Assembly (NCBI GenBank): GCA_965197585.1
Contig: OZ240215.1
Location: 2,496,001-2,560,000 of the forward strand
Direction of reading: 5' to 3'
DNA from: Dehalococcoidia bacterium
GTDB lineage: Bacteria; Chloroflexota; Dehalococcoidia; Plut-88900
Length of the DNA stretch: 64,000 bases
Part shown: positions 1 through 64,000 of the stretch, one piece after another
Layout: each line of letters begins with the position of its first letter
Position numbering within the stretch: the first letter of the stretch is position 1
The notes under the pieces: model-generated
Database searches by the model: none
What the model was told of the DNA's origin: nothing
The model's input: the letters and a program-made list of their open reading frames with translations, nothing else
Made by a program: the position numbers and the translations under genes

Positions 1-78
1 CGCGAGGGATCTAAGGCGTCCCTCTACCCATCAACCCCATTCCAACTAAGCCTAGACACCCGCCATTCCCCTCTCCCC

Positions 79-495
79 CTACTCGTCCACAATCGCTATC
101 GCCTCCACCTCTATCACCAGACCGTCATATGCTAATCCGGCCACCTTCACCGCCGTCGCCGCGGGACCTGGACTGGGGATGTACTGGTTCCTCACGTGGG
201 TCATCTTCTCCCAGAACTTCCGGGAATCGTCACCCTTGGAGTCATCCATGTAGTAAGTGTTCAGCTTTACTATGTCCTTCATGTCCGCCCCGACTTCCCT
301 CAGCACCGTCCGCACGTTCTCAAACACGATCCGTGTCTGCTCTTCGATGTCGAACGGGGCTATCGGTGTGCCCTGCTCGTCTGCCGAAATCTGCCCCCCG
401 ACGAATATCATCTTCCCGACCTTCCACCCCTGCGAAAACGGCACCGGCATGCTCCAGTACCAATGGCCCTTCGGCATTATCCGTATTTTTTCCAT
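79..495 (-). CDS. RidA/YjgF/UK114 family protein
   Basis: IFVGGQI, EEQTRIVFENV..VL, PAATAVKV..L...VIEVEAIA motifs; start trimmed to the ATG at 495, which has GGAGG upstream. Confidence 0.85.
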   Translation of the reverse strand: MEKIRIMPKGHWYWSMPVPFSQGWKVGKMIFVGGQISADEQGTPIAPFDIEEQTRIVFENVRTVLREVGADMKDIVKLNTYYMDDSKGDDSRKFWEKMTHVRNQYIPSPGPAATAVKVAGLAYDGLVIEVEAIAIVDE

Positions 496-676
496 CAGAC
501 AGTACCTCCCGTATGCTCTAAATTCCCGCCCGCACCGATACCATACCCCACAGCCCCAACCCTTTCCACCTGTTACTCCCCTCTTCATGGTCCACGGACA
601 AAGGCCATCCCTTTCGACGTAGGGGCGGGTAGGATCGAAGGGCTGAACGTAAACCCCGAGTTCCCTCCCCCCACCC

Positions 677-706
677 TTGCCCCACCCCCCACAACCGCGC
701 TAAAAT
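677..706 (+). promoter_or_regulatory. Putative sigma70 promoter of the pyr operon
   Basis: TTGCCC-18-TAAAAT upstream of the PyrR leader. Confidence 0.45.
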
Positions 707-753
707 ACCCCCACGCAATCAACGCCCGACAAACCTGTAAACGCGGTAACGGA

Positions 754-784
754 CCTTTAATTCAGTCCCGAGAGGCTGGCAAGG
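754..784 (+). promoter_or_regulatory. PyrR-binding RNA element (anti-antiterminator)
   Basis: CCTTTAATTCAGTCCCGAGAGGCTGGCAAGG contains the ARUCCNGNGAGGYU consensus, directly upstream of pyrR. Confidence 0.9.
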
Positions 785-817
785 AAAACAGGATTACCGC
801 AGCCGATTTCGGCCTAC

Positions 818-850
818 ACCCTTGCCGCCCCTTAGCAGGGGTATTTTTTT
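818..850 (+). terminator. Attenuator terminator of the pyr leader
   Basis: ACCCTTGC/GCAGGGGT stem followed by A and T7. Confidence 0.75.
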
Positions 851-1433
851 GACCGACACCGTCCTAATGTCCCCCGCCGACATCGGCAAGTCCCTCCGCC
901 GTGTTTCCCATGAGCTCATAGAGGCCCATCCAGACACCTCTCACCTTCTTCTGATCGGCATCCGCACCCGTGGCCTCCCCCTCGCCCAGCGCATCACCCG
1001 CAATATTGCCTCCGGCGGCAATGGCCGGATCCCTGTCGCCGCCCTGGACACGACTCCCTACCGCGATGACCGGATCACCCCCGCTCAGCCTGCCAACGGC
1101 ACAGGCTCGCCCATACCCGGCGGCGTCACCGATCGCGACGTAGTCCTCGTCGACGACGTCCTCTTTACCGGACGCACCATCCGGGCAGCACTCGATGCCC
1201 TCGTCAATCTCGGGAGACCCCGCTCCGTTCAACTCCTCGTTCTCGTCGACAGAGGCCACCGCGAGCTCCCCATCCGCGCCGACTACGTGGGCAAGAATAT
1301 ACCCACTTCTCTCACTCAGACCGTCAAGGTCCGCCTCGAAGAGATGGATGGCAGAGATGAGGTCGTGCTACTGGGCGATGCTGTTTCTACACAAGGCCGA
1401 GCCCGCGTCGCCGGAGGTCTCAAACTCACATGA
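849..1433 (+). CDS. pyrR: Bifunctional pyr regulator / uracil phosphoribosyltransferase
   Basis: GIRTRG, YRDD, VVLVDDVLFTGRTIRAALD, DRGHRELPIRADYVGKN; probable TTG start at 849 (ATG at 867 is the alternative). Confidence 0.95.
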   Translation: MTDTVLMSPADIGKSLRRVSHELIEAHPDTSHLLLIGIRTRGLPLAQRITRNIASGGNGRIPVAALDTTPYRDDRITPAQPANGTGSPIPGGVTDRDVVLVDDVLFTGRTIRAALDALVNLGRPRSVQLLVLVDRGHRELPIRADYVGKNIPTSLTQTVKVRLEEMDGRDEVVLLGDAVSTQGRARVAGGLKLT

Positions 1434-2821
1434 ACCTCCAAGGGCGCAACCTTATCACCGTCGACGACATCTCCAACGACGAGGTCGAGTCCGTCTTCTC
1501 CCTCGCCGACCTGATGCACGCCGACATCCGCGGCCAGTCCAACCTCTGCAAAGGCATGGTCATGGCCAGCCTCTTCTACGAACCCAGCACCCGCACCCGG
1601 CTCTCCTTCGAAACGGCCATGCACCGGCTCGGAGGCAATGTCGTCACCGCCGCCGACATAAACACCACCTCCATAGCAAAGGGCGAGACCCTCGCCGACA
1701 CCGCCCGCGTCGTCAGCAGCTACGTCGATGTCATAGTCATCCGCCACCCTTGGGAGGGCGCCGCCCAGGCCCTCGCCGACTACGCCTCCGTACCCGTTAT
1801 CAACGCCGGAGACGGCAGCCACGAGCACCCCACCCAGTCCCTCTGCGACCTCTACACCCTCAAACGTGAGAAAGGCGATATCCGCGGCATTACCGTAGCC
1901 CTCTGCGGCGATCTGAAAGGCGCCAGGACTGTCCACTCCCTGACCTACGCCCTAGCCCGGTTCGGTGCCAACATCATGTTCATGCCCAGCAAGGGCTATG
2001 AGCTTCCCGACTACGTCAAAGACCGGCTGAACCGGGAGTACATGGGTACCGTCTCGGAAGGCAAGGGCAACGCGTCTAGCTCCTTCAAGGAAATGGACGC
2101 CATATACCAGACGCCCACTCGGCCCCACCTCCTTCCACCCCACCCCAAGGGAGGCAAGGCTACCGATACGGGAAGAGCTAAGACCAGCCTGGACGTGGTC
2201 TACGCTAGCCGTATGCAAAAGGAACGCCACCCCGAGGCCACAGATGATGCCACCGGCGGCGGCCTCCGCCTCGACAAGCGATTCATGCAGCGCCCCCAGT
2301 TCAGAAACGCCCTGATAATGCACCCCCTCCCCCGCGTCGACGAGATCGACTACGCCCTCGACGAAAACCCCAGGAGCATATATTTCAAGCAAGCTGCCTA
2401 TGGCGTCCCCGTCCGCATGTCCCTTCTGGCTTGCCTCCTTGGCGTATCCCAGCCCCAGGCGCAGGCCCACTACGGCAGCTTCGCCTATCCCGTGAGCTAT
2501 CCGCCCTACAAGTCAGACGCCGGCATAAGGTGCCCCAACCCGACCTGCGTCTCCAACAATGAGAGCGCCTACATCGTCCCCGAGTTCTTCCGCGTCGACG
2601 AAAACCCCACCGTTCTCCGCTGCCGCTACTGCCGCCGGGATGCAAGGGCCGAAGCCGCCGGCAGCGTCAGGACCAAGGTATATCACAAGGCCGGCCGCCA
2701 CCCCTCTAGACGCCTCCGCGGCGGCAACCTCGTCTACTTCGAATCTTTTGAGCAGGCTTCCAGCCTCGGCTACCGGCCCGGATACCGTGTCCCAGACCGC
2801 CAAATGGAGAATGAAGATTAG
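1430..2821 (+). CDS. pyrB: Aspartate carbamoyltransferase catalytic chain with C-terminal PyrI-like Zn domain and Ada-like domain
   Basis: FYEPSTRTRLSF, KGETLADT, HPTQ, MHPLPR; C-terminal CPNPTCVSN...LRCRYC. Confidence 0.93.
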   Translation: MNLQGRNLITVDDISNDEVESVFSLADLMHADIRGQSNLCKGMVMASLFYEPSTRTRLSFETAMHRLGGNVVTAADINTTSIAKGETLADTARVVSSYVDVIVIRHPWEGAAQALADYASVPVINAGDGSHEHPTQSLCDLYTLKREKGDIRGITVALCGDLKGARTVHSLTYALARFGANIMFMPSKGYELPDYVKDRLNREYMGTVSEGKGNASSSFKEMDAIYQTPTRPHLLPPHPKGGKATDTGRAKTSLDVVYASRMQKERHPEATDDATGGGLRLDKRFMQRPQFRNALIMHPLPRVDEIDYALDENPRSIYFKQAAYGVPVRMSLLACLLGVSQPQAQAHYGSFAYPVSYPPYKSDAGIRCPNPTCVSNNESAYIVPEFFRVDENPTVLRCRYCRRDARAEAAGSVRTKVYHKAGRHPSRRLRGGNLVYFESFEQASSLGYRPGYRVPDRQMENED

Positions 2822-2822
2822 C

Positions 2823-3938
2823 GTGACCTCAACCAACCCGACCAACAACTCAAACCACCCTGCCTGGCTCGTGCTGGAGGACGGCAGCTCCTTTCAGGGC
2901 ACGTCCTTCGGCGCAAACGGCGAAGGTCACGGCGAGGTCGTCTTCAACACCAGCATGACCGGCTACCAGGAGATCCTCACCGATCCCTCCTACGCCGGCC
3001 AGATTGTCATGCTCACCTACCCACTTATCGGCAACTACGGCATCAACCCCGAGACCGTCGAATCCAAGAAGATCCAGGTACGCGGCCTCATAGTCCGAGA
3101 GGACTGTGACCTCCCGAGTCACTGGAACAGCGAGGCCACAGTGGCCCAGTTCCTCGCCTCCCAGGGTGTCTCCGGAATCTCGGGCGTCGATACCCGGGCA
3201 GTCACCCGGCGTCTACGTTCAAGCGGCGTGATGATGGGCATTATCACCAGGGACGACCCCCAGTCTGCCCTCAAAAAGCTCGCGTCCCTTCCCAGTTACG
3301 GCTCCGTGAACTACGTCTCAGAGGTCTCAACACCCGCCCCCTACACCTGGGACCCCACCGAGACCCCCACCTCCTACAATATCGTCGCCCTGGACTATGG
3401 CCTGAAGTACAACATCCTGCGCATCCTCAACAAGCTCGGATGCCGGGTCACCGTGATACCCGCCGACACCAGTGCGGAGGACATCCTCCAGATCGACCCT
3501 GACGGCCTTCTACTCTCCCCCGGCCCCGGCGACCCCGCCCTTCTCGGCCAGATCTCGGATACGGTGCGCGCCCTGGTCGGCGTCAAGCCGATAATGGGGA
3601 TCTGCCTGGGTAATCAGATGCTCGGCAAAGCCTTCGGGGGCAAGACCTTCAAGCTCAAGTTCGGCCATCGAGGCGCGAACCACCCCGTCAAAGACCTCGT
3701 CACTGGACGCGTCCACATCACCGCCCAGAACCACGGTTATGCCCTGGACGCCGACAGCCTGCCCCCATCCCTGGAGGTCAGCCACCTCAACCTCAATGAC
3801 GAAACCGTCGAGGGCCTAACCCACCGGGACTATCCCATTGTCTCCATCCAGTACCACTCCGAGGCCTCACCCGGCCCCCTCGACAACGTCTATCTCTTCC
3901 AGCGCTTCCTGGACATGGTCAAGGACCAGAAGAATTGA
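2823..3938 (+). CDS. carA: Carbamoyl-phosphate synthase small subunit
   Basis: GEVVFNTSMTGYQEILTDPSY, SPGPGDP, GICLG, QYHSE; start is GTG 2823 or ATG 2811. Confidence 0.95.
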   Translation: MTSTNPTNNSNHPAWLVLEDGSSFQGTSFGANGEGHGEVVFNTSMTGYQEILTDPSYAGQIVMLTYPLIGNYGINPETVESKKIQVRGLIVREDCDLPSHWNSEATVAQFLASQGVSGISGVDTRAVTRRLRSSGVMMGIITRDDPQSALKKLASLPSYGSVNYVSEVSTPAPYTWDPTETPTSYNIVALDYGLKYNILRILNKLGCRVTVIPADTSAEDILQIDPDGLLLSPGPGDPALLGQISDTVRALVGVKPIMGICLGNQMLGKAFGGKTFKLKFGHRGANHPVKDLVTGRVHITAQNHGYALDADSLPPSLEVSHLNLNDETVEGLTHRDYPIVSIQYHSEASPGPLDNVYLFQRFLDMVKDQKN

Positions 3939-3964
3939 TGCCTCACAAAATGATGTGCTATAAT
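3935..3964 (+). promoter_or_regulatory. Internal promoter of the vapBC module
   Basis: TTGATG-18-TATAAT with extended -10 TG; the -35 overlaps the carA stop; three TGATG direct repeats nearby. Confidence 0.65.
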
Positions 3965-4004
3965 GATGCAAATTAATGCCGCGCTGTAGAGGTGCTACTG
4001 AATT

Positions 4005-4244
4005 ATGAGAACCACCCTAAACATAGACAACAAGCTCCTCGAAACCGTGGTGGAAGCCACGGGTGAAAGGACAAAGAGCAAGGCCGTCAATGTTGCTCTC
4101 AAGGAGTACATTCGCCGTAAGCATGTGCAAGAACTAATAGACTCTTGGGGCAAGATAATCGTCGACGACTACAGAGACGAGGTGGAGCTTGTTAACGAGG
4201 AGCGACGTACTTACCTAGAATCCTTGAGGGATGGTACGGATTGA
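4005..4244 (+). CDS. vapB: VapB-type antitoxin (RHH)
   Basis: MRTTLNIDNKLL...TKSKAVNVAL; overlaps the PIN toxin start. Confidence 0.85.
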   Translation: MRTTLNIDNKLLETVVEATGERTKSKAVNVALKEYIRRKHVQELIDSWGKIIVDDYRDEVELVNEERRTYLESLRDGTD

Positions 4245-4633
4245 CCGTCCTTCTTGATACGTCGGTACTCCTACATGCCCAGAAGCTGCCCAAGTCCGGT
4301 GTCGCGCGGCAGGTTGCGGTCCTTCTTGCTTCTGGTGAAGCCTCTGTGGCTGGCCCCGTAATCATGGAATATATGCGCGGTGCCCGGACACAAGGGCAAC
4401 TGCATTTCCTTAAGGAACGTATCGTATCCATCGACTTCTTGGTCGCGGACCAGTTGGTTTGGTCATTAGCTGGAACCCTTGCCTTTCGCCTCCGACGCTC
4501 TGGCAAGCACCTTCCCGACCCTGACGTTATTGTTGCCGCCACCGCCATCCGCCACAACGTCCCGCTCTACACTCTGGATAAGGGCTTCAACCGAATAGCT
4601 GAGCTTGAGCTTTACCAACCCTCTTTATCCTGA
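4241..4633 (+). CDS. vapC: VapC PIN-domain toxin
   Basis: LLDTSV, ..MEY..G, DVIVAATA, LYTLDKGF; the acidic PIN residues are present. Confidence 0.9.
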   Translation: MTVLLDTSVLLHAQKLPKSGVARQVAVLLASGEASVAGPVIMEYMRGARTQGQLHFLKERIVSIDFLVADQLVWSLAGTLAFRLRRSGKHLPDPDVIVAATAIRHNVPLYTLDKGFNRIAELELYQPSLS

Positions 4634-4679
4634 ACTCAAGCACTTTATGACTTACGAAAATCGAGGAATTACCCGACCA

Positions 4680-5396
4680 GTGACCTCCCTCCCCAACATC
4701 ACAACCATATCCTTCGACGTCGACGGCACCCTCTGGGATTTCGAGCGATTTACGCGCCAAGCCCTCCAGGAAGTCCTGAACGAGCTCACGCGGATCGACC
4801 CCCAGGCCGCCCAAAACCTCACCGTTGATCAAATGGTGACCATCAGAGACCGGGTCCACGAGCAGTTGTGGGGCAATGACACAGACCTCGACACAATCCG
4901 TGAGAAGTCGATGCAGCAGGCCCTCCGAGAGGCAGGCCGTCCCAACGACTCCCTCGGCTCCTACCTGACTAAGATCTACTTCCAGCGTCGTGACGAGGCG
5001 CGCACAATCTTCCCTGACGCCCGACCCGCGCTGGAGCCCCTGGCCCGACATTTCAAGCTCGGCCTCCTGTCCAACGGCAACAGCCGAGCCAAAGTCCTCG
5101 GCATCGAAGACATAGTCTCTTTCGAGGTCTTTTCGCAAGACCACGGCGCCGTTGATAAGCCCGACCCCCGCATCTTCGAAATAGCAATGCACGAAGCTCG
5201 ATGCCAGCCCCATGAGCTTCTTCACGTCGGCGATTCCTGGGAGAACGACGTTCTGGGCGCCTTGAATGCGGGAGCCACGCCCGTCTTTTTCAACCGCAAC
5301 CCCACTGGGCAGGCGCCTCAATCCGTTATTGAGATTGGTTCCCTGGCCGAACTCTCCTCCCTGCTCTTGGCCCAACCTGCAATGGAGTCCCGTTAA
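4680..5396 (+). CDS. HAD-superfamily hydrolase (YjjG/YigB-like)
   Basis: [32 protein letters not shown]; start uncertain. Confidence 0.85.
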
Positions 5397-5397
5397 C

Positions 5398-8300
5398 ATG
5401 CCCCCCAAACCCTCTAAAGTCCTCGTCATAGGCTCCGGCCCAATCGTCATCGGTCAGGCCGCCGAGTTCGACTACGCCGGTACCCAGGCCTGTAAGGCCC
5501 TCCGCGAAGAGGGTGTCATTTCCGTCCTCGTCAACTCCAACCCCGCTACCATCATGACCGACGAAGACATCGCCGACATCGTCTATATCGAACCCCTCAC
5601 CGTCGATGTTGTATCCCGTATCATCGAGCAGGAGCGCCCCGACGGCGTTCTCCCGACTCTCGGCGGTCAGACCGGCCTAAACCTCGCAGTCGAACTCGCC
5701 GACGCCGGTGTCCTCGAAAAGTACGGCGTCCGCATGCTCGGCACTCCCTTAGGCACCATCCGCCAGGCCGAGGACCGTGAACTCTTCAAGCAGCTCCTCC
5801 ACGATATCGGCGAGCCTTCCCCTCCCAGCGCCACCGTCGAGACCGTAGATGGCGCCTTGGCTGTAGAAGACAAGCTCGGACTGCCCCTAGTCATACGCCC
5901 TGCCTACACCCTCGGCGGCACCGGTGGCGGCATTGCCCGCACCCGGGACGAGCTAGCCACCATCGCCGCCGGTGGTATCGCTGCCAGCCCCATCAATCAG
6001 GTCCTCATCGAGCGCTACCTCGAAGGTTGGAAGGAGCTGGAGTACGAGGTAATGCGCGATTCTGCGGACAACTGCATAACCATCTGCAACATGGAGAATA
6101 TCGATCCCATGGGTGTCCACACCGGCGACAGTATCGTCGTTGCCCCGAGCCAGACCCTCTCCGACCGCGACTATCAAATGCTCCGTTCTTCCAGCCTCAA
6201 CATCATCCGAGCCCTCGGCATCGAGGGCGGTTGCAACGTCCAGTTCGCCCTCGCCCCCGGGCCCCTCGTCGCCGAGGCCTTCGGCCAGTCCTCTGTAGAT
6301 GGCCGCTCTTACTATGTCATCGAGGTCAATCCACGCGTCAGCCGCAGCTCCGCCCTCGCCAGCAAGGCCACCGGCTATCCCATCGCCCGAGTCGCCGCCA
6401 AGATCGCCGTCGGCAAGACGCTGGACGAAATCCCCAACGCCGTCACCGGCAAGACCCGAGCCGCCTTCGAACCCTCCCTTGACTACTGCGTCGTCAAGAT
6501 TCCCCGCTGGCCCTTCGACAAGTTCGCCTCCGGAGACCGCCGCCTCGGAACCCAGATGAAGGCCACCGGAGAGGTCATGGCCGTGGACCGCTCCTTTGAG
6601 GCCGCACTGCAGAAGGCCGTCCGATCCCTGGAAACCGGCCAACGTCGCCTCCTCTGGGAAGACCGAGCCTGGGCCCAGGACGAAAATGGCGCCAATGGCA
6701 CTGTCCCCACGGAACCCAGCGATGATCGAATCTGGGCCCTCATGGCCTCCCTCCGCCGAGGCCTAAGCCCCGAAGACCTCTCCCGCCGCACCGGCATCGA
6801 CCCCTGGTTCACAAACAAGCTGTACAACATCGTCCACATGGAGCGCCGCCTCCTGAAGGAACCCCTCACCCCGTCTCTAATGCGTTCCGCCAAGCGTCTC
6901 GGCTTCGCCGACGATTACATCGGTACACTCGCCGACCGCCTCCCCGAGCAGGTCCGAGACCTCCGCCAATTCTGGGGCCTCCGCCCCGTCTACAAGATGG
7001 TCGACACCTGCGCCGCAGAGTTCGCCGCCGAGACTCCTTATTTCTACAGCTCCTACGAGCAGGAGAACGAGGCTGAGGCAATACCCGGCCGCAGGGCTGT
7101 CGTCATCGGCTCCGGCCCCATCCGCATCGGCCAGGGTATCGAGTTCGACTACTGCAGCGTCCACGCTTCCTGGGCCCTCAAGAAAGAGGGCACCGGTTCC
7201 ATCATGGTCAACTCCAACCCCGAGACCGTTTCCACCGACTTCGACACCAGCGACAGACTCTACTTCGAACCCCTCGACGAGGAAAGCCTCCGGGACATCC
7301 TCGAAAACGAAAATGCTGATGTGGTAGGCGGCAACGGCAACTCAGCCGAGATCGTAGTCCAGTTCGGTGGCCAGACCGCTATCAACCTCGCCGAGCCCCT
7401 ACACCGCACCGGCACGCCCATTCTCGGCTCCTCCTCCGATACCATAGACATGGCCGAGGACCGGCACCGCTTCGAGGACTTCCTCAATCGCCTCGGCATT
7501 CCTCAGCCCCCCGGCGCCGCCATCTCCTCTGTCGAGGCCGGCCTCAACGTCGCTCAGAGCATCGGCTATCCCGTTCTCGTACGCCCCAGCTACGTATTAG
7601 GCGGCCGGGCTATGGAGATAGTTCACAACGCCACCGAGCTAATCCGTTACGTTGCCGCCGCCGTAGACGTCGCCCCGGGCCGCCCCATCCTCATCGACAA
7701 GTACCTCGAGGGCATGGAGGTCGAGGTCGACGCCATCTGCGATGGGGAGCAGGTCCTCATCCCCGGCATCATGGAGCACATTGAGCGGGCCGGAGTCCAC
7801 AGCGGCGACTCCATGGCCGTCTACCCCGCCCCCAGCCTCACCACCGCCCAGAGAGACGCCATCATCGACTACACTGTCAGCATTGGCATTGGCCTTCAGG
7901 TCAAAGGTCTTATGAACATCCAGTATGTAGTAATGAAACCCTCCGACACAGATGAACGTGACCGGGGAGAACCCCTCGTCTACGTGCTTGAAGTAAACCC
8001 GCGCGCCAGCCGCACCGTCCCGTTCCTCTCCAAGATCACCGGCGTCCCTATAGTCCAGGTGGCAACCCGTATCATGATGGGCAAGTCCCTGGAGCAGCAG
8101 GGCTACTCTGGCGGCCTCTGGCCCGCCAAAGACATCGTCGCCATCAAGGCCCCCGTCTTCTCCATGTCCAAGCTAATTGGCGTCGACACCTTCCTAGGCC
8201 CCGAGATGAAGTCCACCGGCGAGGTCATGGGCATCGACCATTCCCTCGGCTCCGCCCTCGCCAAGGCCCTCCTCGCCAGCGACATGATGCTCCCACCCAA

Positions 8301-8706
8301 GGGTGCAGTCCTCCTCAGCATTGCCGACCGGGACAAGGCCGAAGCCCTGGACATCGTCAGGATGTTCGCCTCCCTCTCTTACAAACTTTATGCCACCCAA
8401 GGCACCGCCGAGATGATCCAGGCCATCGGCCTTTCCGTTACCGCCGTGGTCAAGGCCGGACAGGGCACTCCCGACATCGTCGACATCATCCAGGATGGCA
8501 CCGTCGACGTCGTAGTCAACACCTTGACCGGTCACCGCACCCCTCTCAGGGACGGCTTCCAGATACGACGCGCCGCCGCCGAGAGACGTATCCCATGCTT
8601 CACCTCCCTGGACACCGCCCGAGCCACCGTCGACGCCCTCGTAAACGGGCCCCTCAGCTTTTCCGTAAAACCACTTCGCGCCTATCTGGAATCGAGCCCC
8701 AAATGA
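5398..8706 (+). CDS. carB: Carbamoyl-phosphate synthase large subunit
   Basis: [15 protein letters not shown], duplicated ATP-grasp domains, C-terminal MGS domain. Confidence 0.97.
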
Positions 8707-9524
8707 TGGAAGATCACCTAGCCAAGGTCCTCGCAAACCACACCATCGCCCCCGGCGTCCACTGCCTGTGGGTCGACTCTCCTTCAGTCGCCGAAAGCCG
8801 GACCCCCGGTGAGTTCGTCATGGCCGAATGCGGCGACACTTCGGACCCTCTTCTCAGAAGAGCCATCAGCATTCACCGCTACGGACCCGACCTTCTCGCT
8901 GCTGATCCTGCCCTCGCCTCAGATTGGATAACCCCTGACTCTACAGCGCTTCTCTTCAATACGGGGAGCGCCGCCCGGACTTGGCTCGCCAACCGGGTAG
9001 CAGGTGATGAGATAAGAGTGCTCGGGCCCCTTGGTCGAGGCTACAGCATCGATCCCTCTGCCCAGAACCTAGTCATGGGCGGTGGTGGCACTGGCCTCGC
9101 TCCCCTGATCGCCTTGGCCGACCAGGCCGTCGCGTCGGGAAAGGACGTGACCATCGTTTCCGCCGCCCGTAAAGCCTCCCTCCTCTATCCCCGGGACTGG
9201 GTCCCGGAAGGAGTTAACGTCGTTGAGGTCACAGAGGACGGCTCAACCGGGGAAAAGGGTCTTATCACTGAAGCCCTGCCAAAAATCATGCAGAACGCCG
9301 ACCAGGCATTCTTCTGTGGCCCCGTGCCCATGTACCGAGCCATTTGGGAGACTTGGCGCAACCATGACATTTCCACTCCTACCCAGATCCTTCTTGAGGT
9401 GCGAATGGCCTGTGGCTTCGGCATCTGCTACGGTTGCGCCGTGGCCACACATTCGGGCCGTAAGATGGTCTGCACCCAGGGCCCGATGTTTGACCTCGCA
9501 GAGGTCAACTGGACGGGGTTGTGA
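8703..9524 (+). CDS. pyrK: Dihydroorotate dehydrogenase electron-transfer subunit
   Basis: [35 protein letters not shown]...VC 2Fe-2S motif. Confidence 0.9.
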
Positions 9525-10915
9525 TCAGATGCTCCCGCATAAGTGCGGGTCTCCTTCCCCTTATTCTCATACTTGTGCTCGTCCTCACGGCCTGTGGTAG
9601 CAATGAGGAGCCCCCGGATGACACACCCACGATCCCTCCCCCCTCACCCACATCCGCGCCTCCGACCGCCACTCCTGAACCCGCCCCCACACCCACTCCT
9701 ACCCCGGCGCCGGAACCCGACGTGAACCTCATCGCCTTCGTCGGCCTCGACGACAGCATCTACACGATCCGACCTGATGGCACGGACCAGCAGCTTGTGT
9801 CAATCCCTATGTCCGGGGAGACCGCCTCCCTTGCCGGTAGCGCATTCTTTGCCAGTCACACCGTCTACAACTGGCCCACCTGGTCCCCCGACGCTTCCAA
9901 GCTCGCCTTCACCTCCTTCTCCGACAACGGCGATTTCGGTGGCGCACTCTGGCTCGTCGATATCCCCGGCGGGCTCCCCAGCAAAGTCTTCCAGGACCCC
10001 GACGACACCATAGGCAGGTTCGTAGCCCAGCGCAGTCCCCACTACATCTACTGGGCCCCCGGCAGCGACAGGGTCGCCTTCCTCGCCCCCACCCCCACCT
10101 CCCTCGTCCTCTACATGATCGAGACCAATGATCCTCACCACCCCGAGGTCCTATCCTTCGGCGCTCCTTCTTACATGGCCTGGTCCCCTGACGGACAATA
10201 CCTCCTCCACCACTTGGTCGACGCCGTCGACCTCATCGATACCCGCAATGACTTGGAAAGGGCCTCCCTCGATGCCCGATCCGTCTCTTTCAGGACCCCC
10301 GCCTGGAGCCCGGACAGCCGGCAAATGGCTTACGTGGACGGCTCCATTGGCGCTGATACCCTCGTCATTACCGATGTCCAGGGCAACTCCAAAATCGAAG
10401 TCGACCGCGTTAGCATCCTCACAGTCTTCCTGTGGTCCCCATCGTTAAACGAGATCGCATACACTGAGTTGACCCCGGCACGTAGCCTGGGCATCCCCAC
10501 CTACGGTGGGCTTGCCGTCTTCGACGTTGACTCCGGCGAGACCCGTCAGATCACCAACCGCGAGATCGCTGCCTTCTTCTGGTCTCCAGACGGCTCGATG
10601 GTCGCCTACGTGGGCATTGACCGTCCCGCTGCTACCATCTCTTGGTACGTCAACGATAGGTCTGGCAAGGCCGAAAAGAAACTCACCGACTTCGTCCCTT
10701 CCTCCGAGCAGCTTTTCGTCATGTTTGCCTTCTTCGATCAGTACGCCTACTCCAACAACCTCTGGTCCCCCGACGGCCGGTCCCTCGTCTACTCTGCCCG
10801 AGACCCGGACGCCAATGGCACCGGAGGCAGTACCATCCAGGTCGTCTCGATAGACGGCGTTTCTCCCCCCAGGGTAATAGCCCCTGGCAACCTCGCCTTC
10901 TGGTCCCCTAAATAA
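9521..10915 (+). CDS. Lipoprotein with PT linker and TolB-like/PD40 beta-propeller
   Basis: Lipobox LTAC, Pro/Thr linker, repeated WSPD motifs. Confidence 0.8.
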   Translation: MIRCSRISAGLLPLILILVLVLTACGSNEEPPDDTPTIPPPSPTSAPPTATPEPAPTPTPTPAPEPDVNLIAFVGLDDSIYTIRPDGTDQQLVSIPMSGETASLAGSAFFASHTVYNWPTWSPDASKLAFTSFSDNGDFGGALWLVDIPGGLPSKVFQDPDDTIGRFVAQRSPHYIYWAPGSDRVAFLAPTPTSLVLYMIETNDPHHPEVLSFGAPSYMAWSPDGQYLLHHLVDAVDLIDTRNDLERASLDARSVSFRTPAWSPDSRQMAYVDGSIGADTLVITDVQGNSKIEVDRVSILTVFLWSPSLNEIAYTELTPARSLGIPTYGGLAVFDVDSGETRQITNREIAAFFWSPDGSMVAYVGIDRPAATISWYVNDRSGKAEKKLTDFVPSSEQLFVMFAFFDQYAYSNNLWSPDGRSLVYSARDPDANGTGGSTIQVVSIDGVSPPRVIAPGNLAFWSPK

Positions 10916-10947
10916 CCGCCTCATACCCCCACCCCCCACCCACCCCC

Positions 10948-11679
10948 CTAATACACCATCTCCCCGCCGAGAAACGCCCTAGTCCTCGGGTCGCGCGCCT
11001 CGGAGAATAGCGACTCCGTGGGCCCCACCTCCACCACCTTCCCATCCAGCAGCAGCGCCGTCCTGTCCGCCAGCCGACGCGCCTGAAACACATTGTGCGT
11101 CACCAGCACAATCGTCGTTCCCATCTCCCTGCGAGCCTTCATCATCAAGTCCTCTACGAGTGCCACGTTATAGGGGTCCAGGTTCGCCGTCGGCTCGTCC
11201 AGCAGCAACACCTCCGGCTCGATTATCAGTGCCCGTGCCAGCGCCACCCTCTGCGTCTCCCCGAACGAGATTGTCGACGGGTGCTCCTTCGCCAACGCCC
11301 CCATGCCCAGCCGGTCCAGAAATTCCGCCGCCCGAGCCTTGGCATCCCGTACCCCCCGCAGCTTCAGCCCATACGCCACGTTCCCCAACACCGACGTGTT
11401 GAACAGCAGGGGACTCTGAAACACCAGCGTCATCCGTCTCCGCACCGATAGCGATACCTGCGTCCTCCCGTCATACGCTTCCCCCGAGAACCGAATCACA
11501 CCCGAGCTCTGCGGCTCCAGAAAGTTCAACATCCTTAAAAGCGTGCTTTTCCCAGACCCACTCGGCCCGATGAGACCCAACACCTCACCCCGTTCTATCT
11601 CCAGGTGATCTATATTGCACGCTTCCCGCTCCCCGTACCGTTTCACCAGCCCTTCCAGCTTGTAAATGCTCTCGCTCAT
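10948..11679 (-). CDS. tupC: Tungstate ABC transporter ATPase
   Basis: GPSGSGKS, LLLDEPT; in operon with tupA/tupB. Confidence 0.8.
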   Translation of the reverse strand: MSESIYKLEGLVKRYGEREACNIDHLEIERGEVLGLIGPSGSGKSTLLRMLNFLEPQSSGVIRFSGEAYDGRTQVSLSVRRRMTLVFQSPLLFNTSVLGNVAYGLKLRGVRDAKARAAEFLDRLGMGALAKEHPSTISFGETQRVALARALIIEPEVLLLDEPTANLDPYNVALVEDLMMKARREMGTTIVLVTHNVFQARRLADRTALLLDGKVVEVGPTESLFSEARDPRTRAFLGGEMVY

Positions 11680-12374
11680 CGGGCCAACGCCCTTCCCTGC
11701 AACCGAGTCGCGACCAAATTGATCGTGAACGATATCAAGAGCAGTATGATCCCCAGCGCTATCGCCGCGGCGAACTCCCCCTTCCTCGTCTCCAGCACTA
11801 TGGCCGTCGTCAACACCCTAGTGTTTCCGGCAATGTTCCCACCCACAATGATCACCGCCCCGACCTCCGTCACCACCCGCCCAAACGCCGCCGCCAACGC
11901 TATTACCATCGAGACCCGCGCCTCACCCAGCAGTGCCAGTGTCGCCTGTGCACGAGTTGCCCCCAGGCTCCTGAGCTGCAGCCACATCCCGGGGTTGATC
12001 GACAGTATCGCCGACATGGTCAGGCTCGCGATCACCGGGAAGGCGATGATGAACTGGGCTACCACTATGGCCCAGGGAGTGAAGAGCCAACCTAGCAGCC
12101 CGAATGGCCCCTGCTGCGACAACATCAGGAACACTATCAGCCCTACGACAACCGTGGGAAAGGCCATCCCCGAATAGGTCAGACCTATAAGGACCCGACG
12201 CCCCGGGAACCGGCTGAACGCCAGCCATATGCCGTACGGGACTGCCGCCGTCGCCGCCGCCAGCAGCGCCAGCCCCGAGACCTGGAGAGAGAACAGCGCT
12301 ATCTGGCGGACCTCCGGGTCCAGGCTCCCGATGAGCTTTATAGCCTGCCAGATCCCCCTTGCTATCTCATCCAT
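11676..12374 (-). CDS. tupB: Tungstate ABC transporter permease
   Basis: PTVVVGL, GPFG..GWLFTP, FGRVVTEVGA...GGNI...TRVLTTAI. Confidence 0.85.
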   Translation of the reverse strand: MDEIARGIWQAIKLIGSLDPEVRQIALFSLQVSGLALLAAATAAVPYGIWLAFSRFPGRRVLIGLTYSGMAFPTVVVGLIVFLMLSQQGPFGLLGWLFTPWAIVVAQFIIAFPVIASLTMSAILSINPGMWLQLRSLGATRAQATLALLGEARVSMVIALAAAFGRVVTEVGAVIIVGGNIAGNTRVLTTAIVLETRKGEFAAAIALGIILLLISFTINLVATRLQGRALAR

Positions 12375-12483
12375 CAGCCTACACCATCCACGCAGAATGA
12401 ACGAAGGCGTGACCCCCGCTCCCTCTCCCTCGATGACGCCGCCTCTGCACAACCGCCATTCCCGGCGGCTGGGGGGAGGTCCA

Positions 12484-12524
12484 GTCCCCTCTCCCTTGAT
12501 GGGAGAGGGCTAGGGTGAGGGTGA
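12484..12524. repeat. Palindromic REP-like repeat family A (CCCCTCTCCC-n-GGGAGAGGGCTAGGGTGAGGGTGA)
   Basis: Related copies near 13461, 27520, 29258, 37582, 42519 and 50198. Confidence 0.8.
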
Positions 12525-12569
12525 GAATGGTCCGAGTCCCCCCACGCATCCCGTTTCCACTCGGCGCTC

Positions 12570-13445
12570 CTATGGCCCAACCCCTTCCAGATGCACCGGG
12601 TTGAACAGAGAAAGCCCGTACTCCTCCCGCCTGAACTCCCTGATCCGCTCCTGTGTCTCCCTGGAAATCAGGAAATCGACAAACGCCTCGGCCAACTGCT
12701 TCTGCACCTGTATGTACTTCTCGGGATTCACAATGATGATGTGATAGGGGTTGAACAGCGTTTCATCGCCCTCCGCCAGGATATCCAGATTCAGGTTCTT
12801 CCTCGAAAGGAACGTGCCCCTGTCGGTCAGCGTGTATGCCCCCAGCTCGTCGGCGGTGGTAAGTGTGCCCCCCATCCCCTGCCCCAGCGACAGATACCAG
12901 TCCTCCGACTCCGGCGTCCCCACCCCCGACTCCACCCAAAGCTCCTTCTCCTTTACGTGCGTCCCCGACTCGTCCCCCCGAGACGCGAATATTGACTCAG
13001 TAGCTGCTATTCTCCTGAAGGCTTCCAGCCCATCCTTCAGCCCCGATATACCTGCCGGGTCTTCCTGCGGCCCCAGTATCACGAAGTCGTTGTACATCAC
13101 GTAGGTCCGATTCACTCCGTTCCCATCCGCCACGAACTTCTCTTCCAGGGTTGGCGCATGCACCAGCACCACGTCGGCGTCCCCCCGTGCCCCGATGGCC
13201 AACGCCTGCCCCGTTCCCACCGATATCACCCGCACGTTTGCGTTGTACTCCTCCTCGAACGGCGGGATGATGTAGTCAAGCAATCCCGAGTCGTATGTGC
13301 TCGTGGTTGTAGTCAGCACCAGCGACCGGCTCGTGTCCTGGAAGCACGCCATGCTTGCCAATAGAGCCACAAGGACCGCCACAAACGTGCCGAAGACTGC
13401 CACCCGCCCCCGTCCCCCAAATTTGTCCGACTTCATCCCTGTCAT
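12570..13445 (-). CDS. tupA: Tungstate-binding lipoprotein
   Basis: TTTS motif (TTTTSTYDSGLLD), GTGQAL, SRGDESGTH, GQGMG; lipobox SMAC; start 13445 or 13436. Confidence 0.9.
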   Translation of the reverse strand: MTGMKSDKFGGRGRVAVFGTFVAVLVALLASMACFQDTSRSLVLTTTTSTYDSGLLDYIIPPFEEEYNANVRVISVGTGQALAIGARGDADVVLVHAPTLEEKFVADGNGVNRTYVMYNDFVILGPQEDPAGISGLKDGLEAFRRIAATESIFASRGDESGTHVKEKELWVESGVGTPESEDWYLSLGQGMGGTLTTADELGAYTLTDRGTFLSRKNLNLDILAEGDETLFNPYHIIIVNPEKYIQVQKQLAEAFVDFLISRETQERIREFRREEYGLSLFNPVHLEGVGP

Positions 13446-13545
13446 TTCAAAGGCGATCTTATCCCCTCTCCCTCGATGGGAGAGGGCTAGGGCCGTAGGC
13501 TCGCTGAGGAGAGTGAGGGTGATCCTCCTCCCCCAAAGCCACCGC

Positions 13546-13596
13546 ATTCTAAGTACGTCAAGAACACTTGTCAATCTATCAATCAAACAATACAAT
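13546..13596. promoter_or_regulatory. Overlapping divergent sigma70 promoters (tupABC / regulator)
   Basis: Minus strand TTGACA-17-TAGAAT; plus strand TTGTCA-17-TACAAT; the two -35 boxes overlap. Confidence 0.75.
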
Positions 13597-13606
13597 CCTT
13601 AGTGAC

Positions 13607-14719
13607 ATGCCGACCCTTAAAACCAACCTCAAGTCCACCCGACTCGCCGCCGGCCTCTCTCAAACCGCCCTCGCCCGACAGGCCGCCATCTCCCGGCAGG
13701 CCTACGTCTCGATAGAAACCGGCAGGTCCGTCCCCTCCACCGAGGTCTCCCTCCGACTCGCCCGCTCCCTCGGATGCACCGTCGAGTCCCTATTCTCCCT
13801 ACCCTTCGAAGAGGGCAGCACCGTCAGGGCCGAGCTGGTCCCCACCCCACACCCCTCCCCCATACCATCCCGAGTCCAGCTCTTCTCTGTAGGCGGCAGG
13901 CTTCTCGCCCGTCCTCTCTCCGGTCGTAGCTCCACCAGCTACACCATGACCCCCGCCGACGGCATTGCTATGACTTCCGATTCCCCCGAAGATGTATCGG
14001 TCCGGCTGCTGGCCCCCTTGGACCAGGCCAATACGCTGGTACTGGCCGGCGGAGACCCCGCCATCCCCTTCCTCTCCCGAGACCTGGCCCTCCGTAACTT
14101 CCGCATGGTTCGACTCGGAGAGGACAGCGAGACTGCCCTTGCCTACTTGGCGGCGGGGACGGCCCACGTCGCCGGTTGCCACCTGTTTGACGAGACTACC
14201 GGACAGTACAACGTGTCCTGGGTCCGGCGCCTCGCTCCCTTCCCATGCTCCGTTATCACCTTCGCCATTCGGGAGCAGGGCCTTATCGTAACTGCGGGCA
14301 ACCCAAAGAACGTAGCCTCCATCGACGATCTCTCCCGTTCAGACCTCTCTTTCATCAACCGTGAAGAGGGTTCCGGCAGTCGAGCCCTCATGGACCGGCT
14401 CGTATCCCAGGCCGGCCTCACCCCCAACTCCATATACGGCTACCAACGCACCGCCGAGGGACACTTGGCCGTCGCCGACACCGTCGCCCTCGGTCTCGCT
14501 GACGCGGGTATCGGCGTCCGCTCCGCCGCTGAAGCCCGGGGCCTCGATTTCGTATCCCTCGGCCAAGAGCGATACGACTTCGTCATCCCCAACCACTTCC
14601 TCGACCTCCCCATGCTCCAAGCCTTCATCGATACCCTCAAGCAACCCTACTCCCGACGCCAGGTCGAAGCTCTCGGCGGCTACGACATTTCCTCCATGGG
14701 AGACCCTGTCACCGTCTGA
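13607..14719 (+). CDS. XRE HTH plus periplasmic-binding-like (molybdate/tungstate-sensing) transcriptional regulator
   Basis: N-terminal HTH_3 (LSQTALA..ISRQAYVSIETG); C-terminal PBP domain (GNPKN, INREEGSGSR, ADAGIG, ERYD). Confidence 0.85.
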   Translation: MPTLKTNLKSTRLAAGLSQTALARQAAISRQAYVSIETGRSVPSTEVSLRLARSLGCTVESLFSLPFEEGSTVRAELVPTPHPSPIPSRVQLFSVGGRLLARPLSGRSSTSYTMTPADGIAMTSDSPEDVSVRLLAPLDQANTLVLAGGDPAIPFLSRDLALRNFRMVRLGEDSETALAYLAAGTAHVAGCHLFDETTGQYNVSWVRRLAPFPCSVITFAIREQGLIVTAGNPKNVASIDDLSRSDLSFINREEGSGSRALMDRLVSQAGLTPNSIYGYQRTAEGHLAVADTVALGLADAGIGVRSAAEARGLDFVSLGQERYDFVIPNHFLDLPMLQAFIDTLKQPYSRRQVEALGGYDISSMGDPVTV

Positions 14720-14811
14720 TCGGCTCTCCTTCGAAGTTCATATCGGTTCGGAGCCTTGGATCGGCAATCGATGGTATAGTCGGTATAGTCCCCTCGAAAG
14801 GAGCGTTGCGG

Positions 14812-15129
14812 ATGTCGGAAGCAAAGCAAGTTTGGTGGTTCACCGTGGATATCGTAGCTACGGGACAAAGCGCCATTGGGATAGTCGCGGCAGGTTTCTG
14901 GAACTCGATTGGCCTGGTAGCAATAAGCGTCCTGAATTCGATGGGGCTGGTCGCAATCGGCCCCATTAACTGTATGGGTTTCGTTGCCATCGGCGGCGTT
15001 AACGCTCTGGGAGTAGTTGCTATCGGCGGCGTCAACAGTGTCGGGGTGGTCGCCATTGGCGGCTACAACGCTACGGGTATCATTGCTATCGGTGGCGTAC
15101 ACAGCAAGACTGCTTTTCCCCTGATGTAA
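14812..15129 (+). CDS. Small Gly-rich protein with seven tandem 11-aa repeats
   Basis: GxVAIGGxNxx repeats; SD AAGGAG upstream. Confidence 0.7.
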   Translation: MSEAKQVWWFTVDIVATGQSAIGIVAAGFWNSIGLVAISVLNSMGLVAIGPINCMGFVAIGGVNALGVVAIGGVNSVGVVAIGGYNATGIIAIGGVHSKTAFPLM

Positions 15130-15227
15130 TGGACTATAGGCGCCGGGGCAAAGACTTGTTTGAGACCCCGGCATGGACAAGCCGATAATCCTGGAACTAC
15201 AACCCCCCAGCGCGTCGACTTGAACCC

Positions 15228-16739
15228 ATGACGCCTCCAGAGCTCCCCCGCCACTCGGACACTGTAGTCATCGGTGGCGGCACTGCCGGTGCAGCAGTAG
15301 CGGGCCTCCTGGCTGAGCGCGGCAACCAGTCGGTTTTGCTCCTGGAAGCCGGCCCCGACTACGGCCCCTTTGCAGGACAACGCTGGCCGACTGAGCTCCT
15401 TGATGGCCGCATCGTAGCCAACACCCACGACTGGTCGTACACCAGCGCCGCTGCTGCCGGGCAGCCCGGCCACTCACTCCAACGCGCCAGGGTGATAGGC
15501 GGTTGCTCGGCTCACAACGGCTGCATCGCTCTTTGGGGCAGCCGCGCCGACTACGATGCCTGGGCATCTGCAGGCAACGACGGCTGGTCGACGGAAGAGT
15601 TGCTTCCCTATTTCCGAAAGGCTTCCACAAGGCTGCGAGTTCGGAAATTCGCGCCGGAGGAGATAACACCGTTCCACGGAGCCTGTCTCGACGCGATTGT
15701 CGACAGTCATATCCCCCATACCACCGACCTGAACGACATGGACGAAAACGTCGGCGCTGCTATGGCCCCAGTCAACATCTGGAACGGGATACGTTGGAAC
15801 GCCTCCTTCGCATATCTCGATCCCGTCCGGGACAAAAAAGGGCTCACGATTGCGGGTGATGTCCTGGTGGACAAGATCAACGTGGCTCACTCAAGAGCAG
15901 CTTCAGTCGATGTAGTCCATGCGGGAAAGAAAATAACAGTAGAGGCCGGACGGTTAGTCCTGTGCGCCGGAGCCTACGGCTCTCCCGCAGTTCTGTTGCG
16001 CTCAGGCATCGGCCCATCCGATGACCTAGCGGGGTTGGGTATCTCCAACCAGATCGATCTACCGGGCGTCGGGGCAAACCTCCACGACCATCCCGGCTTC
16101 AACATGAGCTACTGCGGCACCCCGTTCTTCGACTCCCTCATGGAGGAATTCATCGCCGACGGCAGGACCGTCTTTGCTGAGCAGAGCCTGGCCAAGGCCC
16201 GTAGCAGCCGCTGCAGTCAGGCCTTCGACCTGCACATTGCACCAGTCGCATCCCCGAGCCCCGACTCATCAGGACGCTGGCAGTGCAAGATCCTCGTCGC
16301 AAACATGGCCCCGAAGTCCCGAGGCCGTCTGACTCTTCCTGACGCCGACCCCCAAAGCAGTCCGGTTATCGACACCGGCTATCTTACAGACCCCGACGAC
16401 AACGACATCGCAGTGCTCATGGACGGGGTGACCATCAGCAGGGATATCGCTGTCCGACCATCGCTTGCCAAGCTGATAGGTAAAGAGCTTGACGATACGG
16501 CCAATGTGGTTTCAATCGAGGCAGTGCGGCGCAACAGCCTCCATTACTACCATCCAGTGGGCGCCTGCAAAATGGGCCCCGATACCGACCCTGCCGCAGT
16601 CGTCGACCCGACGGGCAAGGTCCACGGCCTGGATAACCTCTACGTCGCCGACGCCTCAATCATGCCCGTCGTGCCAAGGGCCAACACCAACCTCCCAACT
16701 CTCATGCTCGCCGAGCGCATCGCCGCCTCCCTCGACTAG
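15228..16739 (+). CDS. GMC family oxidoreductase (choline dehydrogenase-like)
   Basis: GGGTAG, LLLEAG, GGCSAHNG, GANLHDHP, HPVGACKMG, VADASIMP...ANTN. Confidence 0.92.
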   Translation: MTPPELPRHSDTVVIGGGTAGAAVAGLLAERGNQSVLLLEAGPDYGPFAGQRWPTELLDGRIVANTHDWSYTSAAAAGQPGHSLQRARVIGGCSAHNGCIALWGSRADYDAWASAGNDGWSTEELLPYFRKASTRLRVRKFAPEEITPFHGACLDAIVDSHIPHTTDLNDMDENVGAAMAPVNIWNGIRWNASFAYLDPVRDKKGLTIAGDVLVDKINVAHSRAASVDVVHAGKKITVEAGRLVLCAGAYGSPAVLLRSGIGPSDDLAGLGISNQIDLPGVGANLHDHPGFNMSYCGTPFFDSLMEEFIADGRTVFAEQSLAKARSSRCSQAFDLHIAPVASPSPDSSGRWQCKILVANMAPKSRGRLTLPDADPQSSPVIDTGYLTDPDDNDIAVLMDGVTISRDIAVRPSLAKLIGKELDDTANVVSIEAVRRNSLHYYHPVGACKMGPDTDPAAVVDPTGKVHGLDNLYVADASIMPVVPRANTNLPTLMLAERIAASLD

Positions 16740-16788
16740 CTAGATTTTCGCCCAGCGGAGAGTTGCACTCCTACGTTTTCAGTTATAT

Positions 16789-17337
16789 CTAAGCCATCTC
16801 TCCGTCGATGCCCGCTACTCCCCCGATTATCACCAACACGACTACGTTCACGATGACAACAGGAATCGCAGCAATCAGGATTACGAAGAACGCCCGCCAG
16901 GTGGACGTGTAGTCCAGAGCTTGTCGTACGGCAATCAACATAGCCACGAAACTCCAGATAAATACGACCAGCAGAATCAGGCCTCCGACGACAGGTATGA
17001 ATGAAAGCACGTTCAGAAGCCGCGGCGTCTGGGCGAATCCCGTACACCGGGCCAGTTGTCCCCAGTTGGCTTCAGTATGTTCCGTCTTCAATATAGTGGC
17101 CCCGACAATCCAGGTGCCCAGCGCCCAAAGGGCCCAGCTGACGATTCCTCCGACTATCCCAAAGATCACGGCCTCGACAATCTTTATTTCGTCGCCGCCC
17201 AACAGCGTGCCAACCAGGCCAGCGATAGAAACCAGAATGACTATGGCCAGAGCTTGTAGAGTGGCTCCGCGGTCCCTTTCCACCTCCTCATAGGTGTCTG
17301 AACTCAATCGGGCAGCGCCCAACATTCTGCCTATCAT
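16789..17337 (-). CDS. Yip1-domain membrane protein
   Basis: Multiple TM helices, YEEVERD, GFAQTP, AVRQALD. Confidence 0.75.
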   Translation of the reverse strand: MIGRMLGAARLSSDTYEEVERDRGATLQALAIVILVSIAGLVGTLLGGDEIKIVEAVIFGIVGGIVSWALWALGTWIVGATILKTEHTEANWGQLARCTGFAQTPRLLNVLSFIPVVGGLILLVVFIWSFVAMLIAVRQALDYTSTWRAFFVILIAAIPVVIVNVVVLVIIGGVAGIDGEMA

Positions 17338-17519
17338 AGGATCACCTCGTTCCAGGGAAATTTGTGGATCTGGGATCTCTGCAGGGCTATGCCATCAGCC
17401 CCTCGATACGCTAGTGGATTGAGGGATAAAGGGGGAATCAGGTTAAGCATATGAATCATTGCTTTGATTGGGGAATGATAGCCGACTTTAGTCCCCGTAG
17501 GAAGTGACCATACTTTTGA

Positions 17520-18203
17520 TCACTTCCTCCTCCCATAATCGCATACCTGCTTCAAGGCACACCCGAGGCACAGCGGGTTCTTCCGACAAACGTCCTTCCC
17601 GAGCGCCACCAGCAAAGCGTGATACTCCCCAAACACCCTCACATCCGAGGGCAGAGCCTCCTCGAATAACCGCTGGTAATCAGCATATGCCCCCGGCCCC
17701 ATTGGCCCCACCCCCAGCCGCCCCACTATCCGCCTCGTGTACTCATCTATGACAAATGTCGGCTTCCCCGCCGCGTACAGCACTATGCAGTCCGCCGTTT
17801 CTTCTCCAATACCGTGAATCCCTAGCAGCTCTTTCCTCAACTCCGCCGCACCCTGCTCCAGCATCGAATCCAGGGCGCCCCCGTACCGCTCCATGACATA
17901 CTCCACGAACGCCTTCACCCGACGCCCCTTCACCGTATAGAATCCCGACGACCTTACCAACTCCGCAATCTCCCCCTCCGACAACCGAGCCAGGGCCGCG
18001 ACGTCAAGGGCCCCGGCCTCTCTTATCGCATCCAGGGCTTTCGCCGCATTACCCCAGGCCGTGGATTGCACCAGAATCGCTCCTAACACGACCTCAAGCT
18101 TTGTCTTGGCTGGCCACCAACCCTGTGGCCCATACCTTTCATACAGCAGGTCGTATACTCGTCTCACAATACTACCCGCATAGCTAGTATCCACCCTGCT
18201 CAT
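17520..18203 (-). CDS. Endonuclease III-related HhH-GPD DNA glycosylase with 4Fe-4S motif
   Basis: YGPQGWWP, GAILVQSTAW, GIGEETAD, C-terminal C-x5-C-x2-C-x5-C; ATGA overlap with sfsA. Confidence 0.88.
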   Translation of the reverse strand: MSRVDTSYAGSIVRRVYDLLYERYGPQGWWPAKTKLEVVLGAILVQSTAWGNAAKALDAIREAGALDVAALARLSEGEIAELVRSSGFYTVKGRRVKAFVEYVMERYGGALDSMLEQGAAELRKELLGIHGIGEETADCIVLYAAGKPTFVIDEYTRRIVGRLGVGPMGPGAYADYQRLFEEALPSDVRVFGEYHALLVALGKDVCRKNPLCLGCALKQVCDYGRRK

Positions 18204-18892
18204 CGAAACTCCACTGGCACCCTTGCCCCGAGGCTTATCTCTTCCAACGTCACCCGACACACATACGCGTACACCCCGACTCCCTTCCGCTGAGCCTCCC
18301 CCAGCGCCGAGGTAAACTCCGGGTCCGCATCCCTGTTCGGCGAAAGGCAGGTCGCATCGTCCCTCTGCACCACGAATACCACAGCCGCCCCGTGTCCTTC
18401 GTCCACCGCCTTCATCAGCGTCCGAACGTGCTTCGTCCCTCGCGTAGTCGGAGCGTCCGGGAAAAGCGCTCTCCCGCCACTGACCAGCGTCGCCGACTTC
18501 GTTTCCACGTACACCCGGCCCCTCGGCCCCGAGAAACAAAGGTCGAGCCGGCTGTCCCCAAAGGTCCTCTCCCTCTCGATCACAGGATACCCGTCGAACT
18601 CCTCAATCCTTCCCAATCTCTGCGCTTCAGCCACTACCGCTGGCGGCAGCCGCGAGTCGCACGACACCAGAACACCGTCTATCGAGACCAGGCACAGATC
18701 GAAGGCCGTCTTACGCCCGGGCGTAACGCCGGGAGACACGTACACCGTCGCACCCGGCACGAACAGCTCCCTCATCCGCCCCGAGTTCGGCACGTGCACC
18801 ATCGTCTCCTTCCCATCCACCTCCACCCGAGCCAAAAACCTGTTCAACCTCTCCCCAAACCGCCCCTCCCTTAGCCCTGATGCCATCCTCAT
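18200..18892 (-). CDS. sfsA: DNA/RNA nuclease SfsA
   Basis: RLNRF, HVPNSGRM, SRLD, VETKS, FPDAPTTRGTKH. Confidence 0.93.
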   Translation of the reverse strand: MRMASGLREGRFGERLNRFLARVEVDGKETMVHVPNSGRMRELFVPGATVYVSPGVTPGRKTAFDLCLVSIDGVLVSCDSRLPPAVVAEAQRLGRIEEFDGYPVIERERTFGDSRLDLCFSGPRGRVYVETKSATLVSGGRALFPDAPTTRGTKHVRTLMKAVDEGHGAAVVFVVQRDDATCLSPNRDADPEFTSALGEAQRKGVGVYAYVCRVTLEEISLGARVPVEFR

Positions 18893-19023
18893 ATCTGCAA
18901 AATGCTCGCTCTTTCAGAAAAGGCTCTTCTATAAGCAGGTAGGAATCCGCTCGCCCTACCCCCATAAGGTCGACTCTCGTGATCCCCCTCCCCCCACCCT
19001 CGCATAGATGATACGATTATCCC

Positions 19024-19857
19024 ATGAGCACCAACAATTTCGTCGACAAGCTCCGCCGCACCTCCGAGGCCAACCAGAGCCTCCTATGCGTAGGCTTGGA
19101 CCCCGACCTCCGCCTCATGCCCATTGACGATATTTTTGAGTTCAACCGCTCCATTATCGACGCCACCCACGACCTGGTCTGCTGCTACAAGCCGAACATG
19201 GCCTTCTACGAAGCCTTCGGACCCCCCGGCCTCGAGGTTCTGCGCCGCACCCTCGAACACATCCCCGATGACATCCCCGTCATCGGAGACGCCAAACGTG
19301 GAGATATCGGCAACACAGCAAAGGCATACGCAGCATCCCTATTCGAATACTATGGCTTCGACGCGGTCACGGCCAACCCCTACCTCGGCGGCGACTCCCT
19401 CGCCCCCTTCTTAGCCTACGCCGATAAAGGAGTCTTCGTCCTCTGCCGCAACTCCAACCCGGGCGCTGCCGATTTCCAGTTATTGTCCGTCTCCCGAGAC
19501 AATGGTGAGCAGCGGCCTCTCTACATGGAAGTCGCCGCACGGTGCAATGACTGGAATGTCTTTGGCAACGTTGGACTGGTCGTCGGTGCCACCTACCCCG
19601 AGGAGCTTCGGCAGGTCCGCCAGCAGTGCCCCGACCTTCCTATCCTTCTCCCGGGCATAGGGGCCCAGGGCGGCGACTTGCGTGCCTCCGTAACCAACGG
19701 TCTCGACTCAAACGGCGCCGGCCTCATCATCGCCTCCTCCCGACAGGTCCTCTACGCTTCCAAAGGCGCCGACTTCGCCCAACGCGCCCGGGACGCCGCC
19801 CTGGACCTCCGAGACCGCATCAACGAATGCCGAGTTGAGGCTACCGCAAAGGCCTAA
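19024..19857 (+). CDS. pyrF: Orotidine-5'-phosphate decarboxylase
   Basis: [38 protein letters not shown]. Confidence 0.95.
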
Positions 19858-19861
19858 CGCA

Positions 19862-20083
19862 ATGCCTCAAGAGTTCTCCCTCGGAGACGTAGTTCGGATG
19901 CGCAAGCCTCACCCCTGCGGAGGCAGCGTTTGGGAAGTCTACCGCCTCGGCGCCGACATCGGAGTCCGTTGCCTAACCTGTCAACACCGCATCCTCCTTC
20001 CCCGTTCAGCCTTCGAAAAACGGGTCAAGACCATAATCTCCAGTACCCGTACCTCCAACCCCCCCTCCCCCAACCCCGATTAA
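19862..20083 (+). CDS. DUF951 family protein
   Basis: [13 protein letters not shown]...RLGADI...C..C.H. Confidence 0.88.
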
Positions 20084-20089
20084 AAGCTT

Positions 20090-20124
20090 GAGGCCGGTCC
20101 GCCAATGGCGGACCGGCCTCTTTC
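20090..20124. terminator. Intrinsic (probably bidirectional) terminator
   Basis: 14-bp perfect stem GAGGCCGGTCCGCC/GGCGGACCGGCCTC between convergent genes. Confidence 0.8.
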
Positions 20125-20149
20125 TAAGTCTAGGTTTTCTTGTACCGGA

Positions 20150-21475
20150 CTAGCGGAACGTTACCCGTATGGCCAGCCGAGACTCGTCGGGCTCCCGACG
20201 TGTCACCACCTCAACCTCTCTGCCTACTACGTCGTCTGCAGTGATGCTGCTGGGAAGAATGTCATCCAATTCGGCGTCGCCTATCACTTCGGTCTCGAAG
20301 TCAATTAGCTTGAATACCGCTCCGTTTACGTTCCATTCAATGACCGTGGTGGTTAGACCGGCCTCAAACGTGGACACAACCTCTACCGATTCGACGGTTC
20401 CCGCAAAGTCCTGTATGAAGCCGCTCCCCCGCTCGCACTCCCAGATCAAATCTGTTACCAGGTCAGTGGTGTAGGATTCAATTAGGGATACTTCCTCGCT
20501 CGCAGCCCCGGCTAAGCCGGTCTGGCTAAGGGTCGATTCGCCCTCGGAACCCGGGAAGAGTGGCGGGAGTTCTCCGTTCAGTCGTCCCTCGAAGTTGTTC
20601 AGATACCGGAAGAAGTCGGAATTGGCTTCCAATACTAGTGTGTCCTGCTCGGACAGGGCATTGGAATAGGCCTCCAGGCTCCTTTGGAAGTTGTAGAATT
20701 CAGGGTCTTTGTTGAAGGCGCTCGCGAAGATCTTAACCGCTATCGCCTCTCCACAACCTCTGATTATGTCCGAGTCCCGCATCGCGTTCGCAACAGTGAT
20801 CGTTCTAGTTCTGTCCGCCAAAGCACGGATCCTGAAATCAAACTCGGCGCCTTCCGCTCGGAACAGCGCTGCTTCCTGCTGCCGCTCAGCATTCATCCTC
20901 TGGAATATGCTCTGGTTAATCGTTTCAGTGAAGTCCGCTCTCTTGATCCGCACGTCGATTATCTGGACGCCGATGTCACGCGCACTCTCCCTACTGACGT
21001 CCGTCACCGTCTGAACGATCGTCGGAACCCCGTCGATGGTTCCTGTCCGTCTCTGGTTCAAGATGATGTCGGACTGGTCGTAGGACGCGATCTCCTTTTT
21101 CAATTCACCGGAGATAATGTCCCTGAGGCGGGCGTCGGCTCCGGGAACATCCAGGACCGTTTCGAAGAACTTCCTCGGGTCGGTGATCTTGTACCGCGCG
21201 TAGGCGTCGATGATCAGGTTCTTCTTGTCCAGAGTAATGAGCGTCTCCGGCGGAGCGTCAAAGCGCAACAATCTCTTGTCGAACTTCGTGACCGTCTCTA
21301 TGAATGGCACCTTGGTCTTCAGACCCGGCTCCACCAACTGCCTGTTGAATTCACCAAACCGCAGCACTAAGGCCTGGTCTGTCTCATCCACGGTGAAGAG
21401 AAACTGGGGTATCACTATCAGCGCGATGATTATTAGGACTACAAGTCCGATTGCGTATTTAAGGGCCTTAGGCAT
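20150..21475 (-). CDS. hflC: FtsH modulator HflC with long C-terminal extension
   Basis: TM plus SPFH, TLDKKNLIID, RMNAER, DPEFYNFQRSLEAY. Confidence 0.9.
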   Translation of the reverse strand: MPKALKYAIGLVVLIIIALIVIPQFLFTVDETDQALVLRFGEFNRQLVEPGLKTKVPFIETVTKFDKRLLRFDAPPETLITLDKKNLIIDAYARYKITDPRKFFETVLDVPGADARLRDIISGELKKEIASYDQSDIILNQRRTGTIDGVPTIVQTVTDVSRESARDIGVQIIDVRIKRADFTETINQSIFQRMNAERQQEAALFRAEGAEFDFRIRALADRTRTITVANAMRDSDIIRGCGEAIAVKIFASAFNKDPEFYNFQRSLEAYSNALSEQDTLVLEANSDFFRYLNNFEGRLNGELPPLFPGSEGESTLSQTGLAGAASEEVSLIESYTTDLVTDLIWECERGSGFIQDFAGTVESVEVVSTFEAGLTTTVIEWNVNGAVFKLIDFETEVIGDAELDDILPSSITADDVVGREVEVVTRREPDESRLAIRVTFR

Positions 21476-21508
21476 TCGCTTCGAGCTCCTGTTTATTTGC
21501 TGCGGCTC

Positions 21509-22636
21509 TTATTGCAGAGTCTCGGCCGCCGCAGCATTGGTTGTCTCTTCGTCGGATGAATTCAGGTTTAGGATCGGCAACACGTCTTCTCCCGAAGAGC
21601 TGGACGTGAGCACAAACTCCTTGGTAGCGCCTAGTACCGTCTCCACCGTCTCCAGGTAGAGCCGGTATCGGGTGACCAGCGGTGCCTGCCGGTACTCTGC
21701 GAGTATGGCATCGAACTCCGCGGCTTTACCTAGCGCCTCCGCTACCCTGGCCCTCTGCGAAGCTTCGGCGTTCAGGACTATCTGTTCCGCTTCACCACGG
21801 GCCTTGGGGACAATATCGTTCCTGTAGGCTTCCGCCTGGTTTATGAGCCGTACCCGGTCCTCTCTGGCTGCCACCACGTCGTCGAAGGCGGCCTGCACTT
21901 GGGTGGGCGGGTCCACCGATTGTATCTGCACCCGGACAATCTCCAACCCTGTCCCGTACAGGACCATGAGGTCGGTGAGGATGTCCTGGACCTGGTCTTC
22001 GATCACGCTTCGCTCTTCGGTAAGTACATCGTCCAGAGACCCCTCACCAACTACCTGGCGCAGGGCGGTCTCTGCGGCGTCTCTCAATGTCACCTGGTCC
22101 GGCGACCCGTTGGGGTCGAATACGTTGAACAGGAACGCCGAGGCCCCCCTGTCTCGCCGCGGGACCAGATTATCAGCTTCCAACTGCGTGTTCCCGACCG
22201 ACCCGGGGTTGATACGGGCCTGGATGGCCATCTTCACGTCCACCAGGTTCTCGTCACCCGTGAGCATCAGGGATTCGACAGGGAAGGGAGTTATGGTGGC
22301 AGGAGGCCCGGGGTCCACTACCCGGAATCCAACCTCAAGCCGTCTGATCTCTTCAACTCTCACTTTATCCACTCGCTCAATCGGCGAGGGCCAGTGCCAA
22401 TGTAGTCCCGGGTTCGTCTGGCCTACTTCCTGGCCAAACCGCCTGACTACTCCTAGCTGTCCGGTGTCGACCTGATAAATGCCCGTGCCCAGCCAGATAA
22501 CGAGTATCAGGCCGATCACTAACAGTGCCATTATCAAGCCCAGGCCTCTGAAGCGCCTGCTTATGTTGCGGGCAGCGGGGCCGAAGGCATCGAGCATCCG
22601 GTCAAAATCGCCCCCCCCGCCTGGTCGTCGGGCCAT
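21509..22636 (-). CDS. hflK: FtsH modulator HflK
   Basis: PGLHWHWP, MLTGDENLVDV, AFDDV..ARED, RLYLET. Confidence 0.92.
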   Translation of the reverse strand: MARRPGGGGDFDRMLDAFGPAARNISRRFRGLGLIMALLVIGLILVIWLGTGIYQVDTGQLGVVRRFGQEVGQTNPGLHWHWPSPIERVDKVRVEEIRRLEVGFRVVDPGPPATITPFPVESLMLTGDENLVDVKMAIQARINPGSVGNTQLEADNLVPRRDRGASAFLFNVFDPNGSPDQVTLRDAAETALRQVVGEGSLDDVLTEERSVIEDQVQDILTDLMVLYGTGLEIVRVQIQSVDPPTQVQAAFDDVVAAREDRVRLINQAEAYRNDIVPKARGEAEQIVLNAEASQRARVAEALGKAAEFDAILAEYRQAPLVTRYRLYLETVETVLGATKEFVLTSSSSGEDVLPILNLNSSDEETTNAAAAETLQ

Positions 22637-22702
22637 ATCCTATTCTCCTGGTTCTTGGTTGCTTCCGAGCTAGATTGGTTGTTGCCTTGAAATATGGCGC
22701 TA

Positions 22703-23056
22703 TCAGCGCCCTTTTCGAGCCGGGCCTTGATCGCTGTCGTCGTCATTCAGAATACGGTATTCGCCTTCGGTGACCTTGTCGCCTTCCTTCAGGCCCGAGC
22801 CCCAAATCGACTCCCGATGCTCGCGCACAACCTGCGGCGGCGCGAGCCGTACGAAGATTAGGGAGGCAATTGCAAGGATGAGAAGGTCGTCGAAACGCCC
22901 CACCACGGGGATAACGTCTTTGAGGAGATCGAAGGGGAGGGCCAGATAGCCCAGTGACATGGGCATGGCCAGCTTCAATATCAAAGGTACGCGCTGGTCC
23001 CAGAAGAGACGCCAGACCAGCCTGAAGTTCTTTACTACATCTAGAATTCTACGCAT
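22703..23056 (-). CDS. YkvA/DUF1232 family membrane protein
   Basis: RVP..LKL, YLALPFDLLKDVIPVVGRFDD. Confidence 0.85.
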   Translation of the reverse strand: MRRILDVVKNFRLVWRLFWDQRVPLILKLAMPMSLGYLALPFDLLKDVIPVVGRFDDLLILAIASLIFVRLAPPQVVREHRESIWGSGLKEGDKVTEGEYRILNDDDSDQGPARKGR

Positions 23057-23171
23057 TGACTCGAACGCTAATTATCGCATGGGGTGTCGGAGATGACAAG
23101 ACGAACGTTGTTTGGCCTCAAACCCAGTCCTTTCAACGAAGCGGCAGACTAAAGGCTAGCCCCGAGCCCCG

Positions 23172-23906
23172 TCAAGCCGCCAGGTGCTTCCCGAAGAACT
23201 TCAAGGTGCGTTCCCAGGCATCCTCGGCGTCATCCTCGTTGTAGATGTCGGGCTGGGTGTCATTGAAGAACGCGTGCTGGGCGTTCGGGTAGGACTTCAC
23301 CTCTCCCTCCTTGCCCGTCGACGCCATCGCCTCCCGCAGCCTGTCTGCGTGGTCTAAGGTAATCCATTCATCCAGTCCTGCGTGGACGAAAAGAAGCGGG
23401 CATGACATCTGGGGCGCCATATCTATCGGATTGACTGGGTTCTCCTCCGTCGGCTCTTCATTCACGATCTGGCCGTAATACGACGCCGCCGCCCCGATGC
23501 CCGTGTCCTGGCACGACATCAGCAGTGCATAGCTCCCGCCCAGGCAGTAGCCCACCGCCCCTATCCTGTCCGCCGCAACCCCGGTCGTCTTCAAATATTC
23601 CACCCCTCCCCTCAAATAGCCCATCGCCGTGTCGTAACGCAGCTCTTCGGCCAGCTTGGCCGCCTCGTCGGCATCCTTGGTAACCCGATGCCCGGCATAC
23701 GTGTACAGGTCGGGGGCCAGCGCTGCGTAACCCTCCCGTGCAAATCTCTCCACGAGGTCCTTGATATGCCCATCCACGCCCCACCACTCCTGTATAACTA
23801 TCATCCCGGGATGAGGTTCCCCGAAGGCAGGCCGAGCCAGGTATCCCGTCACCTCTTCCCCACCCAACTTATACGAGATTGTTGAAGTCGTAATCTCTTC
23901 GGCCAT
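23172..23906 (-). CDS. Dienelactone hydrolase family protein
   Basis: IQEWWG, APDLY, GYCLGG, YYG, AQHAF. Confidence 0.92.
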   Translation of the reverse strand: MAEEITTSTISYKLGGEEVTGYLARPAFGEPHPGMIVIQEWWGVDGHIKDLVERFAREGYAALAPDLYTYAGHRVTKDADEAAKLAEELRYDTAMGYLRGGVEYLKTTGVAADRIGAVGYCLGGSYALLMSCQDTGIGAAASYYGQIVNEEPTEENPVNPIDMAPQMSCPLLFVHAGLDEWITLDHADRLREAMASTGKEGEVKSYPNAQHAFFNDTQPDIYNEDDAEDAWERTLKFFGKHLAA

Positions 23907-24065
23907 TGCCCTTACATCCCTCGGCAAGTATCCTTGACGGCTGTTGCGGCTATCCATATAACTACCCCCCACCCTTTTGTCAACCCCGCAATGCCTTAGA
24001 AGTGAGATGCTATTACAAAACTCTCCCGGAGAGAGTTTAGAATTCGTGTTTCCCTATCCCTTTGC

Positions 24066-24195
24066 GAGACCTTTGCATAACCAGTGTTGGAGGGGCTGGG
24101 GCCGCTCGTGCTGAGACTCTCGAAGTATGAGCGAGGGCGGAGGTTAAGTGATCTGGATGGCACAAACGATACATCTGCAGTTACGCAAACGTCCT
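24066..24195. mobile_element. MITE (~130 bp) with GAGACCTTTGCATAAC-type terminal inverted repeats, copy A
   Basis: TIRs at both ends; similar body at 29274-29425 and 50237-50368. Confidence 0.75.
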
Positions 24196-24273
24196 TTGCC
24201 ATAGAATGGTTGGGGTGAGGATGTACCGAATAAAGAGGAATTGTCACGCAAAGGCCTTGGGTCGGAGGAAATC

Positions 24274-24651
24274 ATGCTCAAACTACAGGGTCTGGACCAC
24301 TTCGGAATTGAGGTCAGTGACATGGAGCGCAGCCTCGACTTCTATTCCAAGACCCTTGGCATGGAGTTTCAGACCCGTTTCGGTCACATGTCCGTTATGA
24401 AATGCGGCGACAACGACCTCGCCCTCTTCGAACGTTCAGACCTTCCCCCCGCCACCCGAGAGCTCACCGAACCCCGAGGCCGCGGCCACTGGGCCTTCCG
24501 CGTCAGCGAATCTGACTTCGCTCAGGCCCAGGCCCGCTTCCCCGCCGAGGGCATCCCCATCCACGGCCCCGTCGACTGGGGCGACCACCAGTGCTTCTAC
24601 TTCCTTGACCCCGACGACAACCTCCTCGAACTCATCTCATACCCTGAATAA
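24274..24651 (+). CDS. VOC/glyoxalase family protein
   Basis: LDHFGIEV.D..RS..FY, HWAF, YFLDPDDNLLEL. Confidence 0.9.
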   Translation: MLKLQGLDHFGIEVSDMERSLDFYSKTLGMEFQTRFGHMSVMKCGDNDLALFERSDLPPATRELTEPRGRGHWAFRVSESDFAQAQARFPAEGIPIHGPVDWGDHQCFYFLDPDDNLLELISYPE

Positions 24652-24666
24652 GGTCCTTAACGTAAG

Positions 24667-26160
24667 ATGACAGCAACTCCTTTCGACTGGCGCCGAGCGT
24701 ACGCAGACAAGCTGGTGGACGCCGATGAGGCTGCCCGATACGTCCAGTCCGGCAACGTGGTCCTGGTCACCCGCCACCCCCCGCCCCGACACTTGTTGAA
24801 TGCCCTGGCCGCCCGCAGAGACGAGCTCTCTAGTGTGGTTATCCGCGGCGTCTCCCCCGCCTTCGATCCCGGCTGGTTCCAGCCGGGTTGGCAAGACTCA
24901 TTCCTCCCCATCCCCGAGACATTCCTCGGCCCCGTGGCCCGACCCGCCCTTGACGAGCGCCGCATCGACTACCTCCCATCACCCTTCTCCCTCCTCATCA
25001 AACCCCTCCGGGAGCGCCCCACCGAGTCCCGCGGCCTGGATGTCCTCTTAACCGTAGTCTCGCCCCCCGATAGAAACGGTTTCTGCAGTTTCGGCTCCGA
25101 CCTCTGGGGCAAGCGCCAGTCCGCCAAGTACGCCCGCACCGTCATAGCCCAGGTCAACGAAAGCGCCATACGCACCTACGGCCAGAACTACATCCACGTC
25201 TCCGAGATCGACCACCTTGTCGACTACACCCCGCCCATCCTATCCCCCGAGGAGACAGAGTCCCTCATAGGCCAGGCTGTCGATGAAGAGGCCAAGGCAG
25301 AGCTCTGGAACATTGCCAGCGCGATCCCCAAAGAACGCCTCGCCGAAGTGCTCCCCATGCTGGTAGTTCGCCGGGCCGACCAGATTAGGGAGTTCGGCCG
25401 GGCCAGGGGCCTTGACCGCCCCGCCGAGGACGTCCGCCGCATCGCCGAACACCTATCCGAAATCATCCGTGACGGCGACACTATCCAGATCGGCATTGGC
25501 ACCCCCAGCGCCTACATGCCCCAGCTCGGTGTCTTCGACTCCAAAAAGGACCTCGGATGGCACTCGGAAATGGGCGCCCCCGGCGTTATCGACCTTGTTA
25601 GGCAGGGTGTCATCACCGGCAACCGCAAGACCATCAACCGCGGCAAGGCCATCTTCACCGGCATGGACGGCTGCAAGGCCGATGAAATCGCCTGGGCCGC
25701 CGACAACCCCCTCATCGAGCTCCACGACTCGATACAGGTCCTCAACATATCCCGCACCATCTCCGCCCACGAGAACATGACCTCCATCAACAACGCTCTT
25801 TCCATAGACCTGACGGGCCAGATAAACTCGGAGACCGTATTCGGCTCCCGGCTCTACAACGGCACCGGCGGCCAGCCCGAATTCCACATCGGCTCCGTAA
25901 TGTCCAAGGGTGGCAGGGCCATCACGCTTCTGCGTTCCCGGGCCGTCGGTGGCGCAGTCTCCCGCATCGTAGCCAACCACGACGAAGGCGCCGTCATCAC
26001 CATCCCCCGCACCTTCGCCGACATCATCATCACAGAATTCGGCGTGGCCCGCCTCCTCGGCAAGTCCATCCGGGAGCGCGCCCAGGAGCTAATAAATATC
26101 GCCCACCCAGACTTCCGCCCCGACCTCCAATCCGCCGCCCAAAACCTCTTCTACCCCTAG
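24667..26160 (+). CDS. Acetyl-CoA hydrolase / 4-hydroxybutyrate CoA-transferase family
   Basis: QIGIG, HSEM, INNALSIDLTGQ, GTGGQ, TEFGVA, IAHPDFR. Confidence 0.9.
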   Translation: MTATPFDWRRAYADKLVDADEAARYVQSGNVVLVTRHPPPRHLLNALAARRDELSSVVIRGVSPAFDPGWFQPGWQDSFLPIPETFLGPVARPALDERRIDYLPSPFSLLIKPLRERPTESRGLDVLLTVVSPPDRNGFCSFGSDLWGKRQSAKYARTVIAQVNESAIRTYGQNYIHVSEIDHLVDYTPPILSPEETESLIGQAVDEEAKAELWNIASAIPKERLAEVLPMLVVRRADQIREFGRARGLDRPAEDVRRIAEHLSEIIRDGDTIQIGIGTPSAYMPQLGVFDSKKDLGWHSEMGAPGVIDLVRQGVITGNRKTINRGKAIFTGMDGCKADEIAWAADNPLIELHDSIQVLNISRTISAHENMTSINNALSIDLTGQINSETVFGSRLYNGTGGQPEFHIGSVMSKGGRAITLLRSRAVGGAVSRIVANHDEGAVITIPRTFADIIITEFGVARLLGKSIRERAQELINIAHPDFRPDLQSAAQNLFYP

Positions 26161-26237
26161 CCCCACCGTTATTCCCCACCCCGATCGTGAATCCATCTCG
26201 CGTGAAACGGGATGGGGCCGTAGACTCGCTGAGGCAA

Positions 26238-26281
26238 GTGACATCACCCCCTTGACCTAACTTGTACACTTGTACTATATT
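26238..26281 (+). promoter_or_regulatory. sigma70 promoter with GTGACA upstream box and LexA-like site
   Basis: GTGACA-N8-TTGACC-18-TATATT with GTAC-N4-GTAC in the spacer; same layout at 30795 and 43357. Confidence 0.6.
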
Positions 26282-26365
26282 CATATTCAAATGCCCACCC
26301 ATTTTCACTTTCCCACCACCCCCTCCCGGACACGGCAAAAAACTTTTTCTCCCTTCCAGGCGTCA

Positions 26366-26480
26366 TTCAATCAAACTAGCTACGAATTCAATCACCCTTC
26401 AATCTAGTCCAATCAATCTTCAATCAAGTTCAATCGGCTTTCAATCTAGTCCAATCAACCTCCAATCAAGACCAATCAAT
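26366..26480. repeat. AT-rich 21-nt tandem repeat (CAATC every 10-11 nt)
   Basis: CAATC at 26368, 26389, 26400, 26410, 26421, 26431, 26442, 26452, 26463, 26473. Confidence 0.85.
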
Positions 26481-26565
26481 GCCCACCTTGCCGAACACCT
26501 CCCCCCTAGCTTTCCCCTCCACCCCGTTCTAAAATCTACCGTCTCCTCACTAATACGAACACGCC

Positions 26566-27546
26566 ATGAACCAACACGCCATCCACACCGAGTCCCTCTC
26601 CCGCGATTTCAACGGCGTCCGCGCCGTCGACGGCATCGACCTCTCCGTCTCCGAAGGGGAGATCTACGCCTTCCTCGGCCCCAATGGCGCGGGAAAGACA
26701 ACCCTCGTCAGGATGCTCACCACCCTCCTTATGCCCACCGGGGGCCGAGCCTCCGTCGCTGGCTATGACATCGTCTCCGACTCCATGCAGGTCCGCCTTA
26801 GCATAGGTGCAGCCCTACAGGACGCCTCCCTCGACAACAAGCAGACCGGCCGAGAGCTCATAAAGCTCCAGGGCCGCCTCTACGGCCTATCCGGCAAGCA
26901 GATCGATATGCGCATAAAGTCCCTCGAGCCCCTCATGGACATCGGCCCCGCCATAGACCGGCTCATCGGTACCTACTCCGGCGGCATGAAGCGCAGGCTC
27001 GACCTCGCCACCGCCCTCGTCCACAATCCCAAAGTCCTCTTCCTCGACGAGCCCACTACCGGCCTCGACCCCGTCAGCCGGGCCCGAGTCTGGGAAGAGG
27101 TCCGCCGCGTCAACGCCGACCTCGGCGTCACCATCTTCCTCACAACCCACTATCTCGAAGAAGCCGACAGCCTGGCCGACCGCGTAGGAATCATCAACCT
27201 CGGCAAACTCGTAGCCGAAGGCACCCCCGCAGAGCTCAAGCGCAACATTGGCACCGACATCATAGTCGCCACCATTGAGGGAGATGGCGCCATCTCCGCC
27301 CGTGCGTTGAGGCGCGTCGGCCAAGTCGAGCAGGTCGACATTTACGACAACATCCTGAGCATCGGCGTCACCAATGGCGTCGCGGCCATGAGCGACGTAG
27401 CCCTCGCACTCAGCCGGTCCGGGGCCCGGGTCAAAGAGCTAACCCTCCGTACCCCCACCCTTGACGACGTTTTCCTCCAGGCAACCGGCGCCCGCCTAGA
27501 TGATGAGTCCCCTTCTAATACCCTCTCCCTTGACGGGAGAGGGTGA
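26566..27546 (+). CDS. DrrA-like ABC exporter ATPase
   Basis: GPNGAGKTT, YSGGMKRRLD, LDEPTTGLDP, TTHYLEEAD. Confidence 0.92.
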   Translation: MNQHAIHTESLSRDFNGVRAVDGIDLSVSEGEIYAFLGPNGAGKTTLVRMLTTLLMPTGGRASVAGYDIVSDSMQVRLSIGAALQDASLDNKQTGRELIKLQGRLYGLSGKQIDMRIKSLEPLMDIGPAIDRLIGTYSGGMKRRLDLATALVHNPKVLFLDEPTTGLDPVSRARVWEEVRRVNADLGVTIFLTTHYLEEADSLADRVGIINLGKLVAEGTPAELKRNIGTDIIVATIEGDGAISARALRRVGQVEQVDIYDNILSIGVTNGVAAMSDVALALSRSGARVKELTLRTPTLDDVFLQATGARLDDESPSNTLSLDGRG

Positions 27547-27562
27547 CCGTGAGATCAGACAT

Positions 27563-28366
27563 ATGGCCACGCTAGTCGACGAAAGCACCCAAATCCGAGC
27601 CCGGAAGGCCGGATTCATCAACGAAGTCGCCGCCGTCGCCCGACGCGCTCTCCGTTCCACCAAACGTGACCCCGAGAGCGTTATCCCCGCCCTCATAATC
27701 CCCGTATTCTTCTTCGTAGCTAACGTCGGCGCCCTCCAGGACCTCGCCGAGACCCTCCCCGGCCTCGACTACAAGGCCTTCCAGCTTCCCGTAGCAATCA
27801 TATTCGCCGTTACCGGCATCTCACGCGCCGTCACCCTCGTCATCGATATCCAGTCCGGCTATTTCGACCGCCTCTCCCTGACCCCCGTCAATCGGCTCGC
27901 CATGCTCTTCGGCCTCATGGTCGCCGATTTCGCCCTTGTCGTCGCACTCACCATACCCGTCATCGTCCTCGGTTTCGCCGTAGGCGTCCGCTTTGAAAGC
28001 GGCGTGCTGGGGGTGATAGTCTTCGTACTGATTTCGGGCGCCTGGGGCCTCGTCTACACCGGCTTCCCCTACGCCATAGCCTTCAAGACCGGCAATCCCG
28101 CCGCGGTCAACACCTCCTTCCTCCTGTTCTTCCCCTTCGCCTTCCTGACCACAACGTTCCTCCCCAGGGAGGCCATGACTGGCTGGCTGGCAGCAATCGC
28201 TGCCTTCAACCCCGTCACTTACCTTCTTGAAGCCCTCCGCTCCCTGCTCATGGTCGGCTGGGACCCCGAGGCCCTGCTCAAAGGATTGGCCGCCGTCCTC
28301 GGCGTGGGAGTAGTCAGCATGACCCTCGCCCTCCTCGCCCTCCGAGGCCGCACCCTCCGCCGTTAA
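27563..28366 (+). CDS. ABC-2 type exporter permease
   Basis: Six TM helices, FNPVTY; follows the ATPase. Confidence 0.88.
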   Translation: MATLVDESTQIRARKAGFINEVAAVARRALRSTKRDPESVIPALIIPVFFFVANVGALQDLAETLPGLDYKAFQLPVAIIFAVTGISRAVTLVIDIQSGYFDRLSLTPVNRLAMLFGLMVADFALVVALTIPVIVLGFAVGVRFESGVLGVIVFVLISGAWGLVYTGFPYAIAFKTGNPAAVNTSFLLFFPFAFLTTTFLPREAMTGWLAAIAAFNPVTYLLEALRSLLMVGWDPEALLKGLAAVLGVGVVSMTLALLALRGRTLRR

Positions 28367-28432
28367 CCCGCTCTTCCCCTCCCCTCCTCGATAACCTAAC
28401 ATGCTCCCAGACCCTTCAAAGGAGCCCGACCC

Positions 28433-29224
28433 TTGAACAAGCTCGACTACACCCCCCTCGACCTCCCCCAAATCACCCACTACATGTTCTACCCCCGCCC
28501 CGACTCCTCGCCCCCTCCAACCGGCGCCCTGGACCACACCTTCCCTTCCCATGACGGGGTCCAGCTATGCGGCCGTTTCTTCCCCGAAGATAAACAACGC
28601 CCCACTATCCTCTTCTTCCACGGCAACGGTGAAGTCGCCCCCGAATACGACGCCATTTCCTCCCTTTACAACCATATCGGCCTCAACCTCTTCGTCACCG
28701 ACTACCGAGGCTACGGCAAAAGCCAGGGAGAGCCCTCCGTATCCGCCTTGGTCGAGGACAGCCACACAGCCCTCGCCGCCCTGGAGACGTTTCTCAGCAA
28801 AAACGGCTACGCTCCCTCAATCTACGTGATGGGCCGGTCCCTCGGCGCATACTGCGCTGTCGAAATAGCCGCGGGCGCCCGAGAAAACATCAAGGGCATG
28901 ATCATCGAAAGTGGCTCAGCCAACGTCGGTGGTATGCCTGAAAGGCTCGGCATCGCCGAGACCCCCGTAATCTCCCAGCTCCTCCAGGACCACTGGGCCC
29001 GGGTACGGAGCATCGACACCCCACTGCTCATCATCCACGGAGACCGTGACTTTCTCGTCCCCATCTCCCACCCCCAGGACCTCTACGAAGCCGTCTCCTC
29101 CACCGACAAGACCTTCTTCACCATCCCCGGCGCCGGCCACAACGACATCATGTTCGTCGACACAGACGCCTACTTCCGCGCCATCCGTGACTTCATAAGC
29201 CGCATGGAAGAGACCTCTGCATAA
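28433..29224 (+). CDS. Alpha/beta hydrolase
   Basis: FHGNGE, DYRGYG, GRSLG, HGDRD, GHND. Confidence 0.9.
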   Translation: MNKLDYTPLDLPQITHYMFYPRPDSSPPPTGALDHTFPSHDGVQLCGRFFPEDKQRPTILFFHGNGEVAPEYDAISSLYNHIGLNLFVTDYRGYGKSQGEPSVSALVEDSHTALAALETFLSKNGYAPSIYVMGRSLGAYCAVEIAAGARENIKGMIIESGSANVGGMPERLGIAETPVISQLLQDHWARVRSIDTPLLIIHGDRDFLVPISHPQDLYEAVSSTDKTFFTIPGAGHNDIMFVDTDAYFRAIRDFISRMEETSA

Positions 29225-29273
29225 CCGTCTTTCCCGGGATGCGGAGGGGAAGTCCAGTCCCCTCTCCCTCGAT

Positions 29274-29425
29274 GAGACCTTTGCATAATCTCTCGTGGTG
29301 GGGCCTGGGCCGCTCGTGCTGTCGTATATCCGCCGAGGCGGGAGGCTCTCGAAGTATGAGCGGGGGTGGAGGTCACGTGATCTGGGCAGTACAGCAGAGG
29401 CAATCTGTAGTTGTGCAAAGGTCTT
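29274..29425. mobile_element. MITE copy B, inserted in the loop of a family A palindrome
   Basis: Flanked by CCCCTCTCCCTCGAT and TCGACGGGAGCGGGTGAT; carries a 21-nt internal insertion. Confidence 0.75.
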
Positions 29426-29486
29426 TCGACGGGAGCGGGTGATCAGCGTCTCGCAACACCCGTCAGTCGAAGCCCTACGAAAAGAA

Positions 29487-29954
29487 TCACCCCCCAGACT
29501 CCTCCTCCCGCAGTTTCTCCAACCCTTTAAGCAGCTTCTTCACGTGCCGACCTATTCCCACAACCACGTATTCATGTGCCCCCCGCACCACCCCCGACTG
29601 GTCAATCAGGTAAGCCGTCCTGAATCCCCCAAACACCCGTAGCGAATCGTAAGATTTCCTGATCTTCCTGTCGGGGTCGGACAGCAGGACAGCCTGCATC
29701 CCAAACTCACTGCGGAACTGCGCATTGACCTCGGGGGTGTTGGGACTGATCCCGGCGACTAGGGCGTTGTATCCCTGGAAGGCTTCATCCGCGTCACGGA
29801 AGCCCTTAGATTGGATGTTTCAGAGGATGCTGAAGGCCCCGGTGTGAAAATACAGCACCACGGGTTGACGGCCAAAGTGCTCGCTCAGTCTGAACGTCTC
29901 GCCGTCATGCTGCACCGCCTCGAAATCCGGGGCCCTGGTCCCTACCTTTATCAT
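29487..29954 (-). CDS. BCP/PrxQ-like peroxiredoxin, probable selenoprotein (TGA at codon 45)
   Basis: MIKVGTRAPDF...VVLYFHTGAFSIL-TGA-NIQSKGFRD...GIS...LLSDPD...RTAYLID in one frame through TGA 29820-29822. Confidence 0.85.
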
Positions 29955-30038
29955 TCTCTCTCCCATTTACCTGTTGTTGCCCAATCCTACACGCCGCCGG
30001 GCTGCAGTTCTCTATGTACCTGACGTCTGAACTAGCCC

Positions 30039-30521
30039 TCACTCGGGTCGCACTTCCCCTCCCCCCTCCCTGTCCAGGGCCCTCAGCCCATCCAGCACAT
30101 CGTCCACGTGCTTGCCGATTCTCACCTCGTGATGGAACACCTCCCTGATGACCCCCGCCTTGTCGATAAGGTAAGTCACCCGAGACACCCCCAGTCCCAT
30201 CCTCCTTGCAACGTCGTAGAGCCGGGCGACCTTCTTGTCGGGGTCCGACACCAGCGTGAACGGAATAGAAAAATGGCGTCGGAACCAGTCGTGGCTTTCC
30301 GGGCTGTCGGTGCTGATCCCCACCACCTGCGCCCCGTACCCCCTTATGGCTTCATATGCGTCACGGAAGCCTCTGGCCTGGCGGTTTCAGCCGGCAGTGA
30401 AGTTCTTCAGATAGAAATAGAGTACGACCGCCCTGTCACCACGCCAGTCGGCGAAGTTAAACCTCTCGCCGTCATGCTGCATCGCTTCAAAATCCGGCGC
30501 CCGAGTCCCAACCTTCAGCAT
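30039..30521 (-). CDS. BCP/PrxQ-like peroxiredoxin, probable selenoprotein (TGA at codon 45)
   Basis: MLKVGTRAPDF...VVLYFYLKNFTAG-TGA-NRQARGFRD...GISTDSPESH...RVTYLID; TGA 30387-30389 sits at the peroxidatic Cys position. Confidence 0.88.
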
Positions 30522-30637
30522 TCTTCCTCCACCTATCCCTAATACTGCCCATTCTACCCCACCCCCCCACCCCCTCCGTCATTCCAGCCGCCGAGAGCCG
30601 AAATCCATCCCGTCTCCCTTCTACCCAGTACTGAACT

Positions 30638-30676
30638 AGAGGCCCGCACGGGTGCTGTGCACCCGTGCGGGCCTCT
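30638..30676. terminator. Perfect 18-bp hairpin, terminator-like
   Basis: AGAGGCCCGCACGGGTGC-TGT-GCACCCGTGCGGGCCTCT. Confidence 0.55.
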
Positions 30677-30794
30677 GTTCTTATCTCCCCCTCTCCCTTG
30701 AAGGCCCTAAGGGTCGAAGATGCGCCTATGGCGTGAGAGGGGGATCAAGGGGGTGAGGGTTCCCCTGTGGGGCTGGGGCGGTGTCCCCAAAAGT

Positions 30795-31493
30795 GTGACA
30801 CGAACCCCTTGACCCTACCCAAACATACGTGCTACTATCCTCACCGTTCGAACACCAACCTAACTTACCCAAGGAGGAACCAAAAACCCAGGGAAGCCCA
30901 CCCGACCCACCCGAGGACTCAACGTCCAAGCCCATCCCAAAGGCCCTCGCTCAGGCCCGCGGCTCAAGCTGGAACATCCGCCTCAGGCGGGAAACGACGC
31001 CATCTCCTCCTCCCACGGGCCCGGCTCACCCTTCCCCCTACTTCCAGGCGATGGAAGGTCCACAATACTAAACGGCATGTCCCTTGCAAAGGACCCCTGC
31101 CGGAATAGCCCCGCTCACGCCGGGCTAAAACACTCGGGCCTCACGGCCCTTGGAAAATCTCCCCCGTCGTTCCCTTCGGAGATCCCCATACACCCAGCGA
31201 CGGCAGCGAGAAAACGCTCGCCATCCCTCCGAGTGGCCTAGAGAAGTCTGGTGGTAGAGGCAGCCCCGAGGCGAGGACCCCTCGCTTCTCTACCACGTCA
31301 TTACAGAAACACGAGGCTGAACCAGGCTGGCCTCCCGCCCCCTGAATCCGAGTCCAGGACCTTCCATCGCCTGCCCCCTCCCAAACCAAACAGAACAAAC
31401 CGAAACCCCACAATCGAAGATGGAACATCCGCCTCTGGAGGATCCGCCTCTGGAGGACTGAAGAAAAACCCGGTGTGTCACCAACCTACCGGA
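30795..31493 (+). ncRNA. Candidate large structured ncRNA element, copy 1
   Basis: Own promoter, no credible ORF, 17-bp long-range stem 31045-31061/31357-31373, homologous to 43357-44062. Confidence 0.55.
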
Positions 31494-31576
31494 TCGGTAC
31501 GGTTCGTTGACCCGACATTTACCCCAAATGTATACTCGAATTCATCTGAGGCCCCGCTTTTATCAGGAGGAATATC

Positions 31577-32740
31577 ATGACCCGTTCCATCGTAATCGAC
31601 GCCGACAGCCACATCATGGAACCGCCCACCTTGTGGCAGGAGTACATGGACCCCGAGTTCCGTAGCCGGGCCCTGCGAATCAGTGCGGATGAATTCGGCT
31701 TGGAGTATCTCGACATCGATGGCAAGGTCAGCATCGGGTACAACGGGGGCACCCTGGGCAGGATTGCGGGCGTCGACCAGACCCGGCAGTGGATGATGGA
31801 GCATCCCACCCTCCCCTATGACGAGATCAAGAACTTCGCCCCGGGATCCGTAGACCCCCACGCTCGGATCAAACACCTGGATAGGCACGGTGTCGACAAG
31901 ACCTTCCTCTTCCCGACCCTCGGCCTCGGTTGGGAAGCCGAGTGCGAAGACCCTGCACTTTCCGCCGCCTATTGCACCGCCTACAACCGCTGGCTTGTCG
32001 ATTTCTGTGCGCCCTACCCCGACCGGCTGATCCCCATAGCCCACGTCACGGTGCGAGACGTGAACGAGGGCATCAAGGAATTGGAGAGGGCCGCAAGGGA
32101 TGGCATGAAGGGCGCATTCATCTGTCCGGCGCCCATGAACGGCATCCGCTACAGCCACGAATACTATGACCGTTTCTGGGCCACCGCCCAGGACCTGGAC
32201 ATGCCCATAACCTTCCACGTAGTCCTCAACCCCGACTACCCCGGCCGCAACTCTTATCCTGAAGACGAGACCGGCCTCGGCCCCGTGTTCTTCAACAACG
32301 TGATGACCTTCGCCGACCCCCTGATCAGCTTTACCTGCATGATGGGCGACGGCACCTTCGAAAAGTTCCCCGGCCTGAAACTGTCCATGGTCGAAGTCGG
32401 CTGTACCTGGCTCCTCCACTGGCTCGACATGATGGATTTCAAAACCGGTCGGTTCAGCTTCGACATGTCCCTTACCATGACCCCCAGTGAGTACTTCCGT
32501 CGCCAGGTCTGGGTCAGCGCTGAACCTATCGAAAAGGGCCTCGGCGCAGTGGCCCAGATGGTCGGGACCGACCGCTTCATGTGGGGTTCCGACTGGCCCC
32601 ACCCCGAGGGCCACACCGACCCCCTCAACAAGGTCAAGCACAACATCGCAAGCCTTTCGGAAGCCGACCAGAACAAGATCCTGGGCGAAAACGCCCTCGC
32701 CATGTACGGCCTGTCCGTGCCCGCCCCTGCCGTGGGCTAG
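31577..32740 (+). CDS. Amidohydrolase_2 family protein (paralog 1)
   Basis: DADSH, AYNRWL, FWA..QDL..P..FH, WGSDWPHPEG. Confidence 0.92.
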   Translation: MTRSIVIDADSHIMEPPTLWQEYMDPEFRSRALRISADEFGLEYLDIDGKVSIGYNGGTLGRIAGVDQTRQWMMEHPTLPYDEIKNFAPGSVDPHARIKHLDRHGVDKTFLFPTLGLGWEAECEDPALSAAYCTAYNRWLVDFCAPYPDRLIPIAHVTVRDVNEGIKELERAARDGMKGAFICPAPMNGIRYSHEYYDRFWATAQDLDMPITFHVVLNPDYPGRNSYPEDETGLGPVFFNNVMTFADPLISFTCMMGDGTFEKFPGLKLSMVEVGCTWLLHWLDMMDFKTGRFSFDMSLTMTPSEYFRRQVWVSAEPIEKGLGAVAQMVGTDRFMWGSDWPHPEGHTDPLNKVKHNIASLSEADQNKILGENALAMYGLSVPAPAVG

Positions 32741-32759
32741 ACGAAAAGGAGTATCTGCT

Positions 32760-33920
32760 ATGGCACCTGGAATAGTTGTCGACTCGGACAGCCACATCCT
32801 GGAACCCGCCACTATGTGGAGGGACTACATTGATCCTGACTACCGCTCGCGCGCCATGGGCATTGAGTTCGACGAACTGGGTCTCGAATACCTGGACATC
32901 GACGGCAAGATGAGCAGCGGCTACAACGGCGGCGCTCTTGGCCGCATCGCCGGCGTCGAGAAGGACCGCGAGTGGATTATGGGTCACGCTACCCTCCCCT
33001 ACGCCGAGGCCGCCACCCTCGCCCCCGGCGCTGCCTACCCCGCCGAGAGAATCAAGCACCTCGCCAGGGAGGGCGTCGATAAGACCTTCCTCTTCCCCAG
33101 CCTCGGCCTCGGTTGGGAAGCCGAGTGTGAAGACGCCGAAATCTCCGACGCCTATTGCCGGGCCTACAACCGCTGGCTCGTCGATTTCTGCAAGGATCAC
33201 CCGGACCAGCTCTTCCCCGTGGCCCACGTCTCCGTCAGAGAGGTCGAGTTCGGTGTCGCCGAGCTCCAGCGCGCCGCCAAGGACGGTATGAAGGGCGCTT
33301 TCATCTGCCCTGCCCCCGTCAACGGCATCCGCTACGGAGACTCCTATTACGACCCCTTCTGGGCTGCCGCCCAGGACCTCGACATGCCTATCACCCTGCA
33401 CGTCATCTTCAACCCCAACTACGTCGGCAAGCACCTCTACCCCGACCACCCCGGCCTCGGGCCCGAGTTCTTCGTCGAGTCCATGGTCTTCGGCGATCCC
33501 TTCCTCTCCTTCACCAACATGATGACCGAAGGCGTATTCGAAAAGTTCCCCAACCTCCGCATCTCCATGGTCGAGATTGGCTCCACCTGGGTCGCCCACT
33601 GGCTCGACTTCCTGGACTTCAAGTTCTCTCGCTTCGGCTTCGACACCATCCTCACCATGAAGCCCAGCGAGTACTTCAAACGCCAGTGCTGGATCAGCGC
33701 CGAACCTATAGAGAAAGGCCTGGGCGCCGTGGCCCAGATCGTCGGCACGGACCGCTTTCTCTGGGGCTCCGACTGGCCCCACCCCGAGGGCCACACCGAC
33801 CCCCTGAGCAAGGTCAAGGCCAACATCGCCGATCTCCCGGAAGCAGACCAGCGCAAGATTCTCGGCGAAAACGCCCTAGCCCTCTACCGCCTGGCCTCCC
33901 CGGCTCCGGCTGTAGGGTAG
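32760..33920 (+). CDS. Amidohydrolase_2 family protein (paralog 2)
   Basis: Close tandem paralog; DSDSH, WGSDWPHPEG; SD AAGGAG before ATG 32760. Confidence 0.92.
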   Translation: MAPGIVVDSDSHILEPATMWRDYIDPDYRSRAMGIEFDELGLEYLDIDGKMSSGYNGGALGRIAGVEKDREWIMGHATLPYAEAATLAPGAAYPAERIKHLAREGVDKTFLFPSLGLGWEAECEDAEISDAYCRAYNRWLVDFCKDHPDQLFPVAHVSVREVEFGVAELQRAAKDGMKGAFICPAPVNGIRYGDSYYDPFWAAAQDLDMPITLHVIFNPNYVGKHLYPDHPGLGPEFFVESMVFGDPFLSFTNMMTEGVFEKFPNLRISMVEIGSTWVAHWLDFLDFKFSRFGFDTILTMKPSEYFKRQCWISAEPIEKGLGAVAQIVGTDRFLWGSDWPHPEGHTDPLSKVKANIADLPEADQRKILGENALALYRLASPAPAVG

Positions 33921-33945
33921 GTCTCAATCCACCAACGAAAGAAAG

Positions 33946-33979
33946 ACGCCGGACTGTTGAACAGTCCGGCGTTCTTTTC
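33946..33979. terminator. Intrinsic terminator
   Basis: 12-bp stem ACGCCGGACTGT/ACAGTCCGGCGT plus T tract, between convergent genes. Confidence 0.8.
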
Positions 33980-34018
33980 TCAGTCCCATAAGGCCAGGTC
34001 CTACCTGAGGTGTTCCCA

Positions 34019-35017
34019 TTATGCGAATTGCGGCATAACCTCCCGAGCAAACGTCCTCATCATCGCCACGAACCTCGGCAGGTTCTCCGCCCAGCACCTC
34101 ATACCCAGCCCATGGACACCCGCCTCCTGATAGGCCTCGATCACCTTCGAAATCCTCCCCACAGACCCCACCAAAGACCCCGCCAACCCCTCTTCAAAGG
34201 TGTGTATCTCAGTCACCAGTGTCTTCCTCGTCATCGCCTGTGCCGCAGCGTCCTCGTCTATGTATAGGGGTATGTACCCCGTCACCTGAAAGTCCACGTC
34301 CCCCCTCCCCGACTCCGCCGCCAGCTCCCGGATACGCTTGATTCCGTCGGCCATCACGTGGGGAGGCCCTTCAGGTATCCACCCGTCGCACCGCTCGGCG
34401 ATACGGCGCATCGCCGGCTCGTACAGCTTCGGTGCCCGAGTCTTGCGCGGGTACACCACCCCTCCCCCATACAGCACCGGCACCTTAGGCGTCGTCTTCG
34501 GGAAATACGACGCGTTTTCAAACGAGATGTTCGGCCCCTGAAAGTCCACGTGCCCGCCCTGGAAGGCGGCATTCAGCACGTTGATGTATTCGTCCGTGAT
34601 ACGGTTCTTTTCGTCGTAGGGGATCTGCATCACCCGGAAGTCGCTGGGGTAGTCCCCGATCCCGACACCCAGCATCAACCTACCCCCAGAAAGAGCCTGC
34701 AAAGTCATCGCCTGCCTAGCCAAAACCCTCGGATCCCGGAGGGGCAACACCAGAATCGCCGTACCCAGCTTCACGTTTTGCGTCATCCCCGCCACCCACG
34801 TCAGCGTGCTTATAGACTCGTAGAAGTGAGGTTCTATTCCCTCACACTGCTCAATCAGCCCCGACCCCCTGTGAAGGAACCAGTCCGTATCGTAGGTCAC
34901 GTGGTCGTGGCACCACACCGAGTCGAAACCCAGGTCATCAGCCTCTAGCGCCACCCGCCTGATAGCCTCCACCCCCGCCAGCGCCCCCGAATGCGGCAGC
35001 ATAATCCCAAACTTCAT
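34019..35017 (-). CDS. LLM-class flavin/F420-dependent oxidoreductase
   Basis: GFDSVWCHDH, LGTAILVLPLRDP, LSGGRL.LGVG.G. Confidence 0.9.
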   Translation of the reverse strand: MKFGIMLPHSGALAGVEAIRRVALEADDLGFDSVWCHDHVTYDTDWFLHRGSGLIEQCEGIEPHFYESISTLTWVAGMTQNVKLGTAILVLPLRDPRVLARQAMTLQALSGGRLMLGVGIGDYPSDFRVMQIPYDEKNRITDEYINVLNAAFQGGHVDFQGPNISFENASYFPKTTPKVPVLYGGGVVYPRKTRAPKLYEPAMRRIAERCDGWIPEGPPHVMADGIKRIRELAAESGRGDVDFQVTGYIPLYIDEDAAAQAMTRKTLVTEIHTFEEGLAGSLVGSVGRISKVIEAYQEAGVHGLGMRCWAENLPRFVAMMRTFAREVMPQFA

Positions 35018-35069
35018 GATGTCACCTCCATATCAAGGCTAGGGGCAAAGATAACACACCCCATTTCAA

Positions 35070-36245
35070 CTACTTCACGTACAGCTTGTGCTCCAACCCA
35101 TCCGTCAGAGTCTTGCACCCGTCCTCCGTGACGAGAATCGTGTCGCTGTTCACCGCCCTCTTCACCCTGCCGAGACCCTGCAGGGCCACATGCCCCGCCA
35201 GCAGGTGGAAGGTCATTCCCGCCTGAAGTGGCCGGGTCTCCCCCTCCGTCATACTGATGATGTGCCCTTCGCCCCAGTCCGGCGCAAAAGCGATTCCTAT
35301 CGAATATGCCGCCCGGCTGTTTCGCTTGCTCCCCGAGCCCATTGCCTCCTCCAGGCTCTCCTGCACCAGCCGGTGTATCTCCCCCGCCGGGACCCCCGGC
35401 CTGATCGCCGACTTCGCCATAGCCATCACTTCCACACCCACCTCCCGGGCCCTGAGCAGCAGTTCAGGTGGGTCCCCGAGAAATATCTGCTGATAGGTCG
35501 CCGCGTGATAGCGGTTAATACACCCCGGCATCTCTATTGTCACGCTATCCCCGGGCTGTATCACGTTCCGATACCACGTCGAATGGGTCATCGAGTCCCG
35601 CTCCCCCGTCCTTATGAATATCGGCAGTCCCGTATACTCGCTCCCCGCCTTTATCTGCGCCCGATGAATCTCCGCCGCCACGTCGTTCTCCGTCACCCCC
35701 ACCTGGCAGGCCTCGATCCCCGCCCTCAACCCCGCCTCCGCCGTCTTCGCCGCCTGCCTTATGTACTCGATCTCCTGCGCTGATTTCACCATCCTCCCCT
35801 CCTCCACCAGCCCCGACCCATCCACAAAAGTCGCTGACGATAAGGCAGCCGCAAGCCCCTTCTCATCACGAGATGTCAGGAAGAACGAGTCATATTGCAC
35901 CCCGATACGCGCATCTGCCTTACCCAGGTCCGTTAGCACGTCCCGCGTGTGGGCTATCCAGTCCTCATGGTCTTCGTAGGGCCGGCTGTCCTCGACCCAG
36001 GATTGAGGCGCAATGTTGGACTCCTCATTGAGCCGGGTGATGAACACCGGCTCCCGGTCCATCGTCACTATCAGCATCTGGTACCAGTAGTAGCCGGGAG
36101 TCTGGTAACCGGAAACGTAATACAAGTTCTCCGGCGAGTTGACCAGCAGAACATCAATCCCCCGTTCTTCCATCCGGTGTCGCAGCGCATCAAGCCGCCC
36201 TTGATATTCCTCCAGCGTGAAGAACTGGTACTTGGGGCTCCTCAT
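35070..36245 (-). CDS. M24 pita-bread hydrolase, DoeA/EutD- or creatinase-like (paralog 1)
   Basis: PENLYY.SGY, R.VKS..EI, RYHA, YSIGIAFAPDWGEG. Confidence 0.85.
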   Translation of the reverse strand: MRSPKYQFFTLEEYQGRLDALRHRMEERGIDVLLVNSPENLYYVSGYQTPGYYWYQMLIVTMDREPVFITRLNEESNIAPQSWVEDSRPYEDHEDWIAHTRDVLTDLGKADARIGVQYDSFFLTSRDEKGLAAALSSATFVDGSGLVEEGRMVKSAQEIEYIRQAAKTAEAGLRAGIEACQVGVTENDVAAEIHRAQIKAGSEYTGLPIFIRTGERDSMTHSTWYRNVIQPGDSVTIEMPGCINRYHAATYQQIFLGDPPELLLRAREVGVEVMAMAKSAIRPGVPAGEIHRLVQESLEEAMGSGSKRNSRAAYSIGIAFAPDWGEGHIISMTEGETRPLQAGMTFHLLAGHVALQGLGRVKRAVNSDTILVTEDGCKTLTDGLEHKLYVK

Positions 36246-36267
36246 ATCTGCTCCTTCGGTCTAGTCG

Positions 36268-37428
36268 TTACTTGACGAACAACTTCTGTTCCACACCACC
36301 CGTCAGCGTCTCACAACCGTCCTCCGTGACCAGGACAGTGTCGCTGCAGAGAATGCCCCCGAACCCCGGGACCCGAACCCCGGGAATCAGGTGGAATGCC
36401 ATCCCGGCCTGCAGAGGTCGCTCCTCACCTCTAGTGATGCTGATGATGTGCCCTTCTCCCCAGTCGGGAGCGAAGGCTATGCCTATCGAGTACGCCGCCC
36501 GACGCTCCAGTTTCGCCCCCAGGTCCGCCGAGTCCAGCATCTCCTTGATCTCTTCGAACAGGTCCCCCGCCACGACCCCCGGCCTGATCTTCTCCTTGGC
36601 CTTCTTCAGGGTGTCGGTAACCACATCCATCCCCCTCACCATCATCTCCGACGGCTCCCCGATATACACTTCCCTCATCATGGCGACGTGATAACGGTTC
36701 ACGCACCCCGGCACCTCGAAGAAGACTACCTCGTTTTCCTGCAAAGGCCTCCTGTACCAGGTGGCGTGCGTCATTGTAGACCGCACACCCGAGGCCACAA
36801 AAATCGGCAAGCCCGTGTATTCGCTTCCTGCCTTGATCTGTGCCCTGTGCATCTCCGCCGCCACGTCGTTCTCTGTCGCGCCGAGCCCCACCGCCTCTAT
36901 CCCCGCCAGGGTAGCCGCCTCTGCAGCCTTAGCTGCCTGCCGCATGTACTCGATCTCCTGTGGAGACTTGATCATCCGCCCCTCTTCGATCAGTCCCGTG
37001 CTGTCCACGAACTTGGCCCCCGGCATCAGGCCCTTCAGCTTCAGATAGTCCCTTGCCGGAAGAAAGAAACTCCCAAGCTCCATCCCGATCGTCTTCCCCC
37101 CGAGCCCCAGGTCCACCAGCACGTCCCGAGTCTTCTCCACCCAGTCCTCATAGTCCTCATACGGCCGCCGGTCCTCGACCCACCCCAGCTCCCGCATGTT
37201 TGAGTCCTCAACCCGCCGCGTGATCGACACAGGCTCCCGGTCCATTGGCACAACCAGCGTCTGCCACCAGTAATACCCTGGCGTCTGGTAGCCTGAGAGG
37301 TAGTACAGGTTCTCCGGCGTGTTCACCAGCACCGCATCCACCCCCAACCCCTCCATCCGCCCCCGAAGCGCATCGAGCCTTTGCTGGTACTCCTCCAGCT
37401 CAAAATACTGCCAGTTCGGTTTCTTCAC
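36268..37428 (-). CDS. M24 DoeA/EutD-like hydrolase (paralog 2)
   Basis: Same motifs as paralog 1. Confidence 0.85.
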   Translation of the reverse strand: MKKPNWQYFELEEYQQRLDALRGRMEGLGVDAVLVNTPENLYYLSGYQTPGYYWWQTLVVPMDREPVSITRRVEDSNMRELGWVEDRRPYEDYEDWVEKTRDVLVDLGLGGKTIGMELGSFFLPARDYLKLKGLMPGAKFVDSTGLIEEGRMIKSPQEIEYMRQAAKAAEAATLAGIEAVGLGATENDVAAEMHRAQIKAGSEYTGLPIFVASGVRSTMTHATWYRRPLQENEVVFFEVPGCVNRYHVAMMREVYIGEPSEMMVRGMDVVTDTLKKAKEKIRPGVVAGDLFEEIKEMLDSADLGAKLERRAAYSIGIAFAPDWGEGHIISITRGEERPLQAGMAFHLIPGVRVPGFGGILCSDTVLVTEDGCETLTGGVEQKLFVK

Positions 37429-37494
37429 CTATTCCTCCGTTGCCCTCTCTCTTTGTTGATCCATTGCCTTACCCCGCCATCTTAGGCGGGGTAT

Positions 37495-37539
37495 TCCGCT
37501 CGCCCTGAGCTGAGTCGAAGGGTCTCAAGAGCGGAATCG
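37495..37539. repeat. REP-like repeat family B (CCGCTCGCCCTGAGC-n-GTCGAAGGG)
   Basis: Related copies near 42335, 43176, 47396, 54991 and inside the MITEs. Confidence 0.75.
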
Positions 37540-37636
37540 GTGGGGTGTCCCGGCCCCCGCCCGGAGTTACGCAAAGGTCTCTCGATGGGAGAGGGCCAGG
37601 GTGATCCCCGTTCTTGTGACTGGAAGGTCTATCCCC

Positions 37637-38797
37637 CTACTTCGAAAACAGCTTCCTCTCCACATTCCCAGTTATCGGCTCACAACCGGTCTCCGTCACC
37701 AACACCGTCTCGCTCACCCCCACCGACGACAGCCCCGGTATAAAAATAGCCGGTATCAGGTGGAAGGTCATCCCGGCCTTCAACTCCCGGTATTCACCCT
37801 CGTTCATGCTGATAATGTGCCCTTCGCCCCAGTCCGGCGCAAACGCTATTCCTATGGAATATGCTGCCCGGTGAGTCAGCTCCACCCCCAGCCCCGCCCC
37901 CCCGATGACGTTCTTGCACACCATGTGGGCGTCGTGAGCCGTGACCCCGGGTTTAATAAATTTGATCATTTCCTCCAGGGCCTCAGCCATGACGGCCGTC
38001 GCCTTTATGGACCCCTCCGGCGGATCACCCAGGTACACGTTCCGCATCTGCGAGGCGTGGTACCGGTTGATGCAACCCGATAGCTCCAGGAACACCGTGT
38101 CCCCTGGCTGTATCGTTTCCCGATACCACGTTACGTGCCCCAGGAACGACCTCTTACCGGCGGTGACGAACAGGGGAAGCCCCGTGTATTCGCTCCCCGC
38201 CTTTATCTGCGCCGCATAGACCGCCGCCGCGACTTCATTCTCCGTCACCCCGACCTCCGACGCCTCTATCCCCGCCAGTACCCCCGCCTCCGTGGCCCGG
38301 GCTGCCTGCGTAATGTACTCGATCTCCTTCGGCGACTTGATCATCCTCCCCTCTTCCACCATCATCGAGCAGTCCACCCACTTCGCGTCCGGCAGCATCC
38401 CCTTCAACCTGTCGTAGTCCTGGATGGTTATGAACCAGGAGCTCATCTCCACACCTATCCTCTTCGACCCCATCCCCAGGTCCTCCAGCGTGTCCCGCGT
38501 CCGAGCCACCCAGTCGTCCGAGTCCCCGTAGGGCCGGCTGTCCTCCACCCAGGTCAGGTGCTCCACGTTGGAGTTTTCCAGGAGGCGGGTTATGAACACC
38601 GGCTCCCGGTCCATCGTAACTATGAGGGTCTGGTACCAGTAGTAGCCGGGGGTCTGGTACCCGGTTAGGTAATACAGGTTCTCCGGCGTGTGCACCATCA
38701 TGCAGTCCACACCCTTCGCCTCCATCCGCGCCCTTAGAGCGTCCAGCCTGCCCTGGTATTCCTCCAGGGTGAAGTACTGCCAAGTTGCCGTCTTCAT
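37637..38797 (-). CDS. M24 DoeA/EutD-like hydrolase (paralog 3)
   Basis: Same motifs as paralog 1. Confidence 0.85.
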   Translation of the reverse strand: MKTATWQYFTLEEYQGRLDALRARMEAKGVDCMMVHTPENLYYLTGYQTPGYYWYQTLIVTMDREPVFITRLLENSNVEHLTWVEDSRPYGDSDDWVARTRDTLEDLGMGSKRIGVEMSSWFITIQDYDRLKGMLPDAKWVDCSMMVEEGRMIKSPKEIEYITQAARATEAGVLAGIEASEVGVTENEVAAAVYAAQIKAGSEYTGLPLFVTAGKRSFLGHVTWYRETIQPGDTVFLELSGCINRYHASQMRNVYLGDPPEGSIKATAVMAEALEEMIKFIKPGVTAHDAHMVCKNVIGGAGLGVELTHRAAYSIGIAFAPDWGEGHIISMNEGEYRELKAGMTFHLIPAIFIPGLSSVGVSETVLVTETGCEPITGNVERKLFSK

Positions 38798-38835
38798 TTA
38801 TATCTCCCTTCTCTTCGAATCATATCCCCTTGCCC

Positions 38836-40371
38836 TTACCCACCCCTTTTCCGCTTTACCGACCGGCCCAAGGCCACAAGGAACATCACGCTCATCCCCT
38901 CGGCCGCCGGCCCAAAGAACTTAATAACCTCGTCGTCGTAGAAGGTCAGCCCGCTCGCCCCGAACCCCATCCCGTAGGCCATCAGGTACAACCGACCCCC
39001 TATTATCCCCGACTCCAGCTGTGCCATCCGATACCCTCGGTTCCCGAAAGCATCCAACACCTGTTTCAAGTCCGACAGCATGTACACGTCGACACTGGCG
39101 TCGGCGGGGATCTGCTGATCAAGGCCCAGGTGCCCCGCCTCCCCCCTGAAATCACCCTCCTTTAGCAGTTCCAGCCCGTGCTCCCCACGATCATAGCGGT
39201 ACGCCCCCGAGGCCAAACCCTCGACCGCGTTGACTATCAGGAACAGCTCGTTCATAGACGCCCCGTACGGCGACAGGAAATCGGCGTCGATCCCCCTCGT
39301 TGAGAAGTGCAGAGCCGCCGACAGCTCCTCTATCGAGATCGGGTCTTGAGCAAACGTCCTCGTAGAACCCCGGCGCAAGATGGTCTCCTCCAGACCCCGC
39401 ACCCTTACGTCTCCTTCTCGCGGCAGCTGCACCATGTTGCCCGCAGTTTCGTATGATCGCGATGCCGGTGTCCTGCCCCTCAAGTCTGCCAATTCCTTCG
39501 GCGACTCCAGTGACGAGCTTCTATTCATTCCATAGATCGCCGGGTATTCCACCATCTTCGGCGAAAGAGGCTCGATAGGCATTTCCAGCGCATCCATCGG
39601 GAGGGAAGCCGCGGGTGTAGCCTCCGAGGTCCTCCCCAACGGCACCAGCGCTACGACCGATTCCTTCTCAGCCTCCAGCCCCAACAGTCGATGCACTTCC
39701 TCGTCCACAAACGAGGTAACTACCTTCGAAGGCACCGCGGCCCCCGACGTCGCAGCCAGAGTGTTGGCCAGCAAAGTCCCCGCATCCCAGAAAGCATGCC
39801 TGTACGCCCGCGCCCCGTACTTCCAGGCGTTCCGCCAGTGCGTGTCCGCAAGCACAAGCGTAACCGGAGCTTCTACTACCGACGCCTCGTGCCCCGACGC
39901 CCTTGCCAGCACACCCCGGTAGTCGCCCTCCCTTAGTCGCACCAGCCCGAAGTCGTTAGGCCCGAAGTGGTACACCCCTGCATCCAGGCCTGGCAGGTTC
40001 CCACACACCACGTACAAGTCGATGTGATAAAGGGCCCCGGTGCAGGCCGCAGCCCGGAAATACAATTCCCCGCCGGGGTAGGGCTTTCTCTTCGTGATCC
40101 CCCCCGAGAGATACAGGACCCGGGCCAGCGTGCCCAGGTCCGGCATCGACGCCGTGTCGTGAGCCAGGGGCTCCGCGCCAACCGTCTCAGTTACGTTCGC
40201 CGTTATGGGACTGCCGTCCGTGGGCAACCGGACGCTATCGACGTCCTTGTAGATCTTGAAAGGAAGTGGTTGGTTCGGCCAGTCCAGTCCATGACCGCTC
40301 CGTACACTCCAGTAAGAGTGCTTGGTAGCGTTATGGTATTCCAGGGCTGCAGAACCGTCGCGATTGCCCAT
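38836..40371 (-). CDS. SagB/ThcOx-like double nitroreductase-fold protein
   Basis: YHNATKH, FRAAACTGALY, WKYGARAYR...DAG, second domain ILRRGSTR. Confidence 0.85.
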   Translation of the reverse strand: MGNRDGSAALEYHNATKHSYWSVRSGHGLDWPNQPLPFKIYKDVDSVRLPTDGSPITANVTETVGAEPLAHDTASMPDLGTLARVLYLSGGITKRKPYPGGELYFRAAACTGALYHIDLYVVCGNLPGLDAGVYHFGPNDFGLVRLREGDYRGVLARASGHEASVVEAPVTLVLADTHWRNAWKYGARAYRHAFWDAGTLLANTLAATSGAAVPSKVVTSFVDEEVHRLLGLEAEKESVVALVPLGRTSEATPAASLPMDALEMPIEPLSPKMVEYPAIYGMNRSSSLESPKELADLRGRTPASRSYETAGNMVQLPREGDVRVRGLEETILRRGSTRTFAQDPISIEELSAALHFSTRGIDADFLSPYGASMNELFLIVNAVEGLASGAYRYDRGEHGLELLKEGDFRGEAGHLGLDQQIPADASVDVYMLSDLKQVLDAFGNRGYRMAQLESGIIGGRLYLMAYGMGFGASGLTFYDDEVIKFFGPAAEGMSVMFLVALGRSVKRKRGG

Positions 40372-40466
40372 ACTCACCTTGGTAAAGGGGATATCGGAAA
40401 AGCCGCTGCGAGTATATCAAACTACCGTTGGCGGCAATTGCAAAATGCTGCAGCCTCGGTTGGGCC

Positions 40467-41936
40467 TCACACCGGCGCCCGCAGGTGCCTCCACCCCATG
40501 GATTGCTCGTACGCATAGGCCGCACGGAATATCGTCGGCTCCCCGAATGGCTTCGCCATGATCTGCATCCCGACCGGCAGCCCGAAGGAAAACCCCGCCG
40601 GCACCGAGATTGACGGTATACCCGCTATGTTAGCCGGGATCGTGCAGATATCACTCAGGTACATCTGCACCGGGTCGTCCGTCTTATCTCCGAGGGCGAA
40701 GGCCGGTGTTGGGCAGGTTGGCGCAATTAGCGCGTCGTACCGCTCAAACGCTTCGTCGAACTCCCGCCTGATCAGCGTCCTCACCTTCTGCGCCTTCAGG
40801 TAATAGGCATCGTAATACCCCGACGACAGCGCGTAAGTCCCGAGCATGATCCGCCGCTTCACCTCCGGCCCAAACCCCTGTTGCCGCGTCTTCTCCATCG
40901 CGTCCCACATGTTCTCCGCATCCTGCGCCGAGTAGCCGTACTTCACCCCGTCATACCTCGCCAGGTTCGCCGAAGCCTCAGACGGTGCGATTATGTAGTA
41001 CACCGCCAAAGCATATTTCGTGTGTGGCAGTGATACCTCCCGGTCGACCTCGGCCCCCAGCTCCTCCAGCTTCGCCAGTGCCCTTTCCATCACGTCCACC
41101 ACATCCCTCCCTATCCCCTCGACGAAGTATTCCTTCGGCACCCCGATTCGCATCCCCTTGATGTCTGGGAGCAGGGCCTCGGTGTAGTCGGGAGGCTGAA
41201 ATGGCACGGACGTCGAGTCCCGGGCATCGTGCCCTGCGATGGCGTTCATCACCAGGGCGCTGTCCGTCACGTCCTTGGTCACCGGCCCTATCTGGTCCAG
41301 TGAGCTCCCGAAAGCGACCAAACCGTACCTGCTCACTGCGCCGTAGGTCGGCTTCAGCCCTACCACCCCGCAGAACGACGCCGGTTGCCGGATGCTTCCT
41401 CCAGTGTCGGACCCCAGTGAGTACATCGCCTCCCCTGCCGCCACCGCTGCCGTCGCTCCCCCGCTGCTCCCCCCCGGCACCCGACCCAGGTCCCAGGGAT
41501 TGTGCGTAGTGTAAAAAGCCGAGTTTTCCGTCGACGACCCCATAGCGAATTCGTCCAGGTTCCCCTTGCCCACCAACACCGCCCCCGATTCCCGCAGCTG
41601 CTCTGCCACGTGGGCGTTGTAGGGTGGAACGAATTTCTCCAGCATCTTGGACGAGCACGTAGTTCGGATGCCGGTGGTGCAGATGTTGTCCTTGAGCATC
41701 ATCGGCACGCCATCCAGCGGCCCCTGCCTTCCCGACGCAGCCCTGTCGTCTGCGGCCTTGGCGTCGGCCAAAGCCCTTTCGCCCGTGACGGTAACGAAGG
41801 CCCGCACCCTCTCGTCCACGTTCTCGATGCGACCCAAGACCGCCTCGGTTAGCTCCGTAGACGTGATCTCCCGCGCCGCGAGAAGGTCCGCCGCGTCGTG
41901 AAGGGTGAGGTCGTGAAGGGGTTGCTGTCTGCTCAT
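40467..41936 (-). CDS. gatA: Asp/Glu-tRNA amidotransferase subunit A
   Basis: GGSSGG, GSDTGGSIRQP, NLARYDG, EVKRRIMLGTY. Confidence 0.97.
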   Translation of the reverse strand: MSRQQPLHDLTLHDAADLLAAREITSTELTEAVLGRIENVDERVRAFVTVTGERALADAKAADDRAASGRQGPLDGVPMMLKDNICTTGIRTTCSSKMLEKFVPPYNAHVAEQLRESGAVLVGKGNLDEFAMGSSTENSAFYTTHNPWDLGRVPGGSSGGATAAVAAGEAMYSLGSDTGGSIRQPASFCGVVGLKPTYGAVSRYGLVAFGSSLDQIGPVTKDVTDSALVMNAIAGHDARDSTSVPFQPPDYTEALLPDIKGMRIGVPKEYFVEGIGRDVVDVMERALAKLEELGAEVDREVSLPHTKYALAVYYIIAPSEASANLARYDGVKYGYSAQDAENMWDAMEKTRQQGFGPEVKRRIMLGTYALSSGYYDAYYLKAQKVRTLIRREFDEAFERYDALIAPTCPTPAFALGDKTDDPVQMYLSDICTIPANIAGIPSISVPAGFSFGLPVGMQIMAKPFGEPTIFRAAYAYEQSMGWRHLRAPV

Positions 41937-41944
41937 GGGTCAGG

Positions 41945-42232
41945 TCAACCGAGGACCGGCTTGACCCTGAAATAGTCGTCGTCTCTGCGTGGGGCGTTGG
42001 CCAAAACATCCTGCGAGGGCAGAGACGGGCGGTCTTCGTCGTCCCTGAAGACGCTGGATACGTCTACGGTGTGAGAAGTTGGGGGAACGCCCTCCGTATC
42101 CACCTCTTTGAGCACCCTGAACTGCTCCAATATATGGGACAGCTGCCCCCCGAAGGTCTCCAGGTCTTCCTCGGTCATCCCGACCCGGGCCAACAGGGCT
42201 ATGTGCTCTACTTCCTCTCGACTTAATAGCAT
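41945..42232 (-). CDS. gatC: Asp/Glu-tRNA amidotransferase subunit C
   Basis: EEVEHIALLAR, VDTEGVPPT, LANAP...YFRV. Confidence 0.95.
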   Translation of the reverse strand: MLLSREEVEHIALLARVGMTEEDLETFGGQLSHILEQFRVLKEVDTEGVPPTSHTVDVSSVFRDDEDRPSLPSQDVLANAPRRDDDYFRVKPVLG

Positions 42233-42687
42233 GGCTCCCCCAAGTACGCCATTATATACCACCTACTCCCTCCATAATTCCGCCCCCCGAGCCAGTCGCA
42301 GTTGCGCCGAGACATGAATCTATCTCCTGGCGGGGCCGCTCATCCTGAGCACCGTCGAAGGGTCGAGCGGGGGGAGTGACCCCGTAGTGACAACGCCTCG
42401 TGGTTACCCGACACCACCCCACCCCATTCTCCCCCGCCATCCCGCCCCTTACAGCGTCATCCCACCCATTACACTGTCGTTCCGAGGCCCCGCGAGGAAT
42501 CTGGGGCGGGGAGTCCGGTCCCCTCTCCATTCGAGGGGAGAGGGCTAGGGTGAGGGTGATTCCCTCCCCCGATCTCGCACCCCACGCAGAGCCTCCGAAA
42601 GAATGGAGGTAAACACCAGCCACAAACTCAGCTAAAATACATCGTCCGCAGACAAGATCTAACCCCACAACCTAAAGGCAGGAAATC

Positions 42688-43098
42688 ATGTCCCTAAACG
42701 TATACCTCCACTTCAACGGCAACTGCCGTGAGGCTTTTGAGTTCTACCGTTCAATCTTCGGCGGCGAGTTCGATCTCATCACCACCTTCGGCGACGGCCC
42801 CCCGGAAATGCAGATTCCGGAGGAAGAGCGAGATGGCATCATGCACGTCTCCTATACCATCGGCGACAACGTGCTCATGGGCAGCGACATGCCATCTAAT
42901 TTTGGCATGACCGTTAATCAGGGTAACAACTTCTCCCTCTCCTACGCCCCCGCCAGCAGGGAGGAGACCGACCAACTCTTCGCCAAGCTGTCGGAGGGCG
43001 GCAGCGTAAGCATGCCTCTGGGCGACATGTTCTGGGGCTCCTACTTCGGTGCCTGCACCGATAAGTTCGGCATCAACTGGATGCTCGACTTCGGTTAG
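42688..43098 (+). CDS. PhnB-like VOC protein
   Basis: YLHFNGNCREAFEFY, MGSD, FWG..FG...DKFGINW. Confidence 0.9.
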   Translation: MSLNVYLHFNGNCREAFEFYRSIFGGEFDLITTFGDGPPEMQIPEEERDGIMHVSYTIGDNVLMGSDMPSNFGMTVNQGNNFSLSYAPASREETDQLFAKLSEGGSVSMPLGDMFWGSYFGACTDKFGINWMLDFG

Positions 43099-43356
43099 AG
43101 TTGACCGCCCGCACCGCTGGGAAGCTGCCTCGTAATTCCGGCCCCTCATACCCTTAACCGTCCTTAGGGCGGGGAATTCCGCTCGCCCTGTCGAAGATGC
43201 TGCAAGGGGAACGTCAGCCTCGGGAGGATGCGCCTTTGGCGTGCGCCGTGGCGTAAGCTTAGTCGAAGCCTGTCCTGAGTCTCTCGAAGAGGGTCTCTAG
43301 GGCGGAATGGGGTGGCGCAGTCCCTGTTACTCACCGTGAGTCCGTTCACATAGAGA

Positions 43357-44062
43357 GTGACATCACCCTCTTGACTTTATAAGACGTATGTTCTATATTG
43401 GAAATAGTCTAGACCACCTAACCCAACCACCTTAAGGAGGTACCGCACAACCTAGGGAAGCCCACTCGACCCACCGAGGACTCAACACCCAAGCCCATCC
43501 CAAAGGCCCTCGCGCAGGCCCGCGGCACAAGCAACCGGTGCCATCTCCTCATCCCCATCGGGTCCCGTGCCCTCTTCCCTGACACCCAGGCGATGGAAGA
43601 CATCCTGGACTCACCCCGGCACAGGCCCTCCTGAGTGAAGGGCCGTCGCAGCCGATGTAGCCCACTCTTTATCCGGCGCCGGCCTTCCTCTAATGGAAGG
43701 CCGTATAGATGGGCCATAACAGCCGAAAGATGCAGCGCCTTCCTTGCAGGGCGCACTACGTGGCCGGCATTGACCTTGCCGGCGAATCGAAAGAGCCCCC
43801 CAACGTGGGGCTACAAGGGCCATCGAGCCCTTCTGGTGGACGGGGAACCCCCACACCGGGAGATTCTCTCCACCCCGACCGCCTTCACAAACACAAGTGG
43901 GGTGAGCAGGTCGGCCTCCCGCCCCCTGCGCCCGAGTCCCGGACCTTCCATTGCCTGCCCCCTCCCAACAGACAGAACGGAAACCGAAACCCCACAATCG
44001 AAGATGGAACATCCGCCTCTGGAGGACTGAATAAAAGGCCGGTGTGTCGCTAACCTACTGGA
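43357..44062 (+). ncRNA. Candidate large structured ncRNA element, copy 2
   Basis: Promoter TTGACT-17-TATATT, long-range stem 43587-43612/43934-43957, ends conserved with copy 1. Confidence 0.55.
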
Positions 44063-44186
44063 CGAGTACTCACCACCGCCGCCCCCCACCCCAATGTTGT
44101 ATTATTGCCCGCAGGCCCCGAGGCCACGTAGTCGGCAGGCGCAGGGCGGTCTCGTAAATTAATACTATCGGTAGGAATACAAGCAA

Positions 44187-45536
44187 ATGCCAGAAGACGA
44201 CAACAATGTCCTTGATGCCGTAATTGTGGGAGCGGGGATAGCGGGATTGACTGCTGCCTACCGGCTTAAAGACAAGAACATCCTTGTCCTCGAAAAAGAG
44301 GATGTGTGCGGCGGCCGCACCGTCTCCCGCAAGATGGGCGAATACGTTTACAACACCGGTGCCCAGGTCGTCCTAGGCGACGAAAGCGAAACGGCAAAGC
44401 TCGCCCGGGAAATCGGAGTCGAAAAGACCCTCATCGGCAAGACCCGCATGCCCATGCACATGAAGGGCAAGCTCATCACAGCCCCCCTCAAACCCAAGAC
44501 CCTGGGTGAACCGCTCTTCCTCTGGCGATTGCCAATACCTTTCTTCGAAAAAGTGAAGATAGGCCTCAAGGTCCTCCGAATCCGCCGCCGATACAGCGAG
44601 CTCGTAGACCAGGAGCCCGACCCCTATAACAAGAAGACCCAGGAGCTCTCCTCCGAGACCCTCGAAAGCTTTATGGGCGCCTATCACCCCGATATCCGCG
44701 CCATCTGGGACACCCTCTCCAAGGGCGCCAACACCGTCACCGCAGACCAGGTTGCCGCCTTCCAGCCCATCAACACCTTCCTCCATTTCGCAGAGGACGA
44801 GTATTACGTTAACGGCGGCACCTGGGAGCTGACCAAGGCCCTCTGGGACAAAGTCAAAGACAAGACCGAGACTTCCGCAAGCGTCGACGAGATAGTCCAC
44901 GAAAACGGTACCGTACGCGTCACCTATGACCACGCCGGCCAACGTACGTCCGTCACCGCCCGACGTTGCGTAATCGCAATCCCTGGCCCCCTCGTGTCGC
45001 CTATTGTCAAGGATATGCCTCAATGGAAGCGCGATGTCCTTGCCAAGGTCGACTTCGGCGCCATGACCTCCGCCGGTTTCCTCCTTAGCGAAAATTCGGA
45101 GCGATTCCTCGGCGAAGGCGTCTGGCGCGTACCAATTGTCGGCAAGAAGATCGTCTCCGTGACCAATCCCACCTTCACCTTCCCCAAGGAGGTCAAACAG
45201 CGCACGGGCCAGGGCCTCCTGCGGGTCTATACGGGTGACAAGGCTTCCAAGGAGCTCCAGCAGATGTCTGACGGCGAAGCCCTTGAAGTCCTCACTGAGG
45301 AGCTTGTCTCCGCCTTCCCTGACATAGCGGGCAAGATCGTGGAAACCTCCATAAAGCACTGGCCTAATGCCATCAGCCCCTGGCGCGTGGGCCGACTCGA
45401 AATCGCCGAGCAGATCAAGCAGCCCACGGGTCGCATTCATTACTGCGGCGATTACACCGTCAGCGGTGGCCTGGAGGCCGCCGTCCTTTCCGCATACCGC
45501 ATCCTGCGTGAAATGGAAACTGAACCCGCCGCCTAA
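44187..45536 (+). CDS. FAD-dependent amine oxidase / protoporphyrinogen oxidase-like (paralog 1)
   Basis: GAGIAGL, LEK...GGR, CGDY...LEAAVLS. Confidence 0.85.
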   Translation: MPEDDNNVLDAVIVGAGIAGLTAAYRLKDKNILVLEKEDVCGGRTVSRKMGEYVYNTGAQVVLGDESETAKLAREIGVEKTLIGKTRMPMHMKGKLITAPLKPKTLGEPLFLWRLPIPFFEKVKIGLKVLRIRRRYSELVDQEPDPYNKKTQELSSETLESFMGAYHPDIRAIWDTLSKGANTVTADQVAAFQPINTFLHFAEDEYYVNGGTWELTKALWDKVKDKTETSASVDEIVHENGTVRVTYDHAGQRTSVTARRCVIAIPGPLVSPIVKDMPQWKRDVLAKVDFGAMTSAGFLLSENSERFLGEGVWRVPIVGKKIVSVTNPTFTFPKEVKQRTGQGLLRVYTGDKASKELQQMSDGEALEVLTEELVSAFPDIAGKIVETSIKHWPNAISPWRVGRLEIAEQIKQPTGRIHYCGDYTVSGGLEAAVLSAYRILREMETEPAA

Positions 45537-45553
45537 CCCGCTGCATATATACC

Positions 45554-46888
45554 ATGCCTGATGCCTCAAACTCCCCCGACTCCCTCCTGGACCTGGTCAT
45601 TGTAGGCGGCGGCCTCGCCGGGCTTACCACTGCCTACCGACTGCGTGAGCGGAATATCCTCCTCCTGGAAAAGGAGGATATTCCCGGCGGCCGGACCGAG
45701 TCCCGAGCCCTTGGCCCTTACGTCTACAACGCCGGGGCCCAGGTCGTCCTCGGGGACACGGGCCCCTTGGCCACGCTCGTCGATGAGATAGGAGTCAAGC
45801 GCACCCTGATCGCCAAGTCCAAGCTTCCCCTCTATATGAACGGCAAACTAGTCGCATCCTCCAACGAGTACGGGCTCCTTCTCAAGATGCCCATACCCTT
45901 CCTGGACAAGATCAAGTTCGCCTGGCACATCTGGAAAACCCGGCGAAAATACAGGTCCCTCTTAAACGCCGACTTCGATCCCACCGACCCCAAGGTCATC
46001 GAGCTAAACTCCACCACCGTCGACGAATTCTTAGGCAACGCCCCGAAGTCCGTGCGCGAGTTGTGGGACGTCTTCGCCGTAACCGCCAGCACCATGGGCG
46101 CCGACACCGTCACCCCATTCCACCCCCTCATGGTTATCCTCTTCTTCATGGCCGACGAATATTTCGTCGAGGGCGGCACCAACCAGGTCACCATCGCCCT
46201 CCACCGCCTGCTCGGTGACAAAGCGGTTCTCGGCGCCGAAGTGCTCGAAGTGAAAGAGCTGGAGGATCGAGTCCAGGTCACTTACGACCGCGGAGGCAAG
46301 AAACAGACCGTGCAGGCCCGACGCTGCATCATGGCTACCCCGGCTCCCATAACCCTAAACTGCGCCCAGGACCTCCCCGACTGGAAACGGGAAGCTCTCG
46401 CCAAAATTGAGTACGGCTCCATGACCACCGCGGCATTCCTGGTCGATGAGCTTTCCGAAAATCTCATCGGTAAGGGCGTATGGCGGGTTCCCGTCTCCGG
46501 CCAGAAGGTCTGCGCTATAACTGACCCCTCTTTCACCTATCCCGATGACTACAAGAGCAAGACTGGCATGGGGATCCTGCGCGTATACACCGGCAACGCA
46601 GTTGCCAAGGACCTTATGTCTCGCTCGGACGGCGAAGTGTCGGAAGTCCTGCTCGACGACCTTGTGGAGATGGTCCCTGCCGTCCGTGGCAAGATCGTAG
46701 AGTCGGATGTCGCCCACTGGAACCACGCCATACCTCTCTGGAAACCCGGCCACACCGAGATTTATCCCCTGCTGCAGAAACCCGTCGGCCGGCTCCATTT
46801 CTGCGGCGACTACACCAGCGCCGGGTTTACCAACGGCGCCGTCCAGTCCGGAGACCGAGTCGTCCAAGAGATTAAGGACCAGGACTGA
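45554..46888 (+). CDS. FAD-dependent amine oxidase-like (paralog 2)
   Basis: GGGLAGL, GGRT, CGDY...NGAVQSG. Confidence 0.85.
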   Translation: MPDASNSPDSLLDLVIVGGGLAGLTTAYRLRERNILLLEKEDIPGGRTESRALGPYVYNAGAQVVLGDTGPLATLVDEIGVKRTLIAKSKLPLYMNGKLVASSNEYGLLLKMPIPFLDKIKFAWHIWKTRRKYRSLLNADFDPTDPKVIELNSTTVDEFLGNAPKSVRELWDVFAVTASTMGADTVTPFHPLMVILFFMADEYFVEGGTNQVTIALHRLLGDKAVLGAEVLEVKELEDRVQVTYDRGGKKQTVQARRCIMATPAPITLNCAQDLPDWKREALAKIEYGSMTTAAFLVDELSENLIGKGVWRVPVSGQKVCAITDPSFTYPDDYKSKTGMGILRVYTGNAVAKDLMSRSDGEVSEVLLDDLVEMVPAVRGKIVESDVAHWNHAIPLWKPGHTEIYPLLQKPVGRLHFCGDYTSAGFTNGAVQSGDRVVQEIKDQD

Positions 46889-46902
46889 GACACCCCTACC
46901 CG

Positions 46903-47373
46903 ATGAACGCCGCCAGACCCGCATCCCAGGATAGCCTTCAGTTCAACCGAGAGGTATTAGGCAGAGACTACTTCAAGGCCACCCACGCCGTCACCCGAGA
47001 GATGGTGCTCGGTTTCTCCCGCGCAATCGGAGAGACCAACCCTCTTTTTGTCGACAAAGAAGCCGCCGCCTCGGGTCCCCACGGCGATATCATCGCACCT
47101 CCCTCCTTTGTCGCCTCCTTCGTCCGCCTCGACGAACCCGCAGACCTCAACCTCCGGTTCGATGGCACCATCTACATGGCCGGCCAGTGGGTCGAACCCC
47201 TCCTGCCCGTCCGTCCCGGCGACGTCCTGACCTGCACAGCCCGCGTCACTGATGTCTACCGAAAAACGGGCCGCTCAGGTGACATGGCCTTCATAGTCGT
47301 CGAGCACAACTTCCGCAACCAGAACGGCGAGTTGGTCGCCCGCGCCGGCCGCTCCCACGTCCGCCGCCGCTAA
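46903..47373 (+). CDS. MaoC-like dehydratase N-terminal (hot-dog fold) protein
   Basis: FSRAIGETNP, IAPPSF, PVRPGD, KTGRSG.M, NQNGELV. Confidence 0.85.
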   Translation: MNAARPASQDSLQFNREVLGRDYFKATHAVTREMVLGFSRAIGETNPLFVDKEAAASGPHGDIIAPPSFVASFVRLDEPADLNLRFDGTIYMAGQWVEPLLPVRPGDVLTCTARVTDVYRKTGRSGDMAFIVVEHNFRNQNGELVARAGRSHVRRR

Positions 47374-47499
47374 CCCCCTTCCCTCGGATTGGGGTATTCC
47401 GCTAGCCCTGTCGAAGATGCGCCGTGGCGTGAGCGGAGTCGAAGGGTCTCAAGAGCGGAATGCGGTGGGGCACTACCGCCCCTCATGCCCTTCTCGCCT

Positions 47500-47530
47500 G
47501 TCATCCCGAGGCCCCGCGAGGGATCTAAAG
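47500..47530. repeat. REP-like repeat family C (GTCATCCCGAG-n-GGGATCT)
   Basis: Related copies near 1, 30578, 42275, 42477, 47584, 56842 and 62790. Confidence 0.7.
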
Positions 47531-47667
47531 CGTCGGCCCACAACCCACCTACCTCACCCCATCCTACCTTCCCATCCCACTCCGTCATTCTCGCCCCCGA
47601 GCCGGTCGCAGATGCGCCGAGCCGGAATCCATCCTCCCCTCATACCATCTCTGACAGTTACAGCCCC

Positions 47668-48909
47668 CTAACCCACCACCCCCCGCCCCACTAACTCCTC
47701 TACCTCCTCCCGAGAAAGCCCCATCAACTCCTCTAGAACATAGCCGTTGTGCTCGCCCATCTTCGGCCCCGGCCGACTCATCGCCAACGGCGTCCCCGAC
47801 ATCTTCCAAGGCTGCGTCGGCATCTTCGCCCGACCCTGCACCGGGTGCTCGTCCCACGTGAAGAACCCCCGAGCCGCCAGATGCTCGTCGTGATATAGGT
47901 CCGCGTTCGTAAATGTCGCCACGGCCCCCAACCCCACCCCCTGCAGAGCATTCATTGCCTCTAACTTGGAGCGCTGCTGAGTCCACCCTTCGACTATCTC
48001 GGCCAGAGCATCTTCGTGCCCCTTTCGCGCCGACGCAGTGCCGAACCTCTCGTCCCGTGCCAGCTCATCCCTCCCGATCGCCGAGCATAGCCTCACCCAT
48101 TCTTCGTCGCTCGCTATTACAATGCTGATCCACGAGTCCTCTCCGGCGCAGCGATATATCCCGTGGGGCGCCATGCCGGGGGCCCGATTGCCCATCCGCT
48201 CCGCCTCTGCCCCGTTCATCTCGTAGTCCATCAACTTCTCAGGCTGGAATCCGATCACCGTCTCTTCCTCCGAAAGGTCGATGTGCTGACCCCTGCCTGT
48301 CCTCGACTGGTAATGCAAAGCAGCCAATATCGCCGAGGCCCCCGCCACTCCCCCCGACGGATCGGGCATCTCGACCCAGTCGGACACGGCTTCCGCACCC
48401 GGATATCCCACTGAGGTCATAAGCCCCGAGATGTTGGACACGTGCATCCCGTAAGTCACCCATCGGGACCTAGCCCCATATCCCCCAAACCCCGAAAGCG
48501 CCGCCATGATCACTTGCGGATTTACTTTGATTAGATCCTTGTATCCCAACCCCAGCCTATCCGCCACTCCAGCCCGGAAGTTCTCTGCCATCACGTCGCT
48601 GATTGATACCAGCTTTTTGGCCAATTCCATGCCCTCGGGCTTGCGGAGGTTCAGGGTCACACTCAGGCTGTTCCGGTGCATCTGTGCGAACCACATCGCC
48701 GTGTCGGGGCCGGGGATGTTGTCCTTGAATGGAGGGTAGTATCGGGCCAGGTCCAGCTTGACATTGCTCTCGATCTTGATTACCTCCGCCCCCATGAACG
48801 CGAGCAACGACACACAATGAGGCCCGGCCCACGACGCGGTGAAGTCAGCTACCCGGATCCCGTCCAGCGCCCCCTTGAGTCCCGCGTGCCCTCTGCCTGC
48901 CGACGCCAA
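47668..48909 (-). CDS. CoA-transferase family III (CaiB/BaiF)
   Basis: ALDGIRVADF...AGP, GAEVIKIE, ENFRAG, GQHIDLS. Confidence 0.9.
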   Translation of the reverse strand: MASAGRGHAGLKGALDGIRVADFTASWAGPHCVSLLAFMGAEVIKIESNVKLDLARYYPPFKDNIPGPDTAMWFAQMHRNSLSVTLNLRKPEGMELAKKLVSISDVMAENFRAGVADRLGLGYKDLIKVNPQVIMAALSGFGGYGARSRWVTYGMHVSNISGLMTSVGYPGAEAVSDWVEMPDPSGGVAGASAILAALHYQSRTGRGQHIDLSEEETVIGFQPEKLMDYEMNGAEAERMGNRAPGMAPHGIYRCAGEDSWISIVIASDEEWVRLCSAIGRDELARDERFGTASARKGHEDALAEIVEGWTQQRSKLEAMNALQGVGLGAVATFTNADLYHDEHLAARGFFTWDEHPVQGRAKMPTQPWKMSGTPLAMSRPGPKMGEHNGYVLEELMGLSREEVEELVGRGVVG

Positions 48910-48912
48910 ACC

Positions 48913-50130
48913 TTAGATAGTCCCTTCCCGCCTGAGCCGCGCCAACTCCTCCCCCGAGAACCCAAGCCCCTCACCATAAACCTCATCATTGTGCTGCCCG
49001 AGCAGAGGCGCGGACACCCGAGTCGAGCTCTCCGTCTCCGAAAACCTGAACGGCACGGAGGGATACCGCAGCTTGCCCGCATCCTGGTGGTCCATCTCCA
49101 CGAAAAACCCACGCTCCTTCAGGTGTTCATCCCGAGCCAACCGTTCCGCGGTCACGCCCACGGGGCTCGCCGGGACCCGGTTCTCGATGGCGCGCTCAAC
49201 CACCCAATCCTTATCCTTGTCCTCCAGCCACTCAATCAGGAAGGCGTTTATGATGTCGTAGTTCAGCCGACGTCCCTCCGCACTCTGCGTCCACTCCTCT
49301 CGGCTCCAATCCGGCTCTCCCAGCATTTTGACTAGCCCCACCCACTGGTGAGGCTCGATGGCGCTCAGGAGCACGTAGCCGTCCCGGCACGGAAGAATCC
49401 CCGAGGGCACCGACGCTGGAATCGCAGCGTCCTTGCCCTGTATCCGGTTCTCGCCGTTGTAGATGGGAAAGCCGGCAGCTAGTATGAAGGCCATCGCCTC
49501 CTGCTCCGACACGTCGATGTGCTGCCCCTCCCCACCCCGGTCTCTGAAATAAAGCGCCCCCAGCGCAGCCGTCAGCGCGTTATATGCGGCCTGGAACGCA
49601 GGAAGAAATCCCGGCGCCCGCACCGGACGCCCCGGAATACCGTAGGCATCCCGCTCCCTCCAGAGATACCCCCAGCCCCCCGCATGCCACCGGTTCAGGT
49701 CGTGTGCCACGTAGTCCTTGTATGGCCCCTCCTGCCCGAAAGGGGTTATCGACACCATAATCAGACCCGGGTTCTCTTTCCTCAGCGACTCGTACCCCAA
49801 TCCCAGCTCCGATAGCCTACCCGGAGGCCCATTTTCTACCAGTATGTCCGACCCCGACACCAACCGCCTGAACATCCGATCGCCCTCCGCCGAGGTCACG
49901 TCCAGCGTGATCCCCTTCTTGTCCAGGTTCATTGCGAGGAATAGGCCGCTCTTCTCTGGGTGAGCCTCACCGCCTGGGAATGGCCCGTGGCCCCGCGCCC
50001 CGTCCCCCTCCGGTGGCTCCACCTTGATCACTTCCGCCCCGAGAGAGGCCATCAGCCGAGCACAATACGGCGCCGACACCATCTCCCCCAACTCAACCAC
50101 CCGGATGCCATCAAGCGTTCTTTCTTCCAT
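48913..50130 (-). CDS. CoA-transferase family III (probable partner subunit)
   Basis: LDGIRVVE, GAEVIKVEPP.GD, SITPFG..GP, APLLGQHN. Confidence 0.9.
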   Translation of the reverse strand: MEERTLDGIRVVELGEMVSAPYCARLMASLGAEVIKVEPPEGDGARGHGPFPGGEAHPEKSGLFLAMNLDKKGITLDVTSAEGDRMFRRLVSGSDILVENGPPGRLSELGLGYESLRKENPGLIMVSITPFGQEGPYKDYVAHDLNRWHAGGWGYLWRERDAYGIPGRPVRAPGFLPAFQAAYNALTAALGALYFRDRGGEGQHIDVSEQEAMAFILAAGFPIYNGENRIQGKDAAIPASVPSGILPCRDGYVLLSAIEPHQWVGLVKMLGEPDWSREEWTQSAEGRRLNYDIINAFLIEWLEDKDKDWVVERAIENRVPASPVGVTAERLARDEHLKERGFFVEMDHQDAGKLRYPSVPFRFSETESSTRVSAPLLGQHNDEVYGEGLGFSGEELARLRREGTI

Positions 50131-50236
50131 CAGCGCGTTAAGCCCCTAATCGCTGAAATAGGTGTCCTTCGCATAACAACAGCGGATCGGTGTCCAATCC
50201 CCCCTCCCCTCGACGAGTCGCAGATGCGCCTTTGGC

Positions 50237-50368
50237 GTGACCCTTGCATAACCTCTCTCGGTGGGGCCGGGGCCGCTCGTGCTGAGGCTCTCGAAGTATG
50301 AGCGGGGGGTGGAAATCACGTGATCTGGACAGTACAGCGAAGGCAATTTGTAGTTACGCAAAGGTCTC
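50237..50368. mobile_element. MITE copy C
   Basis: GTGACCCTTGCATAAC...GTTACGCAAAGGTCTC, nested in a family A repeat. Confidence 0.75.
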
Positions 50369-50482
50369 ATCGAGCGAATGGGCTAGGGCCATAGGCTAGC
50401 CCGGGAGAGTGAGGGTGATCCAAGGTCATCAAAAGCGGATGCTCAAAGATCTCTCGCCATAGTGAAGGAGCAAGGAATCCGG

Positions 50483-51766
50483 CTACGGGTAGATGCCCCG
50501 CGTGTTGTGCGCCGCCACCACCCGGCTCACCCCCTGGATATACGCCCCCATCCTCATGCTAACCCCGTTCTCCTTCGACGTGGCCAACACCGACTCGAAA
50601 CTGTGCTTCATTATCGAATCAAGCCGCTTCTCCACTTCCTGCTCTTCCCAGAAGTAGAACTGCAAGTCCTGCACCCACTCGAAGTAGGAGACGATAACAC
50701 CCCCCGCATTGGCGAGAATGTCCGGCACCACGAACACCCCCATGTCCTCCAATATCCTATCTGCCTCCGTAGACGTGGGGCCGTTCGCCCCTTCCACTAT
50801 TATCTTTGCCTTCACTTTCGCTGCGTTGGCGCCACTTATCTGCCCCTCCATCGCCGCCAGCATCAGGATATCGCAAGGCAGCTCCAGCAGCTCCGCATTG
50901 GTTATCCGGTCCCCGTGCTTTGAGTCCCGCAGATTAGGGATCTCCTCCTTTTGGGCGAGCATCTCCCGAACCTCCAATCCCGATCCGTTGTGGACCCCGC
51001 CCGAGGCGTCGCTTATCGCAATTACTTTGCATCCCTGGTCCTGCAGCATCTTCGCCGCCACCGACCCCACGTTCCCGAACCCCTGCACCGCAACCCTGGC
51101 CCCTTCCATCGGCATGGATAGATGCGCCGCCGTCTCCCGGGCCATGTTCATGCATCCCCGCCCCGTCGCATCCACCCTTCCCCGCGTCCCTCCTACGCTG
51201 AACGGCTTGCCTGTAACCACCCCCGGCACCGAGTAGCCTTTGTGCATACTGTAGGTGTCCATGATCCAGGCCATGATCTGGGCGTTGGTGTTCATGTCGG
51301 GCGCCGGGATGTCGCCTTCGGGACTTATGATTATCGATATCTCGGAGGCATACCGCCTGGTTAACGCCTCGAGCTCCCTCATCGAAAGCAGCTTGGGGTC
51401 GCAGGCCACGGCGCCCTTGGCTCCGCCGAAGGGGATGTCCACCACTGCGCACTTCCAGGTCATCCACATAGCGAGAGCACGCACTTCATCCAGGGTAACG
51501 TCCGGATGGTACCGGATCCCGCCCTTGGCCGGACCCCGAGACATGCTGTGCTGGACTCGATACCCTGTGAATATTTGTACATGCCCATCGTCCATGCTGA
51601 CGGGGAAGTGAACGATCAGCTCCCTTTTCGGGTGTCGAAGTATCTGCCGGGTGTTCTCGTCGAGACCCAGGTAGTCGGAAGCGGTCTCCAGCTGTTGTAG
51701 AGCCGTATCGAGGGCTCCGTCCCCATCCTGTTTTGCCGGCTGGTCTACCGTTACCTCACTAGTCAC
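50483..51766 (-). CDS. gdhA: Glu/Leu/Phe/Val (glutamate) dehydrogenase
   Basis: GPAKGGIRY, MTWKCA, GGAKG, DIPAPD, GFGNVG, EGANGP, VSYFEW. Confidence 0.93.
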   Translation of the reverse strand: MTSEVTVDQPAKQDGDGALDTALQQLETASDYLGLDENTRQILRHPKRELIVHFPVSMDDGHVQIFTGYRVQHSMSRGPAKGGIRYHPDVTLDEVRALAMWMTWKCAVVDIPFGGAKGAVACDPKLLSMRELEALTRRYASEISIIISPEGDIPAPDMNTNAQIMAWIMDTYSMHKGYSVPGVVTGKPFSVGGTRGRVDATGRGCMNMARETAAHLSMPMEGARVAVQGFGNVGSVAAKMLQDQGCKVIAISDASGGVHNGSGLEVREMLAQKEEIPNLRDSKHGDRITNAELLELPCDILMLAAMEGQISGANAAKVKAKIIVEGANGPTSTEADRILEDMGVFVVPDILANAGGVIVSYFEWVQDLQFYFWEEQEVEKRLDSIMKHSFESVLATSKENGVSMRMGAYIQGVSRVVAAHNTRGIYP

Positions 51767-51847
51767 CCCGAGCTCCTTTCAGGTGGGCTTAATCCTGTGC
51801 CAAAACCGGCGCAAGTATACAGCAAAACCCTTTGCCCCCTGATAGAA

Positions 51848-51888
51848 GAAAGGCCGATACAAGCTCATCGAGCTTGTATCGGCCTTTC
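51848..51888. terminator. Perfect 19-bp hairpin downstream of hicBA
   Basis: GAAAGGCCGATACAAGCTC-ATC-GAGCTTGTATCGGCCTTTC. Confidence 0.75.
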
Positions 51889-51905
51889 AATTGATTCTCG
51901 AAAGA

Positions 51906-52126
51906 TTACCGGAGAAGGGCTAGGAACTCATCCCGTGTGAGTCCAGCGTCTCGGATCAGGGCTCTCAACAGGCCTCGTCCTAGTGAGCTATGCCTGGGGA
52001 CATAGAATCTGCGGCCACCTTGGCCTGTAGTTTTATGTGAGTGCCCTCTGTGCGAGCCCAGACAAATCCCGCCTTGGCAATCGCCCCAACGAACTCGTCG
52101 CCCAAAATAACGGACAAGCGGGGCAC
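51906..52126 (-). pseudogene. hicA: Frameshifted HicA toxin
   Basis: MPRLSVILGDEFVGAIAKAGF...EGTHIKL, then frame change to VPRH..LGRGLLRALIRDAGLTRDEFLALL; 221 nt, one base short of a whole number of codons. Confidence 0.8.
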
Positions 52127-52395
52127 TAAGCTGTCACTTCTACAACTTCATATTCAGAGGAGGAGGGCAGTGGCACGCCATCTTCTCGCATAGTTGTAAG
52201 GTAACCTCTGCTGGCTTCCTTCACGTTTTCCAGGGCCTCACGCCTGGTCCGGCCCTGGCTATGACATCCGGGAAGAGTGGGGCAGCTGGCAACCTCCCAA
52301 CCATCCTCATCCCTCTCAAATACCACCAACAACCTGAGAGCTCGGCCATCTCCCTCCCGTTCTGAGGGATTGCCTTCCGTCGCCTTACTAATCAC
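52126..52395 (-). CDS. hicB: HicB antitoxin with gdhA-like N-terminus
   Basis: DEDGW.ASCP.LPGCHSQG.TRREAL.NVKEA. Confidence 0.88.
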   Translation of the reverse strand: MISKATEGNPSEREGDGRALRLLVVFERDEDGWEVASCPTLPGCHSQGRTRREALENVKEASRGYLTTMREDGVPLPSSSEYEVVEVTA

Positions 52396-52529
52396 CCCGA
52401 GCTCCTTTCATACTGCCCCATTCCCCTATCTGAAACACCGCAAGCATACTGCAAAACCCCTTATCCCCTCTTACCTCACAGTTGTCCGAGGGCTCTGACC
52501 TGACATACAAAATGGCGTATAATCAGGCT

Positions 52530-53432
52530 ATGTTCGCCACAATAGGCCGAAGCTGGCAACTCTACAAAGTCTGCTGGAAAGTCCTCCTCCACGACAAAGA
52601 GCTGCTCGTCTTCCCCCTCATCTCGACCATCGCCCTTATCCTCACCATCGCCGTGATCTTCGGTTCCGGTATGGTCTTCCGTGCCGCCGACTCCGTGAAC
52701 GGCGGAGGAGGGGAAGCCGGTTCTGACCTGGGTTTCGTCGACTTCGTCCTCATGGGCGTTTTCTACTTCGTCAACTACTTCATCATCATCTATTTCAATG
52801 CCGCCCTCATCGGCGCGGCCCGCATCCGCCTCCGCGGCGGTGACCCTACCATCCGAGACGGCTTCCGGGCCGCCAATTCCAACCTGATGGGAATCATCGG
52901 CTGGGCCTTCATTTCCGCCATCGTATCACTCATCTTCTACGCACTGGAAAAGGCCGCTTCTAACCGCGGCGGCTTCGGCGGCATCGCACTGATGATCACT
53001 ACATGGCTGCTGCGCGGCGCATGGTCCGTCTTCACCTACCTCGTGATACCCGTGCTGGTAATCGAAGGCGTCGGCCCCATCGAGGCAATAAAGAGGTCGG
53101 CGGCCCTCCTCCGTAAGACATGGGGTGAGCAGCTTGTCAGCAGGTTCGGTTTCGACTTGATGGTCATGATCGTCGGCATACCTATCGTTTTGGTGGCCGT
53201 CGCAATCGGGATTGTGATTCCCCAGCCCGCAGGCCTCATCATCGCCGTAGCCTTTGGGGTTGTGGCCCTCGGGGCCCTCATACTCGTAACCGCCGCCCTC
53301 AAGGCCATCTACGTGGCCGCCCTCTACGAGTACGCCACCGACGGCGTCCTCCCCGACTTCTTCCCCCGTGAAGTCGTCTCCGACAGTTGGACCCCTAAGG
53401 GCGGCCCTCAGTTCAGCCAGTACCGGCCTTAG
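52530..53432 (+). CDS. DUF6159-like membrane protein
   Basis: RSWQL...VL..DKEL..FP, FNAALI, KRSA.L.RKTWGE; probably leaderless (TATAAT at 52518). Confidence 0.75.
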   Translation: MFATIGRSWQLYKVCWKVLLHDKELLVFPLISTIALILTIAVIFGSGMVFRAADSVNGGGGEAGSDLGFVDFVLMGVFYFVNYFIIIYFNAALIGAARIRLRGGDPTIRDGFRAANSNLMGIIGWAFISAIVSLIFYALEKAASNRGGFGGIALMITTWLLRGAWSVFTYLVIPVLVIEGVGPIEAIKRSAALLRKTWGEQLVSRFGFDLMVMIVGIPIVLVAVAIGIVIPQPAGLIIAVAFGVVALGALILVTAALKAIYVAALYEYATDGVLPDFFPREVVSDSWTPKGGPQFSQYRP

Positions 53433-54871
53433 ACCTCCGCCACCCCCGAGGCCACCGGACCTCCCAAGGGCGCTTTCGGACCTCCGCAAGCCACGAATTC
53501 TCCGTAGCCCGGCTTCTGCAGGATTTCACCTTCCTTCATGACCACCTGTCCCCTCACCATCGTCATCCAGGGCCGACCCTTCTGGCCCCACCCCTCGTAA
53601 AGAGTCAGTCCTGCATTGGTCTTCAGGTCCGACGCCGTGATAGTCCTCTCGTAGTCCGGGTCGATGAGCAAAAGGTCGGCGTCCGACCCTATGCTGATCG
53701 TGCCCTTCCGGGGATACAGCCCGAACACCCGAGCCGGGTTCTCCGCCAACGCCCTGGCTATCCAGGTTATCGACATCCCCCGCTTCACCACACCCTCGCT
53801 GTACATCAGCGGCAGCATCGTCTCCACCGACGCGCTCCCGAAGGGCACCGTGTTCCCCTGCGCATCCTGGAACACATTGTCCCACCCCGACTCCTTCTTC
53901 TCCTTATGCGTCGCCGAGTGGTCGCTCGCCACTATCGAGATGTGTCCGCCCTGCAGACCTCCCCAAAGGGCATCCTGGTCTGGCCCTTCTTCCGGCCTCA
54001 AAGGAGGCCCGATCTTCGCATGGGGCCCCCACTTCTCCATCTCCGCATCGGAGAGCAGTAGGTACTGGGGACACGTCTCGGTCCACACCCGCTGCCCGTT
54101 CCGCTGGGCATCCTTAATCTTCTCCAGGCCTCCCTGGGTGCTTAAGTGCACCACATAGGTCGGGCAATTTGTCATCGCTCCCATCTGGATCGCCCGGTTG
54201 ACGGCCTCCGCCTCGGCCCACGGCGGGCAGGCCTGGGGGAAGAAGCGCGGATGCGTGCATCCTTCGGACATGAGTTTGTTCTGCAGGTAGTCCAGCACGT
54301 CGCCGTTTTCGCAATGAAGCTGCGTCAGCCCCCCGTGACTCCCGATAACGTCCATTGCCTGGCAGATGAAGTCGTCAGAGCACATTCGGTACTTGCGGGT
54401 CTTGTAGGTCATGAACATCTTGTAAGACGTGACACCCATGTCGAAGGCTTCTGGGAGACCCTCCAGAATGTAGGGCTGCTTGTGCAGGATGAAGTGAAAA
54501 GCGTAGTCCAGCACCGACGCCGCTTTCGCCTCCTCCTTGATACGCCTGATGGCCGTGGGAATCGTCTCGCCGTTCAGATCGTCGTATATGCAGAACACTA
54601 TCAGGCTCGTGATGCCGGAATGGGCTGCGGCCAGCGGAGCGTCGACCCAGTCGTCGCACTTCAACGAGTCTATGTGCATGTGCGCGTCTATCGCTCCCGG
54701 CAGCACATACTTCCCCGAGGCATCGATGTACCGCTCAGCCTCTGGCAGCAACTCCCTCGGCCCCAGCGCCACGATCCTCCCGTCCTTCACCGCCACGCTC
54801 GTCCGTACCACGTCCGAAGACGTCACCACTTCACCGTCATGCACTATCGTGTCTACGTGCCTGCTATTCAT
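53429..54871 (-). CDS. Cyclic amidohydrolase (dihydropyrimidinase/hydantoinase-like)
   Basis: PGAIDAHMH, TSYKMFMTY, HCENG, YVVH, ETCPQYL, SDH, GSDAD. Confidence 0.88.
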   Translation of the reverse strand: MNSRHVDTIVHDGEVVTSSDVVRTSVAVKDGRIVALGPRELLPEAERYIDASGKYVLPGAIDAHMHIDSLKCDDWVDAPLAAAHSGITSLIVFCIYDDLNGETIPTAIRRIKEEAKAASVLDYAFHFILHKQPYILEGLPEAFDMGVTSYKMFMTYKTRKYRMCSDDFICQAMDVIGSHGGLTQLHCENGDVLDYLQNKLMSEGCTHPRFFPQACPPWAEAEAVNRAIQMGAMTNCPTYVVHLSTQGGLEKIKDAQRNGQRVWTETCPQYLLLSDAEMEKWGPHAKIGPPLRPEEGPDQDALWGGLQGGHISIVASDHSATHKEKKESGWDNVFQDAQGNTVPFGSASVETMLPLMYSEGVVKRGMSITWIARALAENPARVFGLYPRKGTISIGSDADLLLIDPDYERTITASDLKTNAGLTLYEGWGQKGRPWMTMVRGQVVMKEGEILQKPGYGEFVACGGPKAPLGGPVASGVAEV

Positions 54872-55162
54872 AGTGTATTCCTCCTGGGGTTGGGGGGATT
54901 GCGCCCGTGCCACTGCCCGTAATTCTAGTCCACCCTTCCTAGTATTTCACCCCCGCCCCCGACTCCGATCAGGAATCCCTTCCTGGGAGGGGCCGCTCAC
55001 CCTGAGCTTAGTCGAAGGGTCGAGCGGGGGTGGCGCCCGCAATGCCAACCCGTCGTGGTAGCCCTAACACCACTCCACCCCCCTCCCCACCTAAGATATA
55101 CTACCCCTTACCCAGTCCCGCATATTCAAAAGCCCTTGCCACGTTCCCGAAAGGGGGTTCCC

Positions 55163-55774
55163 ATGGTGCAGCTAGGAAAATTAGTCGAGTCCGTCACCAT
55201 CCCCGCCCGACACGGGCGCGCCGTCGTAGTCCGCGGTGGTCAGAAAGTTAAGGTGACCGATGTCGACGGCAAGCAGGTCTGCGACTTCTTCGCCCTCCGC
55301 GCCTCCGACCCTTCCGTCTACCTCTCCGGCGTCTACACCCGCAGCACCATCGCAAGGGTGCGCCCCCGCGTCGGTGACACCCTTTTCGACAACCATCGAA
55401 TCGCCATCATGTCCTTCCTGGAAGACACTACTATCGGCATCCACGACATGCTCTACGCCCCCTGCGACCCCCAGAGATACCTCATCGACTACGAGGTAAC
55501 CGAGCATCGGAGCTGCAAGGAAAACGTTCTTGAAGCCCTGGCAACGCTCGACGTCCACCCTCCCGTAACCCCCGAGGTCTTCAACATCTTCCAGAACAGC
55601 AGCCCCGACGACGATGGCAACCTTTCAGTTAAGGAGCCCGTCTCCCGGGCCGGTGACTACGTTGTCCTCCTGGCCCTCGACGACCTGATCGTAGCCGGTT
55701 CGGCCTGCCCCCAGGACCTCAACCCCTGCAACGGGTTCAACCCCACCGACCTCACCCTGGAGGTGTACGACTAG
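55163..55774 (+). CDS. DUF1989 urea-carboxylase-associated family protein
   Basis: G.QVCD, HDMLY.PC, HRSC.EN, FNIF, SACPQD. Confidence 0.88.
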   Translation: MVQLGKLVESVTIPARHGRAVVVRGGQKVKVTDVDGKQVCDFFALRASDPSVYLSGVYTRSTIARVRPRVGDTLFDNHRIAIMSFLEDTTIGIHDMLYAPCDPQRYLIDYEVTEHRSCKENVLEALATLDVHPPVTPEVFNIFQNSSPDDDGNLSVKEPVSRAGDYVVLLALDDLIVAGSACPQDLNPCNGFNPTDLTLEVYD

Positions 55775-55790
55775 GGGACTGGCATCGCCA

Positions 55791-56792
55791 ATGAAAGCCA
55801 TGTCCTTCAGCGCTCCCGCCCCCGTGGAGCGCCGACCCCTCCAATTGTCGGAGTCCCCTGTACCCGAGCCGGGCCCCGGTCAGGTACTCGTCCGGGTCAC
55901 GGCCTGTGGCGTCTGCCGCACCGACCTCCACATTATCGAAGGTGATCTCCCGCCCAGAAAATCTCCCCTGGTCCCCGGCCACCAGGTAGTCGGGACCGTG
56001 GAGAAGCTGGGCCCCGAGGTTGAAGGTTTCGAAATCGGGGCCCGAGTCGGCGTTCCGTGGGTACATCGGACCTGCGGCCGCTGCGCCTTCTGCCAACGAG
56101 GCCGCGAGAACCTCTGCGAGTCCGCTCTCTTCAACGGCTACAACGTGAACGGCGGCTACGCCGACTACGTCCTGTCTGATGAGAGTTTCACTTTCCCCAT
56201 CCCCGACACCTTCCCCGACCTCCAGGCCACCCCCCTCCTCTGCGCCGGGGTCATCGGCTACCGCGCCCTCCGCCTCGCCGATGTCCCAACCAACGGCAGG
56301 CTCGGCCTTTACGGCTTCGGCGGTTCCGCCCACGTAGTAATACAGATCGCCGTCCACATGGGCCTTGAAGTCTACGTTTTCTCCCGCAGCGAGAAGCACG
56401 GTGCCTTGGCCCGAGACCTCGGCGCGGTGTGGGTCGGAAGCGCGAAGGAAGGCCCACCACATAAGCTCGACGCCTCAATCATCTTCGCCCCCGCCGGCGA
56501 ACTCATCCCCCTCTCCCTGGAACATCTGACGAAGGGTGGAGTGCTCTCCCTCGCAGGCATCTACATGACCCAAGTCCCGGGCCTCGACTACAACCGACAC
56601 CTCTACGACGAGAAGGTCATCCGCAGCGTCGCCAACAGCACCCGCCAGGACGTGAAAGAACTGCTAACCCTCGCCGCCGAGGTCCCCGTCCGCACCCGAG
56701 TCCAACCCTTCCCCCTGGAAGCCGCCAACGACGCCCTCATAGACCTCAAACAAGGCCGCATCAACGGCGCCGCCGCCCTAACCCTCACCTAG
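55791..56792 (+). CDS. Zn-dependent alcohol dehydrogenase family
   Basis: CGVCRTDLH, GHQVVG, CGRCAFC...NLC, LCAGVIGYR, GFGGSA. Confidence 0.92.
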   Translation: MKAMSFSAPAPVERRPLQLSESPVPEPGPGQVLVRVTACGVCRTDLHIIEGDLPPRKSPLVPGHQVVGTVEKLGPEVEGFEIGARVGVPWVHRTCGRCAFCQRGRENLCESALFNGYNVNGGYADYVLSDESFTFPIPDTFPDLQATPLLCAGVIGYRALRLADVPTNGRLGLYGFGGSAHVVIQIAVHMGLEVYVFSRSEKHGALARDLGAVWVGSAKEGPPHKLDASIIFAPAGELIPLSLEHLTKGGVLSLAGIYMTQVPGLDYNRHLYDEKVIRSVANSTRQDVKELLTLAAEVPVRTRVQPFPLEAANDALIDLKQGRINGAAALTLT

Positions 56793-57029
56793 CCCCTCCC
56801 CCAGCCATCCTTCTCTCCTTGTGTCATCCCATCCTCATACTGTCATCCCGAGGCTCTGCGAGGGGCATAGGGCTTGCCCTCTCACTTACCTGCTTCATTC
56901 CACTTCCCTTCCCCCGTTAAACAAAGCAATATGGTCGATGCTGATTAGCAGCATCAGCTATATCGCATCAAACAGGGCGGGTGGTTGGGAACCTATTTCC
57001 CCGCCGTAGGCGTAAACCCTTCTTGCCCC

Positions 57030-57551
57030 CTAGAAATACCACCCCAACCCCTTGTGCAACCCTCGCAAATAGGCTATCTGCCCTCCATGCACAATCGCCT
57101 CGTTCACAATGACCTGGACGATGTTTCCCAACGGCACCGTGCCTTCGCCGACCAACGCCGGCACCTGCTTGTCCAGGTCCTCGGGACTTAGCGACGCCAG
57201 GTAGTCCGCCACCTTTTTCTCCGTTTGCCCGAAGTACTCTTTCAGGGCGTCCACCGACCCCACGCTAAACGAGTCCAGATCATCCACCTTGTGCCCGAAT
57301 CCCATCCCTTTGGTTTCTGCAGATAGACCGCACTTCTTTGCCCAATCGTCGTTCCACAGCTGATCCGACCCGTCCAGAGACGAGACCAAGCCGTCCTCCG
57401 CCCGAGCCAAGTGCCACAGCAGCCAAGCCATCGAGTTGCACTCCGAGTTCGGACGGGTCGCAACCTCCTCGTCCGAAAGGCCGTCCAGGGCCTTCCTCAC
57501 CATGCTCCGGTTCCCCTTCAGCAGCATTGTAACCAGCTCATTAGCTTCCAT
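57030..57551 (-). CDS. DinB family protein
   Basis: NSMAWLLWHLAR.ED, HGGQIAYLRG. Confidence 0.85.
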   Translation of the reverse strand: MEANELVTMLLKGNRSMVRKALDGLSDEEVATRPNSECNSMAWLLWHLARAEDGLVSSLDGSDQLWNDDWAKKCGLSAETKGMGFGHKVDDLDSFSVGSVDALKEYFGQTEKKVADYLASLSPEDLDKQVPALVGEGTVPLGNIVQVIVNEAIVHGGQIAYLRGLHKGLGWYF

Positions 57552-57647
57552 TTCTCTCCTCTTGGTGTCGGGTGTCAAATGGGTCGGGTGAGGGTGGAGT
57601 TTAGCATAGGGGGGCGAATTAGTGAGATGGGCAATGTGACAGGTTGG

Positions 57648-60011
57648 TCACTGAAAGTCATAAGTGTCGGGGGGAATCACATCATGGAAGATGGAGTATT
57701 GAGAAATGACCACATCCTCACCACCAATTTTACCCCATACAGTGAGGGAATAGACGCCGCTGCCGTGTTTGGCCAACAAGTCCCTCAAATCAGCCCTAAT
57801 TGAAAATCTGCTGCCATTTATATTCCATGTATCAGCCGTAATCCATGGTACTGTGATGGACTGGGTCGGGATTGAAAAGCTGTCAAGCCTAACTCGACGA
57901 AAAATAGAGTCAGCATTAAGAACAGAGCTAGGCACAGCGACGTCGGGAGAAACGTCATAGGGATTAGGGCAGGGTTTATGGGTTGAGTTGTAAGTGTGAG
58001 TTGGATAATAACTGTTTCCACCTGGCGGAGGACGCAGCCCCGCCACCTGAAGCCCCTGGTCATAGCAGTAGGTTCGCGCTAGTTGCCCTCTGGTAAGGGG
58101 GTGGGGCGGTGCATCATAAAATATCTGTACGCTCAAGTCCCAAATGCTCGACAAGGTCGCACCGTTCTTAGTTTTACCGTTTATGGAAAGATACCCCAAA
58201 TTTATGGACGGCAATTGATCATAGGTGACGTAATCGCCCTCGAAATGCTGGAAGAACACGGTGTTGTAGCGGTCCCATGCTAGCCCTATGTTTACCTTCC
58301 TGTGCCATGGGTCCAATAAGTTACGGAGATGCCCGGGGCTATTCATCCATCCTTCAATGGCTTCTTCAATTTCTTTTTTCACGCCTGCAATAGATCTGTA
58401 GCCGTCTCGAGAAGTGATGCAATAGCTACGCCCACCTCCATTTTCTGCATTGGACTGATAACCTCCACCAAGACTGTACCTCATGTATGGCTTTAGTCCA
58501 TCGCTGCCCCAATGACCAGAAGAACAGTTCTCCAGAGCGGTTTCGGCATGAATCTGAGCGGCAGGGTTGTCGCCCAGGACTACAGCGCCAACACCCGCTC
58601 GCTCACGTTCCGCATTGATCAACTCCAACATATACAACTTCTCTTCCGCGTGTCGCAGGCTAGGATCCAGAATGGGTGACGGCGTCGCAGTTGGTCTTGG
58701 CGTCGCCGTCGGCACGGGTCTTGGGGTAGGAGTTGGGGGTGGTATAGGCGTCGACGTAGGCATAGGAGTAGGGGTGAGCACGGGGGTAGCTGTAGGTACT
58801 GGTGTTGCTGTAGGTATCGGAGTTGACGTAGGAACCGGCGTCGGAGAGGGTACCGGCGTAGGCACTACGCTGCACGTCGGCAGTCCGAGGGTGTTCAGAT
58901 CGTCGTCGTAGATAGCAGCCTGCAGTTCCTCCGATATGCACCCTGACAACGGGTTCCCCTCCACCAGCAGGCTGGTCAACCTACCCATGTTGAACAGGTT
59001 GATTGGCACTACACCATTCAAGTTGTTGTCGATCAGATACAGGAGGGTGACCCTGCCATCCGAGTCCGTATCCACCCCATACCACTCCCTAAGGGGCGCG
59101 TCGCTGAGCCAGTTGCGATTGTCCGTCCAGTTCGAACCATCCGTGGCCTCATACAGCCGGACGAGTGCCTCCCTGTCGGTGGCCGGGGATTGCACGTCGG
59201 GCGGGAGGGGGAAAGGCACCGGAGTTGGGGTGAGAACCGGGGTAGCAGTAGGGCCAGGGGTTGGCGTCGGGGGCAGGGCTGTTGGAGGAGCCAGCGTAGA
59301 CGTTGGAGACGGGACCGCTTCTTCTCCCTCATCAACAAAGTACGGCAAGGCCAAGTAGACCCCGACAACCCCTCCGGCAATCAACAAGACCAGACAAGCA
59401 AGAATTAGGCATCGCCGTATTTGCTTACATCCCCGATGTTGACCTCTTCCAGCATCTGTCTGACGTCCTTGAGTTTCTTCGGCAGGACGTCTATCTCCAC
59501 CCTTCAAGGCTGATTCCCTTGCCCTCCGTTCTCTCTCAGCCTTTCGAGCCGCTTCCCTAGCCCTCCGTTCCGCCCCGGCCTTTCGTGCGACTTCCCTTGC
59601 AACCCGAGCCTTCTCTACTGCGTCTTCCGCTTCACGTACAGTTTCTTTATCTCTCTGCTTACTCTGTACTTCACTAGTAGCTTCCCTTGCTCTGCAGGCG
59701 GTTTCACTCTTTTCGCCTATCTTATCCTCACCACCATGCCGCCTCACCGGTCCCGACAGGAACCCTATCCCGAAACACCTGGGACAGCGTACCCACCGTC
59801 CACCGGGATCACGGCTCGCGTACTGCCCATGCACTCTGCCATGCCCGCCGCAGAGGTCGCACTCGTGTAGAAAGATATCGTGGCCCTTGTCGCGGTGCGT
59901 CCCCACGTGCGACCTGCAGAGCAGTGTGGAGTCTGTTTGACAGTAGCAGTACGCCGGACGCCCACAGCGAGGAACGCTGCAATATTTGCCTCTGGATCTG
60001 CCGGACCTCAT
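57648..60011 (-). CDS. Mosaic membrane protein: Cys/His zinc fingers, coiled region, TM, PT linkers, LRR-cap segment, CAP domain
   Basis: CDLCGGHG and CPRCFGIG motifs, [15 protein letters not shown]...[10 protein letters not shown]...[12 protein letters not shown]. Confidence 0.75.
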
Positions 60012-60104
60012 ATAGTGAGAGGCCTCGATCCTTCTTTAGTCATTCCACACCAGAGCCGCCATTCCACAGCCGTGACCTATTGCCAGAGCACTAACCCCCA
60101 CCCC

Positions 60105-61235
60105 CTACGCCCCGTTTATCGGCGGCCCACCCTCCCCTTCAGACCCCGTCACCTCGCTCGGATACACCAGCTTCCTCACCGGGTAGTTGATCTCGATCCC
60201 TTCCTCCCTGAACCGCCGGTGCACTCCCCGGATGATCTGGTCCCTGAGTAAGTACTGGTCCACGAACCCCTTCACCTTATAGATGATCGAGAAATCGATG
60301 TTCGAATCTCCAAAGTTGCTGAACCTCACCGCCGGTGTATAGCTCATGTCCGCCCTGTCCGTCTGGCTCAACACGTCGTTGACAACCTCCAGGGCCACGT
60401 CGTTTACGTGTTGCAGGTCGCTCTCGTAGCTTACCCCTCCCTTCACTATCGCATAGACTGAGGGATCGGGCCCCTGGTAGTTCGTCACCGTCGACTCCGA
60501 GAGCTTCCCGTTCGGGATGATCATCAGGTTGTTCCAGAACGTCCTAATCTTCGTCGTCCGCCACCCCACGTGCACCACCCACCCCGATGCCCCGCCATCT
60601 ATCTCGATGTAGTCTCCCACTCCTATACCGCTCTCCGTAACCGTGTACGTCCCCGCTACAAAATTAGCCAGCGTCGGCTGAATCGCCAGGGCAACGGCCA
60701 ACCCGCCGATGCCAAGTCCGGCAATCAGGGGGCTAACGTTCAGTCCCTGCGACTGCAGGACTAGCATCACCACGAGGCCATAGATGACCACGCTGGACAC
60801 CCGTTGGACTAAGGGAAGCACCCTATCATCCCACGTCGCAGCCGTTTTCACGGCAATCTCCTGGCCGTACCAGGTGATCACGGCATCCACCAACCGCTTA
60901 ATCAGGTAACCCACTACAAATATCAGTGCCGAAAGCAGGCCTCTGTCTACCAGTTCCTGGTGCTCGTCCAGAAAAGTGGTGGCTGTCAAACCTATGTACG
61001 GGCCGAAAACCAGCACGAACAGGAAGACCGGCCGGCCTATCGCGCTGACCAGGAGGTCGTCCAGAGACGTGCTCGTTCTGCCCGTCGCCCTCCTCACGAC
61101 TTTGTTTACTATGAAATACGCCAGGAAGGCCGCCACTATAGCCACCCCGAAGTAGGCTGCTCCGAATGCGGCCTCCAGTCCCGCCGACCCTACCGCAAAT
61201 TCCGGAAGCAGGTATATTGCCTCATTTTCGTTCAT
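60105..61235 (-). CDS. mscS: Small-conductance mechanosensitive channel
   Basis: AGLGIGGLAVALA.Q.TLANF.AG, GWRTT, IPN, GVSYESD, FGDS. Confidence 0.9.
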   Translation of the reverse strand: MNENEAIYLLPEFAVGSAGLEAAFGAAYFGVAIVAAFLAYFIVNKVVRRATGRTSTSLDDLLVSAIGRPVFLFVLVFGPYIGLTATTFLDEHQELVDRGLLSALIFVVGYLIKRLVDAVITWYGQEIAVKTAATWDDRVLPLVQRVSSVVIYGLVVMLVLQSQGLNVSPLIAGLGIGGLAVALAIQPTLANFVAGTYTVTESGIGVGDYIEIDGGASGWVVHVGWRTTKIRTFWNNLMIIPNGKLSESTVTNYQGPDPSVYAIVKGGVSYESDLQHVNDVALEVVNDVLSQTDRADMSYTPAVRFSNFGDSNIDFSIIYKVKGFVDQYLLRDQIIRGVHRRFREEGIEINYPVRKLVYPSEVTGSEGEGGPPINGA

Positions 61236-61454
61236 AGCTTTTTATCCCGTTCATTGAGAGTCCTTGGCCACTTCAGGCCATTATACTTAGCCGCCCGGCT
61301 AAGGCGAAGGCCAAACCCTCGCCTAGTCATCCTCCTCTTGTAGGGACGACCGGCCGGTCGTCCTGGGGTGGGGTCCCTGTTTCGTTCTCAATACCGGAAC
61401 GTTAGAATAGGTGCCGCGCCTTTAGAGCGCCGCCACAAGTAACCGGAGGTCTCC

Positions 61455-61973
61455 ATGCCCGAACCCACCCAAGATATGGGGCTCGTAACCACCTTCATCG
61501 CCGAGTCCATCGGCCAGCCCGGCAAACGTACTTTCCGGCTCCTCCTGGGTTCGGATGCGGGCACCGCCGTCATCTGGCTTGAAAAAGAGCAGCTCCTGGA
61601 GCTGAGCCTCCATCTCAAACGGACGGTCGGCATGCTCGACGAGACCGAGCAGCCCCCCACCCCCAGCCAGGAATACCCGGGCCCCGAGACCCCTGTCATC
61701 GAGTTCAAGCTCGGTAAGCAGGCCATTGAGTTCGACGAAGAGCACAGCGTGTTCCGTTTCTGGAACTACGACGTAGAAGATGAGTCCGACGTTGCCTCGT
61801 TGGTCTTCGAAGCAACCATAGCGCAGGTCGAGCACTTCTCCGAAGAAAGCCTCAAAGTCTGCTCCTCCGGTCGACCCATCTGCCAGCTCTGCCACCAACC
61901 CATCGATCCCGACGGTCACTTCTGCGCCCGCTCCAATGGCCACCCCATCAACGCGGTCGAAAGGCTCCAGTAG
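61455..61973 (+). CDS. DUF3090 family protein
   Basis: GQPGKRTF, LEKEQL, GRPIC.LC..PIDPDGHFC.RSNGH. Confidence 0.85.
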   Translation: MPEPTQDMGLVTTFIAESIGQPGKRTFRLLLGSDAGTAVIWLEKEQLLELSLHLKRTVGMLDETEQPPTPSQEYPGPETPVIEFKLGKQAIEFDEEHSVFRFWNYDVEDESDVASLVFEATIAQVEHFSEESLKVCSSGRPICQLCHQPIDPDGHFCARSNGHPINAVERLQ

Positions 61974-61974
61974 C

Positions 61975-62745
61975 ATGGGGCGGGAGGATGAGGGGGCCGA
62001 GAGCCCGGCCCCGCCTAGCATCGACCCTAACCTCCACCCCGATATCTGCCGCGACCTCATCCGTTCCTCCGCAGTCAAATGCGATCAGATCCTCCGCGGC
62101 TCTAACTACACTTTCCTGGTCGAACTCACCCTTGACGGAAAGCCCTTCGAATACGGCGTCTACAAGCCTCAACGCGGAGAAAACCCCCTCTGGGACTTCC
62201 CCATCGGCACCCTCTACAAGCGGGAGGTCGCCGCCTACCTCCTAAGCGAAGCCCTCGGCTGGCACTTCGTCCCTCCCACCGTCATATGGGATGGTCCTTA
62301 TGGTGAAGGCTCCCTGCAGCTCTTCATCCGTGACGCCCACGCAACCCACTATTTCGAGCTTCGCGACACCCATCCTGAACAGGTAAAGCCCATCGCGGTC
62401 TTCGATCTCATGGTCAACAATACCGATAGGAAAGGCGGTCACTGCATCAAGGACCCGGGCGGCAAAGTCTGGGGCATCGACCACGGCCTGACTTTCAGCA
62501 TCGAGTCAAAGCTCCGCACCGTGATTTGGGATTTCGGCGGCGAGAAGATCTCCCAAGAGACCCTCGCCCCGATAGCCCGGGAACTGGCCCGCTTCTACAC
62601 CCCCGAGGGCCTCGCCACCATTCTCCACCCCCTCCTGGACTCCGACGAGATCGACAGCCTGGCCAGGAGAATGCAATCCGTCCTTCAAGACCCCGTCTTT
62701 CCCATCCTCAGAAGCCGCTATGAAGTCCCCTGGCCCCTGGTCTAA
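61975..62745 (+). CDS. SCO1664 family PI3/4-kinase-like protein
   Basis: SNYT, YKP.RGE.PLWDFP.GTL..REVAAY, NNTDRKGGH, IDHGL.F. Confidence 0.88.
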   Translation: MGREDEGAESPAPPSIDPNLHPDICRDLIRSSAVKCDQILRGSNYTFLVELTLDGKPFEYGVYKPQRGENPLWDFPIGTLYKREVAAYLLSEALGWHFVPPTVIWDGPYGEGSLQLFIRDAHATHYFELRDTHPEQVKPIAVFDLMVNNTDRKGGHCIKDPGGKVWGIDHGLTFSIESKLRTVIWDFGGEKISQETLAPIARELARFYTPEGLATILHPLLDSDEIDSLARRMQSVLQDPVFPILRSRYEVPWPLV

Positions 62746-62906
62746 ACTCCCCTCCCCCCGAGCCCACCAAAGACCCCACTCCACTCTATGTCATCCCGAG
62801 GCTCCGCGCTGAAAGTCCACCGAGGCGGGAGAATCTAGGACTTGCCTACTCAACCACCTCCCACTCCCCCCTCCCAAGCTACCTGCCGTAATCCCCCCAA
62901 CCTACC

Positions 62907-63815
62907 CTACGAACTTCCCCCAAACACCCCCTTCACCTTATCCACAAGCGTCTCGTGCCTGGCGTACCGTGCCAGGTATCGCACCATCTCCTCACTGCCC
63001 ATCATTATCGGCGAGTGCCAGTCCCTTAGGCGCGGGCCACCGCCCTTCCCCTCCCCCGACGCATTGCCAAACCTGCAAAACTCATGCCACTGCTTCTTTG
63101 ACCTATCGTACGTCAGCACCGAGCCTGCTGCCTCCTTCACCAACGCTATCCCCGCCGCCACGTCCCAGATCCGAGGCGCGGTGAACACCGAATACTGGAA
63201 AACTCCGCTCGATGTCAGGGCCATTTCGTAGGCCAGGCTCCCAGGCCCCCGCGCCTCGCCAATGGGCGCACTGGCGCCTGCATTCTTGCCGTACAGCAGC
63301 CTGAAGTCTCGGTGAAAGATGGCCAGTTGACCGGGCTGCGGTACCGAGTTCGATCGCACGGTAATCGGAGTCTCGTCCATAAATGCCCCACCACCCTTGC
63401 AGGCGTGGAACAGGGCCCCTTCGGCCTTCGCCGGCCAGGGCGTCCATATGCACCCTACCTCGGGCACACCTCTGTTGAGCACCCCTATCGAGACCGCGTA
63501 AATAGGAAGTCCGTTAACGTAGTTGAGGGTACCGTCCAACGGGTCCAGCAACCAAAGGAAGTCCGAGTCCTCGGGCTTCTCATCCGTCCCCTCTTCACCC
63601 ACTATCCCGTGGCCCGGGTATCGACGCCTGATCTCCCCCTTTAGGTAAGCTTCGCTCTCCTTGTCCGCCTCCGAGACCAGGTCTGACTTGCTGCCTCCCT
63701 TCCCATGCACACCTCCCACGTGGCCAAAGTGCGACTCCAGTATCCGGGCCGCCCCTTTCGCCATCTCGATGGCCGAGTCTTTGATATCTGCCAGCGAGAT
63801 AGCTTCTTGTCCCAT
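62907..63815 (-). CDS. Inositol monophosphatase family protein
   Basis: GEEG, WLLDPLDGTLNY, WDVAAG. Confidence 0.9.
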   Translation of the reverse strand: MGQEAISLADIKDSAIEMAKGAARILESHFGHVGGVHGKGGSKSDLVSEADKESEAYLKGEIRRRYPGHGIVGEEGTDEKPEDSDFLWLLDPLDGTLNYVNGLPIYAVSIGVLNRGVPEVGCIWTPWPAKAEGALFHACKGGGAFMDETPITVRSNSVPQPGQLAIFHRDFRLLYGKNAGASAPIGEARGPGSLAYEMALTSSGVFQYSVFTAPRIWDVAAGIALVKEAAGSVLTYDRSKKQWHEFCRFGNASGEGKGGGPRLRDWHSPIMMGSEEMVRYLARYARHETLVDKVKGVFGGSS

Positions 63816-63831
63816 TCCTTTTTCTACGCTC

Positions 63832-64000
63832 CTACAGCCCGGTACCCGAGTCCAGCAAAACGTCCCGAAGCAGTTCTACTGCAGCCGCCGACGCCAATTC
63901 TCGGTTTTCAGCCCGATCGCCGGAAAACCGCCTCTCGACACACACGTCGATCTCATCCCCCACAACCGCTACGAAGAATAGCCCGACCGGCTTGGCCCTT
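63832..64000 (-). CDS. CinA/PncC C-terminal domain (partial, runs off the window)
   Basis: Manual translation KPVGLFFVAV...FSGDRAENRELAS.AAVELL. Confidence 0.75.
   Translation of the reverse strand, partial: RAKPVGLFFVAVVGDEIDVCVERRFSGDRAENRELASAAAVELLRDVLLDSGTGL

Follow-up and report, generated by a model that had tools for sequence, protein, structure and literature searches.

Very short DNA units of 20-22 nt, each made up of an 8-nt single-stranded leader and a small hairpin, are dispersed in about 290 copies through the 3.43-Mb genome of a member of the Chloroflexota (Dehalococcoidia bacterium, GCA_965197585.1), where they form four related families, F1 to F4. These units are real, non-random and mobile over evolutionary time. 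We put the chances at about even that they are ultra-small non-autonomous mobile DNA elements, of at least four related families, that have spread within one Chloroflexota genus. The analysis covers the window, by which we mean the whole 64,000-nt stretch OZ240215.1:2496001-2560000, together with its genome (G000) and a comparison of nine species of the genus (G000-G008, G000 being this genome). It follows a sequence-only reading of the window that had proposed a family of micro-insertions landing inside other repeats.

The leader is TCGNAGAT in F1, YCGWAGRC in F2, CTGNAAGT in F3 and YGGAACRT in F4, and in each family it is followed by a 5-bp G+C hairpin; individual stems measure 4-5 bp with loops of 2-4 nt, giving a stem-loop portion of 12-15 nt. 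The F1 leader has a G-N-A-G core, with N being A in 25, C in 18, T in 18 and G in 3 of 64 units, and this tetranucleotide is 2 nt from the stem, whereas in F2 the GTAG or GAAG adjoins a possible 6-bp stem. It had been claimed that the outer pair of the hairpin changes compatibly, and covariation in F1 bears this out, as the pair is G.T in 38, C-G in 20, A-T in 3 and G-C in 2 of the 64 units and is unpaired in one; thus the outer positions pair in 63/64 F1 units, with four pair types, and in 33/33 F3 units. As DNA the hairpins are weak (-2.0 to -5.4 kcal/mol), with z-scores against shuffles of -0.6 to -3.2 and one slightly positive value (+0.18).

A genome-wide motif census, which the sequence-only reading had called for, gave the total above. 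At up to one mismatch there are 106 copies of F1, 79 of F3 and 59 of F4, against 6, 5 and 5 for reversed-pattern controls, and at up to two mismatches there are 44 copies of F2 against 0; the strict F1 pattern has 59 matches in the whole genome, the reversed control none. Within the window the core CGCC-N2-4-GGCG is found 21 times, compared with 8.9 +/- 3.0 in shuffled sequence, and 0/100 shuffles reach 21. Moreover, when indels between copies of repeats were scanned without bias, their lengths peaked at 21, 22 and 23 nt (109, 61 and 26 events, respectively), compared with 10 events each at 19, 20, 25 and 26 nt.

The features of the window are collected in Table 1, with host repeats labelled HR1-HR7; the window copies of HR1 are at three MITEs, A, B and C.

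Table 1. Units, empty sites and composite arrays in the window (positions counted from its first letter)
Feature	Position	Strand	Host or remark
F2 unit	13493..13513	+	common to G005 orthologue
Empty HR1, 31 nt	24103..24133	+	MITE A; without exactly the 21 nt
F2 unit	26218..26238	+	common to G005 orthologue
F1 unit, C-type stem, 21 nt	29322..29342	+	first loop position of HR1 hairpin, MITE B
F1 unit, 22 nt	30714..30735	+	palindromic host HR5, upstream of large-element copy 1
F4 unit, 22 nt	30970..30991	+	within large-element copy 1
Large-element copy 1, 3' tail	31414..31457	+	F1 leader, F4 unit 31421-31442, second hairpin 31443-31457
Empty HR2 hairpin	37493..37537	+	target 37507^37508 = 5' edge of terminal loop
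Three-level nest	43191..43255	+	HR2 host; outer F1 > F3 > F4-like
Large-element copy 2, 3' tail	43998..44026	+	F1 leader + F4 unit, one hairpin
F1 unit, G-type stem, 21 nt	47411..47431	+	inside HR2 repeat
Aberrant F1-like insert, 20 nt	47606..47625	+	host HR7
F1 unit, 22 nt	50218..50239	+	left inverted end of MITE C, site GAG^ACC
Empty HR1, 31 nt	50274..50304	+	MITE C; without exactly the 21 nt
F3 unit	62809..62828	+	one mismatch to pattern

Every filled and empty pair reported earlier, with insertions at 29322-29342, 47411-47431 and 30970-30991, holds on re-examination, and units like these that had been noticed near 30714 and 50218 are F1 members. The HR1 copy of MITE B (29311-29362) measures 52 nt with its unit. 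The unit at 47411 lies directly past the stop codon of a MaoC-like gene, and the F4 unit at 30970 is missing from large-element copy 2 and present in the G005 orthologue, where the F1 unit at 30714 also has a counterpart that carries a second 21-nt unit nested between leader and hairpin. Stacking had been suspected at 43190-43255, and this segment is indeed a three-level nest in an HR2 copy, in which F3 (43200-43206 and 43229-43243) splits F1 and is itself split by the F4-like unit (43207-43228). The aberrant insert at 47606 consists of a leader and a 5' half-stem followed by repeated host bases, and the G003 copy of its host is empty.

The units occur in about 130 flank contexts (F1 37, F3 46, F4 31 and F2 15), many of which are singletons (23, 35, 21 and 12, respectively). 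When an empty site is called by exact look-up of the 8+8 flanking bases in the same genome, 33 contexts have one elsewhere (F1 15, F3 8, F4 7 and F2 3). F1 alone is found in at least nine host contexts unrelated to each other, and units also interrupt each other; the landing inside other repeats is thus confirmed and is not confined to one repeat context. The junctions, whose definition had been asked for together with any target duplication, are precise, with an ambiguity of 0-2 nt, and require no such duplication. The target can be written KG^AR, with G as the left base in 91/106 cases and, for the right bases, counts of 79 for G and 79 for A out of 106, and units mostly land at a G^A step bordering a small host stem. 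In HR1 and HR2 this is the first loop base and in HR3, HR4, HR5 and HR7 the 3' foot of short hairpins, which agrees with the proposal that structured DNA is the target. A third class of site lies inside units already in place, where the leader meets the hairpin, and because units insert there, nests arise that are up to three deep, always in one orientation and in the orders F1>F3>F4 and F1>F4>F3; 39 of 287 units are immediately preceded by another leader. Relative to the host repeat the units always have a single orientation, as in HR1, where all 22 inserts among 83 copies point one way, and 49 of 51 pairs of neighbouring units within 200 nt share their orientation.

The units had been thought too short for ordinary MITEs. 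At 20-22 nt, without inverted ends and without target duplication, they have none of the usual MITE features (a size of >70 nt, terminal inverted repeats and a target-site duplication), and MITE membership was ruled out. The true MITEs of this genome, which have inverted ends of about 30 nt, are hosts of the units.

Comparison within the genus, in which most assemblies are single-contig and genes are 92-96% identical between species, provides clean filled and empty differences at orthologous loci. The HR2 site at 47411 is filled in this genome and empty in G007 and G008, and in the same spacer only one of five species (G004) has a unit in an HR6 repeat. MITE A, empty here and in G003, is filled only in G005, by a 21-nt F1 unit with no flanking substitutions alongside; HR2 holds a unit in G002 and none in G005. 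HR1 is filled in 15/59 copies in G000 and 9/39 in G001, and is empty in 38/38 copies across G004, G006, G007 and G008.

These comparisons bear on whether the long forms could be ancestral, with the short forms derived from them by precise 21-22-nt deletion, an idea we consider hardly tenable. There are two observations in its favour. In the spacer 29211-29449 a unit is present in three relatives but missing from this genome, a pattern which could reflect precise loss or a non-orthologous MITE, and in a single-locus tree the unit-poor pair G006 and G008 is nested beside the unit-rich G004, which suggests loss. However, outgroups are mostly empty at orthologous loci, including the site at 47411, MITE A and HR1 generally, and the presence of a unit in many unrelated hosts means that insertion was needed at least once per host. 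Excision may occur, yet it would itself amount to unit-specific mobility.

F1 is present in all nine species, at 41-100 copies in seven of them and only 2-4 in the sister pair G006 and G008, and F1, F3 and F4 vary in parallel in copy number over the nine. An F1-like family was not found in other Chloroflexota among some 400-440 genomes sampled. One of these genomes, G293, was considered as a second lineage and rejected, since 5/6 of its matches to the F1 pattern are identical copies of a longer repeat. A contig scan with a shortened pattern gave, among the matches listed, several Dehalococcoidia bacterium records and otherwise lone hits in unrelated taxa, and is not used here as a measure of distribution.

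Co-amplification with hosts accounts for much of the copy number, as single contexts contain up to 19 units in F1 and 25 in F2. The units could on this basis be passengers, derived from a few old insertions that were afterwards multiplied by host amplification and homologous exchange, with no ongoing unit-specific mobility. The large same-context groups (19 and 12 units in F1, and 25 of the 44 F2 units in one context) are what this explanation would lead one to expect, as are host-specific subtypes, such as C-type units whose loop is GAG in HR1 and AAG in HR4, and it is also consistent with host repeats and MITEs that differ greatly between sister species and share the strand bias of the units. 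We nevertheless think it unlikely, given the spread over about 130 contexts with their many singletons, the occupation of an identical HR2 site by both G-type and C-type units, and a predominant loop type at the same HR1 site that differs between G000 and G001. Nesting at fixed positions in more than one order, and the G005-specific insertion into MITE A, with its unchanged flanks, are likewise difficult to explain by passive carriage.

About 90% of the units are on the C-rich strand, as host repeats are, and their orientation agrees with the sign of the GC skew in 243 cases and disagrees in 28. Host repeats in skewed regions are at least as biased (HR1 56/56, HR3 55/56 and HR6 28/28), and the units may therefore merely inherit their strand bias. 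The 28 discordant units cluster in apparent local inversions or near skew switches, and no candidate gene is bracketed by them. In the window, unit orientation is independent of the direction of neighbouring genes. Gene strands are close to 50:50 everywhere, so gene-strand bias cannot be used to fix the direction of replication, and the leading strand is taken from GC skew only. The single 16S gene points against the leading strand taken in this way.

A skew-related orientation, together with insertion points at stem boundaries, might also be expected from polymerase template switching, in which a strand stalled at a host hairpin copies another leader and hairpin and then returns, with no dedicated enzyme. 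Negative searches for a transposase (see below) are compatible with this, and there are related products of slippage, namely the 15 nt duplicated in tandem at the tail of large-element copy 1, loop duplications of 22-23 nt in HR2, and the aberrant insert at 47606, which ends in repeated host bases. Yet the unit ends are constant within one base although unrelated hosts share only a single G, the four families retain distinct leaders, and the two unit-poor sister species possess the hosts and presumably the same replisome with almost no units. We therefore rate template switching as quite improbable.

The search for a mobilising enzyme gave mostly negative results. The profile for Y1, RAYT and TnpA proteins (PF01797) matched in 0/9 genomes of the genus, its control having matched 6/14 known genomes, and the profiles for TnpB, relaxase and TrwC (PF07282, PF03432 and PF08751) had no match in this genome. 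PF04986 also had no matches, but its control matched nowhere either. The reverse transcriptase (RT) profile PF00078 had no match in G000, G001, G002, G004, G005 or G007, that is, in this genome and five other unit-rich ones, and matched only in G003 and the unit-poor G006 and G008. No REPtron-like gene flanked by units was present among 78 inter-unit intervals, which hold pseudo-ORFs of the large element, IS481-like transposase genes and ordinary paralogues. IS110 transposases, found in 4/9 genomes, were rejected as mobilisers because the unit-rich G001, G002 and G007 lack them, and the ORFs of other multi-copy insertion sequences, judged by eye, are DDE-like (IS481-, IS5- and IS30-like). Both enzymatic routes that the sequence-only reading had suggested, templated RT-like insertion and HUH-mediated insertion, are thus left unsupported, the first because RT is found mostly in unit-poor genomes and the second because PF01797 is absent from all nine. 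HUH-like chemistry via an unrecognised enzyme is possible.

The units could also be classical REPs moved by RAYT (TnpA_REP) or by the TnpA of IS200/IS605. The G-N-A-G leader core followed by a hairpin, which reads GTAG in 18/64 F1 units and most of F2, is suggestive of this, and the intergenic location, high copy number, one-strand bias and lack of target duplication are all in keeping. Such an origin is nonetheless very unlikely, in view of the PF01797 result, the freedom at leader position 4 (the N of the core), the offset of 2 nt between tetranucleotide and stem in F1, a palindrome of 12-15 nt where REPs have 20-50 nt, and the near lack of inverted doublets (2/51).

Templated insertion by an RT, for which transcripts of the large element might serve as the source, is close to refuted. 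This element is promoter-bearing and non-coding, is present in 20-55 copies and is a frequent host of units; they occur within it and at its 3' tail, and in RNA their outer G.T would pair well as G.U. As had been reported, the motif is at the tail of both window copies, and copy 1 has 15 nt more than either copy 2 or the G005 orthologue; however, the element continues for at least 60 nt past the tail unit, which means that the units are not its 3' end. The proposed link between units and this RNA-like element is left unsupported, as the near unit-free species hold about 20 copies of it. The distribution of PF00078 and the independence of gene direction in the window also count against RT. At Rfam gathering thresholds there was nothing in the window, and the large element had only chance-level matches.

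We propose that the leader and hairpin would be recognised by a cleave-and-rejoin activity, functionally like IS200/IS605 or REP processing, that the units may move on folded single-stranded DNA at the replication fork, and that the activity could be supplied in trans by an enzyme outside all the profiles tested. Copies are gained in two ways, by new insertions and by riding on amplified host repeats. More tentatively, it is conceivable that the units represent a new minimal class of mobile DNA, with strand-specific transposition into the stem boundaries of folded single-stranded DNA; with similar reserve, the mover may be an enzyme or replisome-linked activity unrelated to known HUH, RT, DDE, DEDD and TnpB proteins.

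The spread of very short repeats through bacterial genomes is an open question, for which this genus offers an unusually clean system, with four co-varying families and exact filled and empty orthologous sites, and with a nesting series that serves as a record of the order of events. Seven unit-rich species set against G006 and G008, which have host repeats and almost no units, make a natural experiment, and gene presence and absence over these genomes could reveal the mobiliser or show that the units do without one. Because they remodel the large element, MITEs and intergenic hairpins, the units contribute a major share of the intergenic divergence among species.

In the literature drawn on here, which was available in part, there are four systems to compare. 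REPs are described as small palindromes of 20-50 nt with a tetranucleotide, mostly GTAG, directly 5', and the TnpA_REP of E. coli cuts single-stranded REP at CT; also in the presence of a RAYT, the spread of REPs 'remains to be elucidated' (PMC8266576). Like REPs and REPINs, the units are high-copy, intergenic, non-autonomous elements with a short hairpin after a conserved single-stranded G-x-A-G motif (PMC8266576; PMC3116915), and the in vitro chemistry specific to single strands and hairpins is, as described, a feature of the REP system. The units differ in occurring without tnpA_REP (0/9 genomes), in the rarity of inverted pairs (BIME/REPIN), in nesting, and in having a shorter palindrome and, in F1, a variable tetranucleotide set off from the stem.

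GTAG-23 repeats are reported from the Chloroflexi Thermomicrobium roseum and Roseiflexus castenholzii; those of T. roseum are 'inserted within small palindromes', single elements encode 8 residues, and CGTC-tagged palindromic repeats in the same account 'apparently lack a dedicated transposase' (Di Nocera et al. 2013, PMC3733652). Compared by description only, they share with the units a small size, Chloroflexi hosts and insertion inside small palindromes, whereas the F1 pattern is not a family in the other Chloroflexota genomes sampled. For IS200/IS605, orientation is stated to be tied to replication (PMC6006769; PMC8266576). The units have in common with these elements precise ends, no target duplication, a hairpin with adjacent bases and a strand-specific orientation (in which their hosts are equally biased). 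IS200/IS605 elements, however, depend on TnpA, insert at a defined tetra- or pentanucleotide and have two unlike subterminal hairpins; the units have one hairpin and only a G^A preference, with TnpA found in none of the nine genomes and TnpB not found in this one.

Elhai et al. are said to have described, in 2008, SDR1-8 of Nostoc and its relatives as dispersed units of about 21-27 nt, which reportedly interrupt one another as well as other repeats. To our knowledge no enzyme has been assigned to these cyanobacterial SDRs, and none was found in the citing papers. As far as the accounts available describe them, SDRs are like our units in their length of about 20 nt, their dispersed and intergenic location, their proposed mobility, their restriction to one lineage and their presence in other repeats; SDR size is elsewhere given as 'some 20 bp' (PMC2884548), and SDR5 inserts at HIP1 (PMC5861425). 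The likeness is one of description and not of sequence, between Nostocaceae and a Chloroflexota genus, and because of this host the units are at most an SDR analogue. Unlike SDRs, the units have a uniform leader and hairpin in four families, a documented strand bias, orthologous filled and empty pairs in closed genomes, and two near unit-free sister species. On our best reading, the units resemble both REPs and cyanobacterial SDRs and would be moved by a strand-specific activity.

The 20-22-nt units of this genome (G000; 3.43 Mb, 59% G+C, single contig; window at C1:2496001-2560000), each a leader followed by a 5-bp G+C hairpin, are mobile, since they occupy many contexts, show lineage-specific insertions at orthologous positions, nest in a readable order and at one site are of two types. 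The sequence-only reading had proposed them by comparing filled and empty host repeats, that is, copies with and without a unit, and everything it stated about the sequence holds when checked against the coordinates collected here. A conserved protein of the window has its best relatives in Chloroflexota MAGs, at ~60% identity.

Features discussed in the text (HR, short hairpin or palindrome host repeat; LE, large repeated element)
Feature	Position (window unless stated)	Remark
Insert in HR1	29322-29342	21 nt within a 52-nt copy; precisely these are missing from the 31-nt copies
Empty HR1, 31 nt	24103-24133; 50274-50304	
Insert in HR2	47411-47431	21 nt
Intact HR2	37493-37537	uninterrupted at 37507^37508
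Insert in LE copy 1	30970-30991	22 nt, missing from LE copy 2
Additional units	30714-30735; 50218-50239	
Stacked units	43191-43255	three-level nest within an HR2 copy
LE copies	30780-31500; 43330-44070	
HR2 loop duplication	43263-43290; genome 1577919, 1866906	
MITE right end/HR3	50370-50420	
Peroxiredoxin/BCP-like genes	30048-30530 (-); 29472-29954 (-)	
Syntenic spacers	29211-29449; 37428-37633	
IS481-like element	genome 111371-112468	and 17-20 other places

The window contains 21 copies of the bare core CGCC-N2-4-GGCG; shuffles give 8.9 +/- 3.0, and 0/100 of them reach 21. A motif-blind indel scan, which sought 11-mer flanks adjacent at one place and 12-60 nt apart at another, returned 1227 events with a sharp excess at 21, 22 and 23 nt (109, 61 and 26), 10 events each at 19, 20, 25 and 26 nt, and a separate background of tandem repeats at multiples of three. 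Reading these events gave four unit families (F1-F4) of a single design. At <=1 mismatch the genome holds 106 F1, 79 F3 and 59 F4 copies (reversed-pattern controls 6, 5 and 5) and, at <=2 mismatches, 44 of F2 (control 0); the genome-wide census that had been suggested gave 59 matches to the strict F1 pattern and 0 to its reversed control. Leader position 4 and the loop vary and the remainder is conserved. The outer stem pair does change compatibly, as had been claimed, pairing in 63/64 strict F1 copies (G.T 38, C-G 20, A-T 3, G-C 2) and in 33/33 F3 copies, a covariation signal that is inflated by common descent of subtypes. The hairpins are weak as DNA (-2.0 to -5.4 kcal/mol; z -0.6 to -3.2, one at +0.18), so that covariation is what argues for structure. 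Outside an ORF proxy spanning 82% of the genome lie 196 of 288 units.

Architecture of the unit families and counts of units and LE motif in nine species of the genus
Family	Leader	Hairpin	G000	G001	G002	G003	G004	G005	G006	G007	G008
F1	TCGNAGAT	SCGCC-loop-GGCGK	59	85	58	80	100	52	4	41	2
F2	YCGWAGRC	TCGCYGAGGMGAG									
F3	CTGNAAGT	SCGCC-loop-GGCGK	32	62	21	57	42	22	1	16	1
F4	YGGAACRT	CCGCC-loop-GGNGG	35	19	21	22	3	36	0	5	0
LE motif			55	41	48	20	19	49	19	22	21

Three further genera of this family gave 0 F1 and F3 units; F1 matches number 0 to 4 per genome in another 29 members of the class and 0-1 in another 400 of the phylum, bar one genome with two and one with six. The latter (G293, a distant member of Chloroflexota; L222-L226) was rejected as holding a unit family: five of its six matches are identical copies of a longer repeat, in which an F1-like string behind a TCGAAGAC-like box probably arose by chance. 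Within the genus, G006 and G008 are sisters beside the unit-rich G004 in a midpoint-rooted, single-locus 2-kb tree, and their near lack of units thus looks like loss or failure to expand.

To see which way sites change, syntenic ~50 kb from three sister species (genes 90-96% identical) were aligned. MITE A is ~97% identical in G000, G003 and G005, with a 21-nt unit in G005 only and nearby sequence otherwise unchanged; the unit at 30714 has a second 21-nt unit nested within it in G005 and none in G000, and that at 30970 is common to both. HR2 is filled in G002 where empty in G005, and the HR2 copy 3' of a MaoC-like gene is filled in G000, and in G007 and G008, which are more distant relatives, it has the same flanks but no unit; in the downstream spacer of this gene HR6 is filled only in G004 (1/5 species). 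HR1 is empty in 38/38 copies across G004, G006, G007 and G008 and filled in 15/59 in G000 and 9/39 in G001, whose predominant loop types differ. These comparisons came out against long forms being ancestral and short forms derived. The spacer at 29211 runs the opposite way, empty in G000 and filled in three relatives, although its MITE has a different core and is possibly non-orthologous. The tail of LE copy 1 has 15 extra nt in G000, either the tandem duplication described by the sequence-only reading or a slippage loss in G005.

Intergenic repeat content changes much faster than genes: in syntenic spacers such as the two tabulated, whole MITEs and hairpin repeats differ between species with flanking genes 90-96% identical, and MITE A is entirely missing from G002. 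HR2 also shows a 21-23-nt change of another kind, a tandem duplication of its own loop that repeats …GTCGAAG… with no unit inserted, and in G006 the HR2 loop of the orthologous MaoC spacer carries yet another insert of ~26 nt.

The units are not confined to one repeat context, F1 alone having 37 flank contexts in G000 (F3 46, F4 31, F2 15), and exact 8+8 empty counterparts exist in the genome for 15 F1, 8 F3, 7 F4 and 3 F2 contexts. Hosts include HR1, HR2, the HR4-HR7 palindromes, LE, the units themselves, and the inverted ends of a ~250-nt MITE with their fused form, HR3. An F1 unit is preceded by G in 91/106 copies and followed by G and then A in 79/106 each, so the empty site is KG^AR, in which one G is ambiguous and nothing is duplicated. 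Insertion falls on the first terminal-loop base in HR1 and HR2; in HR3, HR4, HR5 and HR7 it falls at the 3' foot of a short stem or just within it, and in a resident unit between leader and hairpin. Orientation to the host is fixed (22/22 inserts among 83 HR1 copies), 49/51 neighbouring pairs are co-oriented and 39/287 units come straight after another leader. The LE tails form an ordered series from empty (CAA^CTGAAT) through F1 and F4 within F1 to F3 within F4. GGG-AGA-GGG-CTA-GGG-TGA-GGG is the sequence of the MITE right end and of HR3 in all copies. Its four G3 runs, set 3 nt apart, form a canonical G-quadruplex motif, which F1 enters after the first run and F2 within the third.

The written strand of the units lies on the C-rich strand in 243 cases and on the opposite in 28, with 17 in skewless regions. 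GC skew, the sole basis for assigning the leading strand, is very strong and reaches -0.2 independently of gene strand, genes being ~50:50 on the two strands. Host repeats are biased as much or more (HR1 56/56, HR3 55/56, HR6 28/28), so that the bias belongs to the whole small-repeat population and that of the units may be inherited from their hosts; an IS481-like element is less biased (14/20). Small repeats track skew sign nearly without exception, and the first ~0.65 Mb has nearly no skew and few repeats. Cumulative skew is irregular, with its minimum near 2.6 Mb and dnaA at 3.03 Mb, and the sole 16S gene speaks against the skew rule. The IS481-like element (~18-21 copies) has a 329-aa ORF and inverted ends, the right bearing an HR6-like palindrome, and often adjoins MITE ends or HR3; most copies are 99% identical and it was therefore recently active.

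LE is a non-coding element of ~650-900 nt, present in all 9 species (19-55 per genome; in G000 37 by blastn, 55 by 15-mer), with conserved 5' and 3' parts, a variable middle, a conserved promoter-like TTGAC-N17-TACTAT and an AAGGAGG box that no start codon follows. It has no match in Rfam, and the consensus structure predicted for its 5' part is weak. A tandem pair of peroxiredoxin/BCP-like genes encode candidate selenoproteins: in both, TGA stands in frame at the expected peroxidatic cysteine (…FTAG-U-N…, …FSIL-U-N…).

The ends are precise and nothing is duplicated, orientation is fixed, targets lie at stem boundaries, and leader and hairpin offer recognition features; together these suggest that the units would move by cleaving and rejoining single strands in folded form, a chemistry known from IS200/IS605 and from TnpA_REP processing of REP (PMC8266576; PMC6006769). 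The main enzyme-free alternative, in which polymerase template switching moves the units, we consider improbable. Some of the copies arose passively, through co-amplification with hosts and possibly through gene conversion. Gene content did not support the RT-like route proposed earlier or, for the known families searched, the HUH-mediated one: RT (PF00078) had no match in six unit-rich genomes and is found in G003, G006 and G008, and Y1 HUH (PF01797), the RAYT/TnpA domain, had matches in 0/9. G000 gave no match to TnpB (PF07282), relaxase, TrwC or Y2 (PF04986), the control for Y2 likewise matching nowhere. IS110, in 4/9 genomes and unrelated to unit load, was rejected as mobiliser; other multi-copy IS look DDE-type from the ORFs of those read, and no REPtron-like gene bracketed by units was found. 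The catalyst of a cleave-and-rejoin reaction would lie outside the tested enzyme families.

Literature searched for Chloroflexota REPs and RAYT-less REPINs, including passages and supplement rows of PMC3733652, gave no description of such units in this group. The closest descriptions are cyanobacterial small dispersed repeats (SDRs) and tagged REPs. SDRs, according to PMC5861425 and PMC2884548, are ~20 bp, possibly mobile and found in Nostocaceae only, with SDR5 inserting at HIP1 (PMC5861425); tagged REPs as described by Di Nocera et al. (PMC3733652) include the GTAG-23 repeats of Chloroflexi, 'inserted within small palindromes', and CGTC repeats, which have no dedicated transposase. Against REPs, the F1-F4 units fail the tested defining features, namely 1) palindrome size; 2) a RAYT gene; and, 3) inverted doublets; with SDRs and GTAG-23 they are compared by description. 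We therefore file F1-F4 as a very-small-mobile-repeat type and not as members of the REP or SDR families.

Follow-up and report, generated by a model that had tools for sequence, protein, structure and literature searches.

The locus described here raises the question of how two neighbouring peroxiredoxin genes, each carrying a TGA in frame at codon 45, are to be read, and what the hairpin that follows each TGA contributes to that reading. The genes lie on the minus strand of the 64-kb stretch of DNA that was analysed (the window). Listed in the order of transcription, the features of the locus are as follows.

30526..30530, minus strand: GGAGG, a putative Shine-Dalgarno-like sequence 4 nt 5' of the gene A ATG, read directly from the DNA
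30042..30521, minus strand: gene A, BCP/PrxQ-type peroxiredoxin, 160 codons, predicted selenocysteine (Sec) at codon 45
30387..30389, minus strand: UGA at codon 45 of gene A, peroxidatic position, predicted Sec codon
30346..30373, minus strand: SECIS-type hairpin of gene A, 6-bp stem, extendable to 8 bp
30039-30041, minus strand: TGA stop codon of gene A
29955..30038, minus strand: A-B spacer, 84 nt
29958-29964, minus strand: GGGAGAG, a putative Shine-Dalgarno-like run before the gene B ATG, inside the A-B spacer
29490..29954, minus strand: gene B, diverged paralogue, 155 codons, predicted Sec at codon 45
29820..29822, minus strand: UGA at codon 45 of gene B, predicted Sec codon
29779..29806, minus strand: SECIS-type hairpin of gene B, outer stem as in gene A
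29487-29489, minus strand: TGA stop codon of gene B

Translation confirmed that both genes stay in frame through the TGA at codon 45, as had been stated in a preliminary description of this DNA. When TGA is translated as U, the active-site context is FTAG-U-NRQ in gene A and FSIL-U-NIQ in gene B, and the two proteins are 51% identical. Gene finders halve both genes because a codon that is normally a stop would be used in frame for selenocysteine: with translation table 11, the ORFs of gene A are 44 and 95 aa long and those of gene B 48 and 70 aa. Co-transcription of the two genes is likely, since only 84 nt separate them and the A-B spacer showed no terminator-like site on that strand.

Peroxiredoxin family and active site

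Both proteins match the Pfam AhpC-TSA family (PF00578, gathering cut-off 26), gene A with an E-value of 6.7e-34 (116.9 bits, residues 4-127) and gene B with an E-value of 4e-24 (85.4 bits). The best solved relatives are BCPs, namely 3drn (E 1.1e-34 over residues 1-152 of gene A) and 5enu (E 1e-26). Alignment with phmmer to 3drn, 5enu and 5iph places residue 45 in the peroxidatic column of the T-P-G-C/S-T motif, in agreement with the earlier assignment of the TGA to the peroxidatic Cys position. The same description had both the resolving Cys and the motif Pro missing, and this was borne out: neither protein contains a single Cys, and the Pro column at position -7 is occupied by Leu in A and Thr in B. 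The absent resolving Cys points to a 1-Cys-type mechanism for both predicted proteins. Other parts of the active site are present, with T42 in A and S42 in B at position -3, and the active-site Arg (R114 in the numbering of A) is invariant in a 27-sequence alignment that includes both window proteins.

Neither protein reaches the cut-off of the two NCBIfam equivalog profiles. Scores against the BCP equivalog NF006960 (cut-off 140) were 95.5 bits for A and 55.6 bits for B, and scores against the PrxU equivalog NF040737 (cut-off 270) were 59.1 and 36.1 bits. A UxxC or UxxU motif is also absent, the residues from the Sec onwards being U-N-R-Q in A and U-N-I-Q in B.

The codon-45 column in homologues

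A homologue scan of one genome per species, with a 15-row alignment as the query, returned 80 loci (designated by L numbers). These hold 86 copies, which together with the 2 in the window make 88 homologous copies. At the column of codon 45, TGA was found in 53 copies, TGC or TGT in 35 and any other codon in none, so that the Cys/TGA pairing proposed as a check on the homologues is seen in 88 of 88 copies. A second, weak match in L025 (28% identity, TGT) was dropped after this count; the comparisons given below use 34 Cys forms. The TGA forms comprise 18 from Chloroflexota, 17 from Acidobacteriota, 17 of Desulfobacterota type and 1 other; they occur in L001-L007, L009-L011 and L044 and as 35 genes of other phyla.

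The A-B tandem with TGA in both genes is present in five Dehalococcoidia genomes (L001-L005), or six when the window is counted. In the five genomes, tblastn aligns the proteins without a break from residue 1 as far as about residue 150-160, at 65-94% identity. Gene A orthologues are 71-86% identical to the window protein and align through the TGA, and gene B orthologues, which also have the TGA, are 65-94% identical. The neighbouring genes in L001, encoding an α/β-hydrolase, an ABC-2 permease and an amidohydrolase, match those in the window, which indicates that L001 and the source of the window are closely related.

A protein database search found 119 relatives. Those at 80-89% identity are all C-terminal fragments of 88-107 aa that start right after the TGA, whereas the full-length relatives, none of them above 55% identity, have FTAGCT in this place. 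That these fragments are the only close database relatives upholds the earlier remark that ORF callers miss the pair.

The Sec and Cys forms differ around the active site. The motif Pro is present in 34/34 Cys forms and in 4/53 Sec forms, and a Cys at +5, the resolving position, is present in 29/34 Cys forms and 2/53 Sec forms. It should be noted that only two Pro-loss events on the tree stand behind the contrast in Pro, and that an independent-pairs test of Pro loss against Sec had only 2 supported pairs and no power. Thr or Ser is found at -3 in 51 of the 53 Sec forms; the two exceptions are gene B orthologues with Gly, out of 6 B orthologues in all.

The hairpin next to the TGA

A hairpin with a stem of 6-8 bp starts 13-15 nt 3' of each TGA. 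The 24-nt pattern that describes it occurs at exactly two sites in the 64-kb window, 30348-30371 and 29781-29804, both on the minus strand and both exactly 15 nt after the TGA, where 0 matches were expected from 100 shuffles. In gene A, GGCUUC (30371-30366) pairs with GAAGCC (30353-30348) around a 12-nt loop that opens with CGUGA, and the minimum free energy (MFE) is -7.2 kcal/mol for 24 nt and -8.7 kcal/mol for 28 nt. The corresponding values for gene B are -9.3 and -11.6 kcal/mol, and an inner UCCGU/GCGGA stem with the apical loop GAC is possible there. Between the two genes the hairpins are identical at 22/24 positions, the spacers that separate them from the TGA at 8/15 and the first 318 nt of the genes at 61%, which agrees with the preliminary description of a hairpin at a fixed 15 nt that is conserved while the spacer diverges. 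However, the comparison of the paralogues alone would not have been decisive, because another 24-nt stretch, at nt 34-64 of the coding sequence, is as conserved as the hairpin (22/24) and single-sequence folds are no better than those of shuffled sequences (z from -0.3 to -1.1). The data from orthologues are decisive.

For these data, the 60 nt from the TGA were aligned for 17 Chloroflexota Sec genes; L044, whose own hairpin (GGAGUU-CGUGA-AACUCC) has different arms, was excluded. In these 17 genes 99% of the cells of the 6-bp stem are paired, compared with at most 55% after sliding of the 3' partner. Two pairs show compensatory changes, one from G-C to A-U (in L007) and one from U-A to C-G (in L006 and L007). 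The second of these changes Phe to Leu (UUC to CUC) on one arm and is matched by a synonymous change (GAA to GAG) on the other. RNAalifold independently predicted the same stem at 8 bp, with a third covarying pair. The covariation events are few, being two or three and confined to L006, L007 and the 18/43 pair; of 500 shuffles, 1 reached the observed percentage paired together with the covariation score, and 55-57 equalled or exceeded the numbers of covarying pairs and of pair types that were observed. Synonymous sites are constrained, with synonymous difference fractions of 0.00, 0.00 and 0.12 at codons 51-53, 0.25 over codons 51-58 and 0.47 over the rest. The loop starts with CGU in 16 of the 17 sequences and with CGG in 1.

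Relative to shuffled sequences, the 48 nt after the codon fold better in Sec genes but not in Cys genes, with a median z of -0.8 in the 17 Chloroflexota Sec genes, -1.9 in 36 other Sec genes and +0.5 in 34 Cys genes. The Sec and Cys z-scores differ with a Mann-Whitney p of 4e-10, a value that overstates the evidence because the sequences compared are related. The Cys homologues mostly have no comparable fold, with L013 (z -2.35) as the exception. Searches of Rfam gave 0 matches for the whole window at gathering thresholds, and in E-value mode over 29200-31600 only a chance snoRNA match (E 0.64).

The alternative that survives best accepts the selenoproteins as real and holds that GGCUUC...GAAGCC is conserved only because it spells the G-F-R-D-x-x-E-A codons, with the SECIS lying elsewhere or not being needed. 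Part of the nucleotide conservation of the hairpin is indeed at the protein level, since F-R-D is also conserved in the Cys homologues, and the weak single-sequence z-scores, a loop larger than the consensus size and the second equally conserved stretch between the paralogues are all in keeping with this alternative. However, conservation of codons alone does not sit well with the frozen synonymous sites of codons 51-53, nor with the changes in L006 and L007 that keep the pairs, nor with the Cys homologues, in which the Arg codons are mixed and the fold is mostly missing. Additionally, two other Sec clades carry different stems at the same spot and on the same Phe codon. The Acidobacteriota Sec genes have a 9-bp GCCUUCCAG/CUGGAAGGC stem there, and UUCCAG-CGKGAU-CUGGAA is found in 14 of 17 of the Desulfobacterota-type Sec genes. 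A purely codon-driven hairpin is thought quite improbable for these reasons, and a hairpin that acts as the SECIS is the preferred reading.

Is the hairpin a lineage-specific SECIS?

The preliminary description went further and proposed that the pair defines a lineage-specific SECIS, to be used in scanning for further selenoproteins. Neither part of this proposal held. A covariance model of the hairpin was searched against the window and 13 loci (318,345 bases in total, E < 1e-4), and nothing below E 1e-4 was returned beyond the 17 training genes. Two sites with higher E-values were considered as hairpin copies and rejected: 7999-8031 of L011 (E 0.069) lies in a tRNA-synthetase-like ORF with F-R-E-D codons and has no TGA, and 12207-12243 of L044 (E 0.2) lies inside a dehydrogenase E1-like ORF and also has no TGA. 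The sequence of the A and B hairpins is that of the G-F-R-D-x-x-E-A codons of this peroxiredoxin family. The hairpin is built on family codons, no other copy of it was found in the 318 kb searched, and the two genes would have it in common through descent by tandem duplication.

A scan for read-through frames in Chloroflexota gave 122 candidates in 11 loci, of which 66 (at least 25 aa on each flank, BCP genes excluded) were compared with Pfam. Among these 66, only a DUF3179 gene in L010 has a domain that spans its TGA. This gene reads TWUPLC through the TGA and is a selenoprotein candidate; DUF3179 is listed as a selenoprotein family with the motif UxxC/T (PMC13188914). The candidate's hairpin, CCGGUC-UGGUGCAC-GACCGG, differs from that of A and B. 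The feature that the predicted A/B and DUF3179 hairpins have in common is architecture, not sequence, a kind of likeness described as usual among bacterial SECIS elements (PMC13188914).

Origin of the tandem pair

In a quick IQ-TREE tree of 87 proteins, the orthologues of A and B group with A and B themselves in a 12-row clade (support 96) in which every member is a Sec form. This clade divides into one branch with the A sequences and another, on a long stem, with the B sequences (support 100, stem branch 1.01), and it lies inside a Chloroflexota group in which 18 genes are Sec forms and 2 are Cys forms. The position of an all-Sec clade in a mostly Sec group indicates that gene B arose by tandem duplication from a gene in which Sec was already encoded. 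One of the Cys genes in the Chloroflexota group, L008, has a 5-bp remnant of a hairpin, which suggests a reversion from Sec to Cys.

How the TGA is read

The split of each gene under table 11, together with public predictions in which the relatives are fragments, could be taken to mean that A and B are pseudogenes with nonsense mutations, or that each is a pair of short ORFs. However, 53 genes from three or more phyla have their TGA at this one catalytic column, both paralogues are kept in six genomes, and start codons and Shine-Dalgarno-like sequences are intact. Since in many genomes the protein sequence is conserved before as well as after the codon, broken genes are set aside as highly improbable. 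The preliminary reading of two diverged selenoproteins is the one that agrees with the Cys/TGA pairing, the conserved tandem, the hairpin covariation, the synonymous constraint and the fragments in the database.

TGA is otherwise a normal stop in this DNA. It ends 14 of 49 Pfam-supported ORFs in the window, as well as both A and B themselves. Sixteen other read-through candidates, from unannotated gaps of the window, showed no domain across the TGA and were rejected as selenoproteins, 14 having no family and 2 being VapB/PIN matches that end before the TGA. A change of code or general suppression is unlikely given this normal use as a stop and the lack of any other domain-spanning read-through in the window. 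A standard amino acid (Trp, Gly or Cys) at this UGA, inserted under an altered code or by a suppressor tRNA, has very little chance of being the correct reading. The frame is open under any sense reading of TGA and Sec machinery was not seen in the window, but the UGA stands in place of a redox Cys with a hairpin behind it, a combination that is the signature of Sec, and no suppressor tRNA was found in the window either.

With regard to the machinery, no selA, selB, selD or tRNA-Sec was found in the 64-kb window, and no SelA, SelB or SelD was found by Pfam among its 55 ORFs. ARAGORN found no tRNA in the window and only ordinary tRNAs in 37 of the 80 loci. Use of Sec by the lineage is supported indirectly by the DUF3179 candidate of L010 and by two Dehalococcoidia MAGs in BSepDB, which have 49 and 46 selenoprotein genes and are given among the ten most selenoprotein-rich bacteria (PMC13326102). 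By 2006, Chloroflexi and Acidobacteria were counted among the phyla with selenoproteins (PMC1794560). A literature search for Sec-peroxiredoxins in Dehalococcoidia or SAR202 found no paper devoted to them.

Proposed model and its significance

The data presented here are best explained as a whole if A and B are Sec-containing BCP/PrxQ thiol peroxidases, with the hairpin as the SECIS and with B having arisen by tandem duplication, and we hold this explanation to be very probably correct. The UGA at codon 45 would be read as Sec during translation, with the hairpin, its loop starting 21 nt past the UGA, presumably acting as the SECIS that recruits SelB and Sec-tRNA(Sec); a UGA triplet that lacks such a hairpin would then serve to end both genes. 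In the proteins, the selenolate would be expected to attack peroxide, because the catalytic Thr or Ser at -3 and the conserved Arg are kept. Since neither protein has a Cys, reduction of the resulting selenenic acid would have to come from a thiol outside the protein (Trx, Grx or a small thiol), in a '1-Sec' mechanism. Gene B would go back to a tandem duplication in the ancestor of a Dehalococcoidia group, in which the SECIS was carried along and fast divergence followed.

The enzyme type is already known, and the novelty of the pair was overstated in the preliminary description, since Sec-peroxiredoxins are a long-known family and selenoprotein-rich Dehalococcoidia genomes exist. The pair does not open a new class of system. 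The mildly unusual part appears to be the loss of the Pro and the resolving Cys in Sec forms, and this link with Sec is a small lead on switching from Cys to Sec. It is conceivable, though rather unlikely, that Sec frees the active-site scaffold and that B acts as a selenol-based partner or reductase together with A instead of being a plain peroxidase. If this were true, the role of B as a partner of A would explain why the tandem Sec pair is kept in six genomes.

The practical consequence is the correction of an annotation error. These genes are stored as truncated fragments in this genome and in its relatives, and as a result these Dehalococcoidia are credited with too little antioxidant capacity and too little dependence on selenium. 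The study also adds a documented tandem Sec pair, and the 17-sequence SECIS alignment with its compensatory changes could seed a model for the subfamily.

Comparison with known systems

The consensus for bacterial SECIS (bSECIS) elements has a spacing of 16-37 nt from UGA to apical loop, an upper stem of 4-16 bp, a loop of 3-9 nt with G among its first two nucleotides, often followed by G or U, and an MFE of -7.5 kcal/mol or lower (PMC13188914, Fig. 2). Compared with this model (bSECISearch), the A and B hairpins fit in spacing, as the 15-nt spacer and the 6-nt arm add up to 21 nt, in the stem, with 6 bp conserved and 8 bp by RNAalifold, and in the G followed by U at loop positions 2-3. The MFE fits for the 28-nt hairpins of both genes, whereas the 24-nt form of A reaches only -7.2 kcal/mol. 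The conserved loop of 12 nt differs from the 3-9 nt of the model. Individual MFE folds of A and B add inner pairs that bring the loop down to 3 nt, but these inner pairs are not conserved, and with the inner stem the apical loop of gene A is ACG, with no G in its first two positions. With the codon column, the conserved tandem pair, the kept hairpin and the normal use of TGA as a stop taken together, A and B appear to be real selenoproteins with a bacterial SECIS.

Among the protein families, the BCP/PrxQ group (Sulfolobus solfataricus Bcp1, 3drn; 5enu) shares with A and B the length, the active-site column and the Arg. However, the known forms use Cys and retain the Pro, and a resolving Cys is usual at +5, whereas A and B would have Sec and have neither the Pro nor any Cys. 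PrxU of Eubacterium acidaminophilum (NF040737) is also a Sec peroxiredoxin, but its profile, which has 233 positions and is matched by A and B from position 35, gives a weak match over the whole length and represents a different Prx subfamily. The Prx-like thiol:disulfide oxidoreductase selenoproteins (PF00578) have in common with A and B the domain and a Sec in a redox motif; that motif is UxxC or UxxU, whereas A and B are without the second Cys or Sec.

The closest comparison is with the Sec-Prx family, which was one of 25 bacterial selenoprotein families in 2006, with 12 members and 5 Cys-to-Sec events (PMC1794560), and which is tabulated as PF00578/TxxU in a 2026 review (PMC13188914). This family shares with A and B the AhpC/TSA domain, the peroxidatic Sec, T/S-x-x-U and the existence of Cys homologues, and its SECIS hairpin lies in the coding region just 3' of the UGA, as the hairpins of A and B do. 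PxxxTxxU is given as conserved in that review (PMC13188914), whereas A has Leu and B has Thr at the position of the Pro, and B has Ser at -3. A and B further differ from the Sec-Prx family in having no Cys at all and in forming a tandem Sec pair.

Tandem paralogues and the duplicated leader

The window holds several runs of tandem paralogues, in four stretches, so the tandem pair of peroxiredoxin genes is one among many local duplications.

Tandem paralogues in the window
31577-33920, two Amidohydro_2 genes
35070-38797, three creatinase/M24 peptidase genes
44187-46888, two amine oxidase genes
47668-50130, two CoA-transferase III genes

The two peroxiredoxin genes, A and B, are 61% identical over their first 318 nt and 83% identical over the first 71 nt (29893-29963 vs 30460-30530), a stretch that takes in the ribosome-binding region and about 20 codons. 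This similarity could come from gene conversion or from constraint on the 5' end.

The window also contains a non-coding element of roughly 780 nt in two copies (30800-31580 and 43363-44190, plus strand), which share 77% column identity with long invariant blocks. In both cases it lies directly 5' of a plus-strand gene, the amidohydrolase at 31577 and the amine oxidase at 44187, and a promoter-like TTGACC...TACTAT is found at its start (30809-30838). The element had no match in Rfam. In two other Dehalococcoidia genomes with the peroxiredoxin tandem (L001 and L002), the orthologous amidohydrolase is preceded by the same leader.

Intergenic repeats, hairpins and other genes

At gene ends in the window there are several short intergenic repeat families (60-88% identity), among other places just 3' of gene B, and these may be REP-like elements.

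Short intergenic repeat families
24058-24137, 29266-29345 and 50229-50308, first family
12461, 13438, 27495 and 29234, second family, 44 nt
13484, 26209 and 50380, third family, 42 nt

A 21-nt tandem repeat of about five copies, 62-74% identical, is found in the intergenic region 5' of an ABC transporter ATPase gene (26368-26472). Some 120 nt 5' of gene A, the plus strand carries a near-perfect, GC-rich 19-bp hairpin with a T-rich tail after it (30637-30677), and no plus-strand gene that it could terminate is nearby.

Elsewhere in the window, a VapB antitoxin is paired with a PIN-domain (VapC-like) toxin (4005-4633, plus strand), and a single 463-aa ORF (1430-2821, plus strand) joins aspartate carbamoyltransferase catalytic domains to a PyrI_C regulatory-chain metal-binding domain, which looks like a pyrB-pyrI fusion within a pyrimidine-biosynthesis cluster. 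GC skew is negative in all 2-kb windows of 1-64000 (-0.05 to -0.29, cumulative -6.0) despite genes on both strands, which makes the strand asymmetry unusually strong and uniform.

Selenoprotein-related genes in other genomes

At L010, a locus of another genome with a Sec-BCP gene, codon 131 of a DUF3179 gene about 9 kb away from it (19390-20445, minus strand) is an in-frame TGA (TWUPLC), and a separate hairpin with a 6-bp stem and an 8-nt loop comes after this codon. The DUF3179 gene is a candidate second selenoprotein of that genome. The BCP gene at L008, from a further genome (6797-7249, plus strand), is a Cys form (TGC) nested among Chloroflexota Sec genes, and a 5-bp GCAUU/AAUGC hairpin is still found at the SECIS position, so this gene may be a Sec-to-Cys reversion.

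Follow-up and report, generated by a model that had tools for sequence, protein, structure and literature searches.

Several described systems come close to the repeated units analysed here. HEARO/IscB omega-RNAs of the IS200/IS605 type are large structured RNAs with many apparently mobile copies, some of which lack an open reading frame (ORF). Pack-MULE-type elements of plants are non-autonomous and carry captured gene fragments, and rRNA precursors possess processing stems, i.e. long-range helices that are cut by RNase III. In Nijveen et al. (2012; PMC3575422), putative mobile promoters, like promoter-bearing repeats such as Correia elements, ERIC and REPIN, are homologous non-coding sequences before unrelated genes; they occur in many copies, move in an unknown way and may rewire downstream expression. 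Finally, the STAB-SD of the Bacillus thuringiensis cry3A mRNA is a stabilising Shine-Dalgarno sequence near the 5' end that initiates no translation, as described in PMC4113751.

The window analysed here, a 64,000-nt stretch of a Dehalococcoidia bacterium, contains two loci that align end to end, copy 1 (30795 to ~31501) and copy 2 (43357 to ~44070). The initial annotation had located both correctly; the ends it gave were too short, as both elements extend ~8 nt further. As it had described, each has a promoter, here of sigma-70 type, an AAGGAGG without a start codon and a long-range helix, and the two have their 5' and 3' blocks in common. The blocks are near-identical while the middles differ, with a mean column identity of 77% over the alignment of the two 900-nt stretches. 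The features are as follows.

30637..30677, plus strand: terminator-like hairpin of 19 bp upstream of copy 1 (terminator scan)
Up to 30794, plus strand: upstream composite of the 19-bp hairpin and a CCCCTCTCCC/GAGAGGGGG repeat, found with a subset of copies only
30795..30838, plus strand: copy 1 promoter, with GTGACAC heptamer (30795-30801), -35 box TTGACC (30809), 18-nt spacer and -10 box TACTAT (to 30838) (promoter scan)
30848..31044, plus strand: copy 1 5' block, with C/A-rich leader, AAGGAGG (30871-30877), no start codon and small hairpins
~30971-30996, plus strand: mini-hairpin inserted in the copy 1 5' block
31045..31061, plus strand: copy 1 closing helix, 5' half, pairing perfectly over 17 bp with 31357-31373, in the minimum-energy fold
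31062..31356, plus strand: copy 1 core of the cluster-5 type, derived from a terminase-like gene
31157-31297, plus strand: R1, the 140-nt module modelled within the copy 1 core (covariance model, 153.8 bits)
31357..31373, plus strand: copy 1 closing helix, 3' half, in the minimum-energy fold
31374..31469, plus strand: copy 1 3' block, a C/A-rich tail ending CACAATCGAAGAT, followed by a pair of small CCGCC/GGAGG hairpins (31422-31458)
31470..31501, plus strand: copy 1 terminal module, ending 5 nt short of the -35 box that serves the following gene (right boundary from element-free alleles in genomes G001 and G002)
31507..31536, plus strand: resident promoter TTGACC-18-TATACT of the downstream amidohydrolase-like gene, outside the element (promoter scan; kept in element-free genomes)
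31577-32740: amidohydrolase-like gene downstream of copy 1
43357..43399, plus strand: copy 2 promoter, with GTGACAT heptamer (43357-43363), -35 box TTGACT (43371), 17-nt spacer and -10 box TATATT (to 43399) (promoter scan)
43410..43586, plus strand: copy 2 5' block with AAGGAGG (43434-43440)
43587..43612, plus strand: copy 2 closing helix, 5' half, in the minimum-energy fold
43613..43933, plus strand: copy 2 core, the sole member of its type in the source genome, with recognisable stretches of the terminase-like gene retained
43934..43957, plus strand: copy 2 closing helix, 3' half, in the minimum-energy fold
43958..44070, plus strand: copy 2 3' block, with C/A-rich tail, one small hairpin and terminal module (~44039-44070)

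Promoter-like sites numbered two in the scan of copy 1 and one in that of copy 2, compared to 0.3 and 0.2 expected from shuffles. Reading of the sequence found no ATG, GTG or TTG at the usual distance after AAGGAGG in either copy, and the terminator scan no terminator-like site on the plus strand within them. The upstream composite of copy 1 is also found ahead of other copies and, at three further polymorphic sites, within the filled alleles.

Compared with the systems above, the units resemble HEARO and IS200/IS605-type elements as many-copy, apparently mobile large structured RNAs, but they lack a guide-like variable end, their variable part being internal, they gave no HEARO match, and their genome gave no TnpB domain. 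Like in the case of Pack-MULEs, an internal gene fragment is amplified, non-coding and probably transcribed within a repeated scaffold; here, however, the host is prokaryotic, no transposase-recognised ends were seen, pairing is preserved and the fragment recurs as diverged cassettes. The succession of promoter and leader, a long helix flanking structured RNA and then a trailer is that of rRNA precursors, except that the RNA enclosed by the element helix matches no known stable RNA and its processing is only proposed. As in the putative mobile promoters of PMC3575422, a homologous promoter and leader stand before non-homologous genes in many copies; by comparison with those, our units are far longer (0.65-0.85 kb), have a helix-closed 0.3-0.5-kb core from a protein gene and a fixed 5-nt distance to a resident -35 box, and no transposon-type terminal repeats or target duplications were found. 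The Shine-Dalgarno sequence near the 5' end, which would initiate no translation judging from its context, recalls the STAB-SD of PMC4113751.

The similarity of the two loci proved to be far beyond chance, as BLAST of the conserved blocks against the source genome (3.43 Mb, single contig) found 57 full copies, copies 1 and 2 among them, and one truncated copy. All follow the order of strong sigma-70-type promoter, C/A-rich Shine-Dalgarno leader without start codon, helix-closed multi-hairpin core and C/A-rich tail. Across the 57 copies the promoter spacer varies between conserved -35 and -10 boxes. Both helix halves occur in 57/57 copies, 316-544 nt apart, and form a helix of 14-25 bp; all 57 cores measure 307-535 nt. 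These cores represent 13 sequence types in the source genome, falling in two super-groups, and the cluster-5 type of copy 1 has six members there. About half of the copies carry a 30-nt terminal module. The family is present in 9/9 genomes of one genus of uncultured Dehalococcoidia, with roughly 500 copies in all, and absent from all 135 other genomes sampled across the class; pieces of the 5' block are absent from copies in other genomes. The same promoter type also drives a tRNA gene, other units and TerS-like/TerL-like operons.

Important insight was gained from the origin of the core. The source genome has two intact terminase-like genes, whose open frames span 504 and 540 aa, and the cores of copies 1 and 2 can each be aligned to a ~425-nt segment in the interior of the terminase-large-subunit-like gene. 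The helix halves correspond to a natural 10-nt inverted repeat that bounds this segment in the gene and that was lengthened to 14-25 bp in the elements. A related ORF-bearing family, called family 2 below, aligns to residues 194-376 of the gene as well (45% identity, E = 9e-36). These alignments identify the core as a reworked copy of the internal segment, and what appears to be new here is precisely that a helix-closed core derives from a terminase-large-subunit-like gene intact elsewhere in the genome. Since the folded core is a reworked gene piece, the loci are better described as a gene-fragment-derived RNA or mobile element than as an ancient RNA gene. It counts against an RNA function that the main helices pre-exist in the intact protein gene, so that the fold was not invented for such a function. 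The full-length gene is found in 12/12 genomes of the order, with 1-4 copies per genome in the genus, and partial copies are confined to the genus.

The initial annotation had named beforehand, as a refutation, the case that the loci are decayed remnants of a protein gene. An intact relative indeed exists, and homology to it with the frame lost is what a protein-gene remnant would show. However, the copies do not look like neutrally decaying remnants: they are amplified to 57, carry their own promoters and preserve their pairs, and between genomes G000 and G005 identity reaches 98% in the copy 1 core, compared to 95% for the adjacent gene and 90% for the whole 2.15-kb stretch.

At the level of RNA structure, both closing helices, as placed by the initial annotation, lie in the minimum-energy fold, in copy 1 as a perfect 17 bp (31045-31061/31357-31373) and in copy 2 (43587-43612/43934-43957) with a G-U pair and internal loops. 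The fold of copy 1 has a z of -6.6, with equally stable shuffles in 0/20 cases, and that of copy 2 a z of -2.39, only modestly better than shuffles (1/20 equally stable). Across copies, the long-range helix covaries, showing G-U pairs and type-specific compensatory extensions. The 9-bp helix core contains 20 G-U cells versus 4 A-C cells and the copy-1-type core 173 versus 20, a contrast inflated in both cases as the structures were derived from the plus strand. In the copy-1-type core, pairing holds in 98.9% of cells (44 copies from 7 genomes); both-side changes occur in 27 cells, compared to 4.9 in shuffles (reached by 0/500). Most of these pairs are invariant, and both-side changes fall in only 4/72 pairs, which 18/500 shuffles matched.

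Covariance modelling of the 140-nt module, a check that had been proposed at the outset, likewise found pair-preserving changes beyond shuffles. With 12 sequences, 8/30 pairs are compensatory; with 75 distinct sequences, in an alignment fitted to the model and thus favouring structure, there are 12/30 such pairs, 101 both-side cells versus 33.3 in shuffles (0/500) and a score of 0.203 versus at most 0.077 in slid controls. The model matches copy 1 and not copy 2. The idea that structure was retained between these two copies while sequence diverged is not supported by this pair, as each core belongs to a cassette type of its own. The overall interpretation of the initial annotation thus stands in part: the units are promoter-driven, ORF-less, helix-closed and movable, and a conserved structure across the two cores is not seen. 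Judged by the substitution patterns, base pairing was kept and lengthened after the frame was lost. Conservation is also strongly uneven, with one 25-nt stretch recurring exactly at 45 places in 7 other assemblies at an overall identity of 75-86%. RNA-library contigs of low depth (2-8; 4 runs of one study, unstranded, DNA carry-over possible) cover both cores and weakly suggest transcription.

Regarding exchange, the locus of copy 2 holds the same core in its G005 orthologue and a different (group B) core in genome G002, i.e. a swap in place, and further loci also hold different cores between genomes. Such comparisons establish the cores as interchangeable cassettes that copies exchange in place, the breakpoints lying within the two halves of the helix. 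Together with presence/absence polymorphism between related genomes at five sites, this bears out the movable and exchangeable behaviour that had been proposed. Comparison of empty and filled loci at these five sites revealed no target duplication, and no clean insertion was among them. The 5' boundary is fuzzy, with left limits from ~-20 to -280 nt; about a quarter of the copies share homologous sequence 190-280 nt ahead of their promoters. The ends GTGACA...TGTCAC, earlier likened to short inverted repeats, are instead a heptamer preceding the promoter (GTGWCAC) and a piece of the 30-nt 3' module, not transposon-type terminal repeats; this 7-nt motif lies near both ends and is present at other promoters too. 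Small REP-like hairpins were observed inserted inside copies. A MITE was considered and rejected: presence/absence polymorphism does occur, but terminal inverted repeats, target-site duplication and a transposase partner were not found.

Our preferred explanation is that these loci are transcribed, structured, recombining gene-fragment cassettes, forming a family of self-contained, ORF-less, genus-restricted transcription units with ~57 members per genome. Taken as a whole, we consider this explanation about evenly poised between right and wrong. The product would be a structured non-coding RNA, and cores would be exchanged by homologous recombination or gene conversion via the conserved flanks. 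By analogy to rRNA precursors, the closing helix may serve as a processing stem, and the start-less Shine-Dalgarno sequence may be a 30S-binding 5' stabiliser. As regards its role, our best guess would be an RNA that targets the parental TerS/TerL-like system or serves as a decoy for it.

The gene-fragment origin fits plain selfish amplification equally well. A promoter-bearing repeat could have captured a terminase-like fragment and been amplified, with the RNA as a by-product and conservation reflecting recent spread and gene conversion. The mosaic, modular build with variable ends, the inserted REP-like hairpins, the presence/absence and cassette swaps between species, the mostly invariant pairs of the copy-1-type core and the confinement to one genus are all as expected from such a repeat. 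It accounts less well for pairing-preserving changes in 12/30 module pairs across sub-lineages, for a helix that grew from 10 nt, for the uneven conservation around the 25-nt stretch and for a core more conserved than the neighbouring gene. Nor was a transposase-like partner, terminal repeat or target duplication found; in the search for an autonomous partner, BLAST of the 5' and 3' blocks and of all cores against the genome returned family members, a related ORF-bearing family (family 2) and terminase-like genes only. We regard a selfish or neutral repeat as the strongest competitor, and still as rather unlikely.

Considerably less probable is that the copies are DNA-level cis sites for TerS/TerL-like proteins, e.g. 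pac-like packaging-start or recombination sites that the promoter only opens or marks. The core does derive from the terminase-like gene itself, which has 1-4 full-length copies per genome of the genus, and the TerS-like/TerL-like operons share the promoter type; at the one locus examined, the operon stands alone, the genes downstream of it being convergent and head genes being absent beside the terminase-like gene. On the other hand, G-U-tolerant substitutions point to RNA rather than duplex DNA, and known pac sites usually lie in or close to the small-subunit gene. Moreover, the terminase assignment of the parent gene is itself weak: its protein matches the PHROG ‘terminase large subunit’ phrog_5909 weakly (E = 7e-6, residues 310-436) and has no Pfam match and no PDB sequence match, and PF17289 is recorded for 6/120 homologues among the matches listed.

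The placement of the copies points to another possible reading. In 27/57 copies the 3' end lies 5 nt upstream of the -35 box of a resident promoter; after the terminal module, TTG stands at offset 5 in 18/27 copies, and none of the remaining offsets between 0 and 29 has it in more than 2. Four module-bearing copies, copy 2 included, have no TTG-like triplet at the fixed offset. As part of our preferred explanation, module-bearing units would end just before a resident promoter, pointing at the next gene. According to crude gene calls, the downstream gene is co-oriented in 43/57 copies and the upstream gene divergent in 36/57, and as no terminator was found, transcription probably runs on into the next gene. 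Alternatively, the copies could act as mobile promoters, i.e. cis-acting promoter and leader cassettes whose task is to drive or modulate the gene behind them; the structured RNA would then be a long 5' leader or an insulator. The orientation bias, the 3' end without terminator-like site and the fixed spacing agree with this. However, downstream genes keep their own promoters, the resident -35 box being present also in element-free alleles (that of the gene after copy 1, reported earlier, among them), 14/57 copies are not co-oriented, and promoter delivery needs no 0.6-kb conserved core. The downstream ORFs are also functionally diverse (amidohydrolase-like, oxidoreductases, transporters, aminoacyl-tRNA synthetases, apparent tRNAs), with seven amidohydrolase-like by eye and the rest unrelated. 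We hold this reading to be improbable, to the same degree as DNA-level cis sites. A riboswitch-like cis-regulatory leader was rejected, there being no single functional class downstream.

It is very improbable that the copies encode protein, whether translated from an unusual start or yielding shortened terminase-like subunits that act as decoys. In favour of it are the properties of family 2: one frame is open in 9/9 copies, 146/228 pairwise internal gaps are multiples of three, and public data hold at least 471 homologous ORFs. Even there, constraint is weak, with a pN/pS of 0.65, substitutions spread evenly over the three codon positions of the DNA alignment, no Pfam or PHROG match and an AlphaFold2 model of mean pLDDT 41.8 with 0 residues at or above 70. 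In the case of the family of copies 1 and 2, a protein is contradicted by stops in all frames (3.9-4.6 per frame on the plus strand, 5.8-6.7 on the minus strand), by 5' block indels of 1, 2 and 4 nt, which are not multiples of three, and by the Shine-Dalgarno sequence without start codon; an open phase was sought in group-B cores and none was found. By these patterns the copies are non-coding, in agreement with the ORF-less character first assigned to them.

A retron-like or RT-dependent RNA, or the omega-RNA of a TnpB/IscB-type nuclease, to which a long inverted repeat around a variable region and many structured RNA copies might point, is hardly credible, as the 3.43-Mb genome contains no reverse transcriptase (PF00078, RVT_1; control positive in 3/14 known genomes) and no TnpB zinc-ribbon domain (PF07282; control positive in 8/14), and no HEARO or other Rfam match was obtained. 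A 14-25-bp helix does bracket the core, as retron a1/a2 arms would, although its origin is a protein gene's own inverted repeat. The lack of a nearby reverse transcriptase noted before extends to the whole genome, and the retron reading is contradicted; Hfq is likewise absent from the genome. The earlier impression that the loci show no group II intron, tmRNA or RNase P held up. Rfam 15 at the gathering score gave 0 matches in the 64-kb window (HEARO, GOLLD, ROOL, OLE, raiA, group II intron, tmRNA and RNase P included), and at E <= 0.1 also 0 for 11 core-type representatives and two family-2 units. At E <= 10, the two loci gave chance-level matches, all far under the gathering score and none within the cores.

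Returning to gene-fragment cassettes, a wider and clearly doubtful extension is that ~70 promoter-equipped terminase-like cassettes (~57 ORF-less, ~12 open-frame) work together with the orphan TerS/TerL-like proteins as one system. If so, the cassettes would be distributed packaging-start or recombination sites of a gene-transfer-agent-like process, or alternatively decoys, as RNA or protein, by which the terminases of incoming phages are regulated or warded off. Interchangeable cores would then provide variety, and the 3' module would steer placement next to promoters. As a minor observation, the CCGCC/GGAGG hairpin unit of the 3' block is also found alone elsewhere in the genome.

The initial annotation had sighted two look-alike units in the window, and reading both loci and aligning them bore this out. 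Its coordinates hold for the units themselves, except that both ends extend about 8 nt further: copy 1 runs from 30795 to ~31501 and copy 2 from 43357 to ~44070. The features on which the description rests are the following.

30809-30838, plus strand: copy 1 promoter, TTGACC-18-TACTAT (promoter scan)
30871, plus strand: AAGGAGG of copy 1 (sequence reading)
43371-43399, plus strand: copy 2 promoter, TTGACT-17-TATATT (promoter scan)
43434, plus strand: AAGGAGG of copy 2 (sequence reading)

For both copies, shuffles gave an expectation of 0.2-0.3 promoter-like sites per copy. The AAGGAGG had been described as lacking a start codon, and indeed no ATG, GTG or TTG stands at a usable distance downstream in either unit. 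The closing helices proposed by eye are both present in the minimum-energy folds: that of copy 1 (31045-31061/31357-31373) is a perfect helix of 17 bp, and that of copy 2 (43587-43612/43934-43957) contains a G-U pair and internal loops. The fold of copy 1 had a z of -6.6, with 0 of 20 shuffles as stable, and that of copy 2 a z of -2.39, with 1 of 20 shuffles as stable. A terminator scan found no plus-strand terminator-like site in either copy.

Copies were then collected by BLAST with both end blocks from the own genome (G000), a single contig (C1) of 3,429,519 bases. The 5' block occurs at 57 loci, and one additional copy is truncated. In these units, hereafter family 1, both helix halves are found in all 57 copies, spaced 316-544 nt apart, and the -35 and -10 boxes are kept around a variable spacer. 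Because the leaders differ by indels of 1, 2 and 4 nt and stops occur in every frame (on average 3.9-4.6 per 662 nt in each plus frame and 5.8-6.7 in each minus frame), the family-1 units are non-coding. Two minus-strand ORFs from the 3' block (95 and 133 aa) were rejected, since their ATG lies inside an optional hairpin unit absent from many copies and the minus frames carry the stops just mentioned.

The build of the units is modular. Some copies in other genomes have a 5' block without its entire middle or with different hairpins. The 3' side of the helix is ordered as a C/A-rich tail ending in CACAAYYGAAKA, then 0-2 small hairpins and, in 27 of the 57 copies, a 30-nt terminal module that is confined to family members in the own genome (22 BLAST hits, none elsewhere). 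The 57 cores fall into 13 clusters, of 12, 10, 7, 6, 6, 6, 3 and 2 members plus five singletons; the core of copy 1 belongs to a cluster of six and that of copy 2 stands alone. On the basis of weak similarities the clusters form two super-groups, whose closing helices differ in the inner part (GGTCC/GGACC vs GACGCC/GGCGTC).

The origin of the core was traced through R1, a covariance model of a 140-nt module inside the copy-1-type core. Two R1 matches fall within real genes, whose open frames (504 and 540 aa) are 77% identical to each other. Both have a small ORF upstream and the same promoter type as family 1, and they form paralogous operons in G000.

C1:1117850-1119956 (loci L125, L191): small TerS-like ORF of 132 aa and TerL-like gene
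C1:2872295-2874405 (loci L129, L192): small TerS-like ORF of 132 aa and TerL-like gene

The encoded protein matched the PHROG 'terminase large subunit' weakly (E = 7e-6); there was no Pfam match, no PDB sequence match and nothing useful in NCBIfam. It has at least 3617 homologues of ~460 aa, and PF17289 was assigned to 6 of the 120 homologues listed. At the one operon locus examined, no head genes were found nearby and the downstream neighbours are convergent.

Four observations show the family-1 core to be a reworked fragment of this TerL-like gene. Firstly, the cores of copy 1 and copy 2 both align to a segment of the gene at the DNA level. Secondly, a six-frame search of G000 with the TerL-like protein gave 25 matches, which are the two TerL-like genes, copies of a related family 2 and several stop-interrupted family-1 cores. 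Thirdly, the sequences of the two helix halves form a perfect inverted repeat of 10 nt already in the gene, where the main inner helices are present too. Fourthly, 12 of 12 genomes from the order have a full-length TerL-like gene, in 1-4 copies within the genus and as a single copy in each of the other three genera, and partial copies are restricted to the genus. Amplification of the gene fragment is an innovation of the genus. We also considered whether the family-1 5' block derives from the part of the gene that precedes the inverted repeat; the alignment is weak and this was not established.

Family 2 comprises relatives that keep an ORF. The promoter type of family 1 also stands ahead of a tRNA gene, of some protein genes and of family 2, and about 9 family-2 copies were located through it.

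Family-2 examples, contig C1 of G000, strand as signed: 1590859+, 3022084+ (L071), 2280200+ (L128), 62860+, 505610-, 684518-, 3035253-, 3062928-, 3386770-

The two families have the closing helix and the 140-nt module in common; family 2 often carries tandem 162-nt units, and its leader differs from that of family 1 in having AAAGGAG plus ATG. The frame from this conserved ATG is stop-free in 9 of 9 copies (175-258 codons; other frames hold 0-13 stops) and stays open through REP-like insertions, and of 228 pairwise internal gaps, 146 have a length divisible by three. The encoded sequence is nonetheless only weakly constrained, with substitutions spread evenly over the three codon positions in a DNA alignment and a pN/pS of 0.65 in a protein-guided one. 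The ORF had no Pfam or PHROG match and nothing useful in NCBIfam, and AlphaFold2 with 40 homologues gave no confident fold (mean pLDDT 41.8). At least 471 homologous ORFs are in public data, all unnamed. The ORF aligns to residues 194-376 of the TerL-like protein (45% identity, E = 9e-36), and family 2 is a truncated, degenerate derivative of that region.

Simple decay appears an inadequate reading of the family-1 cores, because core identity exceeds that of the neighbours, the helix has grown and changes across sub-lineages keep pairing. G005 is a close relative of G000; between the two, identity is 98% over the copy 1 core, 95% over the first 600 nt of the adjacent gene and 90% over the whole 2.15-kb stretch. 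The closing helix, 10 nt in the TerL-like gene, measures 14-25 bp in family 1. Across copies, 9 helix pairs of invariant length contain 20 G-U cells and 4 A-C cells.

Pairing was analysed further at two levels. The copy-1-type core alignment held 44 of the 50 full-length cores listed, from 7 genomes and with 75-100% identity to copy 1. Its predicted structure has 98.9% of cells paired, and 27 cells are altered on both sides vs 4.9 in shuffles (0 of 500 as high). These both-side changes occur in only 4 of 72 pairs, a count matched by 18 of 500 shuffles, and the majority of pairs are invariant; conservation of this core is mainly at the sequence level. The 140-nt module is common to other core types and to family 2. 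Among 12 hand-picked sequences of it, 8 of 30 pairs are compensatory, with a covariation score of 0.173; shuffles gave 0.098 (0 of 500 as high) and slid partners no more than 0.073. Among 75 distinct R1 matches, whose alignment was fitted to the model and is biased towards structure, this rose to 12 of 30 pairs, with 101 cells altered on both sides vs 33.3 in shuffles (0 of 500). For RNA discovery a caution follows: covariation and long helices can be inherited from coding sequence.

Comparison between genomes of the genus revealed that cores are exchanged in place. The core of copy 2 recurs at the orthologous locus in G005. In G002 the 5' block, tail, module and flanks of this locus match those of G000, but they surround a core of group B, one of the two super-groups. 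The breakpoints of this swap fall in the helix halves. Three other loci with mapped flanks common to genomes carry differing cores, and one locus holds family 1 in G008 and family 2 in G000. The cores may have moved by recombination through their flanks. Among the papers listed by our literature searches, nothing relevant was found on such in-place swapping of whole folded cores like cassettes.

Presence of the unit also varies. G000 and G005 carry the unit at the copy 1 locus, where G001 and G002 have 308 and 347 nt of other sequence vs 939 nt; four further sites vary between genomes, one with 1262 nt vs 16 nt. None of the five polymorphic sites is a clean insertion, no target duplication was seen, and left boundaries are variable. 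The unit-free allele keeps the -35-like box and ~5 nt before it at 5 of 5 sites. In the 27 module-bearing copies, a TTG stands exactly 5 nt past the module in 18, any other offset from 0 to 29 accounting for at most 2 copies, and a -10-like hexamer follows at 16-19 nt in 23. Copy 1 conforms to this fixed spacing to the promoter of the downstream gene (the resident promoter) and copy 2 does not. The spacing could reflect integration or recombination directed by promoters; among the papers listed, nothing relevant was found on a unit placed exactly 5 nt upstream of resident -35 boxes. A target duplication or a TTGAC crossover core was rejected, as the 5 nt before the -35 box equal those of empty alleles and the conserved GTGACAC-CCCC stretch is absent from these alleles.

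Genes downstream of family-1 units are diverse, and by our own crude gene calls they are co-oriented in 43 of 57 copies. As far as 2.54 Mb most family-1 copies are on the plus strand, and past 2.68 Mb most are on the minus strand; 37 of 57 are on the locally C-rich strand vs 1388 of 2808 crude genes (49%). The cumulative GC skew of G000 is irregular, with a minimum near 2.64 Mb, a maximum near 1.04 Mb and no return to zero. With this weak strand bias, irregular skew and no TnpB, a replication-linked orientation as in IS200/IS605 was dropped.

By blastn, the 5' block is present in 8 of 8 other genomes of the genus; 3 further genera of the family and 29 genomes from the remaining families of the class gave no match. 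R1 matched 29 places in G000, and each of the 9 genomes of the genus has 16-41 matches; neither the 3 other genera of the order nor 135 further genomes from the class gave any. Among 185,579 species genomes, a 25-nt invariant stretch was located 45 times, exclusively in 7 assemblies bearing the title 'MAG: Dehalococcoidia bacterium'; it is absent from viral contigs and JGI metagenome contigs. A plasmid or phage origin of the unit was discarded, since blastn against 72,556 plasmids and 50,697 phages matched nothing.

The novelty that the initial annotation had proposed stands against Rfam: no match reached the gathering score across the window, nothing of note appeared in either locus at E <= 10, and representatives of 11 core types had no match at E <= 0.1. 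Its remark that no reverse transcriptase lies nearby extends to the whole genome, as RVT_1 was not found in G000; neither were the TnpB zinc-ribbon domain and Hfq. These absences argue against retro-mobility, omega-RNA and Hfq-sponge ideas, and Hfq-type binding of the A/C-rich tails was dropped for want of an Hfq gene. Further comparisons include HEARO, Pack-MULE-type elements and rRNA processing stems. The papers listed for sponge Chloroflexi or for Dehalococcoidia included nothing relevant on such elements. The closest described concept, as outlined in PMC3575422, is the 'putative mobile promoter'.

The RNA evidence is thin. Four RNA-library runs from one study, labelled sponge metagenome, contained 11-20% of sampled words of a 2-kb stretch. 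In copy 1 their contigs span 30962-31326 and in copy 2 43505-43739, at a depth of 2-8, similar to neighbouring genes, with long parts of a 16-kb stretch uncovered; they carry no strand or end information, and DNA carry-over is possible. A high-depth RNA contig (526, 1167) was uninformative on the units, overlapping the window by only ~21 nt on each side of a 'joint'. We propose that the units would be transcribed into structured RNAs, in which the closing helix may act as a processing stem. For the start-less Shine-Dalgarno sequence, a role in stabilising the 5' end is possible, as is described for STAB-SD in the account of PMC4113751. Should the units be transcribed and constrained as the substitutions suggest, they would exemplify something rare in bacteria, a fragment of a protein gene that became a structured RNA in many copies. 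Their link with a pair of orphan TerS/TerL-like genes gives a concrete handle on function in an uncultured Dehalococcoidia lineage.

Other repeats were observed around the units. A small hairpin unit, CCGCC-NNN-GGNGG, often after GGAAC and sometimes tandem, occurs in leaders and tails of families 1 and 2 and also alone in intergenic DNA at many places of the genome. A REP-like hairpin, GTCATTCCGGCC...GGCCGGAATCC with variants, lies in intergenic regions and is also inserted in some cores. A repeated motif of ~40 nt, two CAATCAAA boxes around CACGCCTGAGTCCGCAC, is found in several promoter-proximal regions, in G002 after a GTGACAC-type promoter.

Window 31422-31458, 30971-30996, 44005-44026 and 43230-43262: small CCGCC-NNN-GGNGG hairpins
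Window 30583-30612, inside cluster-0 cores and at ~40 other places in G000: REP-like hairpin
L044 (G001) and L045 (G002) at the copy 1 site, 3' flank of G000 copy 2369990, and end of L071: ~40-nt motif

At window 26238-26566, a promoter of the family-1 type (GTGACAT..TTGACC-17-TACTAT) is followed by a ~270-nt leader with about ten (T/C)CAATC(A/T) motifs, ahead of an apparent ABC-transporter ATPase gene starting at 26567. Just past the resident promoter of G000 copies 1530641+ and 2399696-, a tRNA-like sequence was noted by eye. Amidohydrolase-like paralogues, recognised by eye from an N-terminal D-x-H...EP...W motif, lie downstream of 7 copies (window 31577-33900 and six others), and DNA searches found 12-16 related stretches per genome of the genus.
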